Positions 1 to 64,000 of a stretch of DNA of 64,000 nucleotides are shown piece by piece. How positions within the stretch are numbered: position 1 is the stretch's first letter; each line of letters starts with the position of its first letter. The DNA lies in IMG/VR virus record IMGVR_UViG_3300025875_000590, positions 1 through 64,000 of that record. One strand, written 5' to 3'. A program made the translations under genes and the position numbers. This stretch comes from a virus. Lineage: Duplodnaviria; Caudoviricetes. The notes below the pieces were generated by a model that saw only the letters and a list, made by a program, of their open reading frames with translations, made no database searches and was not told where the DNA came from.

Positions 1-578
1 CCGCCGGCATCGGGGTCGTGCCGGCGGGCCGCCGCGCGGTACAGCGACTGGAAGGTGCCGCGGTCGGCGATGACCTGGGTGACGGTGACAGCGGTCGCCC
101 CGGTGAGGGCGAGCAGCTCGCGGGCGGAGCGGGCGGGCTCCCCGGCGGGGAGGGTGAGCCACCCGGAGTACTGCTCCCCGGCGGGGGCGATGCCGTACCG
201 GTCGACGCGGCGCAGCGACTCCAGGCCGAGCGCGATCGCGCGCAGGTTGAGCCGCCAGGCGATGTGCAGGTGCGGGGGCTCGGTGGTGAACCGACCGGTG
301 CCGTAGGACAGGGGTCCGTGGCGGGAATCGAAGGAGAGCCGGACGCAGGGCCCGTCGGCGCCGAGGCTGCCCAGCACGGTGGCGTCGACGCGGGCGGGTG
401 CGTGTTGACCCACCTCCAGCTCGAGCAGGACGTGCTCGGCACGCAGGTAGGACAACTCGCGCAGGAGGACGGCGACGGTGCTCGTCCAGGACGAGTGGAA
501 GGGGGACAGCTGGCTGCCGGCGGGGATGCGGTCGGGCTGGGTCAGCGGCCGGACGGTCCACGAGGACAGGCTGGTCAC
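1..578 (-). CDS. Phage protein, partial (3' end outside window), possible C-terminal J-domain-like motif
   Basis: Open frame from GTG 578 (GTGA overlap with rusA stop): ...NLRAIALGLESLRRVDRYG...EQYSGW...RRHDPDAGG; not in ORF track because there is no stop in the window. Confidence 0.6.
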   Translation of the reverse strand, partial: MTSLSSWTVRPLTQPDRIPAGSQLSPFHSSWTSTVAVLLRELSYLRAEHVLLELEVGQHAPARVDATVLGSLGADGPCVRLSFDSRHGPLSYGTGRFTTEPPHLHIAWRLNLRAIALGLESLRRVDRYGIAPAGEQYSGWLTLPAGEPARSARELLALTGATAVTVTQVIADRGTFQSLYRAAARRHDPDAG

Positions 579-1039
579 AGGTCGGCCCCAACGATGGGGC
601 GGACGGTGAACTCGACGCCGACGTCGTAGGGCGGGGCGGCGTAGACCTCGAGGATGCGGAGCGAGACAATCCGGGCGTCGTCGGCGATCGCGCCGGCCTT
701 CGTGAGGGAGTCCCCGAGCGCGCGGATCAGGTGGTCGAGGTCGGGCGGCACGGTGGGCAGCTCGCGGGTGACGGTCTTCCCCCGGCGCAAGCGGAACGTG
801 GCGTCCAGGTGCAGCGGCCCGTCGAGCGGTGCGGTCTGCCCGGCACCGGCCATGGCCTTCTCGGTGGCCTCGATGACCAGCGCACGCCAGGGCCGGAGCC
901 GCTTGCCGTTGGCGTGGTAGGCGGCGCGGCGGGTGCGGGTGCCGTCGGCCGCGGTGTCGGTGCCGCCGCCGCGGACGGCGCCCTGGCCGACGGGGTCGCC
1001 GAGCACGGTGACGCGGAGCGGGGGCGCGGTGGTGGTCAC
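575..1039 (-). CDS. rusA: RusA-like Holliday junction resolvase
   Basis: GDPVGQG...PWR...PDLDHLIRALGDSL...ADDARIV pattern; start moved to GTG 1039. Confidence 0.8.
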   Translation of the reverse strand: MTTTAPPLRVTVLGDPVGQGAVRGGGTDTAADGTRTRRAAYHANGKRLRPWRALVIEATEKAMAGAGQTAPLDGPLHLDATFRLRRGKTVTRELPTVPPDLDHLIRALGDSLTKAGAIADDARIVSLRILEVYAAPPYDVGVEFTVRPIVGADL

Positions 1040-1386
1040 CAGGGGATCTCCTCTGCGGGGCGGAGCGAGGTGAGGGCGAGGCGCATGCGCTCCTCGGCGA
1101 CGAGGGAGTCCCCGAACCCGACGGTCGCGCCGGCCGCGGTGCGCCCGAGCGGGTCGAGGGGGTCGAGCAGGGGGGCGACGGCGGCGGCCAGCCGGTCGGT
1201 GTCTCGCTCCCACGGGTGCCGGACGGCCTCGACCTGGAGGGCGATGTCGGCGCGGCGGCGGGCGCGGGCCTTGCCGGCGGCGATCGACGCGCGGCAGCGG
1301 GCGACCGCGCGGTGGGCGAGCAGGCCGGTGGCGCCGAGCAGCCCGGTGAGGGCGGCGGCGTCGCCGACGTCGGCCAGAACGCTCAT
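1036..1386 (-). CDS. Hypothetical phage protein
   Basis: ATG 1386, overlaps both neighbours. Confidence 0.55.
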   Translation of the reverse strand: MSVLADVGDAAALTGLLGATGLLAHRAVARCRASIAAGKARARRRADIALQVEAVRHPWERDTDRLAAAVAPLLDPLDPLGRTAAGATVGFGDSLVAEERMRLALTSLRPAEEIPW

Positions 1387-1496
1387 CGGCGTGGGGTGGG
1401 GCCGAACCACTCGCGCAGCCACGGCCACGCGAAGGCGGTGGCGAGCCCGCCAGCGCCGAGCAGCGCGCCCGCGGCGACGGCCAGGACGCTCCTCAC
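1383..1496 (-). CDS. Small membrane protein (37 aa)
   Basis: MRSVLAVAAGALLGAGGLATAFAWPWLREW..., stop/start overlaps on both sides. Confidence 0.5.
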   Translation of the reverse strand: MRSVLAVAAGALLGAGGLATAFAWPWLREWFGPTPRR

Positions 1497-2107
1497 TGGT
1501 CGCCCTCCTCGTCGTCGTCTCGGGTGATGGGGGCCTCGCGGAACAGCCCGCCCGAGCCCATCGGGTTGCGGCGCGGGTCGTCGGCGGCCAGCTCGTCGGC
1601 CGGGTCGGGCTCGTCGGGTGCGTCGACCGTGGGGTCGTGGGCGAGGCCGGGCAGGGGCCGCTCCGGCTCGCCCGGGTCGGCGTCGTCCGGGCGGTCGCCG
1701 ACAACGCCGAGCACGCGGACGCCGGGGCGGTCGTCCCGGTCGCCGGCGGCGCGCTCGCGGGCGTCGGGCTCCCGGACGAGCTCAGCGTGCACGCCGAGCT
1801 CGTCCAAGGCGCGCTCCAGCTCGAGGGGCAGCTCGGTCATGCCGGTGCGCTTCTCGACGGCGCGGCGGAGCAGGCGCCGCAGCTCGGTGGCGTCGGGGCC
1901 CTCGCTGATGGGCTCGATCGCGCGGATGCGGGCGGTGGGGAGGGTGCTGCCGTCGTCCACGCTGGTGGTGAGGCGGGAGCAGTCGAGCAGGACGATGGCG
2001 ACGTGCACGCTGGACGGGTCGTCCACGAGGGCGTGCGCGATGGCGGCGAGGCCGTTGCGGTCGCCGGCGGGCAGCGCGGCGGCGAGGCGGACGGACGACG
2101 AGGTCAT
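1493..2107 (-). CDS. Hypothetical phage protein, acidic C-terminus
   Basis: ATG 2107 with RBS-like GGGAG; typical GC3-rich codons. Confidence 0.65.
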   Translation of the reverse strand: MTSSSVRLAAALPAGDRNGLAAIAHALVDDPSSVHVAIVLLDCSRLTTSVDDGSTLPTARIRAIEPISEGPDATELRRLLRRAVEKRTGMTELPLELERALDELGVHAELVREPDARERAAGDRDDRPGVRVLGVVGDRPDDADPGEPERPLPGLAHDPTVDAPDEPDPADELAADDPRRNPMGSGGLFREAPITRDDDEEGDQ

Positions 2108-2268
2108 GGGGACTCCCGGTGTGGGGTGCCGGACGGGGCCCGGAACCGTCGGTGACCGCCCGGAGCGTGACAACTCCAGGCGGTCACCGACGCTACAGCC
2201 ACGGGCCGCCCGGAGCGGAGCGGTCGGCCCGTGGCCAGGGGTGTCGCGGCGTGGCGGGCGGAGGCCGG

Positions 2269-2532
2269 TCAGCCGACGAGCAGGCTGCCGAGGCTGGCGA
2301 AGCCGAACAGGACCCAGCCCCACCCGGAGACCTTGCGGGCGGTGCCGCGGGTGGTGTCGATGCGACGGCCCTGGGGCCCGGCGTAGGACCCGTCCATCTC
2401 CGCCTCGGTGACGGGGCGAGCGGACGCGGTCGCGGCGGGCGCGTCGGCGGTCACGGTGACCACCGGTGCGGCGACAACGGCGACGGGGGTGGCGAGCAGG
2501 ATGGCGACGGCGAGACGGGTGCGCGTGAACAC
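2269..2532 (-). CDS. Small secreted/membrane protein
   Basis: Signal-like N-terminus, hydrophobic C-terminus, preceded by start-associated motif. Confidence 0.65.
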   Translation of the reverse strand: MFTRTRLAVAILLATPVAVVAAPVVTVTADAPAATASARPVTEAEMDGSYAGPQGRRIDTTRGTARKVSGWGWVLFGFASLGSLLVG

Positions 2533-2539
2533 GGGTGCA

Positions 2540-2553
2540 GCTCCTCAGCTGGT
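2540..2553 (-). promoter_or_regulatory. Start-associated motif ACCAGCTGAGGAGC
   Basis: Exact copy 7 nt before start 2532. Confidence 0.85.
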
Positions 2554-2590
2554 GGGTGGTGCGGGGACGAACGCCTGCTGGCGTCCTCGG

Positions 2591-2623
2591 CCCCGGCCGG
2601 GCGGGGACACGGCCCGGCCGGGG
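2591..2623 (-). terminator. Intergenic hairpin, putative terminator
   Basis: 12-bp perfect stem CCCCGGCCGGGC/GCCCGGCCGGGG. Confidence 0.4.
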
Positions 2624-2632
2624 GCGACGACG

Positions 2633-2815
2633 TCAGAGCGGCGCGAGCCCAGAGGCGACGGTGCGCCCGCTCGAGGTGATGAGCACCCGCCCGGGGTGGA
2701 CGTCATGGAGGACGGGATGCGCCCAGGCTTCCTCGTCGTCGTAGGCGTCCCAGACGGTGACCTGGGTGTCGGCTGGCAGGGCCAGCAGCTTCGCGGCCAG
2801 CTCGGCAGCGGTCAT
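2633..2815 (-). CDS. Hypothetical protein (60 aa)
   Basis: Start-associated motif upstream. Confidence 0.7.
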   Translation of the reverse strand: MTAAELAAKLLALPADTQVTVWDAYDDEEAWAHPVLHDVHPGRVLITSSGRTVASGLAPL

Positions 2816-2823
2816 GCGGATCA

Positions 2824-2837
2824 GCTCCTCAGCTGGT
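2824..2837 (-). promoter_or_regulatory. Start-associated motif
   Basis: Exact copy before start 2815. Confidence 0.85.
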
Positions 2838-3007
2838 GTGTGCAGGACGACCCTACCGCGCCGAGCGCGGCGGCGTCCATGCCGAGTGGACGATTTCTCG
2901 GCGTGGTCCAGGCATAGGGAGGGGCCCCGGCGCGACCAGCTGAGGAGGTTGGCACGCGGGGGCCCCGACCACGATGGTAGGGGCCCCCGCGCCTGGGGGG
3001 AAGCTGG

Positions 3008-3427
3008 TCACCCGTTGGTGGGGCAGTACACGGCGACCGCGGCGGCGAGCAGCTCGCGGGCCTCGTCATCGGTGAGCCCGAGGTCGACCATGAGGGCGTC
3101 GCGCAGGCCCTCGGCGGGGACGCCGACGTCCAGGCCGGAGCAGACGCGGTGGCCGCGGTCGATGAGGGCGGCGGCCTGGGCGGGCGGCAGGTCGGTGTCG
3201 GCGCCGAGCAGGGCGGTCAGGAACTCGTCGTCGGCGGGGTCGACCAGCACGAGCACGTCGGCGGGGGCGATGGGCTGGACGGCGGGGATCGCGTCGATGC
3301 GGCGCGGCTCGAGCACAGCGGGAGCGGCGGCGGTGATGCCGGTGCCCGGGTCGGGGAGGGCGGCGACCCCGCCGCCGGTGAGGGCGAGGACGGTGAACAG
3401 GACGACGGTGCGCAGGGTGCGGGACAT
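3008..3427 (-). CDS. DUF732-like secreted protein
   Basis: Signal peptide; DDEFL..L...GHRVC..L...LT..EA......VYCP pattern. Confidence 0.7.
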   Translation of the reverse strand: MSRTLRTVVLFTVLALTGGGVAALPDPGTGITAAAPAVLEPRRIDAIPAVQPIAPADVLVLVDPADDEFLTALLGADTDLPPAQAAALIDRGHRVCSGLDVGVPAEGLRDALMVDLGLTDDEARELLAAAVAVYCPTNG

Positions 3428-3434
3428 GGCGGCA

Positions 3435-3448
3435 GCTCCTCAGCTGGT
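3435..3448 (-). promoter_or_regulatory. Start-associated motif
   Basis: Exact copy before start 3427. Confidence 0.85.
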
Positions 3449-3499
3449 TGGTGGTGCGGTGGTGGTGCTATCGGCAGGTGCCGGGTGGAGCGTGACCGG

Positions 3500-3733
3500 T
3501 CAGGCGGTGAAGCGGCGGCAGTCGCAGAGCTGCCCGTCGGTGACGCGGTGGCAGCCGTAGCGGTCGTGGTGGCCACGGTCGTGACCGCAGCGCCCGCAGG
3601 CGCCCTCGGCGACCGCCTGGAACACGGCGGCGACGAGGTCGAGCTGGCCGGGGACGCCGTCGACCGTCGAGGGAGGCTCGGGCAGCAGGAACGGGAGCGC
3701 GAGCTGGGCGGGGGCGACGGCGGTGGCGGGCAT
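3500..3733 (-). CDS. Small Cys/His protein, likely leaderless
   Basis: CGRCGHDRGHH...GC...CDC; ATG 7 nt after TAGCGT -10 box. Confidence 0.65.
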   Translation of the reverse strand: MPATAVAPAQLALPFLLPEPPSTVDGVPGQLDLVAAVFQAVAEGACGRCGHDRGHHDRYGCHRVTDGQLCDCRRFTA

Positions 3734-3763
3734 GAGGGAGACGCTAGACCTAGACACCGCCGG

Positions 3764-3779
3764 TGTCCAGTCCTAGACG
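3764..3779. promoter_or_regulatory. Operator-like palindrome overlapping -35 (TGGACA-17-TAGCGT on minus strand)
   Basis: TGTCCAGTCCTAGACG. Confidence 0.7.
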
Positions 3780-4146
3780 CGCCGCGCCGGGAAGTTCCTC
3801 GAGGGGTGCGTCCGGGGGGGCAGGTCGTGCAGTGATGACAGCCGCCGGGCGCGAGGACAAGTGGCCCCGGCCGACGCTCACACGCCTTACCTCCACCCGA
3901 GCCGGATGCGGCCCAAGGACAGCTGGGGCGGTCGGCTTGACCCCCCGGACGCTGTGCCGCCGACGCTACGGGCCAGCAGCAGCGGAGCGTGACAGGTAGC
4001 GCACGGCGCGTCGCCGGTTCGAGACGGCCGGCATCATTCGAGAATCATGCCGTCAGGAGAGAGCCCTGCCGCACAGAACAGGCAACACTTGCCTAGCGAC
4101 AAACCGCTGACCAGGCAGGATTACCTACCACCTGACATAATCTAGT

Positions 4147-4530
4147 TTATCGGCGGACACCTCGCAGCCATTCGGCCGCTCGTTCGAGGCGCTCGGGATT
4201 GTCACCGAACCCGCCCAGCCCGACGTTGCAGCCCTGGCACAGCAGCGCCCGCACCCGGCCGTCGTCGTGACAGTGGTCGACCACCAGCACCGGAGCAGCC
4301 GCCGACGGGCTCCCGTCCTTGCGCGGTCGGCCGCCGCGCGAAACGACCGGCAGCTCGTCCTCGTGCCGACGGCAGATGGCGCAGCGGTAGTCCTGAGCGA
4401 TACGCAGCCGGTCGTAGTCGGCTGGCGTGATCTTGTACATGCGCCAGAGGTTGTTCCGGCGAGTTCCTGGTCGCTCGTGGACACGACGCTCAGGCAGGGT
4501 CTGCTCGGTCCAGCGGGGCCGAGGCGTCAT
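4147..4530 (-). CDS. Endonuclease VII family protein
   Basis: YKITPADY...QDYRCAIC...VDHCHDDGRVRALLCQGCNVGLG. Confidence 0.85.
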   Translation of the reverse strand: MTPRPRWTEQTLPERRVHERPGTRRNNLWRMYKITPADYDRLRIAQDYRCAICRRHEDELPVVSRGGRPRKDGSPSAAAPVLVVDHCHDDGRVRALLCQGCNVGLGGFGDNPERLERAAEWLRGVRR

Positions 4531-4949
4531 CCGCTGGCGTCCATCTTTTGCCGGATGAAGCTGGCGGCCATGCCCACGGTGTAGAGCAGGACGTCGACCA
4601 GGTCCGAGGCGCGGGCCTCGTCGGTGGCCAGCACCATGAACAGGTGGGCCGCGGTGTCGGTGTCCCCGTTGAGGAACGCGGTGATGATCTGCCCGGCCGC
4701 CCGGTCCCCGGTCGTGGCTTTCGGGTCGACCTCGAGGGCGAGGAACTTCCCGTCGCCGGGGCGCAGCGGCCGGGGGGCCAGGCGGTTGGCGGCCTCGATG
4801 CTGGAGCAGACGAGCCCGAACATGGCGGCCGGGCCGCGGTCGATGAACGGCCCGAGGGCCTCGGCCAGGTCCTCCCCCGGCTCGGGCCGGGTGGCGACGG
4901 CGAGCACGAGCATGACCTGCTCGACGGCCTCGTCGGTCGGCCAGGTCAT
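4527..4949 (-). CDS. Hypothetical phage protein
   Basis: ATG 4949, overlaps both neighbours. Confidence 0.65.
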   Translation of the reverse strand: MTWPTDEAVEQVMLVLAVATRPEPGEDLAEALGPFIDRGPAAMFGLVCSSIEAANRLAPRPLRPGDGKFLALEVDPKATTGDRAAGQIITAFLNGDTDTAAHLFMVLATDEARASDLVDVLLYTVGMAASFIRQKMDASG

Positions 4950-5593
4950 GCCGGCACCAGCGCGGTGGCGTCGGCGAGCATCCGGTTGAGCTCGGCGGTC
5001 GCGCCCTTCTCCTTCGCGGCCTCGGCCTGCAGCAGCGGAAGCCCGGACTCGATGGAGGCCGTGACCTCGGCGCGGGTGGCGGGGCGGCCCTCGGCCCACC
5101 ACGAGACCTCGGTGGGGTCGCCGAGGTCGACCAGCGTGCCGCCGGCGCCGTCGCCGAACAGGCGCCAGGTGCGGGAGGACCAGACGAGGGCGACGCCGGG
5201 GTTGCGCGGGATCATGCGCCCGGCCGGGGGCAGGTGGGTGCCGCCGGGGAGCGTGTCGATGCCGCGCTCCCGGCGGACCATGCTCGGGGTGGCCAGGAAC
5301 GGGCACGCCCGGGCGGAGTAGACCGCGCACTCGAGGTGGCTGGGGGGCTCGGCGCTGGTGCGGTTGACCGCGCACATGGGGCCGACGACGAAGGCGGCGT
5401 GCCGGCCGCGGGGCTGCCCGCACACCCAGCACCAGTTGAAGTGGATGGCCTCGGGGATGCCGGCGGCGCGAACGACGCGGAAGTCGGGGGTGCCGTCCTC
5501 GTCGCGGTGGACGAACCACGGGATGGGGCGGTCGTGGCGGTCGCGCGGGAGGCGGGCCATGCGGGCGGGGAGGACGGGTGGGGCGAGGACCAT
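4946..5593 (-). CDS. Cys-containing phage protein
   Basis: PDFR...CWVCG...GPMC...EPPSHLECAVYSARACPFL. Confidence 0.7.
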   Translation of the reverse strand: MVLAPPVLPARMARLPRDRHDRPIPWFVHRDEDGTPDFRVVRAAGIPEAIHFNWCWVCGQPRGRHAAFVVGPMCAVNRTSAEPPSHLECAVYSARACPFLATPSMVRRERGIDTLPGGTHLPPAGRMIPRNPGVALVWSSRTWRLFGDGAGGTLVDLGDPTEVSWWAEGRPATRAEVTASIESGLPLLQAEAAKEKGATAELNRMLADATALVPA

Positions 5594-5607
5594 CGGTGGG
5601 CTCCTGG

Positions 5608-5769
5608 TCAGAGGGGGCGGACGGGGGTGAGCGGGGGGAGGACGACGACGCCGCAGGCGCCGTGGCGGCGAGTGCGGTAGCTGCCCTGCGGGCCGCGGCG
5701 GACGACGGCGCGCATGCGCTCACAGGACGGGCAGAGGGCGAACGACAGGACGCGCGGGGGGACGTTCAT
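5608..5769 (-). CDS. Small hypothetical protein (CPSC)
   Basis: ATG 5769 overlaps upstream stop. Confidence 0.45.
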   Translation of the reverse strand: MNVPPRVLSFALCPSCERMRAVVRRGPQGSYRTRRHGACGVVVLPPLTPVRPL

Positions 5770-5954
5770 CGGAGAACCTCGACGGGTCGATCGGGGGTGG
5801 ACTTGCGGAAGCGGGTGACCGGGACGGCGTCCGGGCCGCTGCGGAGCAGGACGTGGTCGATCGCGCGGGAGAGCCGGGCCGCGGCGTCGGCGATGACGGG
5901 GTCGGTGCGCTCGAGCTCGGCGAGGTCGTCGCCGAGCCGGGTGCCGTCGCTCAC
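5766..5954 (-). CDS. Small hypothetical protein
   Basis: GTG 5954 overlaps upstream stop; GC3-rich. Confidence 0.55.
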   Translation of the reverse strand: MSDGTRLGDDLAELERTDPVIADAAARLSRAIDHVLLRSGPDAVPVTRFRKSTPDRPVEVLR

Positions 5955-6274
5955 TCCCGCCCCTCCCCCAGGATCCGCCGGTCGATGACGGCGGCAGCAG
6001 CGCCAACGGCCAGGGACGGCCGGCGGTCGGAGACGGGCAGCGTGCGGGCCCCGGAGACCTCGGTGGAAGCGCCGCAGGACTGGCAGCGCAGGGAGTACCA
6101 GCGGACGCCGAAGTGCTCGCGGTACTCGGGCTCGGCGGGGTCGGTGACGCAGGGGCCCCCGCAGCGGCAGAGCGCGACGGGGGCGCGCTCGCGGTGCGCA
6201 AGGCGCCACGCGACGCCGTCGAGCCGACCGTTGGCGGGGTCGATGAGCTCGGCGAGCAGACGCGTGGCGACCAC
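5951..6274 (-). CDS. Zn-ribbon-like hypothetical protein
   Basis: CRCGGPC and CQSCG motifs. Confidence 0.55.
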   Translation of the reverse strand: MVATRLLAELIDPANGRLDGVAWRLAHRERAPVALCRCGGPCVTDPAEPEYREHFGVRWYSLRCQSCGASTEVSGARTLPVSDRRPSLAVGAAAAVIDRRILGEGRE

Positions 6275-6290
6275 GGCGGGATCCCTTCGG

Positions 6291-7106
6291 TCAGTCGGCG
6301 GCGGGCAGGGCCCGCGTGCCGTCGGGGGTGAGCAGGCCGGAGGCCATTGCCTCGGCCACGAGGTCGGCGGCGTGCTCGGAGGGCCGGACCTGCAGCGTGG
6401 CTCGACCGAGGGTCAGCTCGACGCCGGCGGGGATGAGGACCTCGTGGGTGAGCGGGTCGACCCAGCCCTGGTCCTTCTTGCAGGAGGCGAGGACCGCGGT
6501 GATGAAGCTGTTGCGGACGACGGGCTTGTGGTCGATCTCGTCGGGGGCGTGCTCGAGCACCCAGGCGGTGAACTTCTCCTGGTCGGTGACCTTCCAGGAG
6601 CGGGACGGGCGGGACAGCCCGACCTTCCCGAGCAGCCGGTCCTCCTCGCCGCGGCGGGCGGCAGCGGCGTCCTCGGGGGTGAGGTAGGCGGAGCGGGAGT
6701 CGCCGACGTCGAGCTGGCCGTGGACGTCGGCGCGGGTGTCGGCGTCGGCCTCCTCGATGCGGGCGGTGAGGACCTTCAGCACGAGCAGCCGCACGAGCAG
6801 GTCGTCCAGTGCGGGACCGGCCGGGATGGGCTCCGGCTTGGGCTCGGCGGCGGGGACGGGCTCGGCGGTGCCGGCGGAGTCGACGGCGATCGCGCCGCCG
6901 AGGTGCAGCTCCTTCATGACGTCGGAGGTCGAGCCGTCGGCCAGGACGACGACGTCCGGGCTGGCGGTCAGGGCGGCGGAGAGCCGGGCGGCGTGGGTGC
7001 GGGCGGGCCGGCCCTTGGGGGTGAGGCAGGTGGCGCCGGGGTCGGAGCCGCAGGACGGGCAGTCGACGGTGAGGCCCGGCGCGGTAGCGGGCGCGGTGGT
7101 GGTCAT
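6291..7106 (-). CDS. Zn-finger protein adjacent to RecT
   Basis: ATG 7106 after start-associated motif; CPSCGSDPGATC...H..R N-terminus. Confidence 0.65.
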   Translation of the reverse strand: MTTTAPATAPGLTVDCPSCGSDPGATCLTPKGRPARTHAARLSAALTASPDVVVLADGSTSDVMKELHLGGAIAVDSAGTAEPVPAAEPKPEPIPAGPALDDLLVRLLVLKVLTARIEEADADTRADVHGQLDVGDSRSAYLTPEDAAAARRGEEDRLLGKVGLSRPSRSWKVTDQEKFTAWVLEHAPDEIDHKPVVRNSFITAVLASCKKDQGWVDPLTHEVLIPAGVELTLGRATLQVRPSEHAADLVAEAMASGLLTPDGTRALPAAD

Positions 7107-7115
7107 GGTGGTCAG

Positions 7116-7129
7116 GCTCCTCAGCTGGT
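7116..7129 (-). promoter_or_regulatory. Start-associated motif
   Basis: Exact copy before start 7106. Confidence 0.85.
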
Positions 7130-7183
7130 GGTGGGTGGGGCGGCGCGGCCGGGTCAGGGACCGCGCCGCCGGGTCGAGCAGGG

Positions 7184-8458
7184 TCAGGCGTTGGTGCGGC
7201 CAGCGACCTGGAGGCGGCCCATCCAGGTGCGCAGCCGCACGGTGGAGACGTCCTCGATGACCTGGCGGAACTCGACCACGGCGTGCGAGTCGCGCTGGTC
7301 GTCGCCGCCGAGCTGCTCGGACAGCTCGCGGAGCACGGCGCGGCGCTGGCCGGTCATGCGCCGCAGGTCCTCGGGGTCGGGCTGCGGCTCGGCCTCCGCG
7401 GCGGGGGCGCCGGCGGCGGGGAGCACCTCGCCCTCGACGGCCTCGGCGGGGGCGGGGGCGGTGCGGACGATCGGCTCCCCCACACCCTCGGGGACGTCCT
7501 CCGCGCTGTCGACCTCCTCCGGCTCGGGCTCGCCAGCAGCAGCGGCGAGCCGCTCCTCGTCGGCGCGGATCTCGGCCATGCGCTCGGTCATGCGGACGTG
7601 CAGCAGCTTCCCGCCGCAGTCCCGGTCCCGAGCCGGGCCGGCCTCCCGCCACATCACGCGGACGGCGTCCAGCGTGGTGGCCGCCTCGAGGCGGGCCGTC
7701 CAGGCAGCGCAGTCCAGGCCGGTGGCGTCGGGCTGGTCCGCGGCGAGCGGAGCAGCAGCAGGACCGGCCTCGCCGTCGACCACGACCTGCCCTGATCGCG
7801 GCGGCGTGACCCGCGTGGTGGTGGTCGAGGGCCCGGGCCCGGCCTGCTGCTGCTCGGCGCGGGAGTCGGCCTGTCCCATCTCCTCGTCGGTGTAGATGCC
7901 CGACAGGTCCTGCGGAAACGCCCGCCGCAGCGCCAGCGCCTCGGCGCACTTCGCCAGCTGGCCAGCGCCACGCGAGGCCCACATCGCAGTCGGCGAGCCG
8001 TTCCGGTTGGTCTGGACGTACTCCTGCCACAGCGCGATGGCCGGGAACCGGCCACCGTTGCGGAGCACCGTGACCTTCGCGGCGGCCGGCGGGTTGGTCG
8101 ACACCCACACGTCGCGCCACGCCCCGTCCGGGCCGCACCACAGGGTGTCCTCGTACTCCAGCGCCTCCCGCGACCGGTCAGCCGCGCGCCGGGCGATGAG
8201 CCGGTACCCGTCGATGCCGGTCTGGATGGTCTGCTTCGTGCCCTCTTGCGACCAGCGGCCGATCATGTAGATCTGCTTGGCAAACGGGTCGAGGCCGGTG
8301 CGGGTGGCCTGGTGGAAGAACACCGCCAGGTCGCCCTCCCCGGCGTCCTTCACGCCGAGCTGCTGGAGCGCAGCCACCTGCGTCTCGGTGAAGCCGGTCT
8401 GCCCATCTGCGATGGCGAGAGCCGAAGCCGGCCCACGCACCGCCACATCGTTGCTCAT
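7184..8458 (-). CDS. recT: RecT/Bet single-strand annealing protein
   Basis: TGLDPFAKQIYMI...IQTGIDGYRLIAR...QLAKCAEALALRRAFP..LSGIYTDEEM. Confidence 0.9.
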   Translation of the reverse strand: MSNDVAVRGPASALAIADGQTGFTETQVAALQQLGVKDAGEGDLAVFFHQATRTGLDPFAKQIYMIGRWSQEGTKQTIQTGIDGYRLIARRAADRSREALEYEDTLWCGPDGAWRDVWVSTNPPAAAKVTVLRNGGRFPAIALWQEYVQTNRNGSPTAMWASRGAGQLAKCAEALALRRAFPQDLSGIYTDEEMGQADSRAEQQQAGPGPSTTTTRVTPPRSGQVVVDGEAGPAAAPLAADQPDATGLDCAAWTARLEAATTLDAVRVMWREAGPARDRDCGGKLLHVRMTERMAEIRADEERLAAAAGEPEPEEVDSAEDVPEGVGEPIVRTAPAPAEAVEGEVLPAAGAPAAEAEPQPDPEDLRRMTGQRRAVLRELSEQLGGDDQRDSHAVVEFRQVIEDVSTVRLRTWMGRLQVAGRTNA

Positions 8459-8521
8459 TCGTACAGGTCCTCCTCCACGAGGCGAGCCGCGCGGTGCGGC
8501 TCAACATGGACGGTAGCAGAG

Positions 8522-8537
8522 TGTCGAGCAGTAGACG
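8522..8537. promoter_or_regulatory. Degenerate operator overlapping recT promoter (TCGTCT-17-TACCGT, minus strand)
   Basis: TGTCGAGCAGTAGACG. Confidence 0.45.
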
Positions 8538-8612
8538 AGTCCAACACCGCGCCGTCCTGACCAGGACGCTAGGCCCCGGGTCCGACAAGACGCCCAACCC
8601 ACACCCGATCGA

Positions 8613-9371
8613 TCAGCCGCTGTCCGGGTCGTCCCGTCGAGGGTGCGAGCAGGCCACGCCGTCCACGGTGAACCCCGCCCGGTCGCATAGCGAGCAGGCC
8701 AGCGCAGCACGAGCACGCCGCCACGCGGCGTGCCCCGGACCGCCCAGCTCCGCTGGCGGCCCCGACGGCGGACGGGGCACGGGGTCGACCTCGGCCAGCG
8801 GCGACCGGGGCAGCGGAGGCCGGGGCAGCGGAGGCCGGGCCGCTGGTCGCGGAGCGTCACGAACAGGCAGCGCGGCCGGCGACGCAGGAGCCGCCGTACT
8901 TACGTGAGACACAAGATCAGATTGAGTAGAAGGTTCTGTGACTGGTTCGGGTGACGTAGGCGTCAGGGCTGCCGCGTCGCCTACGTCAGGGCTGGCCGCT
9001 CCAGCACTGACGCCAGCGACAGGGCTGGATGGGTGCTCAGGCGGTGACTCTCCGCGCAGGCGGCGAGGGACGTAGGCGTCGCGCTTCCTCTCGACGGCGA
9101 GGTCCCAGACTGTGGGCCGGTACTGAGCCGGGATGCGAAACGCGGCCCGCTGGTCGCCACGGCGGATGAGGCCACGCTCCTCCAGCTCGGCCAGGTCGCG
9201 GGCGACCGCGCGCTCGGACTTCCGGGCGTAGTAGGAGAGCAGCTCGACGGAGGGGTAGGCGTCCCGGCCGTCCTCCTTGGCGTGGTTGGCCAGGCCCTGC
9301 AGGACGGCGAGGCAGTGCGTGGGGACGTCGGGGGCTTCGACGGTGGCCCAGACCAGGGCCTGCAAGGTCAT
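8613..9371 (-). CDS. HTH replication initiator (lambda O-like)
   Basis: MTLQALVWA...VLQGLANHA..DGRDAYPSVELL...SERAVARDL.ELEERGLIRR. Confidence 0.75.
   Translation of the reverse strand: MTLQALVWATVEAPDVPTHCLAVLQGLANHAKEDGRDAYPSVELLSYYARKSERAVARDLAELEERGLIRRGDQRAAFRIPAQYRPTVWDLAVERKRDAYVPRRLRGESPPEHPSSPVAGVSAGAASPDVGDAAALTPTSPEPVTEPSTQSDLVSHVSTAAPASPAALPVRDAPRPAARPPLPRPPLPRSPLAEVDPVPRPPSGPPAELGGPGHAAWRRARAALACSLCDRAGFTVDGVACSHPRRDDPDSG
8899..9029. other. Candidate replication origin (iterons plus AT-richer tract) inside initiator gene
   Basis: Four related CGTCAGGGCTG-type copies next to an A/T-richer stretch at 8899-8948. Confidence 0.5.
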
Positions 9372-9859
9372 CGGGTGCCCTTCCGACTGTTGCAGGACCG
9401 ACAGAGCAGCTGGAGGTTGGCGTCGTCGTCGGTCCCGCCGTTGATGACCGCGATGACGTGGTCGACGGTGAGGCCGCTCTCGACGCCGCAGTGCTGGCAG
9501 GAGAACCCGTCGCGCTCGCCGATGCGCCGGAACGCCCTGGCCGCGGCGCGGTCGGCCTCCAGGCGGCGGAGCAGCTGAGGTGTGCGGTTGAGGTCTCGGA
9601 CCACGGCGTCGAGTTCGGCGAGGTAGCCGCGGCGGCCCAGCTCGGTCACGTAGCCGAGGACCGTCTCGCGGTCGTCGCCCTCGGCGAAGGGCATGGCGCG
9701 GTCGACCAGCGAGTCGCTGACGCTGGTGCCGGTGTTGACGAACCCGAGCCACACAGCTCGAGCGCCGGCGGAGACCTCGGAGTCGGACAGCACGCCGTCG
9801 GAGAGCCTCACCCGTTCGGGCTGGGGAGGCTGGTGGGTCGCGGGGCAGGGCGTTACCAT
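9368..9859 (-). CDS. HNH endonuclease
   Basis: RDGFSCQHCG...TVDHVIAVINGGTDDDANLQLLCRSCNSRKG. Confidence 0.9.
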   Translation of the reverse strand: MVTPCPATHQPPQPERVRLSDGVLSDSEVSAGARAVWLGFVNTGTSVSDSLVDRAMPFAEGDDRETVLGYVTELGRRGYLAELDAVVRDLNRTPQLLRRLEADRAAARAFRRIGERDGFSCQHCGVESGLTVDHVIAVINGGTDDDANLQLLCRSCNSRKGTR

Positions 9860-9975
9860 GATCGTGACTCCCGGTAGGGTCCACGCCCCTCGGTCGCCTG
9901 GCAGCGACGCGAGGGGCTCTCTACGTTCCGGGCCCGGACGGGCCCGGTCACTCTATGCGGTCGACCCGCCACGCG

Positions 9976-10368
9976 TTACGTGAGCGGGGCGGCGGCGCGT
10001 TCCTCGGCCGCTGCAGCGGCAGCCTCAGCGGCCTCGAGCTCCTGCTGCAGCACGGCCATCCGCTCCCGGGCACGGTCGGCGTCCGCGCGGCGCTCCGCGG
10101 CCTCCGCGGTCGCGGCCTCCCGGACGGCGAGCGCCGCCGCCCGGGCCTGGGCGACCTCGTCGCCGGGCCAGCGGTTGGTCGCCCGAGCCCACGCTTCGAT
10201 GGTGTGCTCCCACCAGAACGGGACGGTGCGGGAGACGTGCCCGTCGGGCAGCGGGAACTTGGTGCGGTGCCGCAGGTACTTCCACCGGGTCGGGGTGGAC
10301 TGGTCGACGCCGAGCATGTCGGCGATCTCGGCGAGCCCCAGCGGGGCGGGGCGGCGGGCAGGGGGCAT
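9976..10368 (-). CDS. AlpA/excisionase-like HTH DNA-binding protein
   Basis: LGLAEIADMLGVDQSTPTRW...FPLPD...WWEHTIEAW; GGAGG RBS before ATG 10368. Confidence 0.65.
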   Translation of the reverse strand: MPPARRPAPLGLAEIADMLGVDQSTPTRWKYLRHRTKFPLPDGHVSRTVPFWWEHTIEAWARATNRWPGDEVAQARAAALAVREAATAEAAERRADADRARERMAVLQQELEAAEAAAAAAEERAAAPLT

Positions 10369-10412
10369 GGGCGGGTCCTCCAGGGGAGCGGGTGGCGCGA
10401 GAGCGCCGGTGG

Positions 10413-11141
10413 TCATCGGAGACCGCGGGCGGTGAGCTGGGCGCGGGCGCGCTCGAGGGCGGCGGCCAGCGCGGTGAGGGACAGGTCGCCGGCGTTGACG
10501 ACGTCGGCGAGCAGGTCCCACCCGGCGCTGGCCTTCCGGCCGTCGAGGCGGAGGTAGGCGGCGACGTCGTCGGTGTGCTGCTCGAGGCCGTCGGTGATGG
10601 CGATGACCGCGGCGTCGACGGCGTCTGGGGTCCAGGTGGCGCCGACGTAGGGCAGCAGGGCGGCGCGCATGACGTCGCCGAGCGGGTCGAGGACCTCGGC
10701 GTCGACCACGTCGTCGTCGGCGATGACGTAGGTCCAGCCCTGGCATCCGCAGTCCCCGCGCAGGCAGCGACCGAGGCCGGTGGGCGCGGTGTCGAGGGCT
10801 TGGTGGACTCCGGCTTCGTGGCCACAATCCTCGGTGGAGCAGGGCAGCCTGTCGGTGTCTTCGACGCCGAATACGCGGCCGTTGCTGGTGCCGGTCTCGT
10901 CGGGCAGGTGTAGGCCGTGGCAGCCGGGGTCGGCGCAGTAGAAGCCGATGATCGTTCGGGCGGCGAGTGGGCGGGGTCGCCAGCCGGGGCACTTGCAGTG
11001 GCCGACGCCGACGAGGGAGCAGGTCCCGTCGCCGCGGTGCAGGCCGGCTCCGTGGGGGCAGCAGTCGCCGGGGGCGGCGAGCGCGTCGGTGGCGGCCTGG
11101 GTCTCGGACGGCGTGCGGCGCGGGAGGTGGGGGGAGGACAC
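10413..11141 (-). CDS. Cys/His-rich hypothetical protein
   Basis: Several C..(G)H....H...C..C.C modules; start-associated motif upstream. Confidence 0.7.
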   Translation of the reverse strand: MSSPHLPRRTPSETQAATDALAAPGDCCPHGAGLHRGDGTCSLVGVGHCKCPGWRPRPLAARTIIGFYCADPGCHGLHLPDETGTSNGRVFGVEDTDRLPCSTEDCGHEAGVHQALDTAPTGLGRCLRGDCGCQGWTYVIADDDVVDAEVLDPLGDVMRAALLPYVGATWTPDAVDAAVIAITDGLEQHTDDVAAYLRLDGRKASAGWDLLADVVNAGDLSLTALAAALERARAQLTARGLR

Positions 11142-11146
11142 GGGCA

Positions 11147-11160
11147 GCTCCTCAGCTGGT
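11147..11160 (-). promoter_or_regulatory. Start-associated motif
   Basis: Exact copy before start 11141. Confidence 0.85.
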
Positions 11161-11280
11161 CGACAAGTCGGGCGTGCAGGAGGACGGTACCCGCTCCCCC
11201 GCCTGGCCGTACAGGTCGCATAACCGCTCGCGTAGTGGGGGCGGGGGCGTTACCGTGGTCGCCTCGCCTCCACGAGACGA

Positions 11281-11315
11281 CGCAGCCCCCACCGGGTCAG
11301 GCGGTGGGGGCTGCG
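11281..11315 (-). terminator. Terminator-like hairpin ending the tail/lysis block
   Basis: 14-bp perfect stem directly after holin stop. Confidence 0.65.
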
Positions 11316-11320
11316 CTGTG

Positions 11321-11599
11321 TCACCGGTCGGCGAGCCCGTCGCCGTCGACGTCGTGGTGCGCGCCGTTCCCGTCCCGGTCGAGGGCGTCGAGGACGACGG
11401 CCCGGTTGCGGCGCAGCCACGCCGCGGCGCCGCCGGCGAGCAGCACGAGCGCCCCGGCGGTCTCGGGGGTGAGGTCGACGCCGAGCAGCCCGGCGATCCA
11501 CACGAGGGCGAGGACGCTGCTGCCGGTGCCGACGCCGGCCACCCACTTCTGCGTGGGGGCCAAGGTGGGCTGGTCAACGGGGTCGGGGGTGTCGCTCAT
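11321..11599 (-). CDS. Putative holin
   Basis: 92 aa, two hydrophobic segments, charged tail, end of tail cluster. Confidence 0.6.
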   Translation of the reverse strand: MSDTPDPVDQPTLAPTQKWVAGVGTGSSVLALVWIAGLLGVDLTPETAGALVLLAGGAAAWLRRNRAVVLDALDRDGNGAHHDVDGDGLADR

Positions 11600-12159
11600 C
11601 GTCCAAGCACTATCTTCGCGGCCTGCGTGTAGATGAGGCTCTCGATGCGCTGCTGGCCGAGCCCGTTGGGGTGGAACTTGTCGGTGTCCCACAGCTCGGG
11701 GCGGTCGCGGGGGAACCACTGCTGGTCGAGGGGGTCCATCCAGCAGTCGAAGTCCAGGCCCCACACGGCCTGAAGAACGGCGTCGCGGGCGGCGATCACG
11801 TTGGACGGGATGGTGTCTGGGCCTGACCACTGAGGACCGATCCACAGGTGCTTGGCGGCGGGGTACCGCTTCTTCGCGGCATGCAGCGTGGCCCAGGCCG
11901 TGGTGCACAGCTCCCGGTTGTCGGCGGCCTGGTCGTTGACCGACCCGAAAAACACCACGAGCTTCGGGTCGGTGGTCTGGGCGGTGAGCAGCTGGCGGGA
12001 GAAGCGGTTGCGGCCGGCCCAGATTCCGGTGGCGATGAAGCCGGAGCCGGGGACGGCTCGGTTCTCCACGGGCATCCCGAGGTGTTCACCGAGCAGGGTC
12101 GGCCACACCTTCCACGGGGCTTGTGCGGTGAAGCTGTCGCCGATGGTGAGGATGGACAA
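11596..12159 (-). CDS. SGNH/GDSL hydrolase
   Basis: GDSF, PGSG, GSVND and DKFHP blocks; TTG start with GAAGGAG RBS. Confidence 0.85.
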   Translation of the reverse strand: MSILTIGDSFTAQAPWKVWPTLLGEHLGMPVENRAVPGSGFIATGIWAGRNRFSRQLLTAQTTDPKLVVFFGSVNDQAADNRELCTTAWATLHAAKKRYPAAKHLWIGPQWSGPDTIPSNVIAARDAVLQAVWGLDFDCWMDPLDQQWFPRDRPELWDTDKFHPNGLGQQRIESLIYTQAAKIVLGR

Positions 12160-12178
12160 AGGGGGGGTGCTCCTTCGG

Positions 12179-14416
12179 TCAGGCGCCGGTGTAGGCGAGG
12201 TGGAACTCGACGTTGTCGAGGTAGTGGGATGCCACAGCCGGGACGACGGCGCCCTGGGTGGTGTCGATGCGGAACCTGCCGTCTGTGAGCAGCGTGCACA
12301 GGGCGCGGATGTTGCCAGCGCCGACAGGCAGCTCAAAAACCTGAGTCTGAGCGGGCCACCAGCCTGCGGGCATCGTGATGGGGAACTGAGTGGCATTGGC
12401 CGCGTAAGCGCCACCGTTGAAGAACCAGCCGACGAGCCGTGCTGTGCCGTGCGCGGTCCTGTAGACCATCGGCTTGTGCCCGGCGGGAATCCCCCATCCG
12501 CCGTTGACGGTGACCGGCGTGAGCGGCGACTGCACGAGAGTCTGAGATGGGAGCAGGAGTCGCGTGGCGCGGATCTCCACCACGTTCTCCTTGCCGCCGG
12601 CATCGGCATCGGCCCACGTGATGTTGATGGCCGCGCCAGCCCCATTGCTCAACGACAGCAGAGACGAGGCCAGAGAAGTCGATCCAGTGAGGCTGGGGGC
12701 GGCGGCGCCTTCCTCCCCTAGGAACTCGATGACCCCCGTGGCCAATGAGCCATTGCTGAGAGTCTGGGCAATCCGAATGCGAGGACCAGTCGCGGCGGTT
12801 TGAATGACGCCGACGATGTTGGCACCGGTGGCTGTGAGCAGACCCGTGGCGGGGTTGATCGAGGTCATGGCGACCCCGGCGGAGTTATAGCCGACCAGCC
12901 CGTTCGTGGAGTCGATCTGGATGCGCTGCCCGGACGCGGCGGTGCGGATCGTGGCGCCGGTGATCGTCTTGCCGTTGATCGCGGCGGCGTTGAGCGCGGC
13001 GGCGTAGATCGAGCCGTCCACGAACAGGTTCTGCGCGTTGATCGACTTGGCGGCGAACACCTCGGTGCCGAACTGCTGCAGCACCCACGCCGACCCCGAC
13101 CAGGTGGACAGCCGCCGGCCGTTGGCGGTGTCGATCCACAGGTCCCCGGCGATGAGGGAGGACCCGGCGGCGGTGGGAGCGGTGGCCTGGGGGAACACGC
13201 GGTTGCGCCCGTTGGCGAGGGTGTAGGAGGCGTCGGCACGGCTCTGTGCGGTGGCGATGGTGGTGTCCCGAACCGACGTCCACGCCCCGGAGGTCCAGCG
13301 GTACAGGCGCAGCCCGTCGTCGGTGTCAACCCACAGGTTGCCCTCGATCTGCCCGGTCGAGACCGGCGCGGTGGCCTGGTAGTAGGTGACGATCTTGGAG
13401 TTCGCGGTGCTCTGCGCGTTCCCGGCGGCGGTGCTGGCGGCGGCGGCAGCCGTCACGGCCTCGGCGATGCGCTGGTCTGCGGCCAGCAGCCACGCCGAGC
13501 CCGACCAGCGGTACATGCGGTTGCCGTCGTCGGTGTCGAACCACAGGTCCCCGACGTCGCCGGCGCCGAGCCCGGTGGGGGCGGTGGCCTGGAAGTACGA
13601 CGTGGTCTTCCCGTCGGCGGTGGCCTGAGCGTCGGCGGCGTCGGCGATCGCCCGGTCGGCGGCGGCCTGAGCGGCTTCGATGCCCAGGTCCCGCACGAGG
13701 ATCCACCGCTCGCCGTCCCAGCGGCTCTGCCGCTCCTGGTTGGCGGTGTCGATCCAGAGGGCCCCGACGTCGACGGCACCGGTGGGCGCGGTGTCCTGCC
13801 GGAACGTGCGCACCTTGCTCGTGGCGAGGCCCTGCGCGACGGTGGCGTCGGCGACCGCCTGGGCGGCGTCCGCGGCGGCGCCTGCGGCGTCGGCGTCGGC
13901 GAAGGCCACGGTGGTGCCGGCGAGCGCGGCAGCTTCGCGGGCGGCGTCCGCGGCGGAGGCGGCGAGGTCGGCGTGCTGCTGCACGTCCCCGCCGGTGGCG
14001 GCGGCCTGCTGCGCGGCGGCGAGCGCGGCGGACGCCTGAGCCGCGGCGTCGTCGGCGGCCTGCTGCGCGGCGGCCACGTCCTCGCGGACAGGGTCTCCGG
14101 CGGCGGCTTCGGTCTCCGCCGCCTCGGCCGCCGCGACAGCAGCAGCAGCGGCGTCGACGGCGGTGGCGGCTCGAGCGGCGGCGGCGTCGGCCAGCTCCTG
14201 CGCCGCAGCCGTGGTGAGTCCAGCGGCGTCCGCGGCGTCCTGCGCGTCCCGAGCGACCTCGGGGGCGAGCGCGATCTCCTGCATGGGGACCTCGACGCCG
14301 GGAGCCACCTTCACCGAGGCCTTGTTCAGCCGGTTGCCGGTGGCGAGGTTGCGCAGCTGCCGCTCAACGTCGGCCATCCACGCCGACATCGCCGCCGGGT
14401 TCGGGAAGTCGCTCAC
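12179..14416 (-). CDS. Tail fibre / receptor-binding protein
   Basis: Ala-rich coiled coil, four QATAP...GDLW.DT...W.G..W repeats, variable C-terminus. Confidence 0.8.
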   Translation of the reverse strand: MSDFPNPAAMSAWMADVERQLRNLATGNRLNKASVKVAPGVEVPMQEIALAPEVARDAQDAADAAGLTTAAAQELADAAAARAATAVDAAAAAVAAAEAAETEAAAGDPVREDVAAAQQAADDAAAQASAALAAAQQAAATGGDVQQHADLAASAADAAREAAALAGTTVAFADADAAGAAADAAQAVADATVAQGLATSKVRTFRQDTAPTGAVDVGALWIDTANQERQSRWDGERWILVRDLGIEAAQAAADRAIADAADAQATADGKTTSYFQATAPTGLGAGDVGDLWFDTDDGNRMYRWSGSAWLLAADQRIAEAVTAAAAASTAAGNAQSTANSKIVTYYQATAPVSTGQIEGNLWVDTDDGLRLYRWTSGAWTSVRDTTIATAQSRADASYTLANGRNRVFPQATAPTAAGSSLIAGDLWIDTANGRRLSTWSGSAWVLQQFGTEVFAAKSINAQNLFVDGSIYAAALNAAAINGKTITGATIRTAASGQRIQIDSTNGLVGYNSAGVAMTSINPATGLLTATGANIVGVIQTAATGPRIRIAQTLSNGSLATGVIEFLGEEGAAAPSLTGSTSLASSLLSLSNGAGAAINITWADADAGGKENVVEIRATRLLLPSQTLVQSPLTPVTVNGGWGIPAGHKPMVYRTAHGTARLVGWFFNGGAYAANATQFPITMPAGWWPAQTQVFELPVGAGNIRALCTLLTDGRFRIDTTQGAVVPAVASHYLDNVEFHLAYTGA

Positions 14417-15552
14417 GGGGTGCCCCCGACGGTGAGCGCCACCTGATCGCGCTTGCCGGCGTCGCCGACGGTGACGTCCTCCCCGAGCACGCGGGTGACG
14501 TGCAGGACCGGGGTCGGCCACTCCTCGAGCGACTCGTCGGTGATCTCCAGGCCGACGTCGTCACCAGGGATCACGCCGGCGTCGAGGTACCGCTCGGGCT
14601 CGACGGTGACCCCGGAGAACACGTACTCCGACGCCTGGCCGGCGCGGAGGGCGACCTTCGCGCGGGCCTCGAGCAGCGGCTCGTCGTCGGTGTCGGAGGC
14701 GGAGATGGTGCCGATCCAGGACGGCCAGCCGGAGTCCAGCTCGAACACGCCGGCGGCTTCGTCCTCCACGGCGACCCACGGCTGGGCCTCCCCCGACCCG
14801 GCGCCGAGGGCGATGACGACGTTGTCGGTGCCCGACCCGTCCTCCTCCAGGTCCCAGGTGAGCAGGCCCCCGTCGGGGTAGGCGAACTCCAGCTGCGTGT
14901 CGGCGTAGCGGCGGCCGAGCCGGTCCCCGTCATCGAGGACCAGGGCGGTGGCGAACCGGCCGTCGACGTCGCGGTAGCAGTCGACGCGCACCTCGAGGGT
15001 GCGGGCCTCCAGCTCGGTGAGGCCGAGGATCAGCTCGAGGATGGGCTTGACCTCCCGGGCGAGCCACTCGCGGTCCTCATCGATGCCGGCGCCGCCGATG
15101 ACGGGCATGACGCGCCCGTTGGGGGTGCCGCCGCGCTGCCGGCCGATGCGCTGCAGCAGGAGCTCGGCGGCGTCGTGGGGGCTGCGGTTGCCGGGGATGA
15201 GGTCATCGAGCAGCCGCTGCCGGTGCAGCCACCCCTCCCAGGTGACGGCGGAGAAGGTCAGGCCGGGGGACCCCGACGACCGCTTGCGGCGGGAGACGGG
15301 CCCGCCCCACCGGCAGGTGGTCCGGCCGTCGGGGTGCTCGTACTCCACCCAGGCGGCGGTGCGCCGGGGCCGGGTCGCCGACCACGGGTTGAGCGCGCGC
15401 ACCTCGGGATCCGACAGCGACAGGTAGGCGTCGAGGGTGCCGACGCCGTTGACCTGCCGGCCGAACTTGACCCCGGTGAGCGGCAGCGTGGCCAGCTCGG
15501 CGCCGGTGAGCATGTCGGTGAGCGTGTAGGTCCAGGGGGACTCCCCGTTCAC
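14413..15552 (-). CDS. Minor tail protein (baseplate hub-like)
   Basis: Position after Dit-like gene; LPLTGVKF...GTL...WGGPV pattern. Confidence 0.7.
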   Translation of the reverse strand: MNGESPWTYTLTDMLTGAELATLPLTGVKFGRQVNGVGTLDAYLSLSDPEVRALNPWSATRPRRTAAWVEYEHPDGRTTCRWGGPVSRRKRSSGSPGLTFSAVTWEGWLHRQRLLDDLIPGNRSPHDAAELLLQRIGRQRGGTPNGRVMPVIGGAGIDEDREWLAREVKPILELILGLTELEARTLEVRVDCYRDVDGRFATALVLDDGDRLGRRYADTQLEFAYPDGGLLTWDLEEDGSGTDNVVIALGAGSGEAQPWVAVEDEAAGVFELDSGWPSWIGTISASDTDDEPLLEARAKVALRAGQASEYVFSGVTVEPERYLDAGVIPGDDVGLEITDESLEEWPTPVLHVTRVLGEDVTVGDAGKRDQVALTVGGTP

Positions 15553-15689
15553 CGCGCCCACCGGGCAGCGGAGATGGCGGCGCGGGTGAGCGCGACCGCG
15601 GTGGCGACGCCGATGCTCACCCCGGCCAGGGACCAGCGGAGCCCGCCGTCGACCGGGGTAAGCAGGTAGTCCAGGGGCCAGCGGGTCAC
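15549..15689 (-). CDS. Small membrane protein (46 aa)
   Basis: One hydrophobic segment, overlaps endolysin stop and next start. Confidence 0.45.
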   Translation of the reverse strand: MTRWPLDYLLTPVDGGLRWSLAGVSIGVATAVALTRAAISAARWAR

Positions 15690-17083
15690 GGGCGGGCCGC
15701 CACGAGCATGCGGTAGTCGTCGGCGTAGCAGCGGCCGAACAGGGTCGTGCGGGGCAGCCACCGGTGCTGGTAGGCGGCCATCGCGTCGGTGGTCTGCTGG
15801 CCCCACACGCCGTCGGCCCAGCTCGAGCGCCAGTCCTTCACGCCGGGCACGAACCCGAGGGCGATGAGCTTCCGCTGGATCCAGAGGACGTAGGCCTTCT
15901 CCCACGCCGCCCAGCCGCCGTGGGACTGCGAGGGGCCGCGCACGTCGCCGAAGTAGTGGGAGGCGGGCATGCGCAGCCGCGACGGCCAGCTCGGCGCTGC
16001 GGGCACCGGGGGGATGACCGGCGCGGCCGGAGCCGGGGCGGGGGCGGCCGGCTTCGGTGCGGGAGCAGGGACCGGGGCCGCACCCGCGGCGACCCGGAGG
16101 ACCTGGCCGACGGTGAGGGTGTCCGAGGACAGCCCGTTCCAGCTCTTGATGAGGGCGACCGTCGTCCCGTAGCGGCGGGCCAGGGCGTACAGGGTCTCCC
16201 CCGCGGCGACGGTGTGCGTGCCGGCGGGAGCCGGCGTGGGCGCGGGGGCCTTCCCGTAGTCGCGGTGGATGGACGCGGGGTTGGCGAGGTAGGCGTACAC
16301 CTCCCGCCAGAACCGGTCCATGTCCAGGGCGGAAGCGTCGACCTTGCGGCCCTTCGGGAGGGCGTAGGAGGCGTGCCGAGTGGTGAACCGGTCGTCCTGC
16401 TTGATCTCCAGCAGGATGGAGGCGACCAGCCGCGGGTAGGCGTCCCGCTCCTCCTCGGTCCAGCTCTTGCCGTCGGACTCGGCCTCGATGCCCACCAGCA
16501 GCCCGTTGCCGTCGGTGCAGCCGTTCCAGTTCCCAGCTCCGGCGTGCCAGCTGGTCAGGTTGGAGATCAGGTAGACGGTGCCTGAGCGGCCGAGCCCGAA
16601 CGCCGAGAGGCTGTTGGCGAGGTCGGAGCGCCCGTCGCGGACGATGCGCAGGGTCGGGTAGTCCCCCGGCGTCGACCAGGCGGTGCCGGTGTGGTGCACC
16701 AGCGCCCCCCACACGGCGCGCATGGGCCCGCCGGCGGTGCGGGCCGACCACGCCTCCACGACGGGGTAGCCGGTGCGGGCGGCGATGCGCCGCATCTGCT
16801 CCCGGGTCAGGCCACCCTTCTGGATGAGGGTGCGCCGGATCGGGCGGGGCAGCTTCGCGGTGCGGGTGCCGGCCATCGCGCGGGCAAGCCGGTCGGCGCC
16901 CTCGTAGGGGTCGGCGCCGATGGTGCGCACGGCCTGCAGCGCCCGCTGGCGGAGGTGGCGGGGCTGGGAGAACGGCAGGGCGGGCGCGGTGTTCGCGGCG
17001 ATCCAGGCGTCGTCCACGTACTCGGACGGGTCGACGTCGGCGGCGGACCAGCCGCGGGCGATCTCGGGAGAGGCGAGGGACAC
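15686..17083 (-). CDS. Endolysin: amidase_2 + LysM + PG-binding
   Basis: VHHTG...SWHAG...GIEAE; LysM HTVAAGETLYALARRYGTTV; ADGVWGQQT. Confidence 0.9.
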   Translation of the reverse strand: MSLASPEIARGWSAADVDPSEYVDDAWIAANTAPALPFSQPRHLRQRALQAVRTIGADPYEGADRLARAMAGTRTAKLPRPIRRTLIQKGGLTREQMRRIAARTGYPVVEAWSARTAGGPMRAVWGALVHHTGTAWSTPGDYPTLRIVRDGRSDLANSLSAFGLGRSGTVYLISNLTSWHAGAGNWNGCTDGNGLLVGIEAESDGKSWTEEERDAYPRLVASILLEIKQDDRFTTRHASYALPKGRKVDASALDMDRFWREVYAYLANPASIHRDYGKAPAPTPAPAGTHTVAAGETLYALARRYGTTVALIKSWNGLSSDTLTVGQVLRVAAGAAPVPAPAPKPAAPAPAPAAPVIPPVPAAPSWPSRLRMPASHYFGDVRGPSQSHGGWAAWEKAYVLWIQRKLIALGFVPGVKDWRSSWADGVWGQQTTDAMAAYQHRWLPRTTLFGRCYADDYRMLVAARP

Positions 17084-17166
17084 GGGGCGGCTCCGGGCAG
17101 GCGACTGGAACGCCCGGCCCGGAGCCAGCAGCGTCGTCTAGTGTGCCCGCCCGGGGCCGCGGAAGG

Positions 17167-17198
17167 CCACGGACGGGGCCGGGCGGGCGTGTCCGTGG
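17167..17198 (-). terminator. Hairpin between minor tail gene and endolysin
   Basis: 8-bp stem CCACGGAC/GTCCGTGG. Confidence 0.35.
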
Positions 17199-17206
17199 GC
17201 GGAGGG

Positions 17207-18193
17207 TCAGCTGGCGGCGATGTAGCTGGCCGTCCCCTCGGCGAACCCGTTCTTCAGGAACTTGCGGGCGGTCCAGCGGGACTGGATCAGCAGGGCCCCG
17301 TTGCCGTCGATGAACAACCCGAAGCCCCCGTACTCGACCTGGTTGGTGTTCAGGACGGCGACCGAGGACGGCCGGACGCGGGCCGGCAGACCTCCGCCGA
17401 CCACGAACGCCTGCCAGGCCGCGAAGTTGACGTCGGCACCGGTGCGGGTGAGCGCGAAGTCGACGGTGACCGACCGGCCGACCTGCTGCGCGTAGACGCT
17501 TCCTCCCCAGCCTGCGCTGATGCCGGCGTTCACCACGGGAGACACGATGGTGACCCACCGGGCACCGTCCCACCGCTGCAGGCCGAGCGTGGGGTGGTCG
17601 CGGTACCGGTAGCCGTCGTTGCCGGGGGTGGTGTCGCCGTCCTCGATGGGCAGGATCCCGCCGCGAGGCACGGTGAACTGGCGCAGACCGGTGAGGGACA
17701 CGGTCCCGTTGGGGTCGACGGAGCCGCGTCGCAGGACCGCCGTCGCGCCGGTGGTGGGCATGGCCGGCTCGACGGCGGCGGCGAGCGTGCCGGCACCGTC
17801 GCCGAGCAGTACCTCCAGGTCCCAGGTGTCGTCGGCGTCGCCGCCGGTGACCTGGTCGTGGACGTGGGCGATGACGATGAACCGCCGGTAGGTGGTGGCC
17901 GAGGCCGCCGGGACGGCCCGGAACTCCGGGGCGTCCCAGGTGACGGTGTAGGGCCCCTGGGTGCCGTTGACACGGCCGTCGCAGACGGCCTGCCCGGCGG
18001 CGATGTTGATCCCGCCGTTGGTCGCGGTGACCACGGCGGGACCGCCGGGCCCGGGGACGATGCCGGAGCGGGGCCGCAGACCGCTGGTGCCGGGCGTCCA
18101 GAGGGCACCCTGGTTGAGCCGGTGGTCCTCGGCAGGCAGCTCATAGGGGTCGGCCTCCAGGCCCTGCAGGTAGGAGACAGCGCGCTTGGTCAT
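17207..18193 (-). CDS. Minor tail protein
   Basis: ATG 18193; position in tail cluster; beta-rich with variable C-terminus. Confidence 0.7.
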   Translation of the reverse strand: MTKRAVSYLQGLEADPYELPAEDHRLNQGALWTPGTSGLRPRSGIVPGPGGPAVVTATNGGINIAAGQAVCDGRVNGTQGPYTVTWDAPEFRAVPAASATTYRRFIVIAHVHDQVTGGDADDTWDLEVLLGDGAGTLAAAVEPAMPTTGATAVLRRGSVDPNGTVSLTGLRQFTVPRGGILPIEDGDTTPGNDGYRYRDHPTLGLQRWDGARWVTIVSPVVNAGISAGWGGSVYAQQVGRSVTVDFALTRTGADVNFAAWQAFVVGGGLPARVRPSSVAVLNTNQVEYGGFGLFIDGNGALLIQSRWTARKFLKNGFAEGTASYIAAS

Positions 18194-18200
18194 CTGGGGC

Positions 18201-19145
18201 TCACTTCCAGCGGGGACGGAACTCGATGCGGGCACGGGCCGCGGGGTTGTAGGCGCCGGCCTCGAAGCGCAGGTCGTTGACGCCCTTGGCGAGCGCCCAG
18301 AAGCGCGAGCGAGGGGCCTTCGACCGGTAGGAGGACACGCCGTTGATGCGCACGGTGCGCAGGTCCATGTCGATGACGGCCTGCTCGCCCTGCCGCAGGT
18401 CGCGGGCCAGGGTGAACGCCTGACCGGTGGTGACGTTGCTGATGGTCGGGGAGGGGACCGGGCCGTCGATGAGGACGCGAGGGGCGATCGGCAGCTTCCC
18501 GATGTTGTCCACGGCGGCTCGACCGCCGAGGGTGGGTGCGACACCACCGTGGTCCAGGGGATGGGTCATCGGGTGGGTGGCGCCGCGGACGGTGCTGGGA
18601 TCGCGGAGCACCATCGGCACCGACTCCAAGCCGGCGATGCCGGCGGCGTACTTGAACGGGTCAGCGGCGGTGACCACGAAGCTGAAGGTGCGTGCGCGGG
18701 TCTGCCCGGGCACGGGGTCGATCGACACCTCGCTCGAGGGCCGGACGGTGAGCTGCTTCGGGATGCGCTCGGTGACCGACAGCAGCGTGTCCACCGAGGG
18801 GTGCAGGCAGTCCTGCAGCCGCTCCGCGGTCTCCTCGAGGGCGTCAATGCCGCCGGAGCAGACGCGGAACGCGCCGCTGATCTCCACGACACGAGGCCGG
18901 TAGGCGCCGCGCCCGAACCACGCCCCGTCGGTGGGCTTGTCCTCCAGCCCGAGCTCCACGGGCGGAGACCGGTACCAGCCGGCGGGGTCGCGGATGATCC
19001 ACTCGACGCCGTAGCCGTCGCGGCCGTTGAACGACAGGTCCGGGGCGTCGAAGGCGCCGAGGGACCAGGTGCGCGACGAGGTGGGCACGAACGGCCCGGC
19101 CACCGGCTGCCCGGGGCGCTCGGGGAGGACGAGGGGGGCGGTCAT
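18201..19145 (-). CDS. Distal tail (Dit)-like protein
   Basis: Directly after tape measure; GWYRSP...DGAW...PRVVEISG...AADPFKY. Confidence 0.75.
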   Translation of the reverse strand: MTAPLVLPERPGQPVAGPFVPTSSRTWSLGAFDAPDLSFNGRDGYGVEWIIRDPAGWYRSPPVELGLEDKPTDGAWFGRGAYRPRVVEISGAFRVCSGGIDALEETAERLQDCLHPSVDTLLSVTERIPKQLTVRPSSEVSIDPVPGQTRARTFSFVVTAADPFKYAAGIAGLESVPMVLRDPSTVRGATHPMTHPLDHGGVAPTLGGRAAVDNIGKLPIAPRVLIDGPVPSPTISNVTTGQAFTLARDLRQGEQAVIDMDLRTVRINGVSSYRSKAPRSRFWALAKGVNDLRFEAGAYNPAARARIEFRPRWK

Positions 19146-22100
19146 GCGGCAGCTCCTGAATAGCGGGAGGACACGCCGTTGCGCACGTCGCGGACGACGC
19201 GCGTCCCGACGACCGCCCCGACCTCCTCGGCGGTCTGGGTGTCGCGGACGGTGTAGTACTGGCGCGCGTCGATGTAGCCTTCCCCGCCGAGGCCGGTCCG
19301 CTTCATGAGCTGGTCGCGGCGGCGGGCCCGGCCGGAGGACAGCGGGACGACGGCCTCGGGGCCGGCCTCACCGATGATGGCCAGCGTCGCCCGGGTGACG
19401 ATCGCGCCGTTGGCCAGCCGCGGGATGCGCGGGATGTCCGGCGGGTTGACCTTGATGCCGGCGACCTCGAAGGTCAGCAGGTTGTTGACCCGGTCGATGA
19501 CCTGACTGTTCACGAAGCCGATCACCGAGTTGACGATGTTGCGGCCGACGTTGCCGACGAACCCGGCGGCGGACTCGATGCCGTTCACGAGCCCGCGCAT
19601 GAGGTCCCCGCCGAGGCCGATCAGCAGGGAGCCGAGCCCGGAGAGGGCGCCGGTGATCCGGCCGGGGAGCCCGGTCACGAAGCCGAGCACGTTGTCGATC
19701 CCGCCGGAGACGGCGTCGCGCGCCCACCGCCAGGCGGTGCCGAACACGTCGCCGAGCATGGAGCCCAGGTTGCGCAGGCCATCCATCGCCCGGCCGGGCA
19801 GACGGGTCACAAAGTCGATCAAGCCGTCGATCCCGCGGCCGACGGTGTCACGCGCCCACCGCCAGGCCGACGAGAACAGGTCGGCCAGCATCGAGCCCAG
19901 GCCGGACAGGGCGGACCAGGCGCGGCCGGGGAGCCCGGTCACGAAGTCCACGATCCAGTCGATGCCGCGGCCGACCGCCTCGGAGGCGGCGGTCCAGGCG
20001 TCGATCGTGAACTGCTTGATCTCGTCCCAGTACTTGACGACCAAGATCACGATGCCGACGATCGCGGCGACCGCGATGGCGATCGGTCCCATAGCGATCA
20101 GCCACGCGGCGGCCATGCGGGCGGCCTGCAGCGTGGCCTGCGCACCCATGACGACCCAGGAGGCGACAACGGAGGCGGCGGTGATCGCGGCCTGCACGAC
20201 CATCCGGGCGCCCTGGACAACGAACTGCGCGGCCTGCGTCGCCAGGGAGGCGGTGGTGCGCGCGGCGGAGGCGACCCACGCGCCGGCGGTCTTGGCCGCC
20301 TCGGTGGCGGCGGCGGCGGACATGCGGCCCCAGTGGGCGATGAGCCGCCCGCCGTCGGCGATCGCGGTGCCGACCTTCGACCCGGTGCTGGAGATGGCCG
20401 AGCCGACCCGGGACAGCTTGTCCGGGAGGCCCTTCGCGGTCTCCACGGCCGAGGCGAGCTTCTCCCGGTACTCCCCCAGGCGAGGCCCGTACTCGACCAG
20501 CTTGTCGCCGAACGCGGCGACCTTGTCCACCGCCCCCGAGGTGACGCCGGTGAACGACTTCAGGCCCTCGGAGAACCGCGACACGGCACCACCGGCCGAT
20601 GAGGCGGCCTGCAGGCCGATGAAGGCGGTGATGAGCCCGACGAGCACATCCGGGGGGATGGAGGCCAGGACGTCGGACAACTGCACGAGCGCGTCCAGGA
20701 CCGGGGAGGTGGCCCCAGCCCCGCCCTCGAGCAGGTTGCCCACCAGGTCGGCGAGGTTGCCCAGGATCTCCTGCACCTTCGGCCAGTTGTCCTGGACGTA
20801 GGCGATGAAGTTCTTGAACCCCTCGGAGTCCTTGAGCTCCTTGCCCCAGGTGGCGAACCGGTCGGTGAGCGACAGCAGCCCGCCGTTGACGTCCTCCTGC
20901 ATGGGCGCGAAGGCCATGAGGATGCCGGCGAGCCCCTCGACCACGTCGAGGACGGCCCCAGCGACGGTCTCGAACGCCGGCCCGGCGGTGGTCTCGAGCA
21001 TGGTGAAGAAGTCCGACCAGAACGGGGAGTTCAGCCGCTCCCCGAGCTCGCGGAACACGTTGCCGACGGTGGTGCCCAGCGACCCCAGGAACCGCTCGAA
21101 CCGGGGCATCAGCGGCAGGATCGCGTCGAAGCCGGCCTCGACGCCGGGCAGCAGCCCAGCGGCGGCGGAGGCCTTCAGCCGGTCGAACGCCGGGCGCATG
21201 GTGCTGTCGAAGTACTCGGCGAACCGGCGGGTCGCGGGGTCGACCTTGGCCAGCTCGTCATCGATGGCGCCGAGCCCGGAGGCCCCGGCCGCGCCGGCAG
21301 CAGCACCCGCGGCGCCGGCGGCGGCGAGGGCGGCGGTGGCCTGCTCGATGGAGAACTTCGCCTGCCGGGCCTGGGTCGCCTGCTCGCGGAGGGCGTCGGT
21401 GATGGCGTCCTGGGCGTCGGCGATCTTGGCCGCGCCCTCGGCCTGGGCGCGAGCGACGTCGTTGGCGCCCTTGATCCGGGCGGCTTCCAGGGCTGCGTCG
21501 GCGTCGGCGACGGCCTGCCGGTCATCAGCAGCCCGGGCTTCGGCGTCAGCGAGGCGCTGCCGGGCGGAGACGACCTCGTCGGCCCCGTCGACGCCGGTGG
21601 CGTTGGCCTCGGCCTGCTGGGCGGCCAGCCGGTCGCCGGTGAGCTTCAGCTCCCGCTGCTGCTGCAGCTGCTCCTCGTAGGCCAGCTGCGCGGCGTCGCG
21701 CATCTCGTCGGTGGCGTGCCGGTTGCGCTGCACCTTCTGCAGCGCCTCGTAGGCGTCGGCGACGGAGGCGACCGAGCGGCGCTGCGCGAGGGCGTTGGAG
21801 GCGACCGAGTTGGACAGGTCCTCGAAGCGGCGCTGCGCGGCCAGGATCGCGTCGTTGACCGACTCCTGGGCGCGGGCGACGTCGAGCAGGCTGTCGGTGA
21901 GGGAGTCCTGCGCGGAGGACTGCCGGCGCAGCGCGGTCTGGATGGAGGCAGCCGCCGCCTCCCGAGCGCGGGTCTCCTTGTCCGCGGCGGCGAGACGAGC
22001 CTCGGTGAGGGCCTCCTCGGCGTCGGCGACCCGCTCGGCGGCCTTGATCGCGGCGTCGGCGGCGTTGGCCTGCGTGTTGGCCAGGGAGCGGGTGGCCTGC

Positions 22101-22966
22101 TCGACGGCCCCGGCGTTGGAGACCTGCGACCCGGCGGACTTCCCGGTCTGTGTGGCGAGGGCGGCCTGCCGCTGGTCGAGCAGCTTGACGGCGTTCCCGA
22201 CGCCGGCGAACCCGAGCAGCATGGCGCCGAGCCCGGCGGCGGCGCCGACCGCGAGCGGGCCGACCATGCCGATGCCGGCGACCGCGGCGGCGCCGATGGC
22301 CAGCAGCGCCGGGGAGACGGCGATCGCGGCGGCGGCGAGCACTCCGAGGCTGCCGCCGGCCCCGGACGCCGAGCCGGGGATGCGGTCGATCGATGAGGTG
22401 TCGGCGCGGACGTTGACGTCGGCGGTGGACCCGTCGATGTCCGAGACCAGCGAGGTGACGGCGGCCAGCTCCGCGGCGGCGGAGGCGGCGTCGACGCGGA
22501 TGGCGACGTCGACGTCGGAGGCGGCCAGCTGCGCCAGCTCGGCCTGCATGATGTCCAGCTCGGACAGGGCGGCGGTGGTGGACACGTCCACGCCGATGCG
22601 CGCGCTGGAGAGAGAGTTCAGGCGCTCGCGGATGGAGGCCAGCGCGTAGTCGGCCTCGGTGGCGTCGGCCTGGACGGTGACCTCGGGCAGGTTGCCCAGG
22701 GCGGCGACCAGCCGCTTGTTGAGCGCCGCGGCCATCTTGCCGCCGGCGCGCTCGGTGGAGCGGGTGACGCTGTCCTCGACGGCGGGGCCGAGCCCGTCCA
22801 GGCCGCGCGCCGCGGCGTCGGCGAGCTCGTCATCGAGGGTCTCGCCCATCGCCCGGGCGGCGTCGGCGAGGGCCTTCTCGGCTTCCTCGGAGAGGTCCCG
22901 GCCGACGTTGCGGGCATCGGCGGTGACGGCGATGTACGCCTCACCGAGCTTCCGACCAGCCTCCAC
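19142..22966 (-). CDS. Tape measure protein (1274 aa)
   Basis: Long Ala-rich helical protein with Trp-spaced repeats; GEAGPEAVVPL near C-terminus. Confidence 0.9.
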   Translation of the reverse strand: MEAGRKLGEAYIAVTADARNVGRDLSEEAEKALADAARAMGETLDDELADAAARGLDGLGPAVEDSVTRSTERAGGKMAAALNKRLVAALGNLPEVTVQADATEADYALASIRERLNSLSSARIGVDVSTTAALSELDIMQAELAQLAASDVDVAIRVDAASAAAELAAVTSLVSDIDGSTADVNVRADTSSIDRIPGSASGAGGSLGVLAAAAIAVSPALLAIGAAAVAGIGMVGPLAVGAAAGLGAMLLGFAGVGNAVKLLDQRQAALATQTGKSAGSQVSNAGAVEQATRSLANTQANAADAAIKAAERVADAEEALTEARLAAADKETRAREAAAASIQTALRRQSSAQDSLTDSLLDVARAQESVNDAILAAQRRFEDLSNSVASNALAQRRSVASVADAYEALQKVQRNRHATDEMRDAAQLAYEEQLQQQRELKLTGDRLAAQQAEANATGVDGADEVVSARQRLADAEARAADDRQAVADADAALEAARIKGANDVARAQAEGAAKIADAQDAITDALREQATQARQAKFSIEQATAALAAAGAAGAAAGAAGASGLGAIDDELAKVDPATRRFAEYFDSTMRPAFDRLKASAAAGLLPGVEAGFDAILPLMPRFERFLGSLGTTVGNVFRELGERLNSPFWSDFFTMLETTAGPAFETVAGAVLDVVEGLAGILMAFAPMQEDVNGGLLSLTDRFATWGKELKDSEGFKNFIAYVQDNWPKVQEILGNLADLVGNLLEGGAGATSPVLDALVQLSDVLASIPPDVLVGLITAFIGLQAASSAGGAVSRFSEGLKSFTGVTSGAVDKVAAFGDKLVEYGPRLGEYREKLASAVETAKGLPDKLSRVGSAISSTGSKVGTAIADGGRLIAHWGRMSAAAATEAAKTAGAWVASAARTTASLATQAAQFVVQGARMVVQAAITAASVVASWVVMGAQATLQAARMAAAWLIAMGPIAIAVAAIVGIVILVVKYWDEIKQFTIDAWTAASEAVGRGIDWIVDFVTGLPGRAWSALSGLGSMLADLFSSAWRWARDTVGRGIDGLIDFVTRLPGRAMDGLRNLGSMLGDVFGTAWRWARDAVSGGIDNVLGFVTGLPGRITGALSGLGSLLIGLGGDLMRGLVNGIESAAGFVGNVGRNIVNSVIGFVNSQVIDRVNNLLTFEVAGIKVNPPDIPRIPRLANGAIVTRATLAIIGEAGPEAVVPLSSGRARRRDQLMKRTGLGGEGYIDARQYYTVRDTQTAEEVGAVVGTRVVRDVRNGVSSRYSGAAA

Positions 22967-23070
22967 GAACCTGCGCCCCTAGAACGATGGGGCGCTCGGT
23001 CCAGAACCAGCAGCGCAGCACTCAGGTTAGCGGGCGGGCCGGGGGGCAGCCGGTCAGGCGCGCACGCCGC

Positions 23071-23652
23071 TCACCCGCCCGTGGGGGCGGCCATCTGCGC
23101 GGCGAGCGCGAGCCACCCGTCCTCCTCGCCCTCGATCGGGCTGTCGTCGTCGGGGTCGACGTCGGCCGGCGGCAGCGGAGGGGAGGCCAGCTCGGCGTCC
23201 AGGCGGGCCACGTCCTCCTTCTTGGCGTGCTGGGTGAGCCGGAGGTACACCCACGCGCACAGCTCGTCCAGCGGCCAGTCCAGAGGGTCGCCGAGGCCGC
23301 GGTCGCGGGCGACGGCGATGAAGGTGTCCCAGCCGTCGACCATGGTGGCCACGAGCATGGTGGCCTGCCACCACGGGCGGCCGGCGGCCTGGGCGAGCAG
23401 GCCCTGCCCGATGCGGTGCAGCAGCGCCGGGTCGAGGTCCTCGTCGGGGTCCAGGGCGGTGTCCCACAGCTCTTCGGCGACGTCGTCGGGGAGGACCTCG
23501 AGCAGCAGGTCGGCGGGCTCGTCGGAGAGGATGGCCAGCACCCACACCCGGGCGGGGTGCTCGGCCACCTCGAACAGCCGGCCGTCGATGCGGAAGGCAA
23601 GCGGGTCCAGCCGCCGGTCGCGCCAGGCGTCCAGACGCGACCGGGCGCTCAC
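23071..23652 (-). CDS. Tail assembly chaperone, downstream part
   Basis: Between chaperone and tape measure, in the -1 frame of the upstream gene. Confidence 0.6.
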   Translation of the reverse strand: MSARSRLDAWRDRRLDPLAFRIDGRLFEVAEHPARVWVLAILSDEPADLLLEVLPDDVAEELWDTALDPDEDLDPALLHRIGQGLLAQAAGRPWWQATMLVATMVDGWDTFIAVARDRGLGDPLDWPLDELCAWVYLRLTQHAKKEDVARLDAELASPPLPPADVDPDDDSPIEGEEDGWLALAAQMAAPTGG

Positions 23653-24008
23653 CGGCGCTTGGTGGCCTTTTGCTGCTTGTCGTAGTCCTTCCAGAAGTCG
23701 CCCATGTCGGCCAGGATCGGCATGACGTCCTCGGCGTCGAGGTCGTCGTCGTTGTTGAGCAGGCGGCCCTCGAGGATGGTGCGGCCGGGCTCGAGGACGC
23801 AGTCGCCGAGGAAGTCCAGGGCGAGCTTGATCTTCATGCCGGCGGGGGTGCGGCGGGACTGCACCGGGGCGAGCTGGGCGATGAGGGCGTCCTTGGGCTT
23901 GCTCGCCGACATCTCGACGCCGTCGACCTTGAAGCGGAACAGCGGAGGCGCGTCGGCGCCCTCGGCGGTCTCCTTCGGCTTGGTGGTGTAGTCGCGGATC
24001 TCGGTCAC
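23649..24008 (-). CDS. Tail assembly chaperone
   Basis: GTG 24008; small acidic protein upstream of tape measure. Confidence 0.65.
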   Translation of the reverse strand: MTEIRDYTTKPKETAEGADAPPLFRFKVDGVEMSASKPKDALIAQLAPVQSRRTPAGMKIKLALDFLGDCVLEPGRTILEGRLLNNDDDLDAEDVMPILADMGDFWKDYDKQQKATKRR

Positions 24009-24087
24009 GAGGGGCTCCTGGTGCAGGGGGCGAGCAGACGACAGCACGGTAACCGTCTGCGGTCGGCTGGTGACGCCAGGCACGCGG

Positions 24088-24615
24088 TCAGGCGTTGCGG
24101 TCGATGACCTCCTCCATCGCGCGGCGGAGGAACGGCCGGCCCGCTCGAGCGGCGATCTTCCGGCTGTGGGAGGGCACGGTGTGCGCCAGCTGCGTGCGGG
24201 CGGCCACCTGGTGGGCGGGCACCTCGGTGGCCGGGACGGTGTAGGACTTCCGGCCGTTGCGCGCCGGGACGGTGTACGCCTTCCGGGTGTGCGCCTTGAC
24301 GGTGTGCGCCTTGATCGTCCGGGCCTTCACCTGGTGCGCGGCCACCGTCACGGTCTGCGCGCGCACGCCCTCGTGGACGTCGGCGGCGTACTCGACCGCG
24401 GTGCCGACCCGGCCGATGACGAGCATGCCCTCGGTGCGGGTCGCCGAGGTGATGGAGGACCGGAGGTTGCCGGTGTCGACCGGGCAGTAGAGCACCGCGC
24501 GGTTGCGGATGAGCCGGATCTGCCGGATGACGTGCCGGGTGACGAGCCCGCCAGGCCCGACCAGCTGGGTGCGGAGTTCGGACTGGTTGATGACCAGCCG
24601 GGCCGTGGCGGGCAC
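24088..24615 (-). CDS. HK97 gp10-like neck/tail completion protein with basic insert
   Basis: PVDTGNLRSSI...VEYAADVHEG...GRPFLRRA. Confidence 0.75.
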   Translation of the reverse strand: MPATARLVINQSELRTQLVGPGGLVTRHVIRQIRLIRNRAVLYCPVDTGNLRSSITSATRTEGMLVIGRVGTAVEYAADVHEGVRAQTVTVAAHQVKARTIKAHTVKAHTRKAYTVPARNGRKSYTVPATEVPAHQVAARTQLAHTVPSHSRKIAARAGRPFLRRAMEEVIDRNA

Positions 24616-24619
24616 GGGG

Positions 24620-24886
24620 CTACTCCCCCGCTGGCGTGCCGGCGCGGTGCTCGGCGAGGCGCTGCTGCTTCTCCGCCACCGAGCCCGACGTCGACAGCTC
24701 GGCGGCGGCCAGCGCGGCGTCGAGGGCGGCGCCGCGCAGGAGGGCCTCCTCGCCGTCGTCGTCCAGGACGGTGAGCCGACCGTCGGCGATCGCCGCGTCG
24801 ATCAGCGGCGTGCGGGTGAGGGTCACCTCCTCGTACCAGGCCAGCCCGAGCATCGGGGTCTCGGTGCGCACACGAACATCGGCCAT
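24620..24886 (-). CDS. Small protein with SAP-like C-terminal motif
   Basis: LRGAALDAALAAAELSTSGSVAEKQQRL. Confidence 0.6.
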   Translation of the reverse strand: MADVRVRTETPMLGLAWYEEVTLTRTPLIDAAIADGRLTVLDDDGEEALLRGAALDAALAAAELSTSGSVAEKQQRLAEHRAGTPAGE

Positions 24887-24900
24887 GACAGCTCCCTACC

Positions 24901-25467
24901 TCAGACGACCTGGATGGTCGCGGTGATGAGCCCGCCGACGATGCCGCCGTCGGGCCCGAACGGGGTCCAGGCGCCCAGGACGATGCCCACGTCCTCGGCG
25001 TCGGCGTACCGGTTGAGCAGCGCCTCGCGGAGGATCGCGGCGTCGATCGCGGCGACGCTGGCGGCCTCCTCCTCGTCCTCGATCGGGGGGAGGACCGCGG
25101 CGCCGTCGACCTCGGTGACCACCGGCGCTGGCCGGGCGACGCCGACCTCGATGGTGACCGCCCAGGACATCTCGGCGGTGTGCGGCCCGGCGTCGGGCTC
25201 GGGGAAGTTGCGGGAGGGCACCGAGGACACGAGGCGGACCCACAGCTGCCCGCAGCAGTCCTCGGTGAGGTCGGTGCCGCGGTCCAGGGGCACCTCGACG
25301 CCGGCGACGGCCAGGACGGCGCAGGGGGTCAGGACGGAGGGGTCCCGCTCGTGGAGCTCGTCGTACAGCTCGACGGTGACGTCGCGGACCCGGCCGAGCA
25401 GGGGGGCGGCGACGCCGTCGAGGACGGTGCCGTCGGGGAGGATGCACAGCCCGCTGGCGTAGGTCAC
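24901..25467 (-). CDS. Tail terminator/neck-region protein
   Basis: GTG 25467; DCCGQLWVR motif; position. Confidence 0.55.
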   Translation of the reverse strand: MTYASGLCILPDGTVLDGVAAPLLGRVRDVTVELYDELHERDPSVLTPCAVLAVAGVEVPLDRGTDLTEDCCGQLWVRLVSSVPSRNFPEPDAGPHTAEMSWAVTIEVGVARPAPVVTEVDGAAVLPPIEDEEEAASVAAIDAAILREALLNRYADAEDVGIVLGAWTPFGPDGGIVGGLITATIQVV

Positions 25468-26219
25468 TGGTCGGCCCCGGAGTGGACGGCGAGCACGCGG
25501 TGCTTGGCCGACAGCGGCGACCAGAGGGTGGCGGCCTGCCGGAGCCCGTCGGGGTTGACCGACCGCAGCCACGCGTCAACGGTGGGGACGCCGGTGTAGC
25601 CGGCGTCGGCGAGGTCCTCGGGGGCGGCGAGGGTGACGCTGGTGCCCTGCCGGGTGACGTCGCGGGCGCGGGAAGGCAGCTTGCACTTCGGGTCGACCAC
25701 CATGCCGCGGCCGAGCTCGAGGGCGTAGCGGGCGGCGGCGAGGTTGCCGTCGACGCCGGGGGCGAGGCCGCGGGTGTAGCGGACGGCCCAGCGGGGCGCG
25801 TAGACGTCCTGGGCGACGGGCCAGCCGCCGCCGTCGGTGCGCACGAGGGTCCCGTCGGGGTCCAGGTGCCAGGCGGCGCTGTCGAGGACCTCGGCGTCGA
25901 CCACGACCTGGGAGACGCCGACGACGGGCCCGGGGAGCCGGAACGCGCGGGCGGGGGTGCAGTAGCCGTTGACGGCCATCCCGGCGCCGGCGTTGAGGGC
26001 GACGCCGGTGCGGTGCCCGGTGTACCAGCCGACGCGCGGCGGGGGGATGAACGGGGCGAGGGTGACGTCGAGGGTGCCGAACCGTCGCCCGGACAGCGCC
26101 CACAGGGTGCGGACGGCGACCTGCTGGGCGACCGCCTGCACGTCGGTGGGGAGGGCGTCCCAGCTGGCCCCGAGCAGGTCGGTGCTCGGGGCCCAGCCGG
26201 TGGGCAGCGGGTCGGTCAC
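25464..26219 (-). CDS. Head-to-tail adaptor
   Basis: LWALSGRRFG...CKLPSR...VTRQG...TGVPTVDAW...VNP. Confidence 0.7.
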   Translation of the reverse strand: MTDPLPTGWAPSTDLLGASWDALPTDVQAVAQQVAVRTLWALSGRRFGTLDVTLAPFIPPPRVGWYTGHRTGVALNAGAGMAVNGYCTPARAFRLPGPVVGVSQVVVDAEVLDSAAWHLDPDGTLVRTDGGGWPVAQDVYAPRWAVRYTRGLAPGVDGNLAAARYALELGRGMVVDPKCKLPSRARDVTRQGTSVTLAAPEDLADAGYTGVPTVDAWLRSVNPDGLRQAATLWSPLSAKHRVLAVHSGADQ

Positions 26220-26221
26220 GC

Positions 26222-26908
26222 TCAGGCGGCGAGCGCGACCAGGCCGGAGCTCTCGGCCGGCGGTGCGATCGTGGTCATCTGCAGGTGGAAGTGGTCCTTC
26301 GGCCCGATCGCGGTGAGCAGCGGCCCCGGGGTGATGGTGCCCTCGGCCGCGGAGATGTCGACCACGTCGTAGGGGCCGACGTCCCAGCCCGGGTTCTCCC
26401 GGGTGGAGGACGACAGGCTGAAGCTCGCGGCGCCGTTCTCCAGGCTGAAGTCGCCGATGGTGCCGCCCTTCAGGAACGGCAGCAGGGTGTAGCCGTAGGC
26501 CTTGGCGCCGGCGCACGCCTGCCCGGCGAGGTCGGTCCACACCTCCAGGCCCCACCCGCCGAGCACGGGGACGCCGCCGGAGAGCCGGAAGCCGACGGCG
26601 GCGGCCTTGGCGTCGAGGACGACCTGCTGCCCGGTCATGAGGGAGAACAGGTCGGGGTCGACGCGGGTGAACGCGATCTCGGCGTTCATGCCGGTGAGGG
26701 TGGAGTCGCCGGGCTCGTTGAAGTCGGACTCGCCGGAGCCGTTGGTGACCGCGATCGCGTCGGCGGTCTCGTACTGCGGGGACAGGCCGACGGAGACGAA
26801 GCCCTTGCTGACGCGGGTGGACTTCGGGCCGATGACGGGGACGCCGCACTCGTCCAGCCGGGTGATGCGCATCCGCCGACCGCGGATGGGAGCGAAGGTA
26901 CCGTTCAC
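26222..26908 (-). CDS. Major tail protein
   Basis: IRGRRMRITRLDECG...GFVSV...LEVWT...NPGWDVGPYDV. Confidence 0.8.
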   Translation of the reverse strand: MNGTFAPIRGRRMRITRLDECGVPVIGPKSTRVSKGFVSVGLSPQYETADAIAVTNGSGESDFNEPGDSTLTGMNAEIAFTRVDPDLFSLMTGQQVVLDAKAAAVGFRLSGGVPVLGGWGLEVWTDLAGQACAGAKAYGYTLLPFLKGGTIGDFSLENGAASFSLSSSTRENPGWDVGPYDVVDISAAEGTITPGPLLTAIGPKDHFHLQMTTIAPPAESSGLVALAA

Positions 26909-26919
26909 GGGGGACTCCA

Positions 26920-26978
26920 GGGTGCTCGGGAGCGAGCGCCCGGCCCTCGGCCAGCGGCGGTACAACTTCGGAGGGTAG
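26920..26978 (-). promoter_or_regulatory. Conserved late promoter/5' leader, copy 1
   Basis: 35-nt core 26932-26966 identical to 31820-31854. Confidence 0.75.
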
Positions 26979-27011
26979 TGCAGCGCGCAGGCCCGAGCGG
27001 GGTCGGCGCGC

Positions 27012-27377
27012 TTACCGCCCGGGGGGCATCGGGTGGTCGGTGCCCGGGAACAGCCCGCAGTACCACTCCTCCTCCGCCGGCGGGGGCGCGGCGGGCTGGC
27101 CGTAGGCGGCGAGCGGGTAGCAGTTGTTGCGGACCTTCTCGTGCAGCCACACGGCGCCGTAGGCGGTGAGCGGGGTCCACAGCAGCAGCCCGAGCGCGAG
27201 GACGACGGCGACGTGGTGCAGCCGGGAGCGGGTGCGCTCGGCGGTCTCGTCGGCGGCGCCGGCCAGCCGCTCGGAGAGGTCCCGGGCGACGCGGTCGGCC
27301 TGCAGGGAGTCCGAGAGGCGGGTGACCCGGTCGTGCAGGTCGCGGACGCCCTCGTGCAGCTGCTCGTCCTCCATCAC
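27012..27377 (-). CDS. Membrane protein (coiled coil + 1 TM)
   Basis: Hydrophobic VAVVLALGLLLWTPL segment. Confidence 0.6.
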   Translation of the reverse strand: MMEDEQLHEGVRDLHDRVTRLSDSLQADRVARDLSERLAGAADETAERTRSRLHHVAVVLALGLLLWTPLTAYGAVWLHEKVRNNCYPLAAYGQPAAPPPAEEEWYCGLFPGTDHPMPPGR

Positions 27378-27943
27378 CGCTCGCTGGGCCCGTCGAGGCG
27401 GGTGATCTGCGCGGTGATGCTGCGCGGCGCCGAGCCCGGGGAGGCCCCGGGGTACTGGCCCCCGCCGGGGTTGGCGGCCTCGTCGTTGGCCTCGAGCTCG
27501 CCGGGGTACCAGCGGTGCAGGAGCAGCCCGGCGTGGCTCTCGCGGATGGAGCGGATCTCCTGGGCGGGCACGAGGACCATCCCGCGGGGAACGCGGCTGC
27601 CCAGCTGGTAGTCCTGCACCAGCTGCCGGAGGTCGGCGACCTGCCGCTCGAGGGACCGGTTCTCCGTCTTCAGCTCGCTGATGTCCGCGGCGTGGTCGGC
27701 CTTCAGGGAGACGATCGACTGCTCGTAGGAGTCGACGCGGCTCTTCGTCTCCTCCAGCAGCAGCCGAAGCACGTCGAAATTGCCCTGCGCCGAGACGGCG
27801 GAGACCTCCTTGCGCTCGGCGGCGGCGACGTCAGCGCGCTCACCGCGGCGGGTGACGTACCGCTGCACGAGGTCCTTCACGCCGAGCCCGGCGAGGATGG
27901 CCCCGATGGCGGTGAGGACGGCGACGATCGTGTCGCCGTTCAC
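27374..27943 (-). CDS. Membrane-anchored coiled-coil protein
   Basis: N-terminal TM (IVAVLTAIGAILAGLGV), heptad region. Confidence 0.65.
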   Translation of the reverse strand: MNGDTIVAVLTAIGAILAGLGVKDLVQRYVTRRGERADVAAAERKEVSAVSAQGNFDVLRLLLEETKSRVDSYEQSIVSLKADHAADISELKTENRSLERQVADLRQLVQDYQLGSRVPRGMVLVPAQEIRSIRESHAGLLLHRWYPGELEANDEAANPGGGQYPGASPGSAPRSITAQITRLDGPSER

Positions 27944-28380
27944 GCGCGGCCCTCGGGGATGCCGCGGGCCTGCTGGTTGCGCCAGGACAGCAGGTGGACG
28001 TAGGCGTAGACGTGGGTGCCGACGGCGAGGATGCCGTAGGCGAAGGTGCCGATCTGGGCGGGGTTGACCCAGGTCAGGTCGAAGGCGAACAGCCCCCACA
28101 CGGCCATGCCCGCCAGGGTCGCGCCGTCGATGATCCGGTCGAGGGCGTCGCTGTAGAGCCCGGCGCCCATGATCAGGCCCAGGACGATGAGCACGGACCC
28201 GAAGATGACGTCGTTGGCGAAGTGCTGGCGGGCGAGGCTGTAGCCGGCGCTGGAGGCGAGGGTGTCGTCGGGGAACAGCAGCCGGATCCCGACGACCACG
28301 TTGAACACGGCTGAGAGCACGCGGGCGGAAGTGACCCGGGCGACGACATGCGTCGGGTCGGTGTGCGGCAGGAGAGGCAT
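27940..28380 (-). CDS. Four-TM membrane protein
   Basis: Four hydrophobic segments. Confidence 0.65.
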   Translation of the reverse strand: MPLLPHTDPTHVVARVTSARVLSAVFNVVVGIRLLFPDDTLASSAGYSLARQHFANDVIFGSVLIVLGLIMGAGLYSDALDRIIDGATLAGMAVWGLFAFDLTWVNPAQIGTFAYGILAVGTHVYAYVHLLSWRNQQARGIPEGRA

Positions 28381-28453
28381 CGGTGGGCTCCGGTAGGGCG
28401 ATACCGCCCCGCCCTCCGGTCAGGAGGGCGGGGCGGCGGGGGTCGCGGGGGTG

Positions 28454-29113
28454 TTACTGGCCGGCGCGGTGCGCGGCGAGCCGCGCCTGCTTCTCCGCGA
28501 CGCGGCCGGTGGTGGGCAGGTCGGCGGCGCGGAGGGCCTCGTCCAGGGCCTCCCCGCGCAGCTCACCCTCGGCCGGGCCGCCCTCGTCGTCGCCACCGGT
28601 GTCGCTGGCGTCGGCGACGTTCTCGGTGCTCTTCGCCGGCAGCCCGGTGTGCGTCTCGTCGCGGGCGCCCTCGACCGGCGGCGGAGCGCCGTGGGTCAAG
28701 CCACCGTTCGGGTCGCCCTCGGGGACGTCGGCCTCGGTGGGAGCACCGGTGGTGGCCTCGGCGTGCGTGGCGCCACCGTTGGGCTCGTTGCCGGAGCGGG
28801 CCAGCGTGCCGCCGGTCTGCGCACCGTCGGTCGCGGCGACACCCCCGGCCGGGGCGGGGCGCTGCGCGACGGCGGTGTTGGTCAGGGCCTTGCCCTCGAC
28901 GGCCATCGCGTCGACGGCGCCGTCCTCGGAGGCGCTGAAGCCGGCGGCCTCGGCGACGTCGGCGGGGACGCGGAAGCCCTGGAACACGGTGGCCACCGAC
29001 TCCTGGGCCACGCCCAGCTCGTCACAGGCGGCGAGCAGCCGACGGGAGATGTCGGGCTGGTCGGCGTTGGCGGCGAAGATCTCCACGAACTGCGGGGCGG
29101 TGGGCTCGGACAC
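28454..29113 (-). CDS. Acidic low-complexity protein with SAP-like C-terminal motif
   Basis: LRGEALDEALRAADLPTTGRVAEKQARL. Confidence 0.65.
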   Translation of the reverse strand: MSEPTAPQFVEIFAANADQPDISRRLLAACDELGVAQESVATVFQGFRVPADVAEAAGFSASEDGAVDAMAVEGKALTNTAVAQRPAPAGGVAATDGAQTGGTLARSGNEPNGGATHAEATTGAPTEADVPEGDPNGGLTHGAPPPVEGARDETHTGLPAKSTENVADASDTGGDDEGGPAEGELRGEALDEALRAADLPTTGRVAEKQARLAAHRAGQ

Positions 29114-29131
29114 GGCGAGGTGCTCCTTCGG

Positions 29132-29971
29132 TCAGACGGTGAGGTTGGTGGGGACGGCGAACAGCCCGCACGAGTGCCCGACGGACACGATGCGGGCGGT
29201 CTGGACCGTGGCGACGTTGGTCTCCCGGTCCAGTGCTTCGGGGAGGTTCTCGGGCAGGTCGATGACCGGGCGGCGGACGACCTTGACGGGGCCGGTGGCG
29301 TAGAGCCAGGTGGCCTCGTCGGTGCGCGCCTGCCCGGCCGGGCCGGAGCCGGGGTAGCCGGTGCCGAACACGACCTTCGTGCCGAGCTCGGTGCGCATGA
29401 CCCCGCGGGACTCCGACACCATGCCCTTGAGCGCCTGGAAGGCGACGCGGGGAGCGTGGATGACGCCGACCGCGCCGGTCATGAGGCCGATGGCCTCCTC
29501 GAGGCGGCCGAAGGCGAGCGCGGGCTTCAGCGCCGTGCCGGAGAGGATCTCCGCGGCCACGGCGTCGGCGAGGTGCACGGGCTCCACGTCGGGGGCCCAG
29601 CCCTCCCCGGTCCAGTAGGCGCGCTCGACGGCGGTCTGCTCCGTGAGGCGCATACGGGCCCGGGCGACGTCGCGCAGGTGCTCGAGCGTGGTGCCGACCG
29701 GCTTGCACTGGATGCCGGCGTGCACGCCGATCGGGGGTGCCTGCACCAGGTCGGTGCCTTCGGGCACGTCGCCGGGGAACGGGCTCTCGACGGCGCAGCC
29801 GACGGGGAACGTGGTGGCCAGCCCGCAGATCGTGGGCTCCCACTGGACGCCGTTGGCCGCGTGCGGGTCGGGGTCGTCCACCGGGACGGCGACGGAGTAC
29901 AGCCCGTAGCCGGCCGTCTCGGGAGTCGGCTCCTCGACGTCGTGCAGCGGGGCGGGGGCGGGAGAGGTCAC
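29132..29971 (-). CDS. Capsid-associated protein (second/minor capsid candidate)
   Basis: Directly after major capsid; GVQWEPTICG...EQTAVERAYW...LYATGPV. Confidence 0.55.
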   Translation of the reverse strand: MTSPAPAPLHDVEEPTPETAGYGLYSVAVPVDDPDPHAANGVQWEPTICGLATTFPVGCAVESPFPGDVPEGTDLVQAPPIGVHAGIQCKPVGTTLEHLRDVARARMRLTEQTAVERAYWTGEGWAPDVEPVHLADAVAAEILSGTALKPALAFGRLEEAIGLMTGAVGVIHAPRVAFQALKGMVSESRGVMRTELGTKVVFGTGYPGSGPAGQARTDEATWLYATGPVKVVRRPVIDLPENLPEALDRETNVATVQTARIVSVGHSCGLFAVPTNLTV

Positions 29972-29993
29972 GGGCGGTGCGCTCCTTCCATGA

Positions 29994-30030
29994 CCGAGGC
30001 CGGGGAGCCGGTCAGGCTCCCCGGCCTCGG
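29994..30030 (-). terminator. Strong hairpin after major capsid gene
   Basis: 16-bp perfect stem. Confidence 0.7.
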
Positions 30031-30048
30031 GTCAGGCGCTGCGAGGGG

Positions 30049-31791
30049 TCAGACGGCAGCGACGGCGACGGGGCCACCGGCGGCGTGGTAGCCGTCCGCG
30101 GCGATCGGCACCGTGTAGACGCGGGAGTCGTGGCCGAGCTTGGCGACCATGAGCGACTCCTCGGTGAACAGGCCGGTGAACTCGTTCTCCACCAGGCCCG
30201 CGGAGTCGTAGACGGTGTCGAGGCTGATGACGTCGCCCATGCCGCGCACGAACGTGCCTGCGGGGTAGACCAGGAACGACACCGTCGCCGGCCAGCGCAC
30301 CGCGGCCACGGCCTGGCCGAGACCGGAGTCCTGCCAGTCGTAGACGAACTGCGGGGCGATGCTGCGCTGGGTGAACCAGGCCCGCACCTCGGCGTCGGTG
30401 ACGTCGAGCAGGTCCTTGCCGCCCTGCCACGCCAGGTCGGCCCGGATCGCGGGGAGGATCCACGCCGGGAACACCGCCTCGAGGGTGGTGCCCCGCGCCA
30501 TGCGGTGCCGGTACTTGACGTCCTCGACGGCCAGCTCGATGGCGTTGAGCACCGGGGTGCCCGCGCCACCGCCGGGGTTCGGAAGCGTCGGCACGGCGGT
30601 CGACAGCGCCACCATGCGGGCGATGCTCTTCGCCGAGATGCGGTGCGCGTGCGCGGCGAGAGCACCGCGGACGACGCGGGCCGTCAGCTCCGGGTAGGCC
30701 CGGTTCTGCAGGATGCCGGCGGTGATGCACAGCCCCTCGACGCCGGCGCGCTCCTCGGTGAACGGGGGGCACTCGACGCGGTAGCAGGGCTTGGTCTGCC
30801 CGGCGGTGGCCTGCGCCTCGGTCTGGGAGAAGCCGGTGCCGTCGAAGATCGACCGGAAGTCCGGGCCCGGGGTGAACCGGATGCCGCCGCGGGCGACGTT
30901 GATCTCCGGCATGTCGACCAGCGCGTCGGCGGCCTCGTACTCGGCGAGGTCGTACAGCGTCTCCGACGGAGCGCACCAGCCACCGGCGGCGACCAGGGAG
31001 CCGCCGGGGAGGCGGTGCTGGTCGATCGCGTAGTCCAGGACCTGGGAGTCGGTGACGGCCTTCGCCACGAGGCCGGGCTCGAAGTCCTTGCGGAGCAGCG
31101 CGATCCCGTGCTTCATGCGGGTCCGGGTGCCCGGCAGCGGAGACGAGGGGTACTCCGACGCCCGGCGAGACACGGCCTCGGCGACCTCACCGAAGGAGCC
31201 GAACGCGGTGCCAGCCTGGTGGCCGGGCGCCTCGGGGGCGGCGATGAGGCTGATCGGGCGGCGCTCGGGGGCGGCCGGCTTCTTCGACAGGCGGGCCAGG
31301 TCGGCGGCCCGGGCACGCGGCCGGGTCGTGGCGCCACCGGTTGCGGCGGCGGCGGTGACGGCGTCGGGCTCCAGCTCGGAGGCGTCGTCGGGGACCTCGA
31401 CGTCGTCCGCGGCGGTGCCGTCGGCGTCGGCGTCTGCGTCGTCTGCGGCGGAGGAGCCGGGCAGCTCGATGCCGGCGAGCTTGTTGCGCCGCTCGGCGTT
31501 GGCGCTGGCGCGACCGTCCTGCTCGACGCGGACGGCGGTGACGACCTCGGCGAGCCGCTCGGCCTCGGCGACGTCGTCGTCGGTGAGGAACTCCTTGTCG
31601 CGGATGGCCTCGAACGCGGATACGGCGCGGGTCTCGAGGTCGGCGAGCGCCTCGTCGTCCGCGGCGTCGACGCCGCCTTCGGGCAGGTCGATCGCGGGGG
31701 CGGTGTCCTCGGTGGGGACGAACACGGTGAAGCGGGCGCCGGCGCGGTCCCGCCCGATGCGCGGGACGGCGGGGAGGGTGGACAGGCTCAC
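30049..31791 (-). CDS. Major capsid protein with N-terminal scaffold-like coiled coil
   Basis: AAGGWCAPSETLYDL...P.INVARGGIRF...TKPCYRVECP; acidic helical N-terminus. Confidence 0.8.
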   Translation of the reverse strand: MSLSTLPAVPRIGRDRAGARFTVFVPTEDTAPAIDLPEGGVDAADDEALADLETRAVSAFEAIRDKEFLTDDDVAEAERLAEVVTAVRVEQDGRASANAERRNKLAGIELPGSSAADDADADADGTAADDVEVPDDASELEPDAVTAAAATGGATTRPRARAADLARLSKKPAAPERRPISLIAAPEAPGHQAGTAFGSFGEVAEAVSRRASEYPSSPLPGTRTRMKHGIALLRKDFEPGLVAKAVTDSQVLDYAIDQHRLPGGSLVAAGGWCAPSETLYDLAEYEAADALVDMPEINVARGGIRFTPGPDFRSIFDGTGFSQTEAQATAGQTKPCYRVECPPFTEERAGVEGLCITAGILQNRAYPELTARVVRGALAAHAHRISAKSIARMVALSTAVPTLPNPGGGAGTPVLNAIELAVEDVKYRHRMARGTTLEAVFPAWILPAIRADLAWQGGKDLLDVTDAEVRAWFTQRSIAPQFVYDWQDSGLGQAVAAVRWPATVSFLVYPAGTFVRGMGDVISLDTVYDSAGLVENEFTGLFTEESLMVAKLGHDSRVYTVPIAADGYHAAGGPVAVAAV

Positions 31792-31805
31792 GGGGGAGGC
31801 TCCTG

Positions 31806-31865
31806 GGGTGCTCGGAAGTGCGAGCGCCCGGCCCTCGGCCAGCGGCGGTACAACCCGGAGGGTAG
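31806..31865 (-). promoter_or_regulatory. Conserved late promoter/5' leader, copy 2
   Basis: Same 35-nt core as upstream of major tail gene. Confidence 0.75.
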
Positions 31866-31910
31866 CCGACCAGCACGGCCGCTGCCTACGAGCCGTCACC
31901 GACACGCTGA

Positions 31911-31943
31911 CGGCCCCGGGCAGCACAACGCCCCCCGGGGCCG
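31911..31943 (-). terminator. Hairpin downstream of par genes
   Basis: 10-bp stem CGGCCCCGGG/CCCGGGGCCG. Confidence 0.45.
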
Positions 31944-32044
31944 CTCCAGCTGATCCAGCTAGCAGCAGCGCCCGAGGGGCGAAGGCCCGATCAGTCCGGC
32001 CGCGGCGTCCTAGGAACGCGGCCAGCAGGTGAGACGGTAGTCGA

Positions 32045-32533
32045 TCAGCCGCCCAGGGGCCGGCCGGTGGGCAGCTGGCCGCTGCTCACCGGTGCCCAGG
32101 ACCGGCCGCCGTTGTACGCCTCCTCCCGCCGCTCGACCTCGCGGCGGACGGCGCGGGCCACGAACTCCGCCCAGGACCGCTCCCCCTCGGCGACGTGGCT
32201 GTTGAGGTAGGCGGCGCGGGCGCGGGCGAGCCCGGCCGGGGTGTCGTAGAAGGTGCTCTTCTCCCGGGCACCCGCCGAGGACGTCGCCACCGCGGGGGCC
32301 GCGGCGGTGACGGTGCCCGGCGCGATCGGGGACTCGACCAGCCCCCGGTCGACCGCGGCGTCGATGGCGCGCTGCTGCGGAGAGGCCACCGGTGCCGGCT
32401 CGGGCAGCCCGGCCGGGCGGGCGCCGAGCACGGGGTCGACCGCCGGGGCCTTCGGCAGCGGGGCCGAGCCGGTGAGCTCGGCGAGGGTGGCCGCGTCGGG
32501 GGCACCAGTGCGCCGCCGGGACGGTGGGGGCAT
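32045..32533 (-). CDS. parB: Plasmid-type centromere-binding ParA partner (ParB C-terminal type)
   Basis: ARARAAY...EGERSWAEFV..AV.REVERREEAYNGG...LPTGRP; overlaps parA stop. Confidence 0.7.
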   Translation of the reverse strand: MPPPSRRRTGAPDAATLAELTGSAPLPKAPAVDPVLGARPAGLPEPAPVASPQQRAIDAAVDRGLVESPIAPGTVTAAAPAVATSSAGAREKSTFYDTPAGLARARAAYLNSHVAEGERSWAEFVARAVRREVERREEAYNGGRSWAPVSSGQLPTGRPLGG

Positions 32534-33336
32534 CAGGACAGCTCCAGGGAGAGGTGGTGGGCCACGGACCGCAGTGCGGCCCGGACGTCGCCGGCGGCGG
32601 CGGTGCGGTACTCGGTGAGCGGAGCAGCAGCCGAAGCGGCCTGCTTCACCACCTCCCGCTCGGGGACCTGCTGCTCGAGCACCAGCTCGGCGTAGTCCTC
32701 GACCAGCGCGGCCAGCCACTCGTCGCCGTCCCGCCGGCCGGGCCGCCACCGGTTGACCACGATCCCCGCCAGCGCGAGGTCGGGGTTGTAGCTGCGGCGG
32801 ACGGTGGCCACGGTGCGGGTCATGAGCGCGAGCCCGGCGACGCTGTCGGCGCCGGGCTCGGTGACCAGCAGCGCCCGGTCGGCGGCGACGAGGGCGTTGA
32901 CGGTGAGCAGCCCGACCGAGGGCGGGCAGTCGATGAGCACGACGTCCCAGCCGCGGTCCTCCCCGTCGAGGGCGGTGCGCAGCCGCCGCTCCCACCCGAG
33001 GTCCCGCTCCATCTCCCGGGCCGACAGCCCGGCTTCGGAGGGCAGCACGCCGAGGGACTCCGGCCACAGCGCGCCGGCCTCGGTGACGGCGTGCGCGGCA
33101 CCGTTGGGCATGACGTCGCCGGTGGCGGGCTGCACGGCCAGCACGTCGGCCAGCGTCAGGTCCGGGGCGTGCACGCCGAGCCGGGCGGAGGCGTTGCCCT
33201 GCGGGTCGGCGTCGATGACGAGCACGCGGAACCCGGCTGCGGCGAGTTCGCCGGCGAGGTTGACGGTGACGGTGGTCTTGCCGACGCCGCCCTTCTGGTT
33301 GCAGACGGCGATGACCATCGCCCGGTCGCCGATCAC
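32533..33336 (-). CDS. parA: ParA partition ATPase
   Basis: NQKGGVGKTT, IDADPQGN, IDCPPS motifs. Confidence 0.92.
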   Translation of the reverse strand: MIGDRAMVIAVCNQKGGVGKTTVTVNLAGELAAAGFRVLVIDADPQGNASARLGVHAPDLTLADVLAVQPATGDVMPNGAAHAVTEAGALWPESLGVLPSEAGLSAREMERDLGWERRLRTALDGEDRGWDVVLIDCPPSVGLLTVNALVAADRALLVTEPGADSVAGLALMTRTVATVRRSYNPDLALAGIVVNRWRPGRRDGDEWLAALVEDYAELVLEQQVPEREVVKQAASAAAPLTEYRTAAAGDVRAALRSVAHHLSLELS

Positions 33337-33428
33337 CGACGACCCCGCCGTCGGTCGAGCCACACCAGCAGGAACGCGAAGTTCCCGCCGGCGACGACCA
33401 GGAGCACGTTCTCCAGCCACTCGCTCAC
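33333..33428 (-). CDS. Small membrane peptide (31 aa)
   Basis: MSEWLENVLLVVAGGNFAFLLVWLDRRRGRR, overlaps both sides. Confidence 0.5.
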   Translation of the reverse strand: MSEWLENVLLVVAGGNFAFLLVWLDRRRGRR

Positions 33429-33823
33429 GCTGCCGCCTCCTTCTTCACCCAGGGCAGGCGGACCGCGGTGTAGCCGCGCTCCTGGCTGGCCCCGCAGTAG
33501 CCGGGCTCGATGACCCCGGCGTCGGCGAGCGCCCCGAGCAGGGTCATGTACTTCGCGTGCGGGACCTCCAGGTCCAGGTAGAGGTGGAAGTGCCCGGGCG
33601 TGGACGAGGGCACAAGCTGGGCGGGGAAGTCCAGGTCGAGGACCGGCCGGTGCACGCGGGTGGGCAGGTCGCCGTAGCCCTCCCGGTCGACCATCGACGT
33701 CGTGACCTGCGCGGCGCCGACGTCCCGGGTGTCGGCCCGGCCGTCGTTGCCGTACTCGGGGCCGAGGTCGACCACGGTCTGCAGCACGTTGCCCGGCAGC
33801 GGGGCCTGCAGCTCGGCGCTCAT
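33425..33823 (-). CDS. Hypothetical phage-like protein
   Basis: HRPVLDLD...SSTPGHFHLYLD. Confidence 0.65.
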   Translation of the reverse strand: MSAELQAPLPGNVLQTVVDLGPEYGNDGRADTRDVGAAQVTTSMVDREGYGDLPTRVHRPVLDLDFPAQLVPSSTPGHFHLYLDLEVPHAKYMTLLGALADAGVIEPGYCGASQERGYTAVRLPWVKKEAAA

Positions 33824-34086
33824 GCCGCAGCCACGGGCGAGGGCCAGACGACGCGCTCAGACCGCTCGATGACGACCGTGCTGGCCGCGGGGATCTCCGC
33901 GACCCGCTCCATCGGCCCGCTCATGTGGTCGTACCCCCCGACAGCAGGGGCCCCGGCGCGGAGCAGCGCGGCCCGCTTCTCCGCGGCCTTCTTCGACTGG
34001 TAGTGCCAGGCCCGGGTCTCGGTGGGCCGCCCCGGAGACGTCCAGGTGGCGGTGACGCGGAACAGGTACTTCGGCCGGTACCTCAC
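33820..34086 (-). CDS. Hypothetical protein
   Basis: GTG 34086 overlaps upstream stop. Confidence 0.55.
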   Translation of the reverse strand: MRYRPKYLFRVTATWTSPGRPTETRAWHYQSKKAAEKRAALLRAGAPAVGGYDHMSGPMERVAEIPAASTVVIERSERVVWPSPVAAA

Positions 34087-34568
34087 GGCTTCGGGACCTC
34101 GACCACGAGGTCGGCCAGGTCCGGCCAGGCGTTGACGCCGAGGGAGCCGGGCAGGTGGAGGACGACGGCGATCGGCGTCCAGCGGCGGATGACGAACAGG
34201 CCCTGCTCGGGCCACCGCTCGTCGGGGCGCACCTCGACGTCGGCTGACTCGTAGCTGACCTGCAGGCCACCGCGGTAGGTGGAGGCGGGGACGCGCTGGT
34301 CGTCGTAGACCTCGCCGAGCACCTCGAGGACGTTGCTGTGCGGGCGGCCGGAGCCGGGCAGCTCCAGCTCCTTGATCGTGTCCCAGGTGGAGATGACGCC
34401 GACGGGGTCGGCGCCGTAGTCGCCGAGGTCGGGCCGGATGCCGGCGTGCAGGGCGGTGAGGGGGATGGCCCGCTCGGGGAGCACGAGGCCCTCGCCGACG
34501 AGCAGGCGCCCGTCGGTGGTGGGCACGTCGGTGCGGCCGATGGGCCCGGAGATGGACAGGACTGACAC
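34083..34568 (-). CDS. Hypothetical protein
   Basis: Start-associated motif upstream; PTTDGR...AIPL. Confidence 0.6.
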   Translation of the reverse strand: MSVLSISGPIGRTDVPTTDGRLLVGEGLVLPERAIPLTALHAGIRPDLGDYGADPVGVISTWDTIKELELPGSGRPHSNVLEVLGEVYDDQRVPASTYRGGLQVSYESADVEVRPDERWPEQGLFVIRRWTPIAVVLHLPGSLGVNAWPDLADLVVEVPKP

Positions 34569-34575
34569 GAGGACA

Positions 34576-34589
34576 GCTCCTCAGCTGGT
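34576..34589 (-). promoter_or_regulatory. Start-associated motif
   Basis: Exact copy before start 34568. Confidence 0.85.
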
Positions 34590-34595
34590 AGGAGA

Positions 34596-34616
34596 AACGG
34601 CACCGTTGGTGCCGTT
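34596..34616 (-). terminator. Terminator-like hairpin at end of conjugation genes
   Basis: AACGGCACC/GGTGCCGTT, U-rich tail on minus strand. Confidence 0.5.
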
Positions 34617-34623
34617 GACTACG

Positions 34624-35091
34624 TTAGCCCTGTTCGGTGGGGCGCGCTAGAGGGAACAGCCGCTCCGGGGGCGCCTCGACCGGGAGCGCGGCCAGCCGGG
34701 GCGAGTGCCCCCGTTCCTCGTTGCAGCCGTGGAACGGGCCGTTCGAGTCCAGCAGGACGGGCATGTGGACGTCGGCGTGGTCGCGGAACCACACGCTCAT
34801 GCCCAGCGCCGGCTCCAGGCGCAGGTGCTCCCACGACCGCCACAGCGCCTCCAGTCGCGCGATGGCCTCAGCGTGCTTCCACCACATCGGGCACCAGATG
34901 AGGGTGCCCAGCGGCCGGCGGTACATGGGCGCGAGCTGATCGGCGACGAACTCGGGCAGCGAGGGGTAGAAGGTCTGCGGCGGCGCCTCGGGCGGTGGGG
35001 GCGGGGCGGCCGGGCGGGGCTTGACGCTGGCGGCGACGTCGTCCATCCACGCGTCGTCCGGGGCGCCCCAGGCGTCGGGGAGCGCGGTCAC
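34624..35091 (-). CDS. DUF4913-like conjugation-associated protein
   Basis: WCPMWWKHAEAIARLEALWRSWEHLR...WFRDHAD.HM..L...GPF.GC. Confidence 0.75.
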   Translation of the reverse strand: MTALPDAWGAPDDAWMDDVAASVKPRPAAPPPPPEAPPQTFYPSLPEFVADQLAPMYRRPLGTLIWCPMWWKHAEAIARLEALWRSWEHLRLEPALGMSVWFRDHADVHMPVLLDSNGPFHGCNEERGHSPRLAALPVEAPPERLFPLARPTEQG

Positions 35092-36860
35092 GCCGCGGCC
35101 CACACGTCGTCGGGGACGTCGGCGTCGGCGAGGGTGACCGCGGCGGCCGGGTCGTGCGCGGCGATCGACGCCCGGACGGCGTCCTGGTGCGGGCCGGCCA
35201 TCCAGGGCACCAGGCGCAGCAGCACGGGCCGGACGCCGGTGGTGAACAGCACCGCCCGGCCCTTCGGGATCGCGCCGAGGTCGGCGACGTCGAGGACCCG
35301 CTCGCGGTGCTCGGACCACGAGCGCGAGCGGGAGTCCTTGCCGGTGGAGCCGGAGCGGGTGACGTCGCGGAAGGTGCCGGTGAACTTCGACAGGCCCTCG
35401 AGGAACTCGTCCTCGGAGACGCCGGCGCCGACGACGCGCAGGTTGGCCGCCGACCACAGCTTCCGCATGCCCTCCCGGCCCCACACGTCCACGCCCTGGG
35501 ACCAGGACTGCAGGAACGTGATGACCGGCATGCCGCGGGAGCCGAGGTGGCTGTAGAGGTCGGGCAGCTGGTGCCACCTGCAGATGTTCGCGGCCTCGTC
35601 CAGGCAGAGCAGCAGCGGCACGCGCAGCCGCCCACCGGGGCAGGTCTTGGCCTCGGCCTCGGCTGCCTCGGTGACGGCGACGGTGAGCGCGGTGACCAGC
35701 GGCCCCGCCGAGGCGTCACCTTCCTTGGACAGCAGGTACAGCGTGTCGGTGGAGACGACGAACGCCGTCGGGTCGAACTGCGGCCGGGCCCCGGTCGGGT
35801 CAGTGATCCACCGCTCGGTGCGGGAGCTGATAAGGAAGCTCATCAGCTCCTGGGCGGTGCCGTAGATGCCGCCGCGCTGCTTGGGCTCCATGCGGATGAC
35901 CGCCTGCACGGCCTTCGCCGAGCGCACGAAGCCGGCGGCCTTCAGCAGCCGGGCGGGCTCGTCGTCCAGGGAGTCGGTGAGCCAGTCATAGACCTGGGTG
36001 ATCGGCCGCGGGTCCGGCTGGCCGGTCTCGGGGTCGACGCCGCGGGCGGCGGCCAGGCACAGGTTCCCGATGAGCGAGGGCCCGGCCTTGTCGAAGTAGG
36101 CGTCGGTGCGGGCGCCGGGGTCGCGGGCGGCGGAGACCAGCGTGCGGGCGAGCTTCAACCCGGACACCTCGTCGTGCACGGCGCCGAGCGGGTTCCACCA
36201 CCAGGTGGGCTCCTCGTCCGCGAGGCCCATGGGGTCGAACACCCAGATGCGGCCGGTGCGGGCACGCAGGTCGCGGGTGGCGTCGGTGGAGTCCCGCTTG
36301 TTGCTGGTGGCCAGCACGGGGCAGCCGGGGACGGAGAGGATGGCGGTGATCGCGGCCGAGGTGGTCTTGCCGCCGCGGGGGCCGATGATCCACACGGCGA
36401 CGGCCTCGAAGTCCTGCCACAGCGGCTGCCCGCCGGCGACGGCCCGCCCGACAGGGAAGCCGGGCACATCGATGCCCAGCCGCCGCGCGGTCCGGGTAGC
36501 CCCGGCGGTGGAGAGGTCGGTGAGGTCCTTCCCGCGGCCGAGGTGCCCGGCGGCCCGGTCGATGGTCTTACGCCCCCGCCGGGCACGGCGGGCGAGCAAC
36601 CCGACGAGCACGGCGAGGACGACGACCGGCAGCGTCAGCAGCGCGAGGGCAAGCCACCCGCGCTCGGGCCACGCCGCCTCCCCCGAGCGCAGCTGCAGCG
36701 CGAGGACGAGCGGATGCCAGGGCAGGCGGACACCGTCCCCGTCAAGGACGGCACCGAGGTGCGCGGTGCCGGTGAACACCCCGGCCACGCCGGCGACGCC
36801 GAGCAGCGCGGCCAGCCCGAGCAGCCCCTCACCGCGGGTCTGCCGGTCGGTGGCGCTCAC
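35088..36860 (-). CDS. virD4: Type IV coupling protein (VirD4/TraG-like)
   Basis: N-terminal TMs, GPRGGKTT, ATSNKRD, LDEAANIC, FLQSWSQG. Confidence 0.9.
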   Translation of the reverse strand: MSATDRQTRGEGLLGLAALLGVAGVAGVFTGTAHLGAVLDGDGVRLPWHPLVLALQLRSGEAAWPERGWLALALLTLPVVVLAVLVGLLARRARRGRKTIDRAAGHLGRGKDLTDLSTAGATRTARRLGIDVPGFPVGRAVAGGQPLWQDFEAVAVWIIGPRGGKTTSAAITAILSVPGCPVLATSNKRDSTDATRDLRARTGRIWVFDPMGLADEEPTWWWNPLGAVHDEVSGLKLARTLVSAARDPGARTDAYFDKAGPSLIGNLCLAAARGVDPETGQPDPRPITQVYDWLTDSLDDEPARLLKAAGFVRSAKAVQAVIRMEPKQRGGIYGTAQELMSFLISSRTERWITDPTGARPQFDPTAFVVSTDTLYLLSKEGDASAGPLVTALTVAVTEAAEAEAKTCPGGRLRVPLLLCLDEAANICRWHQLPDLYSHLGSRGMPVITFLQSWSQGVDVWGREGMRKLWSAANLRVVGAGVSEDEFLEGLSKFTGTFRDVTRSGSTGKDSRSRSWSEHRERVLDVADLGAIPKGRAVLFTTGVRPVLLRLVPWMAGPHQDAVRASIAAHDPAAAVTLADADVPDDVWAAA

Positions 36861-37036
36861 GACAGCCGCCCGATCGAGGCGAGATGCGCGCGGAGCGCGG
36901 TGAGCTGGTCCCGCTTGACCCGAAGCTGCCGGAAGACGTCGTCGGCCGCCGCCGACATCGCCTGGTGGGCGTAGGTGAGGCCCGCGATCTCGGCTTCCCG
37001 GTCGGCCAGGTGCTCGGCCAGTTCCGCGTCGGTCAT
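36857..37036 (-). CDS. Small coiled-coil protein
   Basis: ATG 37036, overlaps virD4 start. Confidence 0.5.
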   Translation of the reverse strand: MTDAELAEHLADREAEIAGLTYAHQAMSAAADDVFRQLRVKRDQLTALRAHLASIGRLS

Positions 37037-37044
37037 GCCACCGC

Positions 37045-38709
37045 TCACGCCGCCACGCCCTCGAGCGGGGGCAGGTCGGCGATCGACCCGATGCGGGACA
37101 CGTCGTGCCACAGCTTGCTGGTGTCGTTGAGCGCCAGGTCCTGCTCGATGCTGGTCAGCTGCAGGTGGAACGGGATGCCGGGCTTCGTCTTGACCTTGAT
37201 GAGGAAGTGCCCCTGCCCGGGCGGGGCGTCCTCCGCGCCCGTCTTGGGGTTCCACGCCGAGGGGTCGGTCCAGCCGATGAGCATGTCCCGCTCGGCGCGG
37301 GAGAACCGGGCGACGCCGCGGAGCAGCTCGAACTCGCTCTCCGGCAGCCCCGCGCAGATGACCATGCCGGCGCGGGCGACGAGGCCGCGGGCCTTCATCC
37401 GGTCGGACTCGGTGGGGAGGGCGAGCAGGTCCTCCATCGTGTGGCTGACCATCGCCACGCCGACGCCCTTGGACCGGTTGAGCCGGGACAGGGCGTTGAC
37501 CCGGTCGACCATGCCCTGCCCGGCCTGCAGCGCCCGCCACAGCTCGTCCATGATGACGAAGTAGTGGCGGCGCTTCTCCAGGCCGGCGTCGGCGAGGACG
37601 TTGGCGATGTTGACCGCGCCGAACCCGGCCGACCAGCAGGCGAGCAGGACGGCGGCCTGGTAGTCCATCTGCGCGTCATCGATGCGGGACACGTCGTAGA
37701 CGACGGAGCGGTCCAGCCGCATGCGGGTGGTGGTGTGCCGGGCGAAGGTGACCCCGAACCGGCCGTCGGGCTCGGACAGGGCGACGAGGGTCGCCTCGAT
37801 GGACTCGGTCTTCTCCCGGTATCGGGCGAGGTCGCCGCGGTCGATGGCCATGCGCCGCACCTCGGCCGGGGCGTCGCGGATGACGTCGAGCAGGTCGGCG
37901 ACGATCGGGACGTCGGCGCCGGGCGCCCACGGCACGCCGACGCGGCCGGCGGCGCGGGCGTCGGCCAGGCGGAGCGCGGCACCGAGGATGGCCTCCTCCC
38001 AGTCCAGCGGGGGCACCCCGCCGCGGAGGATGGTCATGAGCGCGGCGAGCACGGTGGTGCGCCGGGTGTGGGCCTCGGCGAGGATGACCGACCGGTGCCG
38101 GCGGAGCTCGGTGGCCCGCGCGGTGGCCCCGGCGCGGTCGGCGTCGGCGGCGTAGACCTCGAGCCGGTCGGCGGCGGCCCGCGCGTCGCCGGGGTCCAGG
38201 AAGTTGATGTGCCCGCCCTCGGGGCCGATCTCGATGACCTGCCCGCCGAGGGCGCGGGTGACGTCGACGTACTCGCCCTTCAGGTCCCCGAGGACGAGGC
38301 TGTTGGTGCCGTAGCCGTTGAGGCCGACGACCTGCCGGCGGACGATGGTGCTCTTCCCGAGCCCGGGCAGGCCGAGGATGAACTCGCTGGGGTTGGAGAG
38401 CAGCCGGGCGCGCTGGTACCAGGAGATGGGGTCGCAGCACACGCTGGTGCCGGCGGCGGAGGTGAGGTGGCGGCCCATGGGGACGCCGATCATGGGGGCG
38501 GCGGCACCGGCGGCGAACGGGTAGAGCCCGCACAGCTGGTTGCTGGTGGCCCGAAACCGGTCGATGGGGGCGATGACGAGCTGCGTGCCGCCGGCGGGGA
38601 CGTGCCAGCCGCGCCGCCCGGGGCCGCGCCGGTCGGCGCGGTTCGGGGGCGCGGTGGCCGGCTGCGCACCGGTGGTCTTGCGGTGCAGCAGAGCGCGGAG
38701 GCGGGTCAC
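37045..38709 (-). CDS. virB4: VirB4-like conjugation ATPase
   Basis: GLPGLGKST Walker A, DLKGEY, IMDELWR Walker B. Confidence 0.9.
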   Translation of the reverse strand: MTRLRALLHRKTTGAQPATAPPNRADRRGPGRRGWHVPAGGTQLVIAPIDRFRATSNQLCGLYPFAAGAAAPMIGVPMGRHLTSAAGTSVCCDPISWYQRARLLSNPSEFILGLPGLGKSTIVRRQVVGLNGYGTNSLVLGDLKGEYVDVTRALGGQVIEIGPEGGHINFLDPGDARAAADRLEVYAADADRAGATARATELRRHRSVILAEAHTRRTTVLAALMTILRGGVPPLDWEEAILGAALRLADARAAGRVGVPWAPGADVPIVADLLDVIRDAPAEVRRMAIDRGDLARYREKTESIEATLVALSEPDGRFGVTFARHTTTRMRLDRSVVYDVSRIDDAQMDYQAAVLLACWSAGFGAVNIANVLADAGLEKRRHYFVIMDELWRALQAGQGMVDRVNALSRLNRSKGVGVAMVSHTMEDLLALPTESDRMKARGLVARAGMVICAGLPESEFELLRGVARFSRAERDMLIGWTDPSAWNPKTGAEDAPPGQGHFLIKVKTKPGIPFHLQLTSIEQDLALNDTSKLWHDVSRIGSIADLPPLEGVAA

Positions 38710-40217
38710 AGGGACTCTCCCAGCTCGACGGGGATGATGCGGTGGCGGGCGGGCACGATGCCGAGCAGCCCGGCGTGGCCGATGAGGAACGCGGAGTCCT
38801 GGGAGCCTTCGAGGACGCGGCAGCGGAGCCGGGCGGCGCCGATGGCGTTGTCCATCGCGGCGACCATCTCGGGGTACCGGGCGGGGTCGGTGACGGTGGC
38901 GGTGATGACGAGCCCGAAGTTGAGCAGCCCGGAGCCCTTGGCGTTGGCCTTGGCGTTGGCCTTGGCGGCGGCGAGGTCGTTGAGCACGCGCTCGGTGGGG
39001 CGGCGCATGCTGCCGGCGCGGGTGGCCGCGTTGTTGACGTCGGCCTGCGCGAGGTCCGGTGCCCGGCCGGAGCTGATCGGCTCGTACACGATGGTGACGG
39101 CCTTGCGGTCGACCTCGGGGATCGGCTCGAGCAGCTGCATGAGGACGCTGGAGAACACCTCGCCCTGCGGGGGCAGGCTCATGCCGTAGGTGACCGACAC
39201 GTTCCGGCCGTGCCGCAGGTGGTCGAAGGCGGCGTCGGTGGCGACCGGGCCGACCTCGGACCACTCCAGGTCCACGGGCTCACCGGCGGCGTGCATGCGG
39301 TCGATGACGGCGCGCTGCAGCGGGTCGTAGGCGACCATCATGGCCTCGGCGAGCTCGTCGCTGGTGGCCGGCGCGACGGCACCGGCGCCGGTCCCGGACA
39401 GCCGCCGGTACAGGCCCGGGAGGCGGGCCCCGATCTTGGCGGCCATGTCCTCGGTGGACAGGCGCTTGCCGTTGCCGGTCGCGGTACCGCTGTAGGTGAG
39501 CGACATCCAGGACGTGGTCGACGCCGAGCCCGAGGGGTAGGTCTCGACGCACTCGCGGAGCATGGCCTGCGCGATCGGGTGGGAGCCGGGGTCGGTGGCG
39601 CCTTCGATTTCGGTGCGCAGCCGGGTGCCGGGATCCCGCTCAGTGACGATGGTGACCGCGGCGCCGACCAGGTTGGGCTCGTTGGTGAGGCCGCCGAGCA
39701 GGCCACCGTAGTGGGCGACCCACTGCTCGCGCTGCTCGTCGTCCACCAGCTCCCCGCCCTGGGGCTCGCTGGTGAGGCCGGCGGAGTAGGAGTGGTCGGC
39801 CGGGTGGTGGATGAGGGCGAAGTCCTTCCCGGCGCGGTCGGTCCAGGTGGAGACCTGCATGCCGGCGGCGAGGCCGGGAAGAGCGAAGCCGTGCCAGGGG
39901 ATGGAGCTGGTGGGCCCGGACCGGTAGAGGTGGGCGCCGCGGCTGCGCGCCCACCGGAAGGCGAGGCTCGTGAAGGCGCGCTGCAGGAGGGTGCGGTGGT
40001 GCTGGTCGCGGGCGGTGACCAACCACAGCACGAGCGCGAGCAGCAGCCCGCCGACGGCGGCCTCGAGGATGCCGACGAACTTCAGCAGGAACAGGATCAG
40101 CAGGGACCCGCCGAACAGGATGAGCAGGCCGACGACGCCGAGCTTGCCGACGCCGACGCTCACCGCCCGCCGCCAGTTGCCGAACATGGGCTGCTCGAGC
40201 GCGCTGTCACTTGCCAC
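38706..40217 (-). CDS. SCO6880-family (PrgI/VirB3-like) conjugation membrane protein
   Basis: Two N-terminal TMs, position upstream of VirB4. Confidence 0.7.
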   Translation of the reverse strand: MASDSALEQPMFGNWRRAVSVGVGKLGVVGLLILFGGSLLILFLLKFVGILEAAVGGLLLALVLWLVTARDQHHRTLLQRAFTSLAFRWARSRGAHLYRSGPTSSIPWHGFALPGLAAGMQVSTWTDRAGKDFALIHHPADHSYSAGLTSEPQGGELVDDEQREQWVAHYGGLLGGLTNEPNLVGAAVTIVTERDPGTRLRTEIEGATDPGSHPIAQAMLRECVETYPSGSASTTSWMSLTYSGTATGNGKRLSTEDMAAKIGARLPGLYRRLSGTGAGAVAPATSDELAEAMMVAYDPLQRAVIDRMHAAGEPVDLEWSEVGPVATDAAFDHLRHGRNVSVTYGMSLPPQGEVFSSVLMQLLEPIPEVDRKAVTIVYEPISSGRAPDLAQADVNNAATRAGSMRRPTERVLNDLAAAKANAKANAKGSGLLNFGLVITATVTDPARYPEMVAAMDNAIGAARLRCRVLEGSQDSAFLIGHAGLLGIVPARHRIIPVELGESL

Positions 40218-41439
40218 GGGTGTCTCCTGAGTCGTCGTCGGGGGTGACGGCGCCGGACGCCGCCTGGGACGCCGCGATCGCGGCCTGGATGCCGGCGGAG
40301 CGGGCGGGGCTCATGTACTTGGTGCCGCCGGGCCCGGGCGGGGGTGCGCCGCCGCCGGGACGGCGGGAACCGCCGGTGGTGGGGCCAGACCCCGAGGGGC
40401 CGCCGCCGCGCCGGCCACCGCCACCGCCGGACGTCGAGCCACCGCCACCGCCGCTCGAGGCGCCACCGGCGGCAGCAGCTCCGGCTGCGGGGGTGCGCAT
40501 GATGGCCGCGCCGGCGGGACCGGCGACCGCGGCGGCGGCAATCGCACCGCCCCCGCCCCCGCCGCTGCCGCCGACCATGGCGCCGACGGGGGCGAGCAGC
40601 TTCATCAGGGCGGGCAGCGCGAGGATGGCCAGGGTGACCACGGCGAAACCGCTGATGGCCTGCCCGACCGGGTCGCCGGAGGCGGGGGCCCCCTCAAGGG
40701 TGATGAACCCGAACGCGTAGATGGTGGCCGCGGTCGGCATGTAGAGCAGGTAGGCCAGCAGCCACGAGGTGTGCCGGGCGAACGCGGCCCGCCCGACCTC
40801 GGTGCGGGTGGCTGCGGCGGCGGCCGACGTCGCCCAGGAGCCGGCCAGCAGGGGCAGCACCGCGGACCGGACGACCATGAGGCCCATCTGCCCGAGGCTG
40901 GACAGCAGCGCGAGCACGGCGAGGATCACCAGCAGCGGCCACGCCTGGTCGAGGTCGTCCAGGGCGAACAGCTCGCCGAGGGACTCCCCGAAGTTGTCCG
41001 TGGCCCGCTCGATGATCCAGAACGCGAGGGCGGTGGAGAACGCGAGCATCAGCGCGATGAACGCCAGCCCGGCGCCGCTGATGAGGATCAGCTGCAGCAG
41101 CCCGGCGAGCAGGTCGCGGCCGGCCTGCATGCGCTGGGTCCAGGCGATGCGCCCGGCGCCGATGAGGACGGCGAGCACGGCGATGGCCATGGTCAGCCAC
41201 GACAGGGACCCGGTCAGGAAGCTGATGGTGGGCGCGGGCTGGAAGCCGCCGGTCTCGTAGAAGTCCCCGACCCGGGGCGGGGGCGAGTTCATCCAAAACG
41301 TGGACAGGGAGACGATCGCGTCGCCGGCGGCCTCGATGAAGTCCGTGGCCAGGCCCTGCAGCCCCTCCTCGGCTGCCTGCCCGGCCTTGCACACGAAGTC
41401 GACTACGCCGCAGTCCTTCGGCGGCTCCTCCGGGTCCAT
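40207..41439 (-). CDS. VirB6/TrbL-like polytopic conjugation protein
   Basis: Multiple TM helices, Gly-rich C-terminus. Confidence 0.7.
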   Translation of the reverse strand: MDPEEPPKDCGVVDFVCKAGQAAEEGLQGLATDFIEAAGDAIVSLSTFWMNSPPPRVGDFYETGGFQPAPTISFLTGSLSWLTMAIAVLAVLIGAGRIAWTQRMQAGRDLLAGLLQLILISGAGLAFIALMLAFSTALAFWIIERATDNFGESLGELFALDDLDQAWPLLVILAVLALLSSLGQMGLMVVRSAVLPLLAGSWATSAAAAATRTEVGRAAFARHTSWLLAYLLYMPTAATIYAFGFITLEGAPASGDPVGQAISGFAVVTLAILALPALMKLLAPVGAMVGGSGGGGGGAIAAAAVAGPAGAAIMRTPAAGAAAAGGASSGGGGGSTSGGGGGRRGGGPSGSGPTTGGSRRPGGGAPPPGPGGTKYMSPARSAGIQAAIAASQAASGAVTPDDDSGDTRGK

Positions 41440-42218
41440 CAGCCGGCCGCGAAGGGCACGTAGCCCTCGAGGGAGGTGATGGGGGTGGCCAGCGCGGTGA
41501 GGTCGCCGTCCGGGGGCAGGGAGACCTGCCAGTCCCCGGCCCAGGTGAGGGTGATGGGGGCCGCGACCCGGCCACCGTTCGGGGCCTCGATGACGACCGC
41601 GACGGCGACGGTGCTCATGCCGGTGGACAGGTAGGTGAAGCCGACGATCTCCCCGGCCTGCCCGCTGCCGGTGATGGCGACGGGGTTGGTCGCGGCGAGC
41701 TCGACCAGCGCGTCGCGCCCGGGTCCGGGGGCGGTGAGCTCGCCGACGGCGCGCTCGAGGACCTGCGGGTCGGTGAGGGCGGCGATGAACCCGGCGGCGG
41801 CGAACAGCGCCCCGGTAGGGGTGCGGGCGTAGCAGCGGGCCACGCCCCCGTCGTTGAGGACGGGACCGACCTGCGCGGCGAACGGGGCGAGCATCCGCCC
41901 GACCGGCAGCCACTGCGCGGCCGGGGGCTGCGCCCGGGTGGGCAGCGACTGGTCCTCGGCGGGCAGGTCCGAGGGGCAGGCGGCGAGCTCGCGGCCACCG
42001 ACGGGGCGGGGAGCGACGCCGCTGGGGACCGCGCTGGGGGCGGCACTGCTCGGCGCGGCGGCCGGGGGCGCCTGCTCGGGCGTGCGGTCGTGGAGCAGGA
42101 CGAAGGCGAGGGCGGCGGCGACGGCAACCACCAGCAGCCCGGACGCCCACGTCCAGCCGGGGTGGGCGAACCGGCGCCGCGGAGCGGCGGGGGGCGCGGG
42201 CGTCCGGGTGCCGAGCAT
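41439..42218 (-). CDS. Bitopic conjugation protein (VirB8-like position)
   Basis: One TM, ARCYARTPTGALFAA. Confidence 0.55.
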   Translation of the reverse strand: MLGTRTPAPPAAPRRRFAHPGWTWASGLLVVAVAAALAFVLLHDRTPEQAPPAAAPSSAAPSAVPSGVAPRPVGGRELAACPSDLPAEDQSLPTRAQPPAAQWLPVGRMLAPFAAQVGPVLNDGGVARCYARTPTGALFAAAGFIAALTDPQVLERAVGELTAPGPGRDALVELAATNPVAITGSGQAGEIVGFTYLSTGMSTVAVAVVIEAPNGGRVAAPITLTWAGDWQVSLPPDGDLTALATPITSLEGYVPFAAG

Positions 42219-42526
42219 CAGACGAGCACCGCCCCGATGATCGCGGAGGCGGAGCCGGCGATGACCGCGGCGGCGAGGACCTTCACGACGCCGCCGGTGA
42301 CCTCGACGTGGCCCTGCCGGTTGTGCTCGATCGCCATCTTCCCGGCGACGACGAGCAGGCCGGCGACGCAGAGCCCGAACACGACCCAGGCGGCCCACCC
42401 GAGCACGGTGAGGAAGCCGTCGGAGCCGGGGGGCGCCTCGCCCTGGCCGGGGTCGGGGATGGCGGCCAGCACGTCGAGGGCGGCGAGGTTGGCGGAGGCG
42501 AGCTGGGTGGTGAGCAGGTGCGACAC
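42218..42526 (-). CDS. TrbC/VirB2-like pilin
   Basis: PGQGEAPPGSD..LTVLGWAAW plus two TMs; first gene of operon. Confidence 0.65.
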   Translation of the reverse strand: MSHLLTTQLASANLAALDVLAAIPDPGQGEAPPGSDGFLTVLGWAAWVVFGLCVAGLLVVAGKMAIEHNRQGHVEVTGGVVKVLAAAVIAGSASAIIGAVLV

Positions 42527-42546
42527 GAGGGACCTCCCGGTAGGGG

Positions 42547-42614
42547 GGCCGTCAGCGGACGTGACGGCCAGTTTCCGGGGCGGACTCTACGCCCGCTCAT
42601 GTGGGGGGCGTCAA
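42547..42614 (-). promoter_or_regulatory. Candidate tra promoter plus inverted repeat
   Basis: TTGACG-19-TAGAGT then GGCCGTCA-N7-TGACGGCC before the RBS. Confidence 0.5.
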
Positions 42615-42645
42615 TGGGTGACGCGGAGATCACCGTCCGCTGTGG

Positions 42646-43737
42646 TCAGCCGAGCCCGGTCAGGTCAACGCCGCGGGCGCGGAGGAACGGCACCGGGTCG
42701 ATGAAGCCGCTGGTCACCGAGCCGCCCTGCAGGATCTCGAAGTGCAGGTGGGGGCCGGTCGAGTCGCCGTAGGTGCCGACGCGGGTGATCTGCTGCCCGA
42801 CCTGCACCCGGTCCCCGACGCGCACGAGAACGTTCGCCGGCGTGGCGTGCGCGTAGCGGGTGACGACCCCACCGCCGTGGTCGATGGCCACCAGCGTGCC
42901 GTAGCCCCCGCAGGGGCGGGCGTTGGTGAGGCAGGCCATGACGACGATGCCGTCCGCGGCGGCGACAACGGGCGTGCCGAGGGGAGCACCGATGTCCGCG
43001 CCGTTGTGCATCCGCCCCCAGCGCATCCCGAACCCGGACGTGAAGCGGCCGACCGCGGGCTTCGTCCAGCCCTCGGCGGTGGGAGCCCCACCGGCCAGCG
43101 GAGGCGTCTCCTGGCACGCGGCCCCACCGGTGGCCGGGGAGGGCACGAGGCCCCCGCCGAGCGCGGCAACGACGGCGGTCGCGGCGGGCCAGTACTTCTC
43201 GTAGTGCCACGGGTCGGCGTTGCGCTGCACGGCGTGCGCCGCGGCGGTCGGGGTCATCGTCTGCCAGCCCTGCACGTCGAGCAGCCCGCGCTGCCCACCG
43301 CGCCCACCGGTGAAGAACATGACCGCCGACCCGTAGGCGTCCAGCCGCACCTCCCGCGGCCCCCACGGGTCCCGCTGCTGGAACCACCCCAGAGAGTCCG
43401 GCCCGGCCAGGTCGCCGTGGTCGACGGCGGTGAGAGCGGACTCCCCCATCGAGGTCATGACCCCGATCGTCTGCCCGAACACCGGGACGCCGCTGTCCGC
43501 GCCGGCCTTCATGATCGCGGCGGCGCCGACCAGCTGCGCACCGGAGTACCCAGCGACCGACGCCGCCGGCGCTGGAGCACCCGGTGCGCCGGCGACGGGG
43601 GAGGCGGTGACCGCGCCCTCCCCGCAGACGGTGGTGGTGGCGACCTCCCGGGACCCGGCGATGACCACCCCGACGCCGAGCAGCACGACGAGCAGCGGCA
43701 GCGCGATCGCCGGCAGCAGCCGCAGGAGGATCTTCAC
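42646..43737 (-). CDS. M23 peptidase, conjugation cell-wall hydrolase
   Basis: HNGADIGA, STGPHLHFEI; central GWFQQR..WG lysozyme-like segment; N-terminal TM. Confidence 0.85.
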   Translation of the reverse strand: MKILLRLLPAIALPLLVVLLGVGVVIAGSREVATTTVCGEGAVTASPVAGAPGAPAPAASVAGYSGAQLVGAAAIMKAGADSGVPVFGQTIGVMTSMGESALTAVDHGDLAGPDSLGWFQQRDPWGPREVRLDAYGSAVMFFTGGRGGQRGLLDVQGWQTMTPTAAAHAVQRNADPWHYEKYWPAATAVVAALGGGLVPSPATGGAACQETPPLAGGAPTAEGWTKPAVGRFTSGFGMRWGRMHNGADIGAPLGTPVVAAADGIVVMACLTNARPCGGYGTLVAIDHGGGVVTRYAHATPANVLVRVGDRVQVGQQITRVGTYGDSTGPHLHFEILQGGSVTSGFIDPVPFLRARGVDLTGLG

Positions 43738-44246
43738 TGCACCGGCCGGATCCGCTCGACCCGCCACGGCGAAATCCCGTCCTCCCGGACCATGAGCACC
43801 AGGTAGGGCCCGGCGTCGGTGTCGACGGTGGCCTCGGCGAGCCACGCCGACGGGCTGGTCACCGTGGCGTCGGCGAAGTTGGTGACCGCCACCTCGGCCG
43901 GGTCGGTGCCGTAGTAGGCGGCCTGCCCCGCCGGGGTGAGCAGCCCGGCGAGCTGCTCGTACCAGACGTCGGCCGGGACGTCGGCGGCGTAGGCGCCCAT
44001 CGCCTGCAGCGCGAGCAGGCGGGTGGTCTCGGCGTCGGCCTCGGTCCAGGTGGGCACGGCGGCGCTGCTGGCCGGCAGCTCGTCCAGCGCGGGCGAGGGC
44101 TCGGCCGCGGTCGAGGACACCGCCGAGCTCGGCGGGGAGCTGCTGGCCGTGGGCTTGGAGCTGATGCTCAGGGAGCAGCCGGTGAGGGCGAGCACGGCCC
44201 CGACGGTGACAGCGGACGACAGGCGGCGCATGATGATCCGATCCAC
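43734..44246 (-). CDS. Lipoprotein of conjugation cluster
   Basis: Lipobox LTGC; alternative start ATG 44231. Confidence 0.65.
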   Translation of the reverse strand: MDRIIMRRLSSAVTVGAVLALTGCSLSISSKPTASSSPPSSAVSSTAAEPSPALDELPASSAAVPTWTEADAETTRLLALQAMGAYAADVPADVWYEQLAGLLTPAGQAAYYGTDPAEVAVTNFADATVTSPSAWLAEATVDTDAGPYLVLMVREDGISPWRVERIRPVQ

Positions 44247-44370
44247 AAGGGTTGACGGGATGCCCCATCAGACCACGAGAATGGGCGACACGTCAGCAGC
44301 GGACGCGGAGCCGACGACCGGGGCTAGGCACACTGGCGCGGCCGGTGACACCGAACAGAGGGAGCGCGGC

Positions 44371-44820
44371 GTGGCGGAGCAGGACGAGGCCGACGGCCAC
44401 GGCGAGGGGCTGGCGGGCAAGCTCGACCGCCTGTTCGCCACGGTGCTCAACCCGGCCACCGGCCGCCCGTACAGCCACGAGGACGTCGCCACCGCCCTCG
44501 CCGGTGCCGGTGGCCCGACGATCTCGGCGACCTACCTGTGGCAGCTGCGCCGCGGGCAGCGCACCAACCCGCGGATGAGCCACCTCGAGGCCCTCGCCCG
44601 CCACTTCGGGGTCGACCCCGCCTACTTCTTCCCCGGGGAGCTCGCCGCCGAGGCCGCCGAGCGGATGGCCACCGCCGCCGCGCTGCGCGACACCCGGGCG
44701 CTGGGGATCGCCCGGCAGGCCGCCGCCCTCGGGCACGGCAGCCTCGACGTCGTGGCCCTCGTGGTCGCCCACCTGCACAACCTCGAGGGCCACAACCCCG
44801 TCCGCGTCGCCTCGGCCTAG
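44371..44820 (+). CDS. XRE-family HTH regulator (EspR-like)
   Basis: LAGKLDRLFATV...RPYSHEDVA...ISATYLWQLRRGQRTNP...LEALARHFGVDPAYFF. Confidence 0.8.
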   Translation: MAEQDEADGHGEGLAGKLDRLFATVLNPATGRPYSHEDVATALAGAGGPTISATYLWQLRRGQRTNPRMSHLEALARHFGVDPAYFFPGELAAEAAERMATAAALRDTRALGIARQAAALGHGSLDVVALVVAHLHNLEGHNPVRVASA

Positions 44821-45497
44821 CGGCCCCGCTCCCGGTCCGCCCCGCGCCCGCGCCCGCGGGCCTTCGGTGCCCGGCCCCTTGCCGGGGAGCCCTGCTCGCG
44901 CACCGCCTCGGCCGCAGGCTTGGCCTGCGACCGGCCGGCCAGCACCGCCGCCTCGGTGCCCTCCTTGTCCACGCCGAGCCCGCGCACCCGGTCCTCCGGG
45001 TCGGCGATGAGCACCTCGACCGGCGGCACACCCCCCCGAGCAGGTGCAGCGTCGGCGGCCCGCACGTCGGCCACCGGCACCTCGCTGTAGGCCTCGTGCC
45101 CGGTCTGCACCGCCACCGTCTCCGGCAGATCAGGAATCGACCGCCAGTCCGCGCCGAACCGCTGCTCGAGGACCCGCTCGGCCTGCCGGCGGTCGTCGGC
45201 GGCCAGCACCGCGATCGCCGTCGGAGCCTCGCGGGCATCCCGCCGCCGAGCGGCTTCGGTCATGGGCAGCCCCAGGTCGCCGGTCTCTCGGTCTCGCGGG
45301 CGGACCGCTTCCTTCACCGCGGTGGTCGCCATGCTGCGCTGCCGGTCCGCCGCCGCCTGAGCACCCGCCGAGGACGCCCGAGCGCGAGCCTCATCCTCCC
45401 GCCTGCGGGCCATGTTCTCCAGCACCTGCCCGGCGCCGGTCAGCACGACCCGCTTGGCCCCGTCGAGGACCTCCTCCACACCATCACCCTCGGACAT
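44817..45497 (-). CDS. Hypothetical protein downstream of relaxase
   Basis: GC3-rich ORF following relaxase. Confidence 0.6.
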   Translation of the reverse strand: MSEGDGVEEVLDGAKRVVLTGAGQVLENMARRREDEARARASSAGAQAAADRQRSMATTAVKEAVRPRDRETGDLGLPMTEAARRRDAREAPTAIAVLAADDRRQAERVLEQRFGADWRSIPDLPETVAVQTGHEAYSEVPVADVRAADAAPARGGVPPVEVLIADPEDRVRGLGVDKEGTEAAVLAGRSQAKPAAEAVREQGSPARGRAPKARGRGRGADRERGR

Positions 45498-45509
45498 CGC
45501 TCCCCCTCG

Positions 45510-47045
45510 TCATCGCTCCACCCCGCGGTCGCGGGACGTCGTCGTGCGCGCTCGAGCACGCTCCAGATCGGCAGGCAGCACCGCCCCCGGTGCCGGGCGT
45601 GAACTGCTGGGCGCCGAAGTCACGCCAGACGGCGCGGGCGTGAACTGCGGCGTGGGGAGGGTGGCGGCGATGGTGACGAGCTCCCCGCGGGCCATCCGCG
45701 CGATCTCCTCCGCCCGCCGCGCCTCCCCCACCGCCCCGTGCCAGTCGTGCAACGCCCGCGTCGTGTTGGACAGCTGCCGCAGCAGCACCGCCTGCGCCAC
45801 CGTCCCCTGCCCCCCGTGCGCGATCGAGGCGAGCAGCAGCGCCGCCCCCCGCGCCGACGGGCCCCGCCGAGCCCCCTTCGCCTCGTGCGCCCGGATCTGC
45901 GCCGACCGGGCCAGGGAATCCGCGGCGTGCGCGAGCGGCCCCGGCACGTCGCCCTCCACGGCCACCGACCAGGCGGCGAACGCGCCGGCGGTCTCCCCCG
46001 CCACCCGAGCCCACGTCGCCCGGTCGGTGACCGGCACCGACCGCAGCCACGCCTGCAGCTGCCCGATCTCGACCGCCGCCGCCTCCCACAGCTCCGGCCC
46101 GGGGGTGACCAGCTCCGGCCCGGAGCGCACCGGTGCCCGGCCGCGTTTCGCCGCGGTCCACTCCTCGACGGCCTCCCCCACCGCCTCGACCGACCGGTCC
46201 CACCCGGCGGCCTCCCGCAGCCGAGGCAGCGTGAGGTCCTTCGCCAGGTGCCCGCCGCCGTAGAAGATGCCGTCCCCGCCCGGTGCCGGCCGGGCGACGG
46301 AGTGCCCGCCGACGACGTCGTCCCGGTCCGCGGCGAACCGGGCGTCGACGCGCAGCCCCGCCCGGCGGAGCCGGCGCACGAACTCCGCCTCGCTCGAGGC
46401 CGCCGCTGCAGCCGCCCGCACGGTGCGCGCCAGCCGCACGGTCTCCGGCTCCCGCCCGGCCGCCGCCGCCCGCTCGAGCACCGGCCGGGACACCCCGCGG
46501 TCCCCGCGGCCAGCGCCTCGGGCCTCCAGGCGCACCAGCCCGTACTTCGCCTCCAGCTCCCGGGCGAGGGCCTGAGCGCGCGGCCGGTCCCGCCACACGT
46601 TGGCCTTGGTGCCGTCCTCCCGCACGAGGGAGGTGACGAAGTGGATGTGGTCGTTGCCGCCCTTGCTCGGGCCGTGGTGCACGGCGACCCACCGGCAGGG
46701 GGCCTTCCCGTCGGCGCCGGAGAACCCCATGCCGTCGGCGATGTCCTGCGCGATCGCCGCCCACTTCTCATCCGGCAGCCGGCCCTCGTCGGCGGCCAGC
46801 GCCCAGGAGGCGTGCCACACGTGCCCGTCGGGGACGTCGACGTGGAACGCCCGCCGCGGCCCGCCGAGGTCCCGCCCGATCGCCAGCGCTTGCTCGTGGG
46901 ACAGGACGGCGGTGTCGTACCAGGCCATGATCGCCGGATCGCCGGCGACCAGGTGCGGGTCGACGTGCTGGTTGTCCCGCCCGGGCCCGACCAGGTAGGC
47001 CATGAGCCCACCGAGCCGGTTCCCGCGGGTGATGTTCGGCATCAC
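45510..47045 (-). CDS. MOBP-type relaxase
   Basis: MPNITRG..LGGLMAYLVGPG (catalytic Tyr), VWHASWAL, VAVHHG...NDHIHFV. Confidence 0.85.
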   Translation of the reverse strand: MMPNITRGNRLGGLMAYLVGPGRDNQHVDPHLVAGDPAIMAWYDTAVLSHEQALAIGRDLGGPRRAFHVDVPDGHVWHASWALAADEGRLPDEKWAAIAQDIADGMGFSGADGKAPCRWVAVHHGPSKGGNDHIHFVTSLVREDGTKANVWRDRPRAQALARELEAKYGLVRLEARGAGRGDRGVSRPVLERAAAAGREPETVRLARTVRAAAAAASSEAEFVRRLRRAGLRVDARFAADRDDVVGGHSVARPAPGGDGIFYGGGHLAKDLTLPRLREAAGWDRSVEAVGEAVEEWTAAKRGRAPVRSGPELVTPGPELWEAAAVEIGQLQAWLRSVPVTDRATWARVAGETAGAFAAWSVAVEGDVPGPLAHAADSLARSAQIRAHEAKGARRGPSARGAALLLASIAHGGQGTVAQAVLLRQLSNTTRALHDWHGAVGEARRAEEIARMARGELVTIAATLPTPQFTPAPSGVTSAPSSSRPAPGAVLPADLERARARTTTSRDRGVER

Positions 47046-47281
47046 AGCCCAGCCACCCCCAGGTCCTCGACCACCTGCTGCAACTCGGGGGTGACCCCGA
47101 CGCTGCCGTACTCGCCGTCCGCGTCGTCGGCCAGGCTGCGGGCGAGCTCGACCACGGCGCGGAGCGCGGCCAGGGGCACGGTCACCGTGCGGTCCCCGTC
47201 CTCGGCCGGGCACAGGTGCACCTCCTCGCCGCGCCTGTACCACCGCCCGCACGGCTGGTGATACAGCTGGTTGGCCGGCAT
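47042..47281 (-). CDS. Small hypothetical protein
   Basis: Overlaps relaxase start and upstream stop. Confidence 0.55.
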   Translation of the reverse strand: MPANQLYHQPCGRWYRRGEEVHLCPAEDGDRTVTVPLAALRAVVELARSLADDADGEYGSVGVTPELQQVVEDLGVAGL

Positions 47282-47403
47282 CACCAGACCACCTCGCAGT
47301 ACGCGCAGTGGTGCCCGCCGTCGTGGCCGGGGTCCTCGCCGCACCAGTGCAGCACCCGGCCGTCGTCCTCCAGCTCGTCACCGCAGTCCGGCGGGAAGCT
47401 CAT
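47281..47403 (-). CDS. Small Cys/His protein (40 aa)
   Basis: CGDE...HWCGEDPGHDGGHHCAYC. Confidence 0.55.
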   Translation of the reverse strand: MSFPPDCGDELEDDGRVLHWCGEDPGHDGGHHCAYCEVVW

Positions 47404-47591
47404 CGCCGGGCCGCCCGCCGAGCGCGACGCCGCGGCGCCGGGATCTCCAGCCCAGCCACAACGGCGCAATCGGGGATAACAGCCCCGTTGGAGTCGAAGC
47501 CGCCGTTGGTGCCACACAGCGGCATCGCGGAGCCACCGTTGGTGCCACGCTCGTCCCACGAGCAGCCCACGGCCGAGCACACCTCGGTCAC
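47400..47591 (-). CDS. Small Cys protein
   Basis: GTG 47591, overlaps both sides. Confidence 0.4.
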   Translation of the reverse strand: MTEVCSAVGCSWDERGTNGGSAMPLCGTNGGFDSNGAVIPDCAVVAGLEIPAPRRRARRAARR

Positions 47592-48019
47592 CCCTCCACC
47601 CCCAGGATCCGAGCCGTCGCGCACGGCCACGCCACCAGATGCACGTCCGGGTGCAGGTACGGCCCGTCCTCGCCATCCCACTCGTCGGGCCCCGAGCACT
47701 CCCGGCACACCGCCGCCGCCACGCCGCCACCGAGCAGCAGCCGCACCAAGCCGGGCATGGCGAACGGCCGGTGCAGCGCCCCGAGCTCCATGACCAGATC
47801 CCGCGCCGGCGGCACCTCGGCGCGCTCCTCGAGCACGTCGATCGGCAGGGTCACCTGCCAGTCCGACTGCGACCCGTCCGCCGACCGGACCAGGATCGTC
47901 GGAGCAGCCGCGTACCCGACGACCACGCCCTCCGCGAGCGGCATCGTCATCCCCTTCGGGTCGAACGCCGGCCACACCCGCACCCGCCGCCCCAACCACT
48001 CCCTGGCCGCCTCGCTCAC
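47588..48019 (-). CDS. Phage-like hypothetical protein
   Basis: LHRP...CRECS...WPCATARILG. Confidence 0.6.
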   Translation of the reverse strand: MSEAAREWLGRRVRVWPAFDPKGMTMPLAEGVVVGYAAAPTILVRSADGSQSDWQVTLPIDVLEERAEVPPARDLVMELGALHRPFAMPGLVRLLLGGGVAAAVCRECSGPDEWDGEDGPYLHPDVHLVAWPCATARILGVEG

Positions 48020-48261
48020 GCCGGGACCCCCAGCGTCAGCAGCAGCACGTCGTAGTAGGCCCCGACGTCGACCCGTTCCGCCCGCAGCACCGCATCCCCC
48101 TCCGGCAGCTTCTCCCGCAGCATCTCCAGCAGCCCCTCGACCGCGAACCGGTCCTGCTCGTAGCCCGGCGCCAGATGCGCCGACACGAACACCCCCGGCC
48201 GCCCGCCGAGCACCGCCAGCCCCGCCGCCTGCTGCGCCGCCTCCAGCAGCTCCACCCTCAC
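48016..48261 (-). CDS. Hypothetical protein
   Basis: Overlaps mobC stop and next start. Confidence 0.55.
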   Translation of the reverse strand: MRVELLEAAQQAAGLAVLGGRPGVFVSAHLAPGYEQDRFAVEGLLEMLREKLPEGDAVLRAERVDVGAYYDVLLLTLGVPA

Positions 48262-48674
48262 GACGCCGGACCCGACGACACGACGTCGATCGCCACATCG
48301 ATCCGGCCACCCGGCCCCGCCAGCCGCCGCAGCTCCAGCAGGTCCTCCCGCACCACCTCGACCGGGAACCCGTCGCCGACGTTCACCCGCCGAGCCGCCT
48401 GGTTCAAGTTCGTCGCCATCCCCGACAGGTCCCGCCGCAGAGCGAACAGCTGCACCAGCAGCTCCCGCCGCACCGCCGGCGTCTCCCCACCCGAGGACAA
48501 CGCGAGCTCCACCAGGGCCTTCTGCAGCGTGATCCCACCGGCCTCCGCGGCGTGCCGCTCCAGCACCTCGAGCTCGTCGTCGGACAGGTCCACCGGGATG
48601 CGGTGCGGCCGACCACCCGGCACCCGCTCGCGCCGCATGCGACCGAGCACCCGGCCCGGCGAGAGATCAGCCAC
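48258..48674 (-). CDS. mobC: MobC relaxosome accessory protein
   Basis: RHH-like N-terminus; LSGMATNLNQAARRVN motif. Confidence 0.8.
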   Translation of the reverse strand: MADLSPGRVLGRMRRERVPGGRPHRIPVDLSDDELEVLERHAAEAGGITLQKALVELALSSGGETPAVRRELLVQLFALRRDLSGMATNLNQAARRVNVGDGFPVEVVREDLLELRRLAGPGGRIDVAIDVVSSGPAS

Positions 48675-48792
48675 GGTGCACCGCCACCCGGGGCACGAGG
48701 CACCCGCACTCGGATCCGTCGAGCCGGCCACGACAGCCCCGCCTGTCCACAACGTGCTCGGACAGCGGATGCGGACAGCACACCAGCTCCAC
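48667..48792 (-). CDS. Small Cys/His protein upstream of mobC (41 aa)
   Basis: MELVCCPHPLSEH...GC...CGC; variant start-associated motif (GCTGAGGAGC) at 48801-48810. Confidence 0.55.
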   Translation of the reverse strand: MELVCCPHPLSEHVVDRRGCRGRLDGSECGCLVPRVAVHRG

Positions 48793-48874
48793 GACGACCA
48801 GCTCCTCAGCCCAGCGCAGCGCCCCCAACGGGCACCCCACCCCGCCACGATCTCACGGCGGCCGGGGCACGCGC

Positions 48875-48925
48875 CAGCGGTAACTGCGCGTTAGCGCCTA
48901 GCTTGCTCCGCACCACAAGCCCCAG
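48875..48925 (+). other. Candidate oriT
   Basis: TAAC-N5-GTTA repeat then CCTAGCTTG/C, upstream of mobC. Confidence 0.5.
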
Positions 48926-49018
48926 ACGGGGCAGGGCGGCCGGTGGGGACCCGTGGACCCGGGCGGTGGGCGAGGCCGGGAGCGGGAGGCTGGCGGGGCG
49001 GGTGACCCCGGACAGCAC

Positions 49019-49050
49019 GAGGCCCCCAGCCGCGGTGCGGTGGGGGCCTC
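49019..49050. terminator. GAGGCCCCC-family hairpin 1
   Basis: 10-bp stem. Confidence 0.6.
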
Positions 49051-49064
49051 GAGGCGGGAGCGGG

Positions 49065-49310
49065 TCAGGCGGCGTAGACGGCCCAGCCGTGGGCGGTGCG
49101 GACCCAGGTGACGGTGATGCCGGTGCCGCGGGCGGCCCGGTCGACGGCGTTGGCGACGCGGGTGGCGAGGTGCTCGGGGCCCTCGACGCGGGCCTCACCG
49201 TAGGAGATGAGGTCCTCGCGGATGGCGCGGGCGAGGTCGCTGGTGAGCAGGGCCGGGTGGGCGGCGAGGCGGTGGGCGGCGAGGCGGTGGGCGGTGGGGG
49301 CGGGGGGCAT
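49065..49310 (-). CDS. Hypothetical protein, likely leaderless
   Basis: ATG 30 nt after TGGACA of operator. Confidence 0.65.
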   Translation of the reverse strand: MPPAPTAHRLAAHRLAAHPALLTSDLARAIREDLISYGEARVEGPEHLATRVANAVDRAARGTGITVTWVRTAHGWAVYAA

Positions 49311-49340
49311 GGCGGTAGCTGACCATCCCCGCCGGGGAGT

Positions 49341-49356
49341 TGTCCAGTCCTAGACA
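49341..49356. promoter_or_regulatory. Operator-like palindrome
   Basis: TGTCCAGTCCTAGACA. Confidence 0.75.
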
Positions 49357-49368
49357 GGCGACACGCAG

Positions 49369-49398
49369 GAGGCCCCCACCCGATCGGGTGGGGGCCTC
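49369..49398. terminator. GAGGCCCCC-family hairpin 2
   Basis: 30-nt perfect palindrome. Confidence 0.6.
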
Positions 49399-49410
49399 GA
49401 GGCCGGGCGC

Positions 49411-49590
49411 TCAGTTGCAGCCGAGGGCCGGGTCCTGGTCGGGGGCGTAGAGCGGGACGACGTGCTCGGTGAGGTCGTCGGCGTTGCGGATCTCGTAGCC
49501 GGGCATGCCGGGGCGGACGACGACGGCGGCGCCGCAGCAGCCGCAGGCCCAGACGTCGGCCGGGTCGGTGGGGAGGACGGCGCGCATCAC
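49411..49590 (-). CDS. Small hypothetical protein
   Basis: MRAVLPTDPADVWACGCCG..., not in ORF track. Confidence 0.55.
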   Translation of the reverse strand: MMRAVLPTDPADVWACGCCGAAVVVRPGMPGYEIRNADDLTEHVVPLYAPDQDPALGCN

Positions 49591-49745
49591 GAGCGGGTGA
49601 TGCCGCGGGAGCGCAGCTCGGCCTCGATGCGCCGGTTGTCGGCGAGGACGGCGGCCCGGAGGCGGGGCAGGCGGGGGATGAAGATCGACGGGGTGTAGGC
49701 GTCCATCAGGGCCCGGTCGGTCATGCGGGTGAGGTCGGTGCGCAC
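49587..49745 (-). CDS. Small hypothetical protein
   Basis: MRTDLTRMTDRALMDAY..., start-associated motif upstream. Confidence 0.6.
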   Translation of the reverse strand: MRTDLTRMTDRALMDAYTPSIFIPRLPRLRAAVLADNRRIEAELRSRGITRS

Positions 49746-49752
49746 GGGGGAG

Positions 49753-49766
49753 GCTCCTCAGCTGGT
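49753..49766 (-). promoter_or_regulatory. Start-associated motif
   Basis: Exact copy before start 49745. Confidence 0.85.
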
Positions 49767-49789
49767 CGGGCGAGTCGGGGTGGGGTGGG

Positions 49790-49948
49790 TCAGCGGCGGG
49801 GCAGGTGGGCGGTGCGGTCGGCGACGATGCCGTTGGCCATCGCGCGGGCGAGGCGGTCGACCAGGGGGTCGGCGGCGATGCGGCGGAGCTCGCCGGTGGT
49901 CATGCCGCGGAGGGCGGCGCGGGAGAGGGGGCGGTCGCTGGCGGGCAT
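49790..49948 (-). CDS. Small hypothetical protein, likely leaderless
   Basis: ATG 29 nt after TGGACA of operator. Confidence 0.55.
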   Translation of the reverse strand: MPASDRPLSRAALRGMTTGELRRIAADPLVDRLARAMANGIVADRTAHLPRR

Positions 49949-49977
49949 GGAGGTAGTACGCCATAGCCCCGCACCGT

Positions 49978-49993
49978 TGTCCAGCACTAGACA
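49978..49993. promoter_or_regulatory. Operator-like palindrome
   Basis: TGTCCAGCACTAGACA. Confidence 0.75.
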
Positions 49994-50017
49994 CGCCGGG
50001 CGCTCCCCCGCATGAGG

Positions 50018-50049
50018 GAGGCCCCCGCCGCGGGAGCGACGGGGGCCTC
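50018..50049. terminator. GAGGCCCCC-family hairpin 3
   Basis: 10-bp stem. Confidence 0.6.
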
Positions 50050-50064
50050 GAGGGGGGAGCAGGG

Positions 50065-50349
50065 TCAGGCGCCGACCTTCGGCGGCGGCACGGGCCGGGA
50101 GGTGAGAGGGCCGGCGGCCTGGTTGTCGGTGTCGACCTTCGCGTCGGCGTCCCAGGTGTGCAGGGTGAGGTCGGCCTCCGGGGGGGCGTAGCCCTCGGAG
50201 ACGACCTCGTCGCCGTAGCGGAGCTGGATGCGGGACTCCTCGCGGTGGACGGAGAGCCGGCGGCGGTCGATGGCCTCGGCGACGGCGCGGCCGGTGTGGT
50301 CCTGGACGCCGTAGAGGATCCGGTCCGGCTTGTAGGCGGGCTCGGTCAT
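50065..50349 (-). CDS. Hypothetical protein
   Basis: GGAGG RBS, GC3-rich. Confidence 0.65.
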   Translation of the reverse strand: MTEPAYKPDRILYGVQDHTGRAVAEAIDRRRLSVHREESRIQLRYGDEVVSEGYAPPEADLTLHTWDADAKVDTDNQAAGPLTSRPVPPPKVGA

Positions 50350-50558
50350 GGGGTGCCTCCGGGGGTGGGGGTGGAGTCAACGGGGCCGTTTGCGCCGTTG
50401 GGGTCGTTGGGGTCGCGGGGATGCTGCCAGCAGCGGTCGCCCTCGTGGGCGACCTTCCGGTTGCACACCCACATGGCGCCCAGCTCGAGGTGGCCACCGC
50501 GGCGGCGGGTGGCCTCGAAGTTGCCGTAGCGGGCCGGCGCACCGCAGATGGGCTTCAC
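50346..50558 (-). CDS. Small Cys/His protein
   Basis: CGAP...CNRKVAHEGDRC. Confidence 0.55.
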   Translation of the reverse strand: MKPICGAPARYGNFEATRRRGGHLELGAMWVCNRKVAHEGDRCWQHPRDPNDPNGANGPVDSTPTPGGTP

Positions 50559-50986
50559 GGTCGGGCGGCCCGGATGTCGAGGTCGAGCGCGAACTGCTCC
50601 ACGGCTGCAGCGTCGCCGTCGGTGATCGGCCCGGCGGGGCCGCAGAGGATGACGCCGCCGAGGCGGGCGGCAACCTCCTCGGGGGACAGCACGCGGTTGG
50701 GGTCCTCGGCCGCCGCGCGGGAGCGGGCCGCCGCCGCCGCGGCCCGCTCCTCCTCCAGCTGGACGAGCCGGGCGGCTGCGTGGCGGAGGTCGGTGCCGGG
50801 GGGCAGCCGGTCGAGGCGGGCCAGGAGCTGGTCGACCTCGGTCTCGGTGAGCTGGCTGCCGCTGGTGATGTGGCGGCCGACGGCGTCGCTGTAGAGGCGG
50901 AGGCGGTCGGCGCGGCGGTTGTGGTCGATGCCGCGGGCGGCGAAGGCGAGCACGAGGGCCCTGAGCTTGCCGTCCGGGACGCTCAC
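50555..50986 (-). CDS. Hypothetical protein
   Basis: GTG 50986, overlaps both sides. Confidence 0.6.
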   Translation of the reverse strand: MSVPDGKLRALVLAFAARGIDHNRRADRLRLYSDAVGRHITSGSQLTETEVDQLLARLDRLPPGTDLRHAAARLVQLEEERAAAAAARSRAAAEDPNRVLSPEEVAARLGGVILCGPAGPITDGDAAAVEQFALDLDIRAARP

Positions 50987-52110
50987 GGCTGGACCTCGCG
51001 CCACTGGTGGGAGACCGACGACCGGGTGTGCTCGCGGGTCAGAAGGTCGCCGGGGCGGACGGCGGCGCGTGCCTCGGCTTCGTCTGAGGTGAGGCACCAG
51101 GTGGTGCCGTCGGGGGCGGCGACGCGCCACCACCGGCCGGGCTGCCAGTCGGTGATGGCCTGGTCGCCGCCGAGCATGGCCAGCAGCTCGTCGGCTTCCG
51201 TCAGCCAGTGCCCGCGCGATCCCGGCGTCCCGGCGTCCCACTGGGCGTCCGTGAACCCGTCGCGCCGCCATAGCCATCGCGCCACGTCGTCGCGGTTCGC
51301 CGTCCCCGACACCAGCTCGGGTAGTGGTTCGACCTCCGGCGGTGCGCTGGCCGGGTCGTCGGCCCACGTCCGGTAGCTCTTGGCCGTCCGGTCGGCGAGC
51401 AGTGCGGCACGAGGCTCGCCCTCCCGTTCCAGCTCCTCGGCGAGCATGGCGAGCGCACCGGCCTGACCCAGGTGGATGAGGCGGTCCGTCCCCGACACCA
51501 GCGGCCGGGCAGTGATGCGGTACCCGGCGGCGTTGAGCTGCTGCACAACTCCCCACGCCGCGCCGCCAGCGTCGTGCCCTTCGATGGGCGAGATTGACGC
51601 GGACAGTGCAGGAGCCAGAGCGTCGGCCTGCCAGATACCGTCGTCCTCCCCGGTACGGACAGCGGGCGGGGTGGCGGGGACGTTCCGGCCGTCGGTCAGA
51701 TGGTGGTAGGCGGCCTGGTGCATCGGCCCGAAGACGCAGCTCGCGCCCCCGTCGGTGAACCCGCAGGGACCGTGCTCCATCGACGGGGTCTTGTGCACGG
51801 CGTCGATGGCATGGCCGCAGACCGGGCAGGGATCCCCGACACGGACAGCGGGCGAGGTGGCGAGCAGCTTGGCCTCGTGGATCGGGCAGAAGTAGTCCGG
51901 CCGCTGCTCGGGCGGGCAGTCGCACGGCTCCACGGTGTCCTCCGGCGACGGGACGGCGGACTGGTACTTGGTGCATCCGTCGTCCGTCTTGCACTCGCCG
52001 CCCCCGTGGCGAGGCCAGTAGTGCTGGCCGAGCGTGTGGCCACAGCCGGGCGTTGCGCACGTCTCCGCCCCTGCGCCGGGGCTGCCCGCGTCGGCCGGGG
52101 TGGCGGTCAT
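50983..52110 (-). CDS. Mosaic multi-domain Cys/His protein
   Basis: CATPGCGH...H, CPVCGH...H modules; internal segment with different codon usage. Confidence 0.6.
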   Translation of the reverse strand: MTATPADAGSPGAGAETCATPGCGHTLGQHYWPRHGGGECKTDDGCTKYQSAVPSPEDTVEPCDCPPEQRPDYFCPIHEAKLLATSPAVRVGDPCPVCGHAIDAVHKTPSMEHGPCGFTDGGASCVFGPMHQAAYHHLTDGRNVPATPPAVRTGEDDGIWQADALAPALSASISPIEGHDAGGAAWGVVQQLNAAGYRITARPLVSGTDRLIHLGQAGALAMLAEELEREGEPRAALLADRTAKSYRTWADDPASAPPEVEPLPELVSGTANRDDVARWLWRRDGFTDAQWDAGTPGSRGHWLTEADELLAMLGGDQAITDWQPGRWWRVAAPDGTTWCLTSDEAEARAAVRPGDLLTREHTRSSVSHQWREVQP

Positions 52111-52478
52111 GACTGCTCCGCGTCGAAGAACACGGCGGGGGCGCCGGTGAGGCCGGTCTCGTCGCGCTCCCACGCGCGGCGGCCCTCTTCGCCGTCCGGC
52201 CGCCAGTGGCCCCACTCGGTGCGCTCGTTGGTCAGCTCCCACGGGAACGCGCCGTCGTACCGCTGCAGGGCGGCCTCGGCGAGCTGGCGGGCGGTCTCGA
52301 GGGAGTGGGTGCGCATGACGCAGACGCCGTCCACGGCCTCGTCGGCGTCGCTCAGGAGCATGGCCTCGGGGAGCTTCCGTGGCCGGTACAGGCGGCCGTC
52401 GGGGCGGTGGACGGGCGTGGGCCGCCGCGGCGGCTCGGGGAACGCGGCTGCCTGCGCTCCGGCGTCGACGGCGGTCAC
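52107..52478 (-). CDS. Hypothetical protein
   Basis: Overlaps both sides. Confidence 0.6.
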   Translation of the reverse strand: MTAVDAGAQAAAFPEPPRRPTPVHRPDGRLYRPRKLPEAMLLSDADEAVDGVCVMRTHSLETARQLAEAALQRYDGAFPWELTNERTEWGHWRPDGEEGRRAWERDETGLTGAPAVFFDAEQS

Positions 52479-52801
52479 TGCTGGCCGCCGGTGGGGGGCG
52501 GGGTGACGATGACGTCGCCGGGACCCCAGGTCATGCGGTCGGCCTGCCCGGCCTCGGCCTCGGCCTCGGCCGCGTCGCGGGCGGCGGTGTCGAGGGCGCG
52601 GGCGTCGTGGTCGACCAGGGCGAGGCCGCCGGTGAGCAGGGTGCGCAGCTCGTCGTGGGTGCCCTCGATGAGGACGACGTCGCCGATGGTGAGGCCGACG
52701 TGGTCGGCGGCCAGGGGCGCCTCGCCGTCGGCGAGGTCGTCGCCGCGGAGGATGGCGGGGGCGACGGTGCTGGCGGTGACGCGCTCGATGTGGGTGCTCA
52801 T
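52475..52801 (-). CDS. Hypothetical protein
   Basis: ATG 52801. Confidence 0.6.
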   Translation of the reverse strand: MSTHIERVTASTVAPAILRGDDLADGEAPLAADHVGLTIGDVVLIEGTHDELRTLLTGGLALVDHDARALDTAARDAAEAEAEAGQADRMTWGPGDVIVTPPPTGGQQ

Positions 52802-53127
52802 CAGGACTCCAGGGTGGTGGGGTGGTCGTCGGCGGGGTCGCTGGCGGGAACGGGGGCCGTGCGCTCGAGGTGGGCCTCGGCGCGGTCGGTGGCGGCGCGC
52901 AGGGCGTCGCCGAGCAGCTCGCCGAGGGGGTCGGCGCGGACGGCGGCGATCAGCGCGCGGAGGGCGTCGCGGTCGCCCTGGCCGCGGACGTCGGCCTGGC
53001 CGATGGCGTAGGCGAGGGACTCGAGCAGCAGCCGGCGGCGGATGAGCGAGGCCGGGTCGCCGGGCGGGGGGAAGCCGGCGGCGATGAGGGCCTTGCGGGC
53101 GGCCCGCCGGTGGTCGTCGGTGGTCAC
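52801..53127 (-). CDS. Hypothetical protein
   Basis: Overlaps both sides. Confidence 0.6.
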   Translation of the reverse strand: MTTDDHRRAARKALIAAGFPPPGDPASLIRRRLLLESLAYAIGQADVRGQGDRDALRALIAAVRADPLGELLGDALRAATDRAEAHLERTAPVPASDPADDHPTTLES

Positions 53128-53453
53128 TGGACGGCGTCGAGCTCGTCGGCCTGGCGGTCCCAGGCGGCGGCGGAGGCGAGCAGCAGGTCGTAGCGGGGGG
53201 TGCCGCGGTCGAGGCAGTCGGCCTCCTCACGGTCGATCTGGGCGGAGCGGCGGGCACCGTCGGCGTCGTCGCCGACGTAGGGGTCGCGGTGGTCGGCGTG
53301 GTCGGGGGCCAGCCGGACGGCGAGGTCGACGTCGAGCTGCCGCTGCTGCCGGATCTCGGCGAGGCGGTGGACGACGACGGGGTCGCTCTCGCCGCGGCGG
53401 CCAGCGGCGAGAGCGCGCCGGGCGAGGTCGTCGCGGTCAGGGAAGTCGGTCAT
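53124..53453 (-). CDS. Hypothetical protein
   Basis: Start-associated motif upstream. Confidence 0.65.
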   Translation of the reverse strand: MTDFPDRDDLARRALAAGRRGESDPVVVHRLAEIRQQRQLDVDLAVRLAPDHADHRDPYVGDDADGARRSAQIDREEADCLDRGTPRYDLLLASAAAWDRQADELDAVQ

Positions 53454-53462
53454 GGTGGGTCA

Positions 53463-53476
53463 GCTCCTCAGCTGGT
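53463..53476 (-). promoter_or_regulatory. Start-associated motif
   Basis: Exact copy before start 53453. Confidence 0.85.
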
Positions 53477-53581
53477 CAGCGGGTCGGGGTCAGCGGGGGG
53501 TGTGGATGGGCAGGTCGTGCTCGGCGCAGGAGACGCCGTCGCCGCCGGGGAGGGTGGACACGGTCCGGCCGCACCAGCAGG

Positions 53582-53860
53582 TCACGGCTGGCCCGCGGCG
53601 GCGGTGAGCCGCTCGAGGGTGGCCTGTTCCTCGGCGAGCTGCTCGGCGTCGATGGGCTCGCGGATGGCGTCGTAGACGGTCTGGCGGGCGACGCGGGCGG
53701 TGGCGGTGATCTGGGAGCGGCTGTTGCCGCCCTCGCGGTCGGCGACGCGGATCGCGGCGCGCAGCCGGGCGATGACCTCGCGGCGCCGGTCCTCGATCTC
53801 GGCGAGCTCGCCGCCGGTCTCGGCCAGCGCCTTCATGGCGGGGGAGGGGGTGGTGGACAT
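53582..53860 (-). CDS. Small HTH DNA-binding protein, candidate repressor
   Basis: SRSQITATARVARQTVYDAI helix-turn-helix; likely leaderless ATG. Confidence 0.7.
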   Translation of the reverse strand: MSTTPSPAMKALAETGGELAEIEDRRREVIARLRAAIRVADREGGNSRSQITATARVARQTVYDAIREPIDAEQLAEEQATLERLTAAAGQP

Positions 53861-53891
53861 GCCCGCGACGCTACTCCTAGACACCCATCTC

Positions 53892-53907
53892 TGTCCAGCT
53901 CTGGACA
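53892..53907. promoter_or_regulatory. Perfect operator palindrome overlapping -35 (TGGACA-18-TAGCGT)
   Basis: TGTCCAGCTCTGGACA. Confidence 0.8.
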
Positions 53908-54000
53908 GCTGTGCGGGGCTCCGTCCATCGGAGGGGGGACAGCACAGCGCCCCGCCCCCCGGAAGCCGGGGACGAGGCGCTGGTGGCGCGGGCGAGCGGG

Positions 54001-54411
54001 TCAGTCGGTGGCACCGAGCAGCAGGTCGATGATGCGGCGGTTGGCGAGCAGCTTCTCCACGCCTGCCTTCCGCTCGGCGAGGGCTTCGACCAGGCGGCCG
54101 GTGGCGGACTCGACCAGCGAGCCGTCCTCCTGGTAGCCGCCAGCGAGGTTGGCGATGACGCGCCCGGCGTAGCCCTTGACCTCGGTGGCCCGCTCCCCGG
54201 CGGCGCGGTCGGCCTCGAGGACGGCCCAGGTGGCGGTGGTCTCCGCGGCCATGAGCATGAGCCCGAGCTTCCCGGCGTTGCGGAGCGCGACGCCCTGCTC
54301 GTCGGTGAGGGTGGCGAAGCTGGGCAGGATGCGGGTCAGGGACTCGGCGTCCCGCTGGGACAGCTCGAGCGCGCCGACGGTGTGGCGGGGGGCGTTCGCG
54401 GTGGTGGGCAC
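54001..54411 (-). CDS. Hypothetical protein
   Basis: Start-associated motif upstream. Confidence 0.65.
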   Translation of the reverse strand: MPTTANAPRHTVGALELSQRDAESLTRILPSFATLTDEQGVALRNAGKLGLMLMAAETTATWAVLEADRAAGERATEVKGYAGRVIANLAGGYQEDGSLVESATGRLVEALAERKAGVEKLLANRRIIDLLLGATD

Positions 54412-54418
54412 GGTAGGA

Positions 54419-54432
54419 GCTCCTCAGCTGGG
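54419..54432 (-). promoter_or_regulatory. Start-associated motif (1 mismatch)
   Basis: Before start 54411. Confidence 0.8.
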
Positions 54433-54504
54433 TGGGTGGGGCTGTCACCGCCGCGGGCCCCGCACCCGAGGTGGGTGCGGGGCCAGGCGGAGCAGGCGGG
54501 GCGG

Positions 54505-54753
54505 TCAGGCCAGGGCGAGGGTCTGACCCTTCTTCCCGTAGACGGTGCCGGTGGTGCGCTTCTCCCGGCCCTTGACGGTGACGGCGATCGTCCCGTTGAG
54601 GTAGGCCCGGGCCGGGGGGCGGCCGTAGGTGGTGGTGATCGTCCGGCCGTTGACGGTGGTGGCCTTGCCGGAGGCGAAGGCGGCGTTGATGCGCTCGGCG
54701 ATGTCCTCGTTGCCGCCGGCGGCGACGGTGATGGTGGTGGCGGTGCGGGCCAT
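54505..54753 (-). CDS. Small basic hypothetical protein
   Basis: Start-associated motif upstream. Confidence 0.7.
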   Translation of the reverse strand: MARTATTITVAAGGNEDIAERINAAFASGKATTVNGRTITTTYGRPPARAYLNGTIAVTVKGREKRTTGTVYGKKGQTLALA

Positions 54754-54757
54754 GTCA

Positions 54758-54771
54758 GCTCCTCAGCTGGT
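54758..54771 (-). promoter_or_regulatory. Start-associated motif
   Basis: Exact copy before start 54753. Confidence 0.85.
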
Positions 54772-54825
54772 GGGGTGCGGGGCCGGTCGGCCGCGCAGGA
54801 GTAGGAGACCATCCCTCGCACGCGT

Positions 54826-54841
54826 TGTCCAGTGCTAGACA
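54826..54841. promoter_or_regulatory. Operator-like palindrome
   Basis: TGTCCAGTGCTAGACA. Confidence 0.75.
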
Positions 54842-54860
54842 CGCGACGCGCGGGAGGGGG

Positions 54861-55004
54861 TCAGACGGTGGCGAGCTCGGCGGCGACGTCGTCGGCGCGG
54901 ACGTCGCCGTAGGTCTCGACGGCGTCGAGCAGGGCCTCGCGGTCGGCGACGGGGAGAGCGGCGAGCAGGGCCTCGATGCGGGCGAGAGCGGCGGTGGCGT
55001 CCAT
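54861..55004 (-). CDS. Small hypothetical protein (47 aa)
   Basis: MDATAALARIEALLAALP..., GC3-rich. Confidence 0.5.
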   Translation of the reverse strand: MDATAALARIEALLAALPVADREALLDAVETYGDVRADDVAAELATV

Positions 55005-55074
55005 GACCCTGTGTTCGGCTCGTGCAGACCGGAGCTGAAGGCCGGCGTTCGCGGCTCCCCCCTTCAGGGGGGGG

Positions 55075-56178
55075 TCAGGCGGCGATGGCCGCGGCGAGCC
55101 CGAGGTGCTCGAGGACCTCGTCGGGGGCGGCGTCGAGCAGCAGCCCGAGGACGGCGGCGGTGGCGTGCAGCGGGACGACGCCGTTGCCGAGCATCTTGAT
55201 CGCGTCCTCCCCGGATACGGCCCACCGATCGGCGGGGGCGTCGAACAGGTCGAGCTGGTCGACCACTGCCGGCACGCGGGTGACCCACCCGGCGGGCAGG
55301 CCCATCATCCACTCGGTGAAGGCGGGGTTCAGTCCTCGTCCGCCGCGGGCTCGTCGCTCCAGAGGCTGAGGGGCTCGTCGGCCGGTGATGTGCTCCCAGC
55401 GGGCGACGGCGTCGGCGTAGACGCCCCAGTCGACGTCAGCGCCCCCAGCAGGGTCGGGTTGCCCCGCGGGTAGGACAGCGAGGTCCGCTCGGCGTCCGAG
55501 CGCATCGGGGTAGGCAGCAGGTGCAGCGCCGTCGTCAGGTCGTGGCCGCCGGAGCCGGGCCGGGTCATCCGCGCGTAGTCCGGGCCGGAGTGGGCCAGCT
55601 TCGCCTCCGGGGTCGGCAGGAGCCGGCCAGGCGGTGATGAACACGCGGGCGCGGCCGTGGGGGGCGCCGACGGCGGAAGCGGGTACGAGACGCCACGCCG
55701 CATCGTACCCGAGGTCGGCCAGGTCGCCGAGAACAGCTCCGAGGGCCCGGAGGACGACGGAATCCGCCAGGTCCGGCTCGTCGGGTCCCAGATCGCGGTG
55801 GGCTCGGGCACTGAGCAGTCCTCTCACGTTCTCGATGACGACCAGCGCGGGGCGCAGCTGGGCGATGGCGTAGGCGAAGTGGGTCCAGAGACCGGAGCGG
55901 GAGTCGGGGTGGATGCCGAGCCGGCGCCCGGCGAGGGACACGTCCTGGCAGGGGAAGCCGCCGAGCAGGACGTCGACGGGCTCGACCTCGGACCAGTCGA
56001 TGCGGGCGACGTCGCCGAGGTTGGGGACGTCGGGGAAGCGGTGGGCGAGGACGCGGCAGGCGGCGGGCTCGACCTCGGCGTGCCAGGCGGTGCGGGCGCC
56101 GGGGATGGCCGCGGTGACGCCGAGGTCCAGGCCGCCGTAGCCGGAGAACAGCGACCCGACGGTGAGGGCAGGGGCCAC
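55075..56178 (-). CDS. DNA (cytosine-5) methyltransferase
   Basis: SLFSGYGG, GFPCQ, ENV, R.R.F, LGNGV motifs. Confidence 0.92.
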   Translation of the reverse strand: MAPALTVGSLFSGYGGLDLGVTAAIPGARTAWHAEVEPAACRVLAHRFPDVPNLGDVARIDWSEVEPVDVLLGGFPCQDVSLAGRRLGIHPDSRSGLWTHFAYAIAQLRPALVVIENVRGLLSARAHRDLGPDEPDLADSVVLRALGAVLGDLADLGYDAAWRLVPASAVGAPHGRARVFITAWPAPADPGGEAGPLRPGLRADDPARLRRPRPDDGAAPAAYPDALGRRADLAVLPAGQPDPAGGADVDWGVYADAVARWEHITGRRAPQPLERRARGGRGLNPAFTEWMMGLPAGWVTRVPAVVDQLDLFDAPADRWAVSGEDAIKMLGNGVVPLHATAAVLGLLLDAAPDEVLEHLGLAAAIAA

Positions 56179-56265
56179 GGTGGCGCTCCAGACGGGTGAG
56201 AGGGGCGGGGTCAGTGTCGGGGACGGCGACGCCCGCCCCGCGCAGGCGGGGCGGGCGTCGGCCGG

Positions 56266-56562
56266 TCAGGCGGAGCGGCGGGTGAGCTCGGCGCGGGCCC
56301 GGCGGCGGGTGACCGGGGAGGCGAGCGCGGCCTCGAGGTCGGCGGTGGTCATGGAGGCGGCGACGGCGTCCAGGACGTCGCTCTCCAGGTCGATCTCGCG
56401 GAGCCCGAACCGGGCGGCGATGCGGGTGGCGGTGGCCGCGGCCTCGGCGCGGTCGGCGATGGAGTGGGCCATGTGGGAGGCGACGGCGGCGTCGATGTAC
56501 GCCTGCCGACCGGCCGCCGCGCCCAGCTGCGGGCGCGGCGACCACACGAAGTCGGCGGTCAT
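56266..56562 (-). CDS. Hypothetical protein
   Basis: ATG 56562 overlaps upstream stop. Confidence 0.6.
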   Translation of the reverse strand: MTADFVWSPRPQLGAAAGRQAYIDAAVASHMAHSIADRAEAAATATRIAARFGLREIDLESDVLDAVAASMTTADLEAALASPVTRRRARAELTRRSA

Positions 56563-57206
56563 CGGGTCACCGGCAGCACGCCGACGGTGTTGGCGATCGC
56601 GGCGAGGACGACGGACTGCGGGGTGGAGCCGCCGAACTCGACGCGCCACCACTCCAGCTTCGCCAGGGGCCGGTCGGGGTCCCAGCCGATGAGGGTGACG
56701 CGATCGCCGTCGTCGGTGTAGCCGATGACGCGGAAGGCGCCGGACTCGTGCTCGGTGCGCCACCAGGGGCCGGACAGGTAGTGGTCGCCGGTGGTCATCT
56801 CGCCGAAGCCGAGCCCGGCGAGGGCGGCGCCGAACTCGCCCGGGTTGGAGCGCAGCGTGCCGAGGGCGGCGTCGGCGACCGTGCGGGCCAGCGCGGCGTC
56901 GCGGTCGGGCTGGCCGCAGACCTCGCACGCGCCGTCGACCATCTCGTGGCCGAACATCGAGCAGCGCATGACGTCGTCGTCCTCGTCGGGCACGGGGACG
57001 GTGATGGCCTCGCGGGGGGCCTCGGCGGCGGCCACGGCCCGGGGGGTGGGGACGTGGGAGCAGCGGGCGCAGTCGACGGTGATGTGGGGGACGCGGCCGA
57101 CCCAACCGGCGGTGAAGTCGATGGGGCGCCCGCACGCGGTGCGGCCGTCGGGGCGGACGGTGTGGGTGCGCCCGCGGGCGGCGGTGGCGACGGTGATGGC
57201 GGTCAT
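56559..57206 (-). CDS. Hypothetical protein with Cys motifs
   Basis: ATG 57206 after start-associated motif. Confidence 0.65.
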   Translation of the reverse strand: MTAITVATAARGRTHTVRPDGRTACGRPIDFTAGWVGRVPHITVDCARCSHVPTPRAVAAAEAPREAITVPVPDEDDDVMRCSMFGHEMVDGACEVCGQPDRDAALARTVADAALGTLRSNPGEFGAALAGLGFGEMTTGDHYLSGPWWRTEHESGAFRVIGYTDDGDRVTLIGWDPDRPLAKLEWWRVEFGGSTPQSVVLAAIANTVGVLPVTR

Positions 57207-57214
57207 GGTGAGCA

Positions 57215-57228
57215 GCTCCTCAGCTGGT
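57215..57228 (-). promoter_or_regulatory. Start-associated motif
   Basis: Exact copy before start 57206. Confidence 0.85.
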
Positions 57229-57268
57229 GGTGTGGTCCGGTGCGGGCCACACCACCAGTATCGGCAAG

Positions 57269-57284
57269 TGTCCAGCACTAGACA
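57269..57284. promoter_or_regulatory. Operator-like palindrome overlapping TTGTCT-17-GATACT promoter
   Basis: TGTCCAGCACTAGACA. Confidence 0.75.
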
Positions 57285-57661
57285 AGGGGAACGGGGATTT
57301 TTCTCCCCCCGACGAGGGAACGCCCGCCCCGCCAGGTGGCGGGACGGGCGGCGGGAGACTCGGGTCAGCGATCGTGCGCTCGGATCCGAACGGTCACCCC
57401 TTGGAGGCGGGCCGGTTGGCGACGAGGACCTGGCAGAGCACCCCGGGCGGGGGTGAGGCGACGACGAGGCGGCGGACGTCGCCGCCGGCGTGCACGAGGG
57501 CGAGAGCCCACGCCTCCGGGTCGGGGACCGGGACGGCGGCGGCGGAGCCGGGGCGGGTGCTGGTGTGGGCCATGCGGGGCAGCCTGGCGGAGCAGGCCGG
57601 GACCCGGGCCCCGCCGCCGGTGCCCGGTCACGGCGGCGGGGCGGGTCGTCACCGGGCGCGG

Positions 57662-58326
57662 TCAGGCGGCCTCGGCGGGTGCGTCGGTGAACGACACGGC
57701 GACGGCCTGCCCGCCGGCGGGGTCCTCCCGCAGCGGGGTGACGCCGGTGTGCTCCTGCCAGCGGCGGCAGATGACGTCGGCGTACCGCAGGTCGAGCTCC
57801 ACGAGCGCGGCCAGCCGGCCGGCGCGGTGCGCGGCGATCAGCGTCGACCCGGACCCGCCGAACAGGTCGAGGACGAGCGCGCCCTTCTTCGTGGAGTTTT
57901 CGATGGCACGCCCAACTAATTGGGTGGGCTTCATCGTGGGGTGTACGTCGTTGCGGGAGGGCCGGGGGATCGACCAGACGGTGGTCTGCTTCCGGCCGCC
58001 GTGCCAGGTGTGGGCGGCGCCCTCCCGCCAGCCGTAGAGGATCGTGTCGTGCTCGAGGTCGAAGTGCGGGGGCTCGGGCGGGGTGGAGCCGGGGCGCCGG
58101 TCCAGCCCTCCTCCTTCGCCGCGCGCCAGGTGGTGTTCCCGGCGAGCACGAAGCCCGTCGACCGCTGGACCACGATCGTGCGGTATTGGCCGTGGATGCG
58201 GAGCGACTCCCGGATGACCTCGACGCTCCCCTTGTTCGGGTTGCGCGGGTGCGGCCTGATCGAGTCGATGGGGACGACGACGCTGGCAGCGGCGATCTGC
58301 TCGGCGGTCAGGCTGGGCTGGGACAC
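57662..58326 (-). pseudogene. Internally deleted, frameshifted ParB-nuclease / N6-N4 methyltransferase fusion
   Basis: ParB N-terminus (PHPRNPNKG...LAGNTTWRAA) joined out of frame to MTase C-terminus (HDTILYGW...HPTMKP...VLDLFGGSGSTLIAA); no DPPY motif. Confidence 0.7.
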
Positions 58327-58382
58327 GGGGCGGGGCTCCTGGGCATGCGGGAGGAAGCCCGGCCCAGAGCCAGCAGCAGCAC

Positions 58383-59012
58383 CTAGTCTGCCGCGCTCGC
58401 GACGCGGTGCGGCGGAGGTTGGGAACCGGTCGCGCTCGGCGCGGCGAGGTAGCGGATGGCGGCGGCCAGCCGGGCAGGGTCGTTGCGGAAGGCGCCGAGG
58501 CCGAGGTTGCACGCGCCGCAGAGCAGCCCCCGGACGTGGCCCTCGCGGTGGCAGTGGTCGATGACCAGCCCCTCGGCGACGACGTCGCCGCAGATCCGGC
58601 AGGCCCCGCCCTGCTCTTCTTCGAGGGCGGCCAGCTCGGCCTCGGTGAGCCCGTAGGTGTAGAGCTTCCGCCGGCGGGCGTTGCGCTTCGCGTAGGCGGA
58701 GTTGACCTCGCGCATCCGCTCCCGGTGCCCGGCCTGCCAGGCGACGGAGCTGGCCTTCAAGCACGCCTTGCAGCGCGACATCGGCTTGCGCTCGGGATTC
58801 GACCCGGGGCGCCCGGAACGCAGGTAGAACTCCTCGGGGCCCTTGGCCTCCCCGCATCCGGTGCACCGGTGGCCGGTCGTCGGGACCTCGCGGAGACTGC
58901 GGGCACCGCCGGGATCACCGTGCGTCTTCCACCGCTGCCAGTGCATGGAGCACCAGCCCCGCCCCACCACGGGCCTGTCGCAGCCGTCGATGCTGCACGT
59001 AGCCTTGCTCAC
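58383..59012 (-). CDS. Endonuclease VII family protein with N-terminal Zn fingers
   Basis: CSIDGC...GWCSMH; YGLT...QGGACRIC...IDHCH..GHVRGLLCGACNLGLG. Confidence 0.85.
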   Translation of the reverse strand: MSKATCSIDGCDRPVVGRGWCSMHWQRWKTHGDPGGARSLREVPTTGHRCTGCGEAKGPEEFYLRSGRPGSNPERKPMSRCKACLKASSVAWQAGHRERMREVNSAYAKRNARRRKLYTYGLTEAELAALEEEQGGACRICGDVVAEGLVIDHCHREGHVRGLLCGACNLGLGAFRNDPARLAAAIRYLAAPSATGSQPPPHRVASAAD

Positions 59013-59135
59013 GTCGACTCCATCCGGTCGGCCATGCCCCGGGCCAGTGACAGCTGGCGCCGGGGTCCCCTCCGAGGACGGTAGCTCCGCCCACCGACGA
59101 CCCCCGGTGAGCACCTCGAGTCCGCTCGGATCCGT

Positions 59136-59399
59136 TCAGTCGGCGGGGAACAGGTGGATGACGCGGGCGGCGAGGCGGGGGTGGCCGACGGCGGTGAGCT
59201 GGTCCACGATGCCGCCGACGAGGATGGGCCAGGCGGCGGTGACGGCGATGGCGGCCTGGCAGGATGCGCAGCTGCCGCAGCAGTCGGCGGGCAGCCCGGT
59301 CGGGGCGGGACCCTCCTCGAGCAGGTGCCCGTCGAGGGCGGTGAGGGCGGCTTCGACGGCGGCCACCGCAGCGTGCCCGGAGGCGGTGAGGGCGCTCAC
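59136..59399 (-). CDS. Hypothetical protein
   Basis: GTG 59399; CCGSCASC. Confidence 0.55.
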   Translation of the reverse strand: MSALTASGHAAVAAVEAALTALDGHLLEEGPAPTGLPADCCGSCASCQAAIAVTAAWPILVGGIVDQLTAVGHPRLAARVIHLFPAD

Positions 59400-59950
59400 G
59401 CGAGCAGCCCGCGGACGGCGAGGGGGAGCAGCAGCACGAGCGGGGTGAGGACGACGGCGGTGACGGTGAGCACGAGCGGGGTCTCCCGCCAGGACCACCA
59501 GCCGCGTCGGCGCCATGGGGAGGCGAGGGCGCCCCAGCGGACGGCGACCCACAGCAGCAGGGTGAGGACGGGGCCGACGCCGACGGAGCGGAGTGCGCGG
59601 CGCCACAGCTGGTCGACGCCGGGGGAGTCCAGCCAGGGCTGCCGCACCTCGAGCAGCGGCTGGTCCCGCTCGGCGCGGAGCCGGTTGGCGCGCTCGCCGG
59701 CCCACTGGTCGCGGAGGGCGTCGCAGCCGAGGTCGTGGGTGGCGGCGGGCTCGTCCCACGGGCCGAGCTTGGGCACGAAGATCGTGAGCAGGCGGGGGAT
59801 GGTGGCGAAGTCGGTGCGGTAGCCGGCGGGGGTGGTGAACACGCGGTCGGGCACCGGGCCGGTGGCGTCGAGGAACGGGAGGTCCTCGAGCAGCTGCCAC
59901 GGGCGGGGCCCGCCGATGCGGCGGACGGCGATCTGGGACAGGTAGGGCAC
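59396..59950 (-). CDS. DUF1353-like protein with C-terminal TM
   Basis: TPAGYRTDFATIPR...AATHDLGC. Confidence 0.75.
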   Translation of the reverse strand: MPYLSQIAVRRIGGPRPWQLLEDLPFLDATGPVPDRVFTTPAGYRTDFATIPRLLTIFVPKLGPWDEPAATHDLGCDALRDQWAGERANRLRAERDQPLLEVRQPWLDSPGVDQLWRRALRSVGVGPVLTLLLWVAVRWGALASPWRRRGWWSWRETPLVLTVTAVVLTPLVLLLPLAVRGLLA

Positions 59951-59953
59951 GGG

Positions 59954-60370
59954 TCACTTCCCCTTCACGTAGGCCGGCCAGCCGCGGCCACCGTCCCCGC
60001 TGGTCATGAGCCACCGGGACAGGGACTCCTCGGGGTGGCCGGCGTGACGCAGGTCGAGCAGCCACCGTCCCCACGCGTCGGGTTCCCCGTACACGTCGGC
60101 GACCAGCGGCGTGTTGAACAGCAGCGCCTCGGCGAGCCACTGCCCGGTGTCGGCGGCGGCGCGGGCCCACCCGACGGGGTCCGAGTTCTCTTCCGGGGTG
60201 TCCACCCAGGTGAGCCGCGCGGAGACGCCGCGGGGGCTCTTGGTGCGGGCGGAGAGGATGAGCCCGGGGAGCTCGCCGACGTCGCGGTCCAGGCGGAGCT
60301 TCACGGTGTCCCCGTCGACGGCCCGGACGACGGTGAGCACGGTCCAGGTGGCGACGGGCGGCAATGACAC
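59954..60370 (-). CDS. Thermonuclease (SNase)-like protein, likely leaderless
   Basis: VVRAVDGDT, VDTPE, DAWGRWL; TACCGT 7 nt before GTG. Confidence 0.75.
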   Translation of the reverse strand: MSLPPVATWTVLTVVRAVDGDTVKLRLDRDVGELPGLILSARTKSPRGVSARLTWVDTPEENSDPVGWARAAADTGQWLAEALLFNTPLVADVYGEPDAWGRWLLDLRHAGHPEESLSRWLMTSGDGGRGWPAYVKGK

Positions 60371-60467
60371 GCGACTGACGGTATCGGCACGACCACGGCG
60401 CGTGGGGGAGGCTGAGCGTTGCCGCTGGCCACGGGCCGGGCACCCCACCGCGCACCTGGAGCATCCC

Positions 60468-61379
60468 GTGGCTGACCGCCAGCTTCCTCTCCCCGAAGTC
60501 GTCCGGCCCGATCGGCGGCTCGGCCGGCACGTCCGGCACGACCCCCGCTCGATGCGGTACCTCGTCCACCCGCGCGGCGCTGAGCCGGTCACCCCGCGCA
60601 CGGTGTTCCACCCGCGCCGGATCCCGCTGCTCGACCAGGGCAACCTCGGGTCGTGCACCTGCAGCAGCGCGGCCGGGGTGCTGGGCTCGGCCGGGTTCTA
60701 CGAGACCCTGTCCGCCGAGCTGCAGCGCACCCTGTCCGATCCGCTGACCGCGCAGGCGTGGGCGGAGGACCTGTACCGGGAGGTGACCCGCGTCGACCCG
60801 TTCGAGGGCGCGTGGGAACCGGAGGACACCGGCAGCGATGGCCTGACGGTGGCGAAGGTGCTCACCGGCCGCGGCCTGATCGCCGGGTACGAGCACGTCA
60901 CCAGCCTCACCGCCGCGCACGCCGCGATCCAGCGCGGGTCGTTCTTCGTCGGCACGATGTGGTGGTCCGGGATGGAGGCGCCGAACAGTCAGGGCATCGT
61001 CACCGCGACCGGCCGCCCGCTGGGCGGGCACCAGTACCAGTGCTTCGGGTACGAGCTCGAGCGGGACCTGTGGTGGTTCTGGCAGACGTGGGGTCGCCCG
61101 TTCGGGGTGGAGCCGCCGGAGCCGGTCATCGCTGCAGCGGTGGCGGGGGCGGGGGCGTTCGCCATGAAGTCCGCGACCTTCGGGCGGCTGCTGCAGCAGC
61201 AGGGCGACGCCACCCTCTTCGTGCCGAACACCGCCCCAGCGCCGACCCCGGCCCCCGAGCCCGCGCCGGGCGGCTTCCCGGTGGACACGGTCGGGCCGTG
61301 GCTGGCCGGCCGGCACTACACGAAGCGGGAACGGCGGGCCGCCGACGCGGTCGCGGGCTGGATGGGGCAGCAGCCCTAG
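60468..61379 (+). CDS. Papain-like (C1-type) cysteine peptidase
   Basis: LLDQGNLGSC, GGHQY, QTWG. Confidence 0.7.
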   Translation: MADRQLPLPEVVRPDRRLGRHVRHDPRSMRYLVHPRGAEPVTPRTVFHPRRIPLLDQGNLGSCTCSSAAGVLGSAGFYETLSAELQRTLSDPLTAQAWAEDLYREVTRVDPFEGAWEPEDTGSDGLTVAKVLTGRGLIAGYEHVTSLTAAHAAIQRGSFFVGTMWWSGMEAPNSQGIVTATGRPLGGHQYQCFGYELERDLWWFWQTWGRPFGVEPPEPVIAAAVAGAGAFAMKSATFGRLLQQQGDATLFVPNTAPAPTPAPEPAPGGFPVDTVGPWLAGRHYTKRERRAADAVAGWMGQQP

Positions 61380-61678
61380 CCGGGCGGGCTGGGCCGGTCA
61401 GTGAGACGGCCGGTCCAGCCGAGCGCGGCGAGCCCGGGCCGTTCCCCGCCGGCCTTCCAGCGCAGGAACGCCGGCCAGCCGACGGGGAAGACCTCGGCCC
61501 ACAGGTGCTCGTCGTGGACCTGTCCGGGGAGGCTGAGGTAGGGGGTGATGATGAAGCCGATGCCGCGCTTGGTGCGGGCGAGCGCGGCCTCGGTGTCGGC
61601 GGCTCGGCGGGTCCAGCGGGGGATGACGAAGGTGGGCTGGCTGCGGTCGGGGGTGCCGATCAAGACGGCGTAGGGCAT
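61376..61678 (-). CDS. Hypothetical protein
   Basis: ATG 61678 overlaps upstream stop. Confidence 0.55.
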   Translation of the reverse strand: MPYAVLIGTPDRSQPTFVIPRWTRRAADTEAALARTKRGIGFIITPYLSLPGQVHDEHLWAEVFPVGWPAFLRWKAGGERPGLAALGWTGRLTDRPSPPG

Positions 61679-62058
61679 CAGCAGGTCTCCAGATCGAACA
61701 GGGGTGCCTGGCCCTCGGCGAGCAGGGCTGCGACCCGGCCGGCGGCGCGGGTCTCGGCGTGGTGGGCGCGGTCGTAGTGCAGGTGGCAGCCCTGGCAGGC
61801 GGCGAACAGGTTGTCGTCGTCGCAGTGCTCGGGGACGTGGTCGCGGTGGGCGGTGGTGAGGACGACGGTCGAGCCGGTCGACCAGGCGGGCTCGGCGTGC
61901 AGGTTGCGGCAGCGTCCGTCGTCGGCGAGGTGCCCGGCTGGCCGGCCGCACTCACCGCGGCACTCGCATCGGCCGTCGGCGCGGACGAAGCGGATGCGGT
62001 GGGAGATGGCCGGCCAGTCGGCGGGGTACCGGTCGCGATTCTCCGGCCGGATGGGCAT
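61678..62058 (-). CDS. HNH-like phage protein
   Basis: YPADW...GRCEC...LTTAHRDH.PE.CDDDNL.AACQGCHL.YD. Confidence 0.7.
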   Translation of the reverse strand: MPIRPENRDRYPADWPAISHRIRFVRADGRCECRGECGRPAGHLADDGRCRNLHAEPAWSTGSTVVLTTAHRDHVPEHCDDDNLFAACQGCHLHYDRAHHAETRAAGRVAALLAEGQAPLFDLETC

Positions 62059-62411
62059 CAGATGGCCGCGAGCTCGAGCAGGACGTCGGCGTGGCAGGGC
62101 TGGTCGAGGGGGCACCAGCAGGCGAGGTCACGGCCGGCGAGCTCGGGCAGACCCATGAGGATGACGGCGCGGTCGACGCCGTGGACGGGCTGCGGATCGC
62201 GGCTGGTGAGCCACCGCCGGTAGGCGGCGGTGGCGGTCTCCGGCGTCCACCGCCGCGCGGGCTGGCGGGGCTCGGCCCACGGCGCGAGAGGCAGCACCCC
62301 GCCGACGACGAACGGGTTGCCCCAGCGGCTGGGGCGGCCGACGTAGACGACGCCCTCGGGCATGCGCCAGCCGGCGGTGCGCCGCCGCTGCACCCGGCGA
62401 GGACTGGTCAC
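62058..62411 (-). CDS. DUF4326-like protein
   Basis: VYVGRPSRWGNPF...LAGRDLACWCP...CHADVL. Confidence 0.85.
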   Translation of the reverse strand: MTSPRRVQRRRTAGWRMPEGVVYVGRPSRWGNPFVVGGVLPLAPWAEPRQPARRWTPETATAAYRRWLTSRDPQPVHGVDRAVILMGLPELAGRDLACWCPLDQPCHADVLLELAAI

Positions 62412-62932
62412 TGAGACCGGCCGGTGCCAGCGGGGTCCCAGGTGAGCAGGAGGCACCCGAACGGGGGCCGTTCACCTGGGCCGATGCGGGTGCGGCCGGG
62501 GCGCAGGAAGCGGATCCGGCCGGGCAGGAAGCTGCAGGAGAGGGCGCCCCCGGGCTGGTCGCGGTGGGGCTCGACCAGCAGCTGCCACCACTGCTGCTCG
62601 GTGCGGTTGGCGGGGAGCAGCATGACGATGCCGCGGGTGGTCGAGTACTCGGCCCAGGCCTTTTGCACCCACGGCTTGATCCCGGAGAACGGCGGGTTGC
62701 ACCAGACGGACTCTCCGGCCCAGGGCTGGGCGAGCCCGTCGTCGTCCCGGGTGAAGTAGCGGGGGCACTTCGTGTTGGCCGGGGAGGCGGCGACGTCGAG
62801 GGTGAAGTGGTGCTGGCCGTCGAGGAAGCGGAACAGGTCGAGCGGGGTGGCCCGGTCGTCCACCTCGTCGTCGGGGCCGCGGAGCAGCACCTGGGCGGGG
62901 TGGTTGCGGGGGACCATGCCGGACACGCTCAT
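62408..62932 (-). CDS. Phage N6-adenine DNA methyltransferase
   Basis: TP...FTLDVAAS...DGLAQPW...VWCNPPFS...VMLLPA.RTEQ.WW. Confidence 0.88.
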   Translation of the reverse strand: MSVSGMVPRNHPAQVLLRGPDDEVDDRATPLDLFRFLDGQHHFTLDVAASPANTKCPRYFTRDDDGLAQPWAGESVWCNPPFSGIKPWVQKAWAEYSTTRGIVMLLPANRTEQQWWQLLVEPHRDQPGGALSCSFLPGRIRFLRPGRTRIGPGERPPFGCLLLTWDPAGTGRSQ

Positions 62933-63312
62933 CAGGTCTCGCCCCAGACGACGTCGACCTTGCCGCAGCTCGAGCCGACGCCGGTGTGCTCGTGCTCGTC
63001 GGCCTCGCCGGGCCACGGCGGCAGCTTCCGCACGGTGGCGAAGGGGACGAACCGGCCGCATGTCCCGCAGTGCCAGCGGTAGGGCGGGCGGAGGACGGCG
63101 GGGTGCAGCTCGGGCGGGGGGTCCTGGGGTGGGCCGAACCGGACGTCGGTGAGCGCGGCGGCCTTGGCCGCCTCGGTGAACAGGATGCGGGCGCCGTGGG
63201 TCCAGCCGCCGGGCGGGTTGCCGACCTCGGCGCACGGCGTGCCGGGAGCGGCGCCGCAGCTGGAGCAGGAGAACTCGAGCGCCTGGGCGTGGACGTCGGG
63301 CCGGTCAGCCAC
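62932..63312 (-). CDS. Zn-finger protein
   Basis: CSSCGAAPGTPC...H..R, second CGTCG. Confidence 0.6.
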   Translation of the reverse strand: MADRPDVHAQALEFSCSSCGAAPGTPCAEVGNPPGGWTHGARILFTEAAKAAALTDVRFGPPQDPPPELHPAVLRPPYRWHCGTCGRFVPFATVRKLPPWPGEADEHEHTGVGSSCGKVDVVWGET

Positions 63313-63778
63313 GACCCCGGCCCTTCGCGCGGCGGGCGGCCCGGTTCGGGCCAGCGGTGACGGTGCCCGAGGGGACCAGCGGGAACCGGTCCTCGCAGCC
63401 CCGCACCCACCGCTTCCCCTCACGGCGCCAGCGGCACTGCGGCATCGCCTCGGCGCGCTCGCGGGTCATCGGGGACCCGTCGAGCAGGTGCCCGTCGAAG
63501 GCGACCGCGCCCTCGTCGGAGAGGGCGATGAGCCCGCGGCAGTGCGTGCACATGCCGCCGGTGAGCACGCGGGTGGCGAGCGCCTCGAGGGCAGCCACCG
63601 GGTCGGGGTGGTCCTCGACCATGAGCCGGGTGCCCTGGTAGGAGCAGACGGCCCACCAGGTGACCTCGGTCATCGGGGAGGCGTCCTCGCCGGTGTGGCC
63701 GAACTCGAGGTCGCGGGCGCCGGTGCGCCCGATGACGTCGACGGACGCCACGAGGGCGTCCTCGTCCATGCGGATCAT
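63305..63778 (-). CDS. Hypothetical protein
   Basis: CTHC, CRW motifs; AAGGAG RBS. Confidence 0.65.
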   Translation of the reverse strand: MIRMDEDALVASVDVIGRTGARDLEFGHTGEDASPMTEVTWWAVCSYQGTRLMVEDHPDPVAALEALATRVLTGGMCTHCRGLIALSDEGAVAFDGHLLDGSPMTRERAEAMPQCRWRREGKRWVRGCEDRFPLVPSGTVTAGPNRAARRAKGRGRG

Positions 63779-63999
63779 CGTGTGGGCTCCTTCGGGGTGG
63801 TGGGCTGGTCGCCGATGTGGCCGGCGAGCAGGTCGGCGCCGCGCAGGACGGCGGTGACCTCCCCGGCGGCGGCTTCGAACGGCACCCGGTCGCGGGCGTA
63901 GGTGCGCTGGCCGCAGACCACCACGCGGTGGGTGCCGTCGATGACCACGGCGTAGGCGTAGCTGATCGGGGCCAGCCGTCGCAGGTTGGCCAGGTCGAT
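63775..63999 (-). CDS. Hypothetical protein, partial (5' end outside window)
   Basis: Open GC3-rich frame IDLANLRRLAP...PKEPTR stop overlapping next ATG. Confidence 0.55.
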   Translation of the reverse strand: MDLANLRRLAPISYAYAVVIDGTHRVVVCGQRTYARDRVPFEAAAGEVTAVLRGADLLAGHIGDQPTTPKEPTR

Positions 64000-64000
64000 C

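Follow-up and report, generated by a model that had tools for sequence, protein, structure and literature searches.

What role is played by a 14-base sequence, ACCAGCTGAGGAGC (the box), that recurs a few nucleotides before the start codons of unrelated genes in an uncultivated high-GC phage (75% GC) also carrying conjugation genes? The earlier note on the window (the 64,000-nt stretch analysed here, from a full record of 87,200 nt) listed eleven positions and likened the sequence to the start-associated sequences (SAS/ESAS) of cluster K mycobacteriophages (PMC3203893; Adephagia study, PMC11373665). All eleven were recovered, ten as exact copies and that at 54419 with one mismatch, while the additional variant at 48801 is weak, sharing only GCTGAGGAGC (10/14). 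Three further exact copies lie beyond the window (64098, 65739 and 86585), so that the whole 87.2-kb record carries 13 exact copies and one with a mismatch. With up to two mismatches allowed, the window contains 15 matches against 0.92 expected (100 shuffles; largest count 4).

Copies of the box and the genes behind them

The box copies in the window and associated features are as follows.

2540–2553, minus strand: box copy, 7 nt before the GTG of gene 2269–2532 (87 aa, signal/TM-like N-terminus), whose orthologs in two related contigs (G001_18676 and G007_27088) likewise have the box
2824–2837, minus strand: box copy, 8 nt before the ATG of gene 2633–2815 (60 aa); a −10-like TAGGGT precedes this copy, and the anti-motif stands ~95 nt upstream of it
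2916–2972, minus strand: GC-rich predicted hairpin with the anti-motif in its loop, directly 3′ of the stop codon of gene 3008–3427
2935–2948, plus strand: reversed copy of the box (anti-motif); the plus strand reads ACCAGCTGAGGAGG and the minus-strand (sense) RNA CCUCCUCAGCUGGU, the complement of the box
3435–3448, minus strand: box copy, 7 nt before the ATG of gene 3008–3427 (139 aa, DUF732)
7116–7129, minus strand: box copy, 9 nt before the ATG of gene 6291–7106 (271 aa, phage zinc-finger domain)
11147–11160, minus strand: box copy, 5 nt before the GTG of gene 10413–11141 (242 aa, no family match)
34576–34589, minus strand: box copy, 7 nt before the GTG of gene 34083–34568 (161 aa), directly following a terminator-like hairpin that closes the conjugation block
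48801–48814, minus strand: weak variant CTGGGCTGAGGAGC, 8 nt before a GTG, of doubtful membership
49753–49766, minus strand: box copy, 7 nt before the GTG of gene 49587–49745 (52 aa)
53463–53476, minus strand: box copy, 9 nt before the ATG of gene 53124–53453 (109 aa)
54419–54432, minus strand: one-mismatch copy CCCAGCTGAGGAGC, 7 nt before the GTG of gene 54001–54411 (136 aa)
54758–54771, minus strand: box copy, 4 nt before the ATG of gene 54505–54753 (82 aa)
54826–54840, minus strand: inverted repeat GTCTAGCACTGGACA, operator/promoter-like and preceding the 54758 copy, an ESAS analogue
57215–57228, minus strand: box copy, 8 nt before the ATG of gene 56559–57206 (215 aa)
57269–57283, minus strand: inverted repeat GTCTAGTGCTGGACA, operator/promoter-like and preceding the 57215 copy, an ESAS analogue

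As had been proposed, the copies stand a few nucleotides before minus-strand starts: all 11 in the window lie on that strand, 4–9 nt upstream of an ATG or GTG opening a high-GC3 ORF, and in the whole record every copy is on the gene-sense strand, with ATG/GTG 4–9 nt downstream in 13/14. The box consists of GAGGAG with a 5′ extension; the two bases after it are usually TG (full box, ACCAGCTGAGGAGCTG), and it carries a TGA in one frame, or in two when TGA follows. ATG starts are enriched at box genes (19/28 vs 90/354; start calls are approximate). The CCAC-rich lead-in described previously holds qualitatively, the 40 nt upstream of the box containing 47% C (41% for the strand) and CACC/CCAC runs being found at most copies.

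The genes behind the box in the whole record are 14 unrelated accessory genes. Its reported absence from virion and tra genes is borne out, no copy being present at 12–33 kb (tail, capsid, lysin), 35–48 kb (coupling protein, relaxase) or 66–83 kb (terminase, portal, MuF). Translationally coupled genes are without the box, and ordinary genes of the element have other GGAG sites, e.g. GAAGGAGC or CCAGGAGCC.

Two related contigs were compared, G001 and G007 (the latter incomplete and without the reversed-copy region), which have 57 and 20 proteins, respectively, in common with the element (~52–54% identity). Each contains nine box copies, mostly before non-homologous small ORFan genes, and the 13-mer is kept despite protein divergence: 13 nt are identical across 32 copies in the three genomes, where common proteins are 52–65% identical. 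Of the element's box genes, 11/13 have no homolog in these relatives, while orthologous pairs mostly retain the box. The earlier note had named equal abundance at host gene starts as a point against its reading; 401 sampled actinomycete genomes, which may not include the true host, have at most two copies each, below the reversed control, and on this basis the box is not a host-wide signal. Other viral contigs contain single chance copies only.

Operator-bearing, promoter-like inverted repeats precede some copies (GTCTAG-N3-CTGGACA here, GTACAC-N5-GTGTAC in the relatives). In G001 and G007 most boxes lie 4–12 nt downstream of such repeats. Many copies have no promoter-like element nearby, the box simply following the stop of the upstream gene. 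The distance from inverted repeat to box is variable (4–27 nt, or repeat absent), whereas that from box to start is fixed, which argues that the box acts in mRNA rather than at the promoter. Where genes of the relatives are transcribed divergently, the copy before each again has the sense orientation of the gene it precedes. Since orientation follows the gene even where this is divergent, and spacing is set from the start codon, mRNA-level (translational) control fits best among the three roles suggested earlier.

Predicted folds of the box and its reversed copy

The box is predicted to form a 5-bp mini-hairpin, CAGCU-GAGG-AGCUG (−7.1 kcal/mol), which in sequence context has a mean pair probability of ~0.5 and is the prevailing fold in no more than about half of the contexts. 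The Shine-Dalgarno (SD) bases A12 and G13 are unpaired with predicted probabilities of only 0.32 and 0.17. All three A4-to-G variants have C15, keeping pair 4:15, a covariation comprising three copies only, two of them orthologous; the pair is broken in five copies. The box is asymmetric, and conservation is lower in its right arm (U15, G16) than in its left. Neither the hairpin nor 16S pairing explains the invariance of C2, the identity of pair G5:C14, or C14, which is mismatched to the 16S tail although G would pair better.

The reversed copy is found once per complete genome (this element and G001), is unique in the 87.2-kb record, and its sense RNA reads CAACCUCCUCAGCUGG in the loop of a conserved predicted hairpin. 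The earlier note's finding did not list this copy. It matches exactly at 13/13 bases (composition-based chance ~0.002) and could pair over 12–13 bp with every box; an antisense 13-mer with at most one mismatch occurs in 17–20% of shuffles, and weight is carried only by the exact match and the orthologous conservation. The positional ortholog in G001 (88386–88398) lies between non-homologous genes and has 16 identical nt, a run that is only moderately surprising since the surrounding intergenic region is 78% identical, in a comparison that covers two genomes. The consensus fold with G001 has 18 pairs, four with compensatory changes, and the loop ACCUCCUCAGC. A predicted box/anti-motif duplex reaches about −30 kcal/mol vs −10 to −19 for the 16S tail and −9 to −16 for the ordinary SDs of the element, and cis pairing of the anti-motif with the 2824 box is predicted in read-through RNA. 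The anti-motif is not found in late-operon leaders of this element, and a hairpin with an 18-nt loop and a GC stem of 19 bp might be no more than a terminator.

A possible regulon tag and its alternatives

We tentatively read the box as an mRNA-level, start-associated regulon tag, possibly read by the antisense loop of the reversed copy (probability roughly 0.4). This reading builds on what was observed, namely the repeat and where it is placed, its retention before non-homologous genes, its scarcity in bacterial genomes and the conserved reversed copy in a predicted loop; formation of the hairpins in RNA, transcription and pairing of the reversed copy, and a repressive effect are inferences. 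The tag would join the SD core GAGGAG to a specific 5′ extension, ACCAGCU, usually with a 3′ UG, and its 5-bp mini-hairpin would half-bury the ribosome-binding site. It would be the standard translation start for accessory/early genes that are neither translationally coupled nor leaderless, and these genes, having the same box, would form one post-transcriptional regulon. The 5′ extension would serve as the address, allowing a sequence-specific reader to act on tagged messages alone. The best candidate reader is the single reversed copy, in sequence a mimic of the 16S anti-SD (ACCUCCU) to which the tag's complement is added. Its duplex of 12–13 bp would cover the ribosome-binding site of the next gene in cis and possibly, in trans, those at every box, shutting off translation of box genes.

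A protein of the phage or the host might read the box instead, an RNA-binding translational regulator (RegA-like) or site-specific endoribonuclease (RegB-like) that recognises the GAGG-loop mini-hairpin and switches the regulon on or off. Placement and conservation fit this equally, as do the SD within a small structured context and the invariant bases beyond hairpin and 16S pairing, and cluster K subclusters that keep SAS without an anti-SAS favour a non-antisense reader there. However, the families matched among proteins common to the three elements (MobC, DUF1353, endonuclease VII, a methylase and a small-terminase-like protein) include no RNA-binding protein or ribonuclease, weak evidence given that many are unannotated, and the conserved reversed copy is left unexplained (it would have no role, act in cis on a single gene or serve as a decoy); we consider a protein reader rather unlikely. 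It is also unlikely that there is no dedicated reader and that the box is just an efficient, portable translation-initiation cassette (SD, stop for upstream frames, unstructured CA-rich lead-in), identical by descent or cassette copying. The canonical SD at canonical spacing, the TGA inside the box and often a second after it, the C/A-rich flanks, the ATG enrichment and the ORFan cassettes behind the box are all as expected, but the 13-nt identity over 32 copies at such protein divergence needs selection on every base, the invariant C14 weakens pairing with the 16S tail, the SD is predicted to be partly buried rather than open, and other uncoupled genes of the element cope with varied GGAG sites.

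That the box is a DNA-level site, an orientation-specific protein-binding site (stoperator- or roadblock-operator-like) overlapping the ribosome-binding site and recognised by its palindromic symmetry, is quite improbable. The CAGCTG palindrome and the 5-4-5 inverted repeat (CAGCT-N4-AGCTG) would suit it, a DNA-binding dimer would account for the 4:15 covariation just as well, and the nearby operator-like repeats in G001 and G007 are in keeping. Against it stand the spacing set by the start codon and not by promoter elements, the many copies without a nearby promoter-like element, the less conserved right arm, and a separate operator repeat in the element that is unrelated in sequence to the box; CAGCTG (72 observed vs 27 expected) is not unusual in these genomes. 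Least credible is the recombination anchor of the earlier note, in which start-site microhomology would serve RecT-type swapping of accessory cassettes between related elements: the element does encode RecT, box genes are mostly non-orthologous between relatives, and in a first pass (G001 vs G007) homology-block ends lay within 25 nt of the box in 6/10 cases, but this signal can be traced to mini-alignments covering the box itself. When only blocks of 100 nt or more are counted, box starts are no closer to breakpoints than other starts (25–29% vs 12–34% within 40 nt). Moreover, 13 nt is very short for efficient recombination, and evolvability selection alone would not fix every base or the distance to the start codon.

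Comparison with known phage systems

Point for point the box is an analogue of cluster K SAS/ESAS, and not a sequence relative. The likeness drawn in the earlier note survives on copy number, orientation, spacing, SD core, gene class, host rarity and a promoter-like subset. Both are asymmetric, 13–14 nt long, sense-only and present in 9–19 copies per genome, 3–9 nt before start codons; both contain AGGAGC, are conserved beyond 16S pairing and have self-complementary outer bases. Both stand only before non-structural genes of different families, with ATG starts enriched, are rare in host-type genomes, and have a subset with an inverted repeat and promoter-like element upstream. Apart from AGGAGC the sequences differ (SAS, GGGATAGGAGCCC), as do the stem (5 bp in the box vs 3), the inverted repeats and the carrier (a 75% GC phage with a conjugation module vs mycobacteriophages), and the analogy is one of form, not of established function.

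The systems also have in common one reverse-orientation copy off any gene start, in a conserved hairpin loop. In cluster K1 phages a single sense-strand anti-SAS, CCUCCUAUC, occupies the apical loop of a conserved hairpin with two tiers, which in Adephagia lies in the gap between genes 92 and 93, the site of late transcription initiation (PMC11373665). An antisense reader is not universal for SAS, since a sense-strand anti-SAS is missing from Pixie and Unicorn, both representatives of cluster K, and the reversed copy of ZoeJ is merely the SAS of a leftward gene. For the start-associated sequences of actinobacterial phages, which are so far unexplained, the reversed copy points to an antisense mechanism that can be tested.

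Cluster A stoperators (L5 gp71 sites) are likewise numerous 13-bp asymmetric sites, in one orientation relative to transcription and in short intergenic spaces, but they are operator-related DNA sites of the immunity repressor with no fixed start-codon relation and no SD (contrasted in PMC3203893). The box, in contrast, includes the SD, keeps it at a fixed distance from the start codon and bears no relation to the operator repeat of its element. T4 RegA is an RNA-binding translational regulator and RegB cuts GGAG in early-gene ribosome sites; early genes are there shut off together via their SD regions, but by protein readers with loosely defined sites, and no homolog was found here. The c4 antisense RNA of P1/P7 (immI), released by RNase P processing, controls icd-ant. 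It is a structured phage RNA lying upstream in the same transcription direction, with loops complementary to downstream ribosome-binding regions, and its pairing blocks translation, as proposed for the box; c4 acts on one operon through two short loop matches, whereas here one loop would face 14 dispersed ribosome sites.

Genome context and relatives

The element is uncultivated, its DNA coming from IMG/VR contigs of metagenome 3300025875, and has an 87,200-nt record (the window being its first 64 kb) with a G+C content of 75%. GC3-based gene calling gives ~135 genes. Almost all of them lie on the minus strand, and most are translationally coupled, with overlaps of 4 or 1 nt. The genes named by family searches, listed below, mark it as a siphovirus-like genome that also carries a module for conjugation and partition. 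No close relative was found in phage and plasmid collections.

Genes of the element named by family searches.
67-78 kb: large terminase, portal region, MuF-like protein
30049-31791: major head protein
35088-36860: type IV coupling protein
45510-47045: relaxase
Also recognised: major tail protein; ParA-like protein
Also recognised: tape-measure protein
Also recognised: amidase/LysM lysin
Also recognised: RecT

Two box-bearing relatives were identified: G001 (IMGVR_UViG_3300025875_000621, 94.6 kb), reached via its capsid protein (58% identical), and the incomplete G007 (IMGVR_UViG_3300025875_000618, 50.2 kb), reached by a 17-mer scan. The element has 57 proteins in common with G001 (mean identity 52%, conjugation block included) and 20 with G007. 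Across window 11321-48925 and record 64-78 kb, terminase, portal, MuF, capsid, tail and lysin genes are found together with genes for ParA-like, type IV coupling, VirB4-like, SCO6880-like, relaxase and MobC proteins. In G001 the same conjugation block (loci L193-L197) is inverted with respect to the phage genes, and the two genomes are candidate members of a conjugative phage-plasmid lineage.

The box and the genes behind it

The box ACCAGCTGAGGAGC, a GAGGAG Shine-Dalgarno (SD) core with the 5′ extension ACCAGCU, is present in the window as ten exact copies and one with a single mismatch, on the minus strand only, where the earlier note had placed it; shuffles give 0.92 matches even with two mismatches allowed. 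A further ‘variant’ proposed at 48801 has just 10 bases in common with the box and is a doubtful member of the set. Exact copies at 64098, 65739 and 86585 in the remaining record bring the total to 13 exact and one one-mismatch copy in 87.2 kb, and the box is the most frequent 12-mer of the record. In 13 of 14 copies an ATG or GTG opening a high-GC3 ORF follows after 4-9 nt, a spacing also found for 17/17 start-linked copies in the relatives. No ATG or GTG follows the copy at 64098-64111 within 12 nt. Here, ORF 63775-64122 could start at a CTG 9 nt past the SD. It could also be leaderless from the GTG at 64122, with the box as part of its coding sequence, although the A/T at third positions within the box speaks against this. 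The upstream edge of the box is sharp, information content reaching background one base out; the flanking sequence on this side is rich in C/A and unconserved, and downstream only T (12/14) and G (11/14) are favoured.

(N)CCAGCTGAGGAGC occurs nine times in G001 and nine times in G007. Each copy precedes a start codon and has the orientation of its own gene, also where genes are divergent. For 11 of the 13 box genes of the element there is no BLASTP homolog in G001/G007, while orthologous box genes mostly retain the box. Since 13 nt are identical before unrelated genes while proteins fall to 52% identity, the sequence comparison indicates that the box must be under direct selection. Scans of viral contigs for the 14-mer, the 17-mer, a 15-mer of the reversed copy and the G001-type operator gave multi-copy matches only in G001 and G007, all others being single chance copies. 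More distant relatives reached via the major capsid protein (G004, G006) or terminase (L300-L379) contain no SD-containing repeat, and the box sequence was not found in the literature. A search of metagenome contigs for a two-box pattern gave, beyond G001’s own contig, only two contigs of 46% GC (Ga0247607_1002332 and Ga0063135_1051590), in which the 13-mer recurs every ~320-360 nt within a tandem coding-like unit; these have no relation to the phage and give multi-copy matches by chance.

In 401 actinomycete genomes, drawn from across the class to which a Microbispora genome with a related capsid gene belongs, the 13-mer is present at most twice per genome (76 matches in 65 genomes), and the reversed control gave more matches. 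One of the 401, the unpublished G026, contributes one match, and the conclusion is independent of it. The box as a host-wide signal is thus out for these 401 genomes. With regard to the comparison with host gene starts raised in the earlier note, the rarity in the sampled actinomycetes is strong but not final evidence that the box is not a host feature.

Box genes are those that follow an intergenic gap, and coupled genes lack the box. The earlier observation that the motif is absent from virion and tra genes was borne out, as the virion, lysis, packaging and conjugation blocks contain zero copies, using assorted ordinary GGAG sites instead (e.g. GAAGGAGC). Products of box genes are small and mostly ORFans, except for a DUF732 protein and a phage zinc-finger protein, with weak matches to WhiB-like and endonuclease families among the others. 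ATG is the start codon at 19/28 box starts, compared to 90/354 other starts, for which start calls are approximate. A longer lead-in, CTGCCGATAGCACCA...CACCA, is common to the window 3435 region, G001 18658 and G007 27409, with different genes behind, and hints at a conserved upstream module distinct from the operator repeats described below.

GAGGAG pairs with the 16S rRNA 3′ tail, in the sequence that we assume for it, while the next base, C14, is mismatched at a position that G could pair. This tail offers ACCAGCU no collinear partner, and both ACCAGCU and C14 are invariant. That ACCAGCU pairs collinearly with the 16S 3′ end could be dismissed by inspection, because the GCUGG of 16S rRNA lies 5′ of the anti-SD, inside helix 45. 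The box is also self-complementary (CAGCU, GAGG loop, AGCUG; predicted -7.1 kcal/mol), with a mean stem pair probability of ~0.5 in 64-nt contexts. SD bases A12 and G13 are mostly paired in these predictions, so that the ribosome site within the box is less open than it could be. Of the 32 forward copies, 29 have A and 3 have G at position 4; the partner of A4 at position 15 is U in 24, C in 3 and A in 2, and all three G4 copies have C15. This 4:15 pattern is consistent with pairing, but only two independent events underlie it, and it would equally be expected for a symmetric DNA binder. There is no sign of avoidance of CAGCTG as a restriction site.

A second repeat, GTCTAG-N3-CTGGACA, with eight copies, resembles an operator placed over a -35 element.

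Copies of GTCTAG-N3-CTGGACA.
3764, 8522, 49341, 49978, 53892, 54826, 57269 (window), minus strand
64151 (record), minus strand

The copies at 64151, 57269 and 54826 lie upstream of the boxes at 64098, 57215 and 54758, respectively. Several of the eight copies are found 17-19 nt ahead of a TAGCGT-like -10 with an ATG 7 nt after it, a pattern that suggests early genes that are leaderless and under repressor control. This arrangement (TAGCGT, 7 nt, ATG) is that of the true leaderless starts of the element; the box as a leaderless promoter is out, given the varying distance to the start (4-9 nt) and the canonical SD inside it. In G001 and G007 a different inverted repeat, GTACAC-N5-GTGTAC, lies upstream of 6/9 and 7/9 copies, respectively, mostly with the box 4-27 nt downstream of it. 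At G007 15439-15500 two boxes lie back to back across one GTACAC...GTGTAC, one per divergent gene, like a repressor/cro-type switch region. A scan of 2200-3900 for consensus promoters and terminators gave no match, as expected at 75% GC.

The reversed copy

The sole copy of the box in reverse orientation in the record is at 2935-2948. It comes after the stop codon that ends the DUF732 gene; the next box (2824), with a -10-like TAGGGT of its own, is ~95 nt downstream. In sense RNA the reversed copy reads CAACCUCCUCAGCUGGU, in which the complement of the 5′ extension comes after ACCUCCU, the 16S anti-SD heptamer. An exact 13-mer on the antisense strand has a composition-based expectation of ~0.002; with ≤1 mismatch, an antisense-strand match occurs in 17-20% of shuffles. 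G001 has a reversed copy at the orthologous place (88386-88398), where synteny is conserved and the flanking genes are non-homologous.

In these two genomes, in which the reversed copy was examined, the whole region is 78% identical and 16 loop nucleotides are the same. In G001 the copy forms a loop of 18 nt, closed by a stem of 19 bp (-52 kcal/mol, z -3.65), and that of the element lies in the loop of a smaller hairpin beside a 17-bp GC hairpin. Of the 18 pairs in the consensus fold four show compensatory changes, and ACCUCCUCAGC stays single-stranded. The loop ACCUCCUCAGC(UGG) matches every box over 12-13 bp with a predicted energy of about -30 kcal/mol, compared to -10 to -19 kcal/mol for the box with the 16S tail and -9 to -16 kcal/mol for ordinary SDs of the element with the reversed copy. 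As modelled, this is the arrangement of the c4-type RNAs of P1/P7, in which a loop of a folded RNA is exposed and can pair with the ribosome-binding region of the target. In the minimum-energy fold of read-through RNA from the element the reversed copy pairs with the next box over 13 bp; in that of G001 it remains in the hairpin loop. No Rfam family matched anywhere in the record. Late-operon leaders of the element do not contain the reversed copy: identical 35-nt structured leaders after TACCCT precede the major tail gene (minus strand, 26932-26966) and the major capsid gene (minus strand, 31820-31854), both with ordinary ribosome sites.

Proposed function of the box and comparison with known systems

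Fixed distance to the start, orientation following the gene, the embedded SD and a variable distance to promoter elements together place the function of the box in mRNA, as far as can be judged from sequence. Bases that are invariant beyond the need of 16S pairing or a hairpin call for a sequence-specific reader, for which the conserved antisense loop is proposed with modest confidence, as the sole candidate that the sequence shows. With such a reader, the 5′ extension of the ribosome-binding site would act as an address, and the loop of a phage hairpin RNA, mimicking the anti-SD plus the complement of this address, could outcompete the ribosome and silence a dispersed regulon of 14 accessory genes. 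This reading, in which the same logic would explain the boxes of cluster K1 mycobacteriophages, is tentative, with a probability of roughly 0.3.

Three other explanations are less probable. A protein could read the box, but none was recognised among the proteins that the element and its relatives have in common. A cassette with no reader would have to account for the invariant extension and C14, and a DNA-level site, with which the 4:15 pattern agrees as well as with RNA pairing, for the features that point to mRNA. The earlier suggestion of a recombination anchor found no support, breakpoints not being enriched at the box once box-only alignments are dropped. Competition by the antisense loop is the preferred reading among these.

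Since 2011, start-associated sequences (SAS), the class defined in cluster K, have been listed for hundreds of mycobacteriophages with no mechanism assigned. The analogy drawn in the earlier note proved apt, in that each listed feature of the SAS has a counterpart in the element, sequence similarity excepted and rarity in hosts judged from the 401 sampled actinomycetes. The SAS is a 13-bp box, GGGATAGGAGCCC, asymmetric with symmetric outer bases, found in 11-19 copies 3-7 bp before ATG-enriched starts of non-structural genes and absent from hosts; an inverted repeat (ESAS) lies upstream of half of the copies, and K1 phages have one opposite-orientation site with no gene attached (Pope et al., PMC3203893). 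ESAS have since been equated with SigA-like promoters carrying an inverted repeat (PMC11373665; PMC12699233), and the role of the SAS was called unknown in the same papers (2024, 2025). The box of the element is likewise short and asymmetric, in the range of ~10-20 copies per genome, in sense orientation only and a few nt (3-9) before starts of non-structural genes, with an SD core and conservation that reaches bases unable to pair with the 16S 3′ end. Extended elements upstream of a subset of copies are predicted to be promoter-like. However, the box does not match GGGATAGGAGCCC with ≤2 mismatches, having AGGAGC alone in common, and from its sequence is not a member of the cluster K SAS. Stoperators, the repressor sites of cluster A mycobacteriophages, are related to the operator of the repressor and positioned independently of start codons, whereas the box is unrelated to the operator repeat of the element and locked to the start codon.

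The reversed SAS of Anaya lies within the 385-nt gp96-gp97 gap, in a region conserved in 135 cluster K phages. In seven aligned phages CCUCCUAUC occupies the apical loop of a hairpin built in two tiers, with 16 pairs, one of them compensatory. The equivalent in Adephagia is the gene 92-93 gap, where late transcription has been placed as starting (PMC11373665); the hairpin with the reversed SAS lies there at about 58.68 kb.

Structured gap regions in K1 phages.
59799-59959: Anaya, JF704106 (locus L248)
58551-58832: Adephagia, NC_051610 (locus L251)

Gaps of this type (92-93 or 96-97) also contain promoter-like TTGGCG...TAGACT and, in addition to the hairpin with the reversed SAS in its loop, a covarying hairpin (GCGCUCC/GGAGUGU vs GCGCCCC/GGGGUGU), with no annotated feature in most records. 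Outside K1-like phages no sense-strand reversed SAS was found in Pixie or Unicorn, the reversed copy of ZoeJ is the SAS of a leftward gene, and Kratio has a doubtful intragenic match. SirPhilip has lost the reversed SAS, so that the parallel is real but not universal. In K1 phages a reversed-SAS loop in the late-transcript leader could turn off early-gene translation when late transcription starts.

The reversed copy in a conserved hairpin loop, found in each complete genome and in cluster K1, provides a concrete and cheap test, and the antisense hypothesis is directly testable because K1 phages are genetically tractable in Mycobacterium smegmatis. If true, the addressable ribosome-binding site would be a new kind of phage regulon and offer a compact means of coordinating translation in high-GC actinobacteria. 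The element, siphovirus-like with a conjugation module, is an independent and sequence-unrelated instance of the SAS in a different kind of mobile element, with an anatomy matching that of cluster K down to promoter-like inverted repeats, which argues for convergence on the SAS as a solution and against a quirk of one lineage.

Follow-up and report, generated by a model that had tools for sequence, protein, structure and literature searches.

The question raised by this locus is whether one tailed-phage genome can spread both as a virion and by conjugation. The window analysed here, a stretch of 64 kb, is the first part of an 87.2 kb viral record (IMGVR_UViG_3300025875_000590, hereafter G000), and a preliminary description had put it forward as a candidate conjugative phage-plasmid. 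The present analysis agrees with that proposal: both modules look complete, ParAB is present, an integrase was not found, and the combination recurs six times.

The G000 genome, near-complete at ~87 kb and mapping as a circle, belongs to a siphovirus-like uncultured phage of a high-GC actinobacterial host. Its completeness according to CheckV is 96%, all but two of its ~137 genes are co-oriented, and GC content, GC3, and strand bias are even along the entire contig. The contig ends of G000 adjoin each other in a relative, G001, and those of G001 adjoin in G000; since the end genes are thus reciprocal neighbours, the map is circular or permuted. The topology class in IMG/VR is "linear", and a comparison of the two contig ends revealed no terminal repeat. 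A profile search of G000 for integrase/recombinase domains (PF00589 or PF00239) found none, and the contig has neither tRNA genes nor host-like flanks. Six operator palindromes are observed, as compared to 0.35 expected. Of the larger genes of G000, none could be recognised as coding for a replication initiator, polymerase, primase, or helicase, an observation that counts against the conjugative phage-plasmid reading.

On the minus strand, the HMM searches give the order virion/lysis (11.3-31.8 kb), ParB-ParA, and a conjugation cassette of 14 kb (Table 1), the first two of which the PHROG and Pfam matches place just as previously described. The virion module inside the window is devoid of terminase, portal, and MuF/protease genes. 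TerS, TerL, portal, and MuF/protease are located at 68-83 kb of G000, beyond the window, and the par and conjugation genes are therefore nested in a split head-gene array, with ~36 kb separating MuF from the major capsid protein (MCP). The distal tail genes (11321..15561) have G001 homologs at 48-63% identity, the endolysin is 77% identical to its G001 counterpart, and the neck/tail block (23071..28308) is collinear with G001, L176, and G002, the last being a complete 51.8 kb phage (IMG/VR UViG with a 127-bp DTR). For the MCP, 1945 homologs were found, with identities of 91%, 81%, and 73% for the closest ones. The full set of virion, packaging, and lysis genes is intact, with 43-95% identity across seven contigs.

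Table 1. Features of the window, with the matches or other grounds for their assignment.
Feature	Position	Strand	Basis
Small conserved gene, distal tail region	11321-11599	-	group PHROGs phrog_5240, phrog_33754/1330, phrog_1885
Tail-fibre-like protein	11596-12159	-	distal tail group 11321..15561, same PHROG set
Large tail protein with repeats	12179-14416	-	distal tail group, same PHROG set
Minor tail protein	14413-15561	-	distal tail group, same PHROG set
Endolysin	15686..17083	-	phrog_880 and nine other endolysin PHROGs
Virion structural protein	17207-18193	-	PHROGs of group 17207..22966: phrog_3398, phrog_5577/33
Distal tail protein Dit	18201-19145	-	PHROGs of group 17207..22966: phrog_3398, phrog_5577/33
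Tape measure protein (TMP), 1274 aa	19142-22966	-	many tape-measure PHROGs
Two genes where tail assembly chaperones usually sit	within 23071..28308	-	position
Tail completion/Neck1	24088-24615	-	group PHROGs phrog_5, phrog_783, phrog_792, phrog_810
Head-tail adaptor	25464-26219	-	same group PHROGs as Neck1
Major tail protein	26222-26965	-	same group PHROGs as Neck1
Small head-tail joining genes	within 23071..28308	-	same group PHROGs as Neck1
Conserved partner downstream of MCP	29132-29971	-	phrog_779, E 3e-45
Major capsid protein (MCP), 580 aa	30049-31791	-	phrog_777, E 1.6e-158
ParB, centromere-binding C-terminal domain	32045-32533	-	PF18064, E 2e-11
ParA ATPase	32533-33336	-	PF13614, E 4e-39; PF01656
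Three small genes between ParA and cassette	33425..34568	-	no Pfam match
DUF4913 protein, usual T4CP companion in such actinobacterial cassettes	34624..35103	-	PF16259, E 1e-34
Type IV coupling protein (T4CP), VirD4/TraG type	35088..36860	-	PF12696, E 3e-28; PF02534, E 3e-14
VirB4-like conjugation ATPase, 554 aa	37045..38709	-	weak NCBIfam, fold match
SCO6880-family protein, conserved membrane partner of ATPase	38706..40187	-	NF042935, E 1.4e-128; N-terminal TM helix
VirB6/TrbL-like polytopic protein, putative channel	40207-41439	-	at least 4 TM helices
DUF8175-like protein, putative channel/surface component	41439-42218	-	homologs with PF26526
Small 2-TM pilin/VirB3-like protein, putative	42218-42526	-	two TM helices
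M23 peptidoglycan hydrolase	42646-43737	-	PF01551, E 2e-27
Conserved 170-aa gene upstream of M23	43734-44246	-	47% identical to 174-aa L089 gene
XRE/HTH regulator, start approximate	44374..44820	+	HTH_31, HTH_3, both sub-cut-off
Conserved gene downstream of relaxase	44817-45479	-	
MobA/VirD2-type relaxase (MOBP/Q-type)	45510-47045	-	PF03432, E 5e-10; weak NCBIfam MobB, TraI_MobP
Small genes near MobC	47042-48261	-	
MobC/NikA-like relaxosome accessory protein	48258-48638	-	PF05713, E 3.5e-6; PF21983
Candidate oriT, non-coding, upstream of mobC	48809..48908	-	two conserved blocks

The ParAB pair is kept in the relatives L089, L090, L176, and L178. It is absent from L091, and a canonical pair was not found in G001, which likewise counts against that reading. 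Conservation of the small genes g044 and g045 extends to L089, L090, L091, and L176, and the last of the three small genes that follow ParA is preceded by the start-associated motif (34575-34588). This motif, CCAGCTGAGGAGCT(G), has 14 gene-strand copies lying 4-9 nt upstream of start codons (0-4 in shuffles), exactly where the preliminary description listed them, and zero copies within 34.6-48.6 kb. The "variant" listed at 48.8 kb is not a true copy; it belongs to an oriT-like block also conserved in bacterial cassettes devoid of the motif.

The conjugation genes named earlier (VirD4, VirB4, SCO6880-like, M23, relaxase, and MobC) are all recovered in place by HMM or fold. The T4CP has two TM helices at its N-terminus and intact Walker A (GPRGGKTT) and Walker B (LLCLDEA) motifs, and no homolog of it was found among 50,697 phage records. 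Its adjacency to DUF4913 recurs in Klenkia, L184, L089-L091, and L176. The VirB4-like ATPase displays Walker A and B motifs, sub-cut-off local matches to two VirB4-like NCBIfam families (CD1110 and Mbov_0397), and an AF2 model whose top PDB match is VirB4 (4AG5, E 2.7e-10, TM 0.65 on target). It is counted as short because a typical VirB4 has roughly 800 aa. None of the three proteins encoded in 40207..42526 has a direct Pfam match, while their Klenkia and L089 homologs (39-49% identity) match PF19590 (TrbL_3) and PF26526 (DUF8175). The short ATPase with its sub-cut-off matches and the channel proteins without family matches of their own count against the conjugative phage-plasmid reading. The relaxase has a Tyr motif near its N-terminus and an HIH at residue 133, and it shares 54-68% identity with its counterparts in L089, L091, G001, Klenkia, and L184. 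The MobC region is conserved among all relatives examined. With the Walker and relaxase motifs intact, the cassette looks complete at the sequence level. The claim that all these genes lie on the same strand does not hold for the XRE/HTH regulator (~44.37-44.82 kb), the sole plus-strand gene of the block and divergent to the MPF operon. It is 75% identical to its L089 homolog across 44410-44637 and travels with the MPF cassette in the inversion seen in G001.

The oriT-like site noticed earlier corresponds to non-coding blocks upstream of mobC that are shared with bacterial cassettes. An invariant GAGCAAGCTA at 48899-48908 is followed by a hairpin with co-varying arms, and an invariant TCGCTGCGCTGGGC lies ~90 nt downstream of GAGCAAGCTA, at 48809-48821. 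Both blocks, with equal spacing, are common to G000, L091, Klenkia, and L184, and the segment is considered here as a candidate oriT.

A search for syntenic relatives carrying both modules, as had been suggested, yielded six other contigs with the same layout (L176, L089, L090, L091, G001, and L096, from at least four other samples); the seven, G000 included, derive from different samples and from assemblies of JGI, ENA, and Logan. L176 is 91% identical to G000 in MCP and 93% in T4CP, and parallel values are found elsewhere in the clade of G000 (MCP 73%, VirB4-like 71%, T4CP 65-67%, and relaxase 66-68%). Judged by these identities, the capsid gene and the cassette co-diverge inside this clade, where the cassette runs co-oriented with the phage genes. 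In the more distant G001, the virion genes are sister to those of G000 and the cassette is inverted, with 63-64% identity to Klenkia/L184 versus 55-56% to G000, a pattern suggestive of repeated capture or exchange. On this evidence, the cassette may be a mobile passenger open to exchange and not a fixed organ of the phage. The earlier view that the fusion is domesticated rather than fresh is supported by the co-divergence within the clade, but in view of G001 the history of the cassette does not amount to one clean domestication. No flanking direct repeat longer than 16 nt occurs at the block edges, in line with the reported lack of att-like duplications, and the recurrence of the layout together with the co-divergence rules out both a chimera and a recent ICE insertion. 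Nor does either module show signs of decay, the motifs being intact and the omega values of the conjugation genes (~0.45-0.65) being no higher than those of the virion genes (~0.37-0.75), values that are comparative only because the extreme GC3 bias compresses them. The virion genes are constrained as much as in the family of G002. The split-head layout is common to an abundant sister clade of at least 28 contigs. The sister clade L179/L186 has the same cargo region, but the 20 kb lying upstream of its MCP contain no T4SS.

On balance, we lean, at somewhat better than even odds, toward G000 being a phage that persists as a plasmid prophage and carries a self-contained actinobacterial ssDNA conjugation cassette, giving it two transfer routes. 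The plasmid state is suggested by ParA-ParB, the lack of an integrase, and the repressor/operator-type sites, and the genome may spread both as virions and by cell-to-cell DNA transfer because the partition genes and the intact-looking conjugation genes are also found in relatives. In the lysogen, the XRE regulator would control the divergent MPF operon, and MobC and the relaxase would nick the oriT-like site near 48.8-48.9 kb. The VirD4-type T4CP would then pass the relaxase-bound strand to a channel driven by the VirB4-fold ATPase and built from SCO6880, the VirB6/TrbL-like, DUF8175-like, and small 2-TM proteins, the cell wall being opened by the M23 hydrolase. The entire phage genome would in this way enter an adjacent cell, bypassing the phage receptor. 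Upon induction, TerS/TerL, portal, MuF/protease, MCP, and the tail genes would package the same DNA into virions, to be released by the endolysin.

Other readings of the locus have been considered. The cassette could repeatedly land in a permissive cargo region of a functional phage, travel in its virions as a passenger, selfish or transient, and rarely or never conjugate its genome, as the inverted G001 cassette, the T4SS-free cargo region of L179/L186, and the absence of the start-associated motif from the cassette would suggest. We regard this as unlikely, since the cassette co-diverges with MCP through ~30% protein divergence with all ORFs and motifs intact, and is co-oriented with the phage genes in the clade of G000. 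Moreover, since the cassette itself encodes neither replication nor integration functions, any transfer from its oriT must take the whole phage genome along. The intact virion set in seven contigs, its G002-like constraint, the CheckV rating, and the occurrence of the split-head layout in an abundant sister clade make it quite improbable that G000 is instead a conjugative plasmid whose phage module, domesticated or defective, forms no infectious particles or gives GTA-like release only, although the typical replication genes of large lytic or temperate phages were not recognised, the head-gene array is split, and the contig ends have no terminal repeat.

Protein secretion needs no MobC, relaxase, T4CP, or oriT-like site, and the retention of all four, with the catalytic motifs of the relaxase, leaves little room for the T4SS-like genes having been exapted for rival exclusion, effector delivery, or DNA release/uptake. 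This is a rather remote prospect, in spite of the lack of known function for SCO6880, DUF4913, the DUF8175-like, and the small 2-TM protein, and of the recruitment of T4SSs to other processes in other bacteria (PMC3548315). That G000, a metagenomic record classed as "linear" in which end repeats were not found, is a chimeric assembly or an excised chromosome stretch with an ICE beside a prophage is the least credible reading and is effectively refuted by the identical junctions in seven contigs, the absence of integrase, tRNA, and host-like flanks, the mutual circular permutation with G001, and the uniform composition and strand bias.

The Streptomyces plasmid-phage pZL12/phiZL12 is reportedly a plaque-forming phage and a conjugative plasmid at once. 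Transfer by the Streptomyces-type tra family relies on an FtsK-like double-stranded DNA translocase that acts without a relaxase. Like G000, pZL12 is actinobacterial, ~90 kb in size, and equipped with ParAB, according to the passages of PMC3583192, PMC4487206, and PMC7157519 that cite Zhong et al. 2010, and the passage in PMC3583192 ascribes its transfer to a Streptomyces-type major tra gene and two adjoining genes. Unlike pZL12, G000 has a relaxase, a T4CP, and a VirB4-like ATPase, and no FtsK/TraB-type or FtsK/SpoIIIE-domain gene was found in it. No close sequence kinship between the two was seen, pZL12 being set apart by its description and not by direct alignment. The phage-plasmids P1, N15, and SSU5, together with the groups defined by Pfeifer et al. 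2021 (PMC7969092), resemble G000 in having tailed-phage and partition genes, no integrase, and a presumed extrachromosomal prophage lifestyle, but differ in that a replication initiator was not identified in G000. In the reviews and surveys consulted, phage-plasmids and conjugative plasmids are handled as separate mobility classes (PMC12282955), and T4SS domains are reported in phage-plasmids only sporadically (bioRxiv 10.1101/2025.11.07.687105). Unlike the phage-plasmids surveyed, the clade of G000 conserves a whole MOB, T4CP, and MPF cassette.

Actinobacterial T4SS cassettes, such as that of Klenkia marina (FMUH01000009.1), have the gene set and order of G000 from M23 to DUF4913, together with MobC and relaxase, at 39-67% identity and with oriT-like blocks in common. 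Many similar entries, annotated "ATP/GTP-binding protein" or "TraM recognition domain", occur in Microbacterium, Cellulomonas, Nocardiopsis, and Georgenia. The bacterial cassettes lie in a plasmid/ICE context, virion genes are absent from the 10 kb around them, and their MPF operon is convergent with MOB, whereas in the clade of G000 the cassette is placed between head genes of the phage and turned to run with them. Phage and conjugation modules also share one DNA molecule in E. coli p1002-1 (bioRxiv 10.1101/2025.03.14.643293) and in Streptococcus phage-ICE tandems (PMC13651849). In those cases, two parent elements, each still recognisable, have fused or accreted side by side, while the G000 cassette is nested in the structural array of one phage backbone, is accompanied by neither a second replicon nor an integrase, and has been passed on by inheritance in a diverged clade. 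On the phage side, G002 and a ~50-60 kb actinophage family share phrog_776/777/779/783/792 with G000, and the portal, MuF, MCP, connector, and tail genes of G002 are collinear homologs at 36-60% identity. In G002, the portal, MuF, and MCP genes follow one another directly, and ParA, T4CP, and the start-associated motif are all absent; in G000, the ~36 kb are inserted between MuF and MCP.

The window is the first 64 kb of G000, a single virus-class record of 87,200 bp with a CheckV completeness of 96% and a GC content of about 75% along its whole length. At such a GC content ORF lists are uninformative, and the genes were called instead by codon-position GC, giving about 137 genes in G000, of which two lie on the plus strand and the rest on the minus strand, with GC3 values of 0.90-1.00. 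The contig ends carry neither direct nor inverted terminal repeats, and a tRNA search found no tRNA gene. We consider it very likely that the genome of G000 is that of a tailed phage and that it carries partition genes together with an intact-looking, conserved conjugation cassette, i.e., the block at about 34.6-48.9 kb that extends from DUF4913 through MobC and an oriT-like site. The virion, partition and conjugation genes named in the preliminary description are all borne out by profile searches, the VirB4 call being a fold match with family scores below the cut-off.

In addition to the MCP, profile searches at 11-32 kb identify its phrog_779 partner, a head-tail adaptor, a major tail protein, a tail completion protein, a 1274-aa tape measure, Dit, minor tail proteins and an endolysin, while no tail sheath family matches among the tail genes scanned. 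The siphovirus virion module that had been placed at 11.3-31.8 kb is present there but incomplete, the TerS, TerL, portal and MuF/protease genes lying beyond the window. The par genes, the cassette and small genes totalling about 19 kb consequently sit inside the head-gene array, between MuF and MCP. With predicted terminase, portal, MCP, tail tube, tape measure and lysis genes, G000 qualifies as a tailed, siphovirus-like member of the Caudoviricetes. Two of the tail genes are internally repetitive: the gene of a 745-aa tail protein contains four copies of about 200 nt (13079-13769), which suggests repeated domains, and the tape measure gene contains 132-nt tandem units (19658-19982). As to the MCP, many full-length relatives align from near its N-terminus, whereas the alignment with the MCPs of the closest cassette-free phages (G002, L009 and L015) starts only at about residue 169. 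The N-terminal region of the protein thus differs between the genomes of about 52 kb and those of about 87-95 kb, and it is possibly a scaffold or delta-like domain.

Positions of the genes and sites discussed, in G000 coordinates
Feature	Position	Strand	Remarks
DUF732 protein	3008-3427		among small motif-preceded genes
RecT	7184-8377
HNH	9368-9811
MCP	30049-31791		phrog_777, E 1.6e-158 (profile search)
ParA	directly upstream of MCP		PF13614, E 4e-39 (profile search)
ParB	directly upstream of MCP		PF18064, E 2e-11 (profile search)
170-aa gene	43734-44246		first of the M23 operon, divergent from the XRE/HTH regulator
XRE/HTH regulator	about 44.37-44.82 kb	+
Candidate oriT, block 2	48809-48821		invariant TCGCTGCGCTGGGC
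Candidate oriT, block 1	48899-48908		invariant GAGCAAGCTA, then hairpin
C5 methyltransferase	55075-56178
Endonuclease VII	58383-59012
DUF1353 gene	59396-59950		neighbour of the 422-aa gene
422-aa protein	60111-61379	+	phrog_16701 'peptidase'; only other plus-strand gene
Dam methyltransferase	62408-62932
MuF/protease fusion, 976 aa	68.0-70.9 kb		beyond window
Portal	71.2-72.8 kb		beyond window
TerL	76.5-78.1 kb		beyond window
TerS	82.5-83.1 kb		beyond window
TGTCCAG-N2-CTAGACA palindromes	3764, 49341, 49978, 53892, 54826, 57269		putative operators

In the cassette, profile searches match DUF4913, a T4CP (PF12696 and PF02534, above cut-off), an M23 peptidase, an SCO6880-family protein (E 1e-128), a MobC/NikA-like protein and a relaxase of the MobA/VirD2 type (PF03432, E 5e-10, above cut-off), the N-terminal Tyr motif and the HxH motif of the latter being intact. 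Two TM helices lie at the N-terminus of the T4CP, whose Walker A/B motifs are intact. No Pfam family matches the polytopic 410-aa protein itself, but its 39%-identical homolog in Klenkia marina has PF19590 (TrbL_3); a 102-aa protein has two TM helices and a putative channel role. The TM topology of these three proteins fits the proposed roles. All genes of the block had been described as lying on one strand, which holds with the exception of the XRE/HTH regulator.

The weakest family assignment was that of VirB4, and we therefore gathered homologs of the 554-aa protein, aligned 38 of them and predicted its structure. By sequence, the NCBIfam matches to families of the VirB4 kind are only local and far below cut-off, and PDB sequence searches with this protein and with the SCO6880 protein gave nothing significant. 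The best match of the predicted model is VirB4 of Thermoanaerobacter (4AG5, E 2.7e-10, TM 0.65 on target), followed by HerA, TrwK and TrwB. The core is well modelled and the N-terminal 106 residues poorly so, and Walker A/B are intact.

Two non-coding blocks upstream of mobC, spaced 85-98 nt apart, are common to G000, to contig L091 of the same clade and to the bacterial cassettes of Klenkia and contig L184. The arms of the hairpin that follows block 1 co-vary, being GCGC/GCGC in G000, GCAC/GTGC in Klenkia and GGGG/CCC in L091. Conservation of non-coding DNA at about 40% protein divergence, together with such compensatory changes, is as expected of an oriT with a relaxosome site, and the conserved blocks and hairpin are what a candidate oriT should look like. 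The stability of the DNA fold upstream of mobC is no better than that of shuffles (z = 0.5). The preliminary description had also noted a variant of the start-associated motif, a short sequence ahead of start codons, at 48.8 kb. This site overlaps the TCGCTGCGCTGGGC block, which is also found in bacterial cassettes without the motif, and the likeness is thus coincidental.

The motif proper, CCAGCTGAGGAGCT(G), was recovered by k-mer counting in intergenic DNA, a generic repeat finder having returned codon-bias noise only. It consists of 5-nt palindromic arms (CAGCT/AGCTG) flanking a GAGG Shine-Dalgarno core, and its 14 gene-strand copies each lie 4-9 nt ahead of an ATG or GTG; shuffled sequences give 0-4 matches at up to 2 mismatches. 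The copies are found at 2.5-11.2, 34.6 and 49.8-57.2 kb (2539-57227 in the window) and at 64.1, 65.8 and 86.6 kb, and none inside 34.6-48.6 kb, so the earlier statement that the motif occurs on both sides of the cassette stands. The relative G001 has 8-10 copies, and the motif is absent in G002 and in L186 of the sister clade. It is a backbone trait of the G000/G001 sub-lineage, and the cassette is without it. It could make a hairpin or bind a dimeric protein, and it resembles the start-associated sequences of cluster K mycobacteriophages.

Megablast of 30-50 kb against phage and plasmid collections found no close DNA relative, only short ParA, T4CP and ATPase patches. A tblastn search of 50,697 phage records with the T4CP was negative, and scanning viral contigs for a pattern of the T4CP or SCO6880 alone, a method that reaches close relatives only, gave no match. 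The MCP has matches in seven actinobacterial plasmids (34-45% identity), among them Streptomyces pS1D4-14.2, in which portal, a 1035-aa protein and MCP are contiguous, ParA and ParB are present and no T4SS is annotated. It also has matches in 75 viral contigs, the best being G001, a 94.6 kb UViG with a CheckV value of 91%. G001 has 55 of the 137 proteins of G000 in common, collinear and at 40-80% identity, and between MuF and MCP it carries MobC, relaxase, T4CP, VirB4-like, SCO6880, channel proteins and M23. The genes at the contig ends of G000 (g002 and g135) adjoin in G001, and those at the ends of G001 (TerS and g125) adjoin in G000, which indicates that both maps are circular or circularly permuted and near-complete.

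Further members, all of them metagenomic contigs, were found in other samples via the closest VirB4-like and MCP homologs. L089 (38 kb, JGI), L090 (27 kb, JGI) and L091 (21.5 kb, Logan) have the gene order of G000 with all genes co-oriented, as does L176 (ENA and Logan; MCP 91%, T4CP 93%) for the order. In the 96.7 kb contig L178 (MCP 81%) ParAB-MCP is seen, the contig end being reached there, and L096 is another cassette-bearing member, from the sample of G001. The same junctions thus recur in seven independent assemblies, by which a chimera is excluded, and relatives carrying both modules in synteny do exist, as the earlier reading called for.

Among 80 metagenomic MCP relatives, portal or MuF lies beside MCP in 59, and conjugation genes occur only in the contigs of G001's sample. 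G002, a complete phage of 51.8 kb (127-bp DTR, CheckV 100%), has portal, MuF and MCP contiguous, and neither T4CP nor ParA. In the abundant sister clade L179/L186 (MCP 68%; at least 28 contigs, the longest of 90.5 kb) the head array is already split, with small genes occupying at least 20 kb on the upstream side of a ParB-like gene and MCP. Among them are ArdA, WhiB and homologs of the DUF1353 gene of G000 and of its opposite-strand neighbour g086, and no T4SS is found in this stretch of at least 20 kb. A head array split without a T4SS indicates that a large cargo region between MuF and MCP was in place in the lineage before the cassette entered it.

The cassette is not flanked by any direct repeat of more than 16 nt, as was noted from the outset for att-like duplications, and the short matches found are the start-associated motif. 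Within the clade of G000 the identities change in step: between G000 and L089/L091 they are 72-74% for MCP, 71% for the VirB4-like protein, 65-67% for T4CP and 66-68% for relaxase. Decay of one module is not seen either: the ORFs are intact in every clade member examined, and the Nei-Gojobori omega, about 0.45-0.65 in the conjugation genes, does not exceed that of the virion genes (about 0.37-0.75), these values being comparative because a GC3 of about 0.95 compresses dS and inflates absolute omega. Absolute dN/dS was set aside as evidence for the same reason.

The history across clades is more complex. Klenkia marina (FMUH01000009.1) and L184 carry the same cassette with no neighbouring virion genes, and in both of them the MPF operon is convergent with MobC-relaxase, a layout also found in G001. 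The unit running from the HTH regulator through M23 to DUF4913 is inverted as one block between G001 (47.4-60.0 kb) and the window (34.6-44.8 kb). The T4CP and VirB4-like proteins of G001 are 63-64% identical to those of Klenkia and 55-56% to those of G000. Its major tail protein, by comparison, is 68% identical to that of G000 (54% for G002) and its adaptor 61% (42% for G002), and its virion proteins are clearly sisters to those of G000. In a quick T4CP tree bacterial sequences are interleaved with phage ones and G001 is on a long branch; the cassette history was read from the identity matrices in preference to this tree. We conclude that the cassette has been inherited vertically within the clade of G000, where an inversion brought it into line with the phage genes, and that between this clade and G001 the cassette was either captured separately or exchanged for a bacterial one. 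The proposal of a domesticated fusion is supported by co-divergence within the clade and does not extend to the cassette of G001. In either case, we conclude that the association between phage lineage and cassette is recurrent or long-lived, not accidental.

With respect to lifestyle, no parS-like iterons were found near parAB, the ParAB genes are missing in L091, and no canonical ParAB pair was found in G001. Six-frame searches with working positive controls found no tyrosine or serine recombinase (PF00589, PF00239) in G000 or G001. Pfam and PHROGs searches, covering mostly genes of at least about 125 aa, matched no family of replication initiator, plasmid Rep, primase, helicase or polymerase, and an unrecognised initiator is possible; the DNA-metabolism genes recognised in G000 are only RecT, HNH, endonuclease VII and the Dam and C5 methyltransferases. 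There are six TGTCCAG-N2-CTAGACA palindromes, perfect or nearly so, where 0.35 would be expected by chance; all are intergenic and, except for the one at 3.8 kb, lie in the small-gene region on the oriT side of the cassette. They are probably operators of one repressor and, together with ParAB and the XRE regulator, point to a prophage kept in a repressed, plasmid-like state.

The usual criterion for sorting mobile elements is their route, capsids or conjugation. Phage-plasmids and conjugative plasmids are handled as separate mobility classes (PMC12282955). T4SS domains in phage-plasmids are reported only sporadically (bioRxiv 10.1101/2025.11.07.687105), and those P1-like elements in which mob or oriT functions were acquired no longer had their phage genes (PMC10879196). 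[quoted passage not shown] In a literature search of limited reach, no phage clade was seen to be described in which a relaxase-T4CP-VirB4 cassette is nested in the structural genes. The pZL12 family uses an FtsK-like dsDNA translocase and not a relaxase with a T4SS. G000 differs in this respect, as a six-frame search with working positive controls found no TraB/FtsK-type translocase (PF01580) in G000, G001 or G002.

Whether G000 would move by both routes, as a virion and by conjugation, is in our estimate an evenly balanced matter. If it does, the same genome would reach hosts without the phage receptor, and phages would gain a way past receptor-based resistance. The wider reading, to which we give somewhat less credence, is that the lineage is truly dual-route, moving in capsids or as relaxase-led ssDNA via its own T4SS, with the cassette repeatedly swapped with resident actinobacterial conjugative plasmids and ICEs. 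Phages would then be shuttles for conjugation systems, and the mobility classes would be blurred. The two routes differ in host killing with large bursts versus gentle one-by-one transfer, in receptor-limited versus contact-limited host range, and in a capsid size limit versus none (PMC12282955). A clade keeping both machineries on one replicon would make these trade-offs testable in a single element, and it would also account for recombination between conjugation cassettes and phage genes. The compact, conserved actinobacterial T4SS cassette with its candidate oriT would also be useful for the poorly characterised SCO6880, DUF4913 and DUF8175 components.

The region of about 19 kb from the candidate oriT to MuF (49 kb to 67.9 kb) contains methyltransferases, endonuclease VII and many small genes, a content that would be equally in keeping with a phage early region and with the leading region of a conjugative element; ArdA is found in the corresponding region of the sister clade. 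The 422-aa gene, together with its DUF1353 neighbour, is kept in G001 (57%) and L186 (45%), always on the opposite strand. Geodermatophilaceae such as Klenkia, and other actinobacteria of about 74% GC, are candidate hosts. Finally, one of the small genes preceded by the start-associated motif encodes a DUF732 protein. DUF732 is a secreted or lipoprotein-like actinobacterial family, a hint that the host may be a mycolate or some other actinobacterium and that lysogenic conversion may take place.
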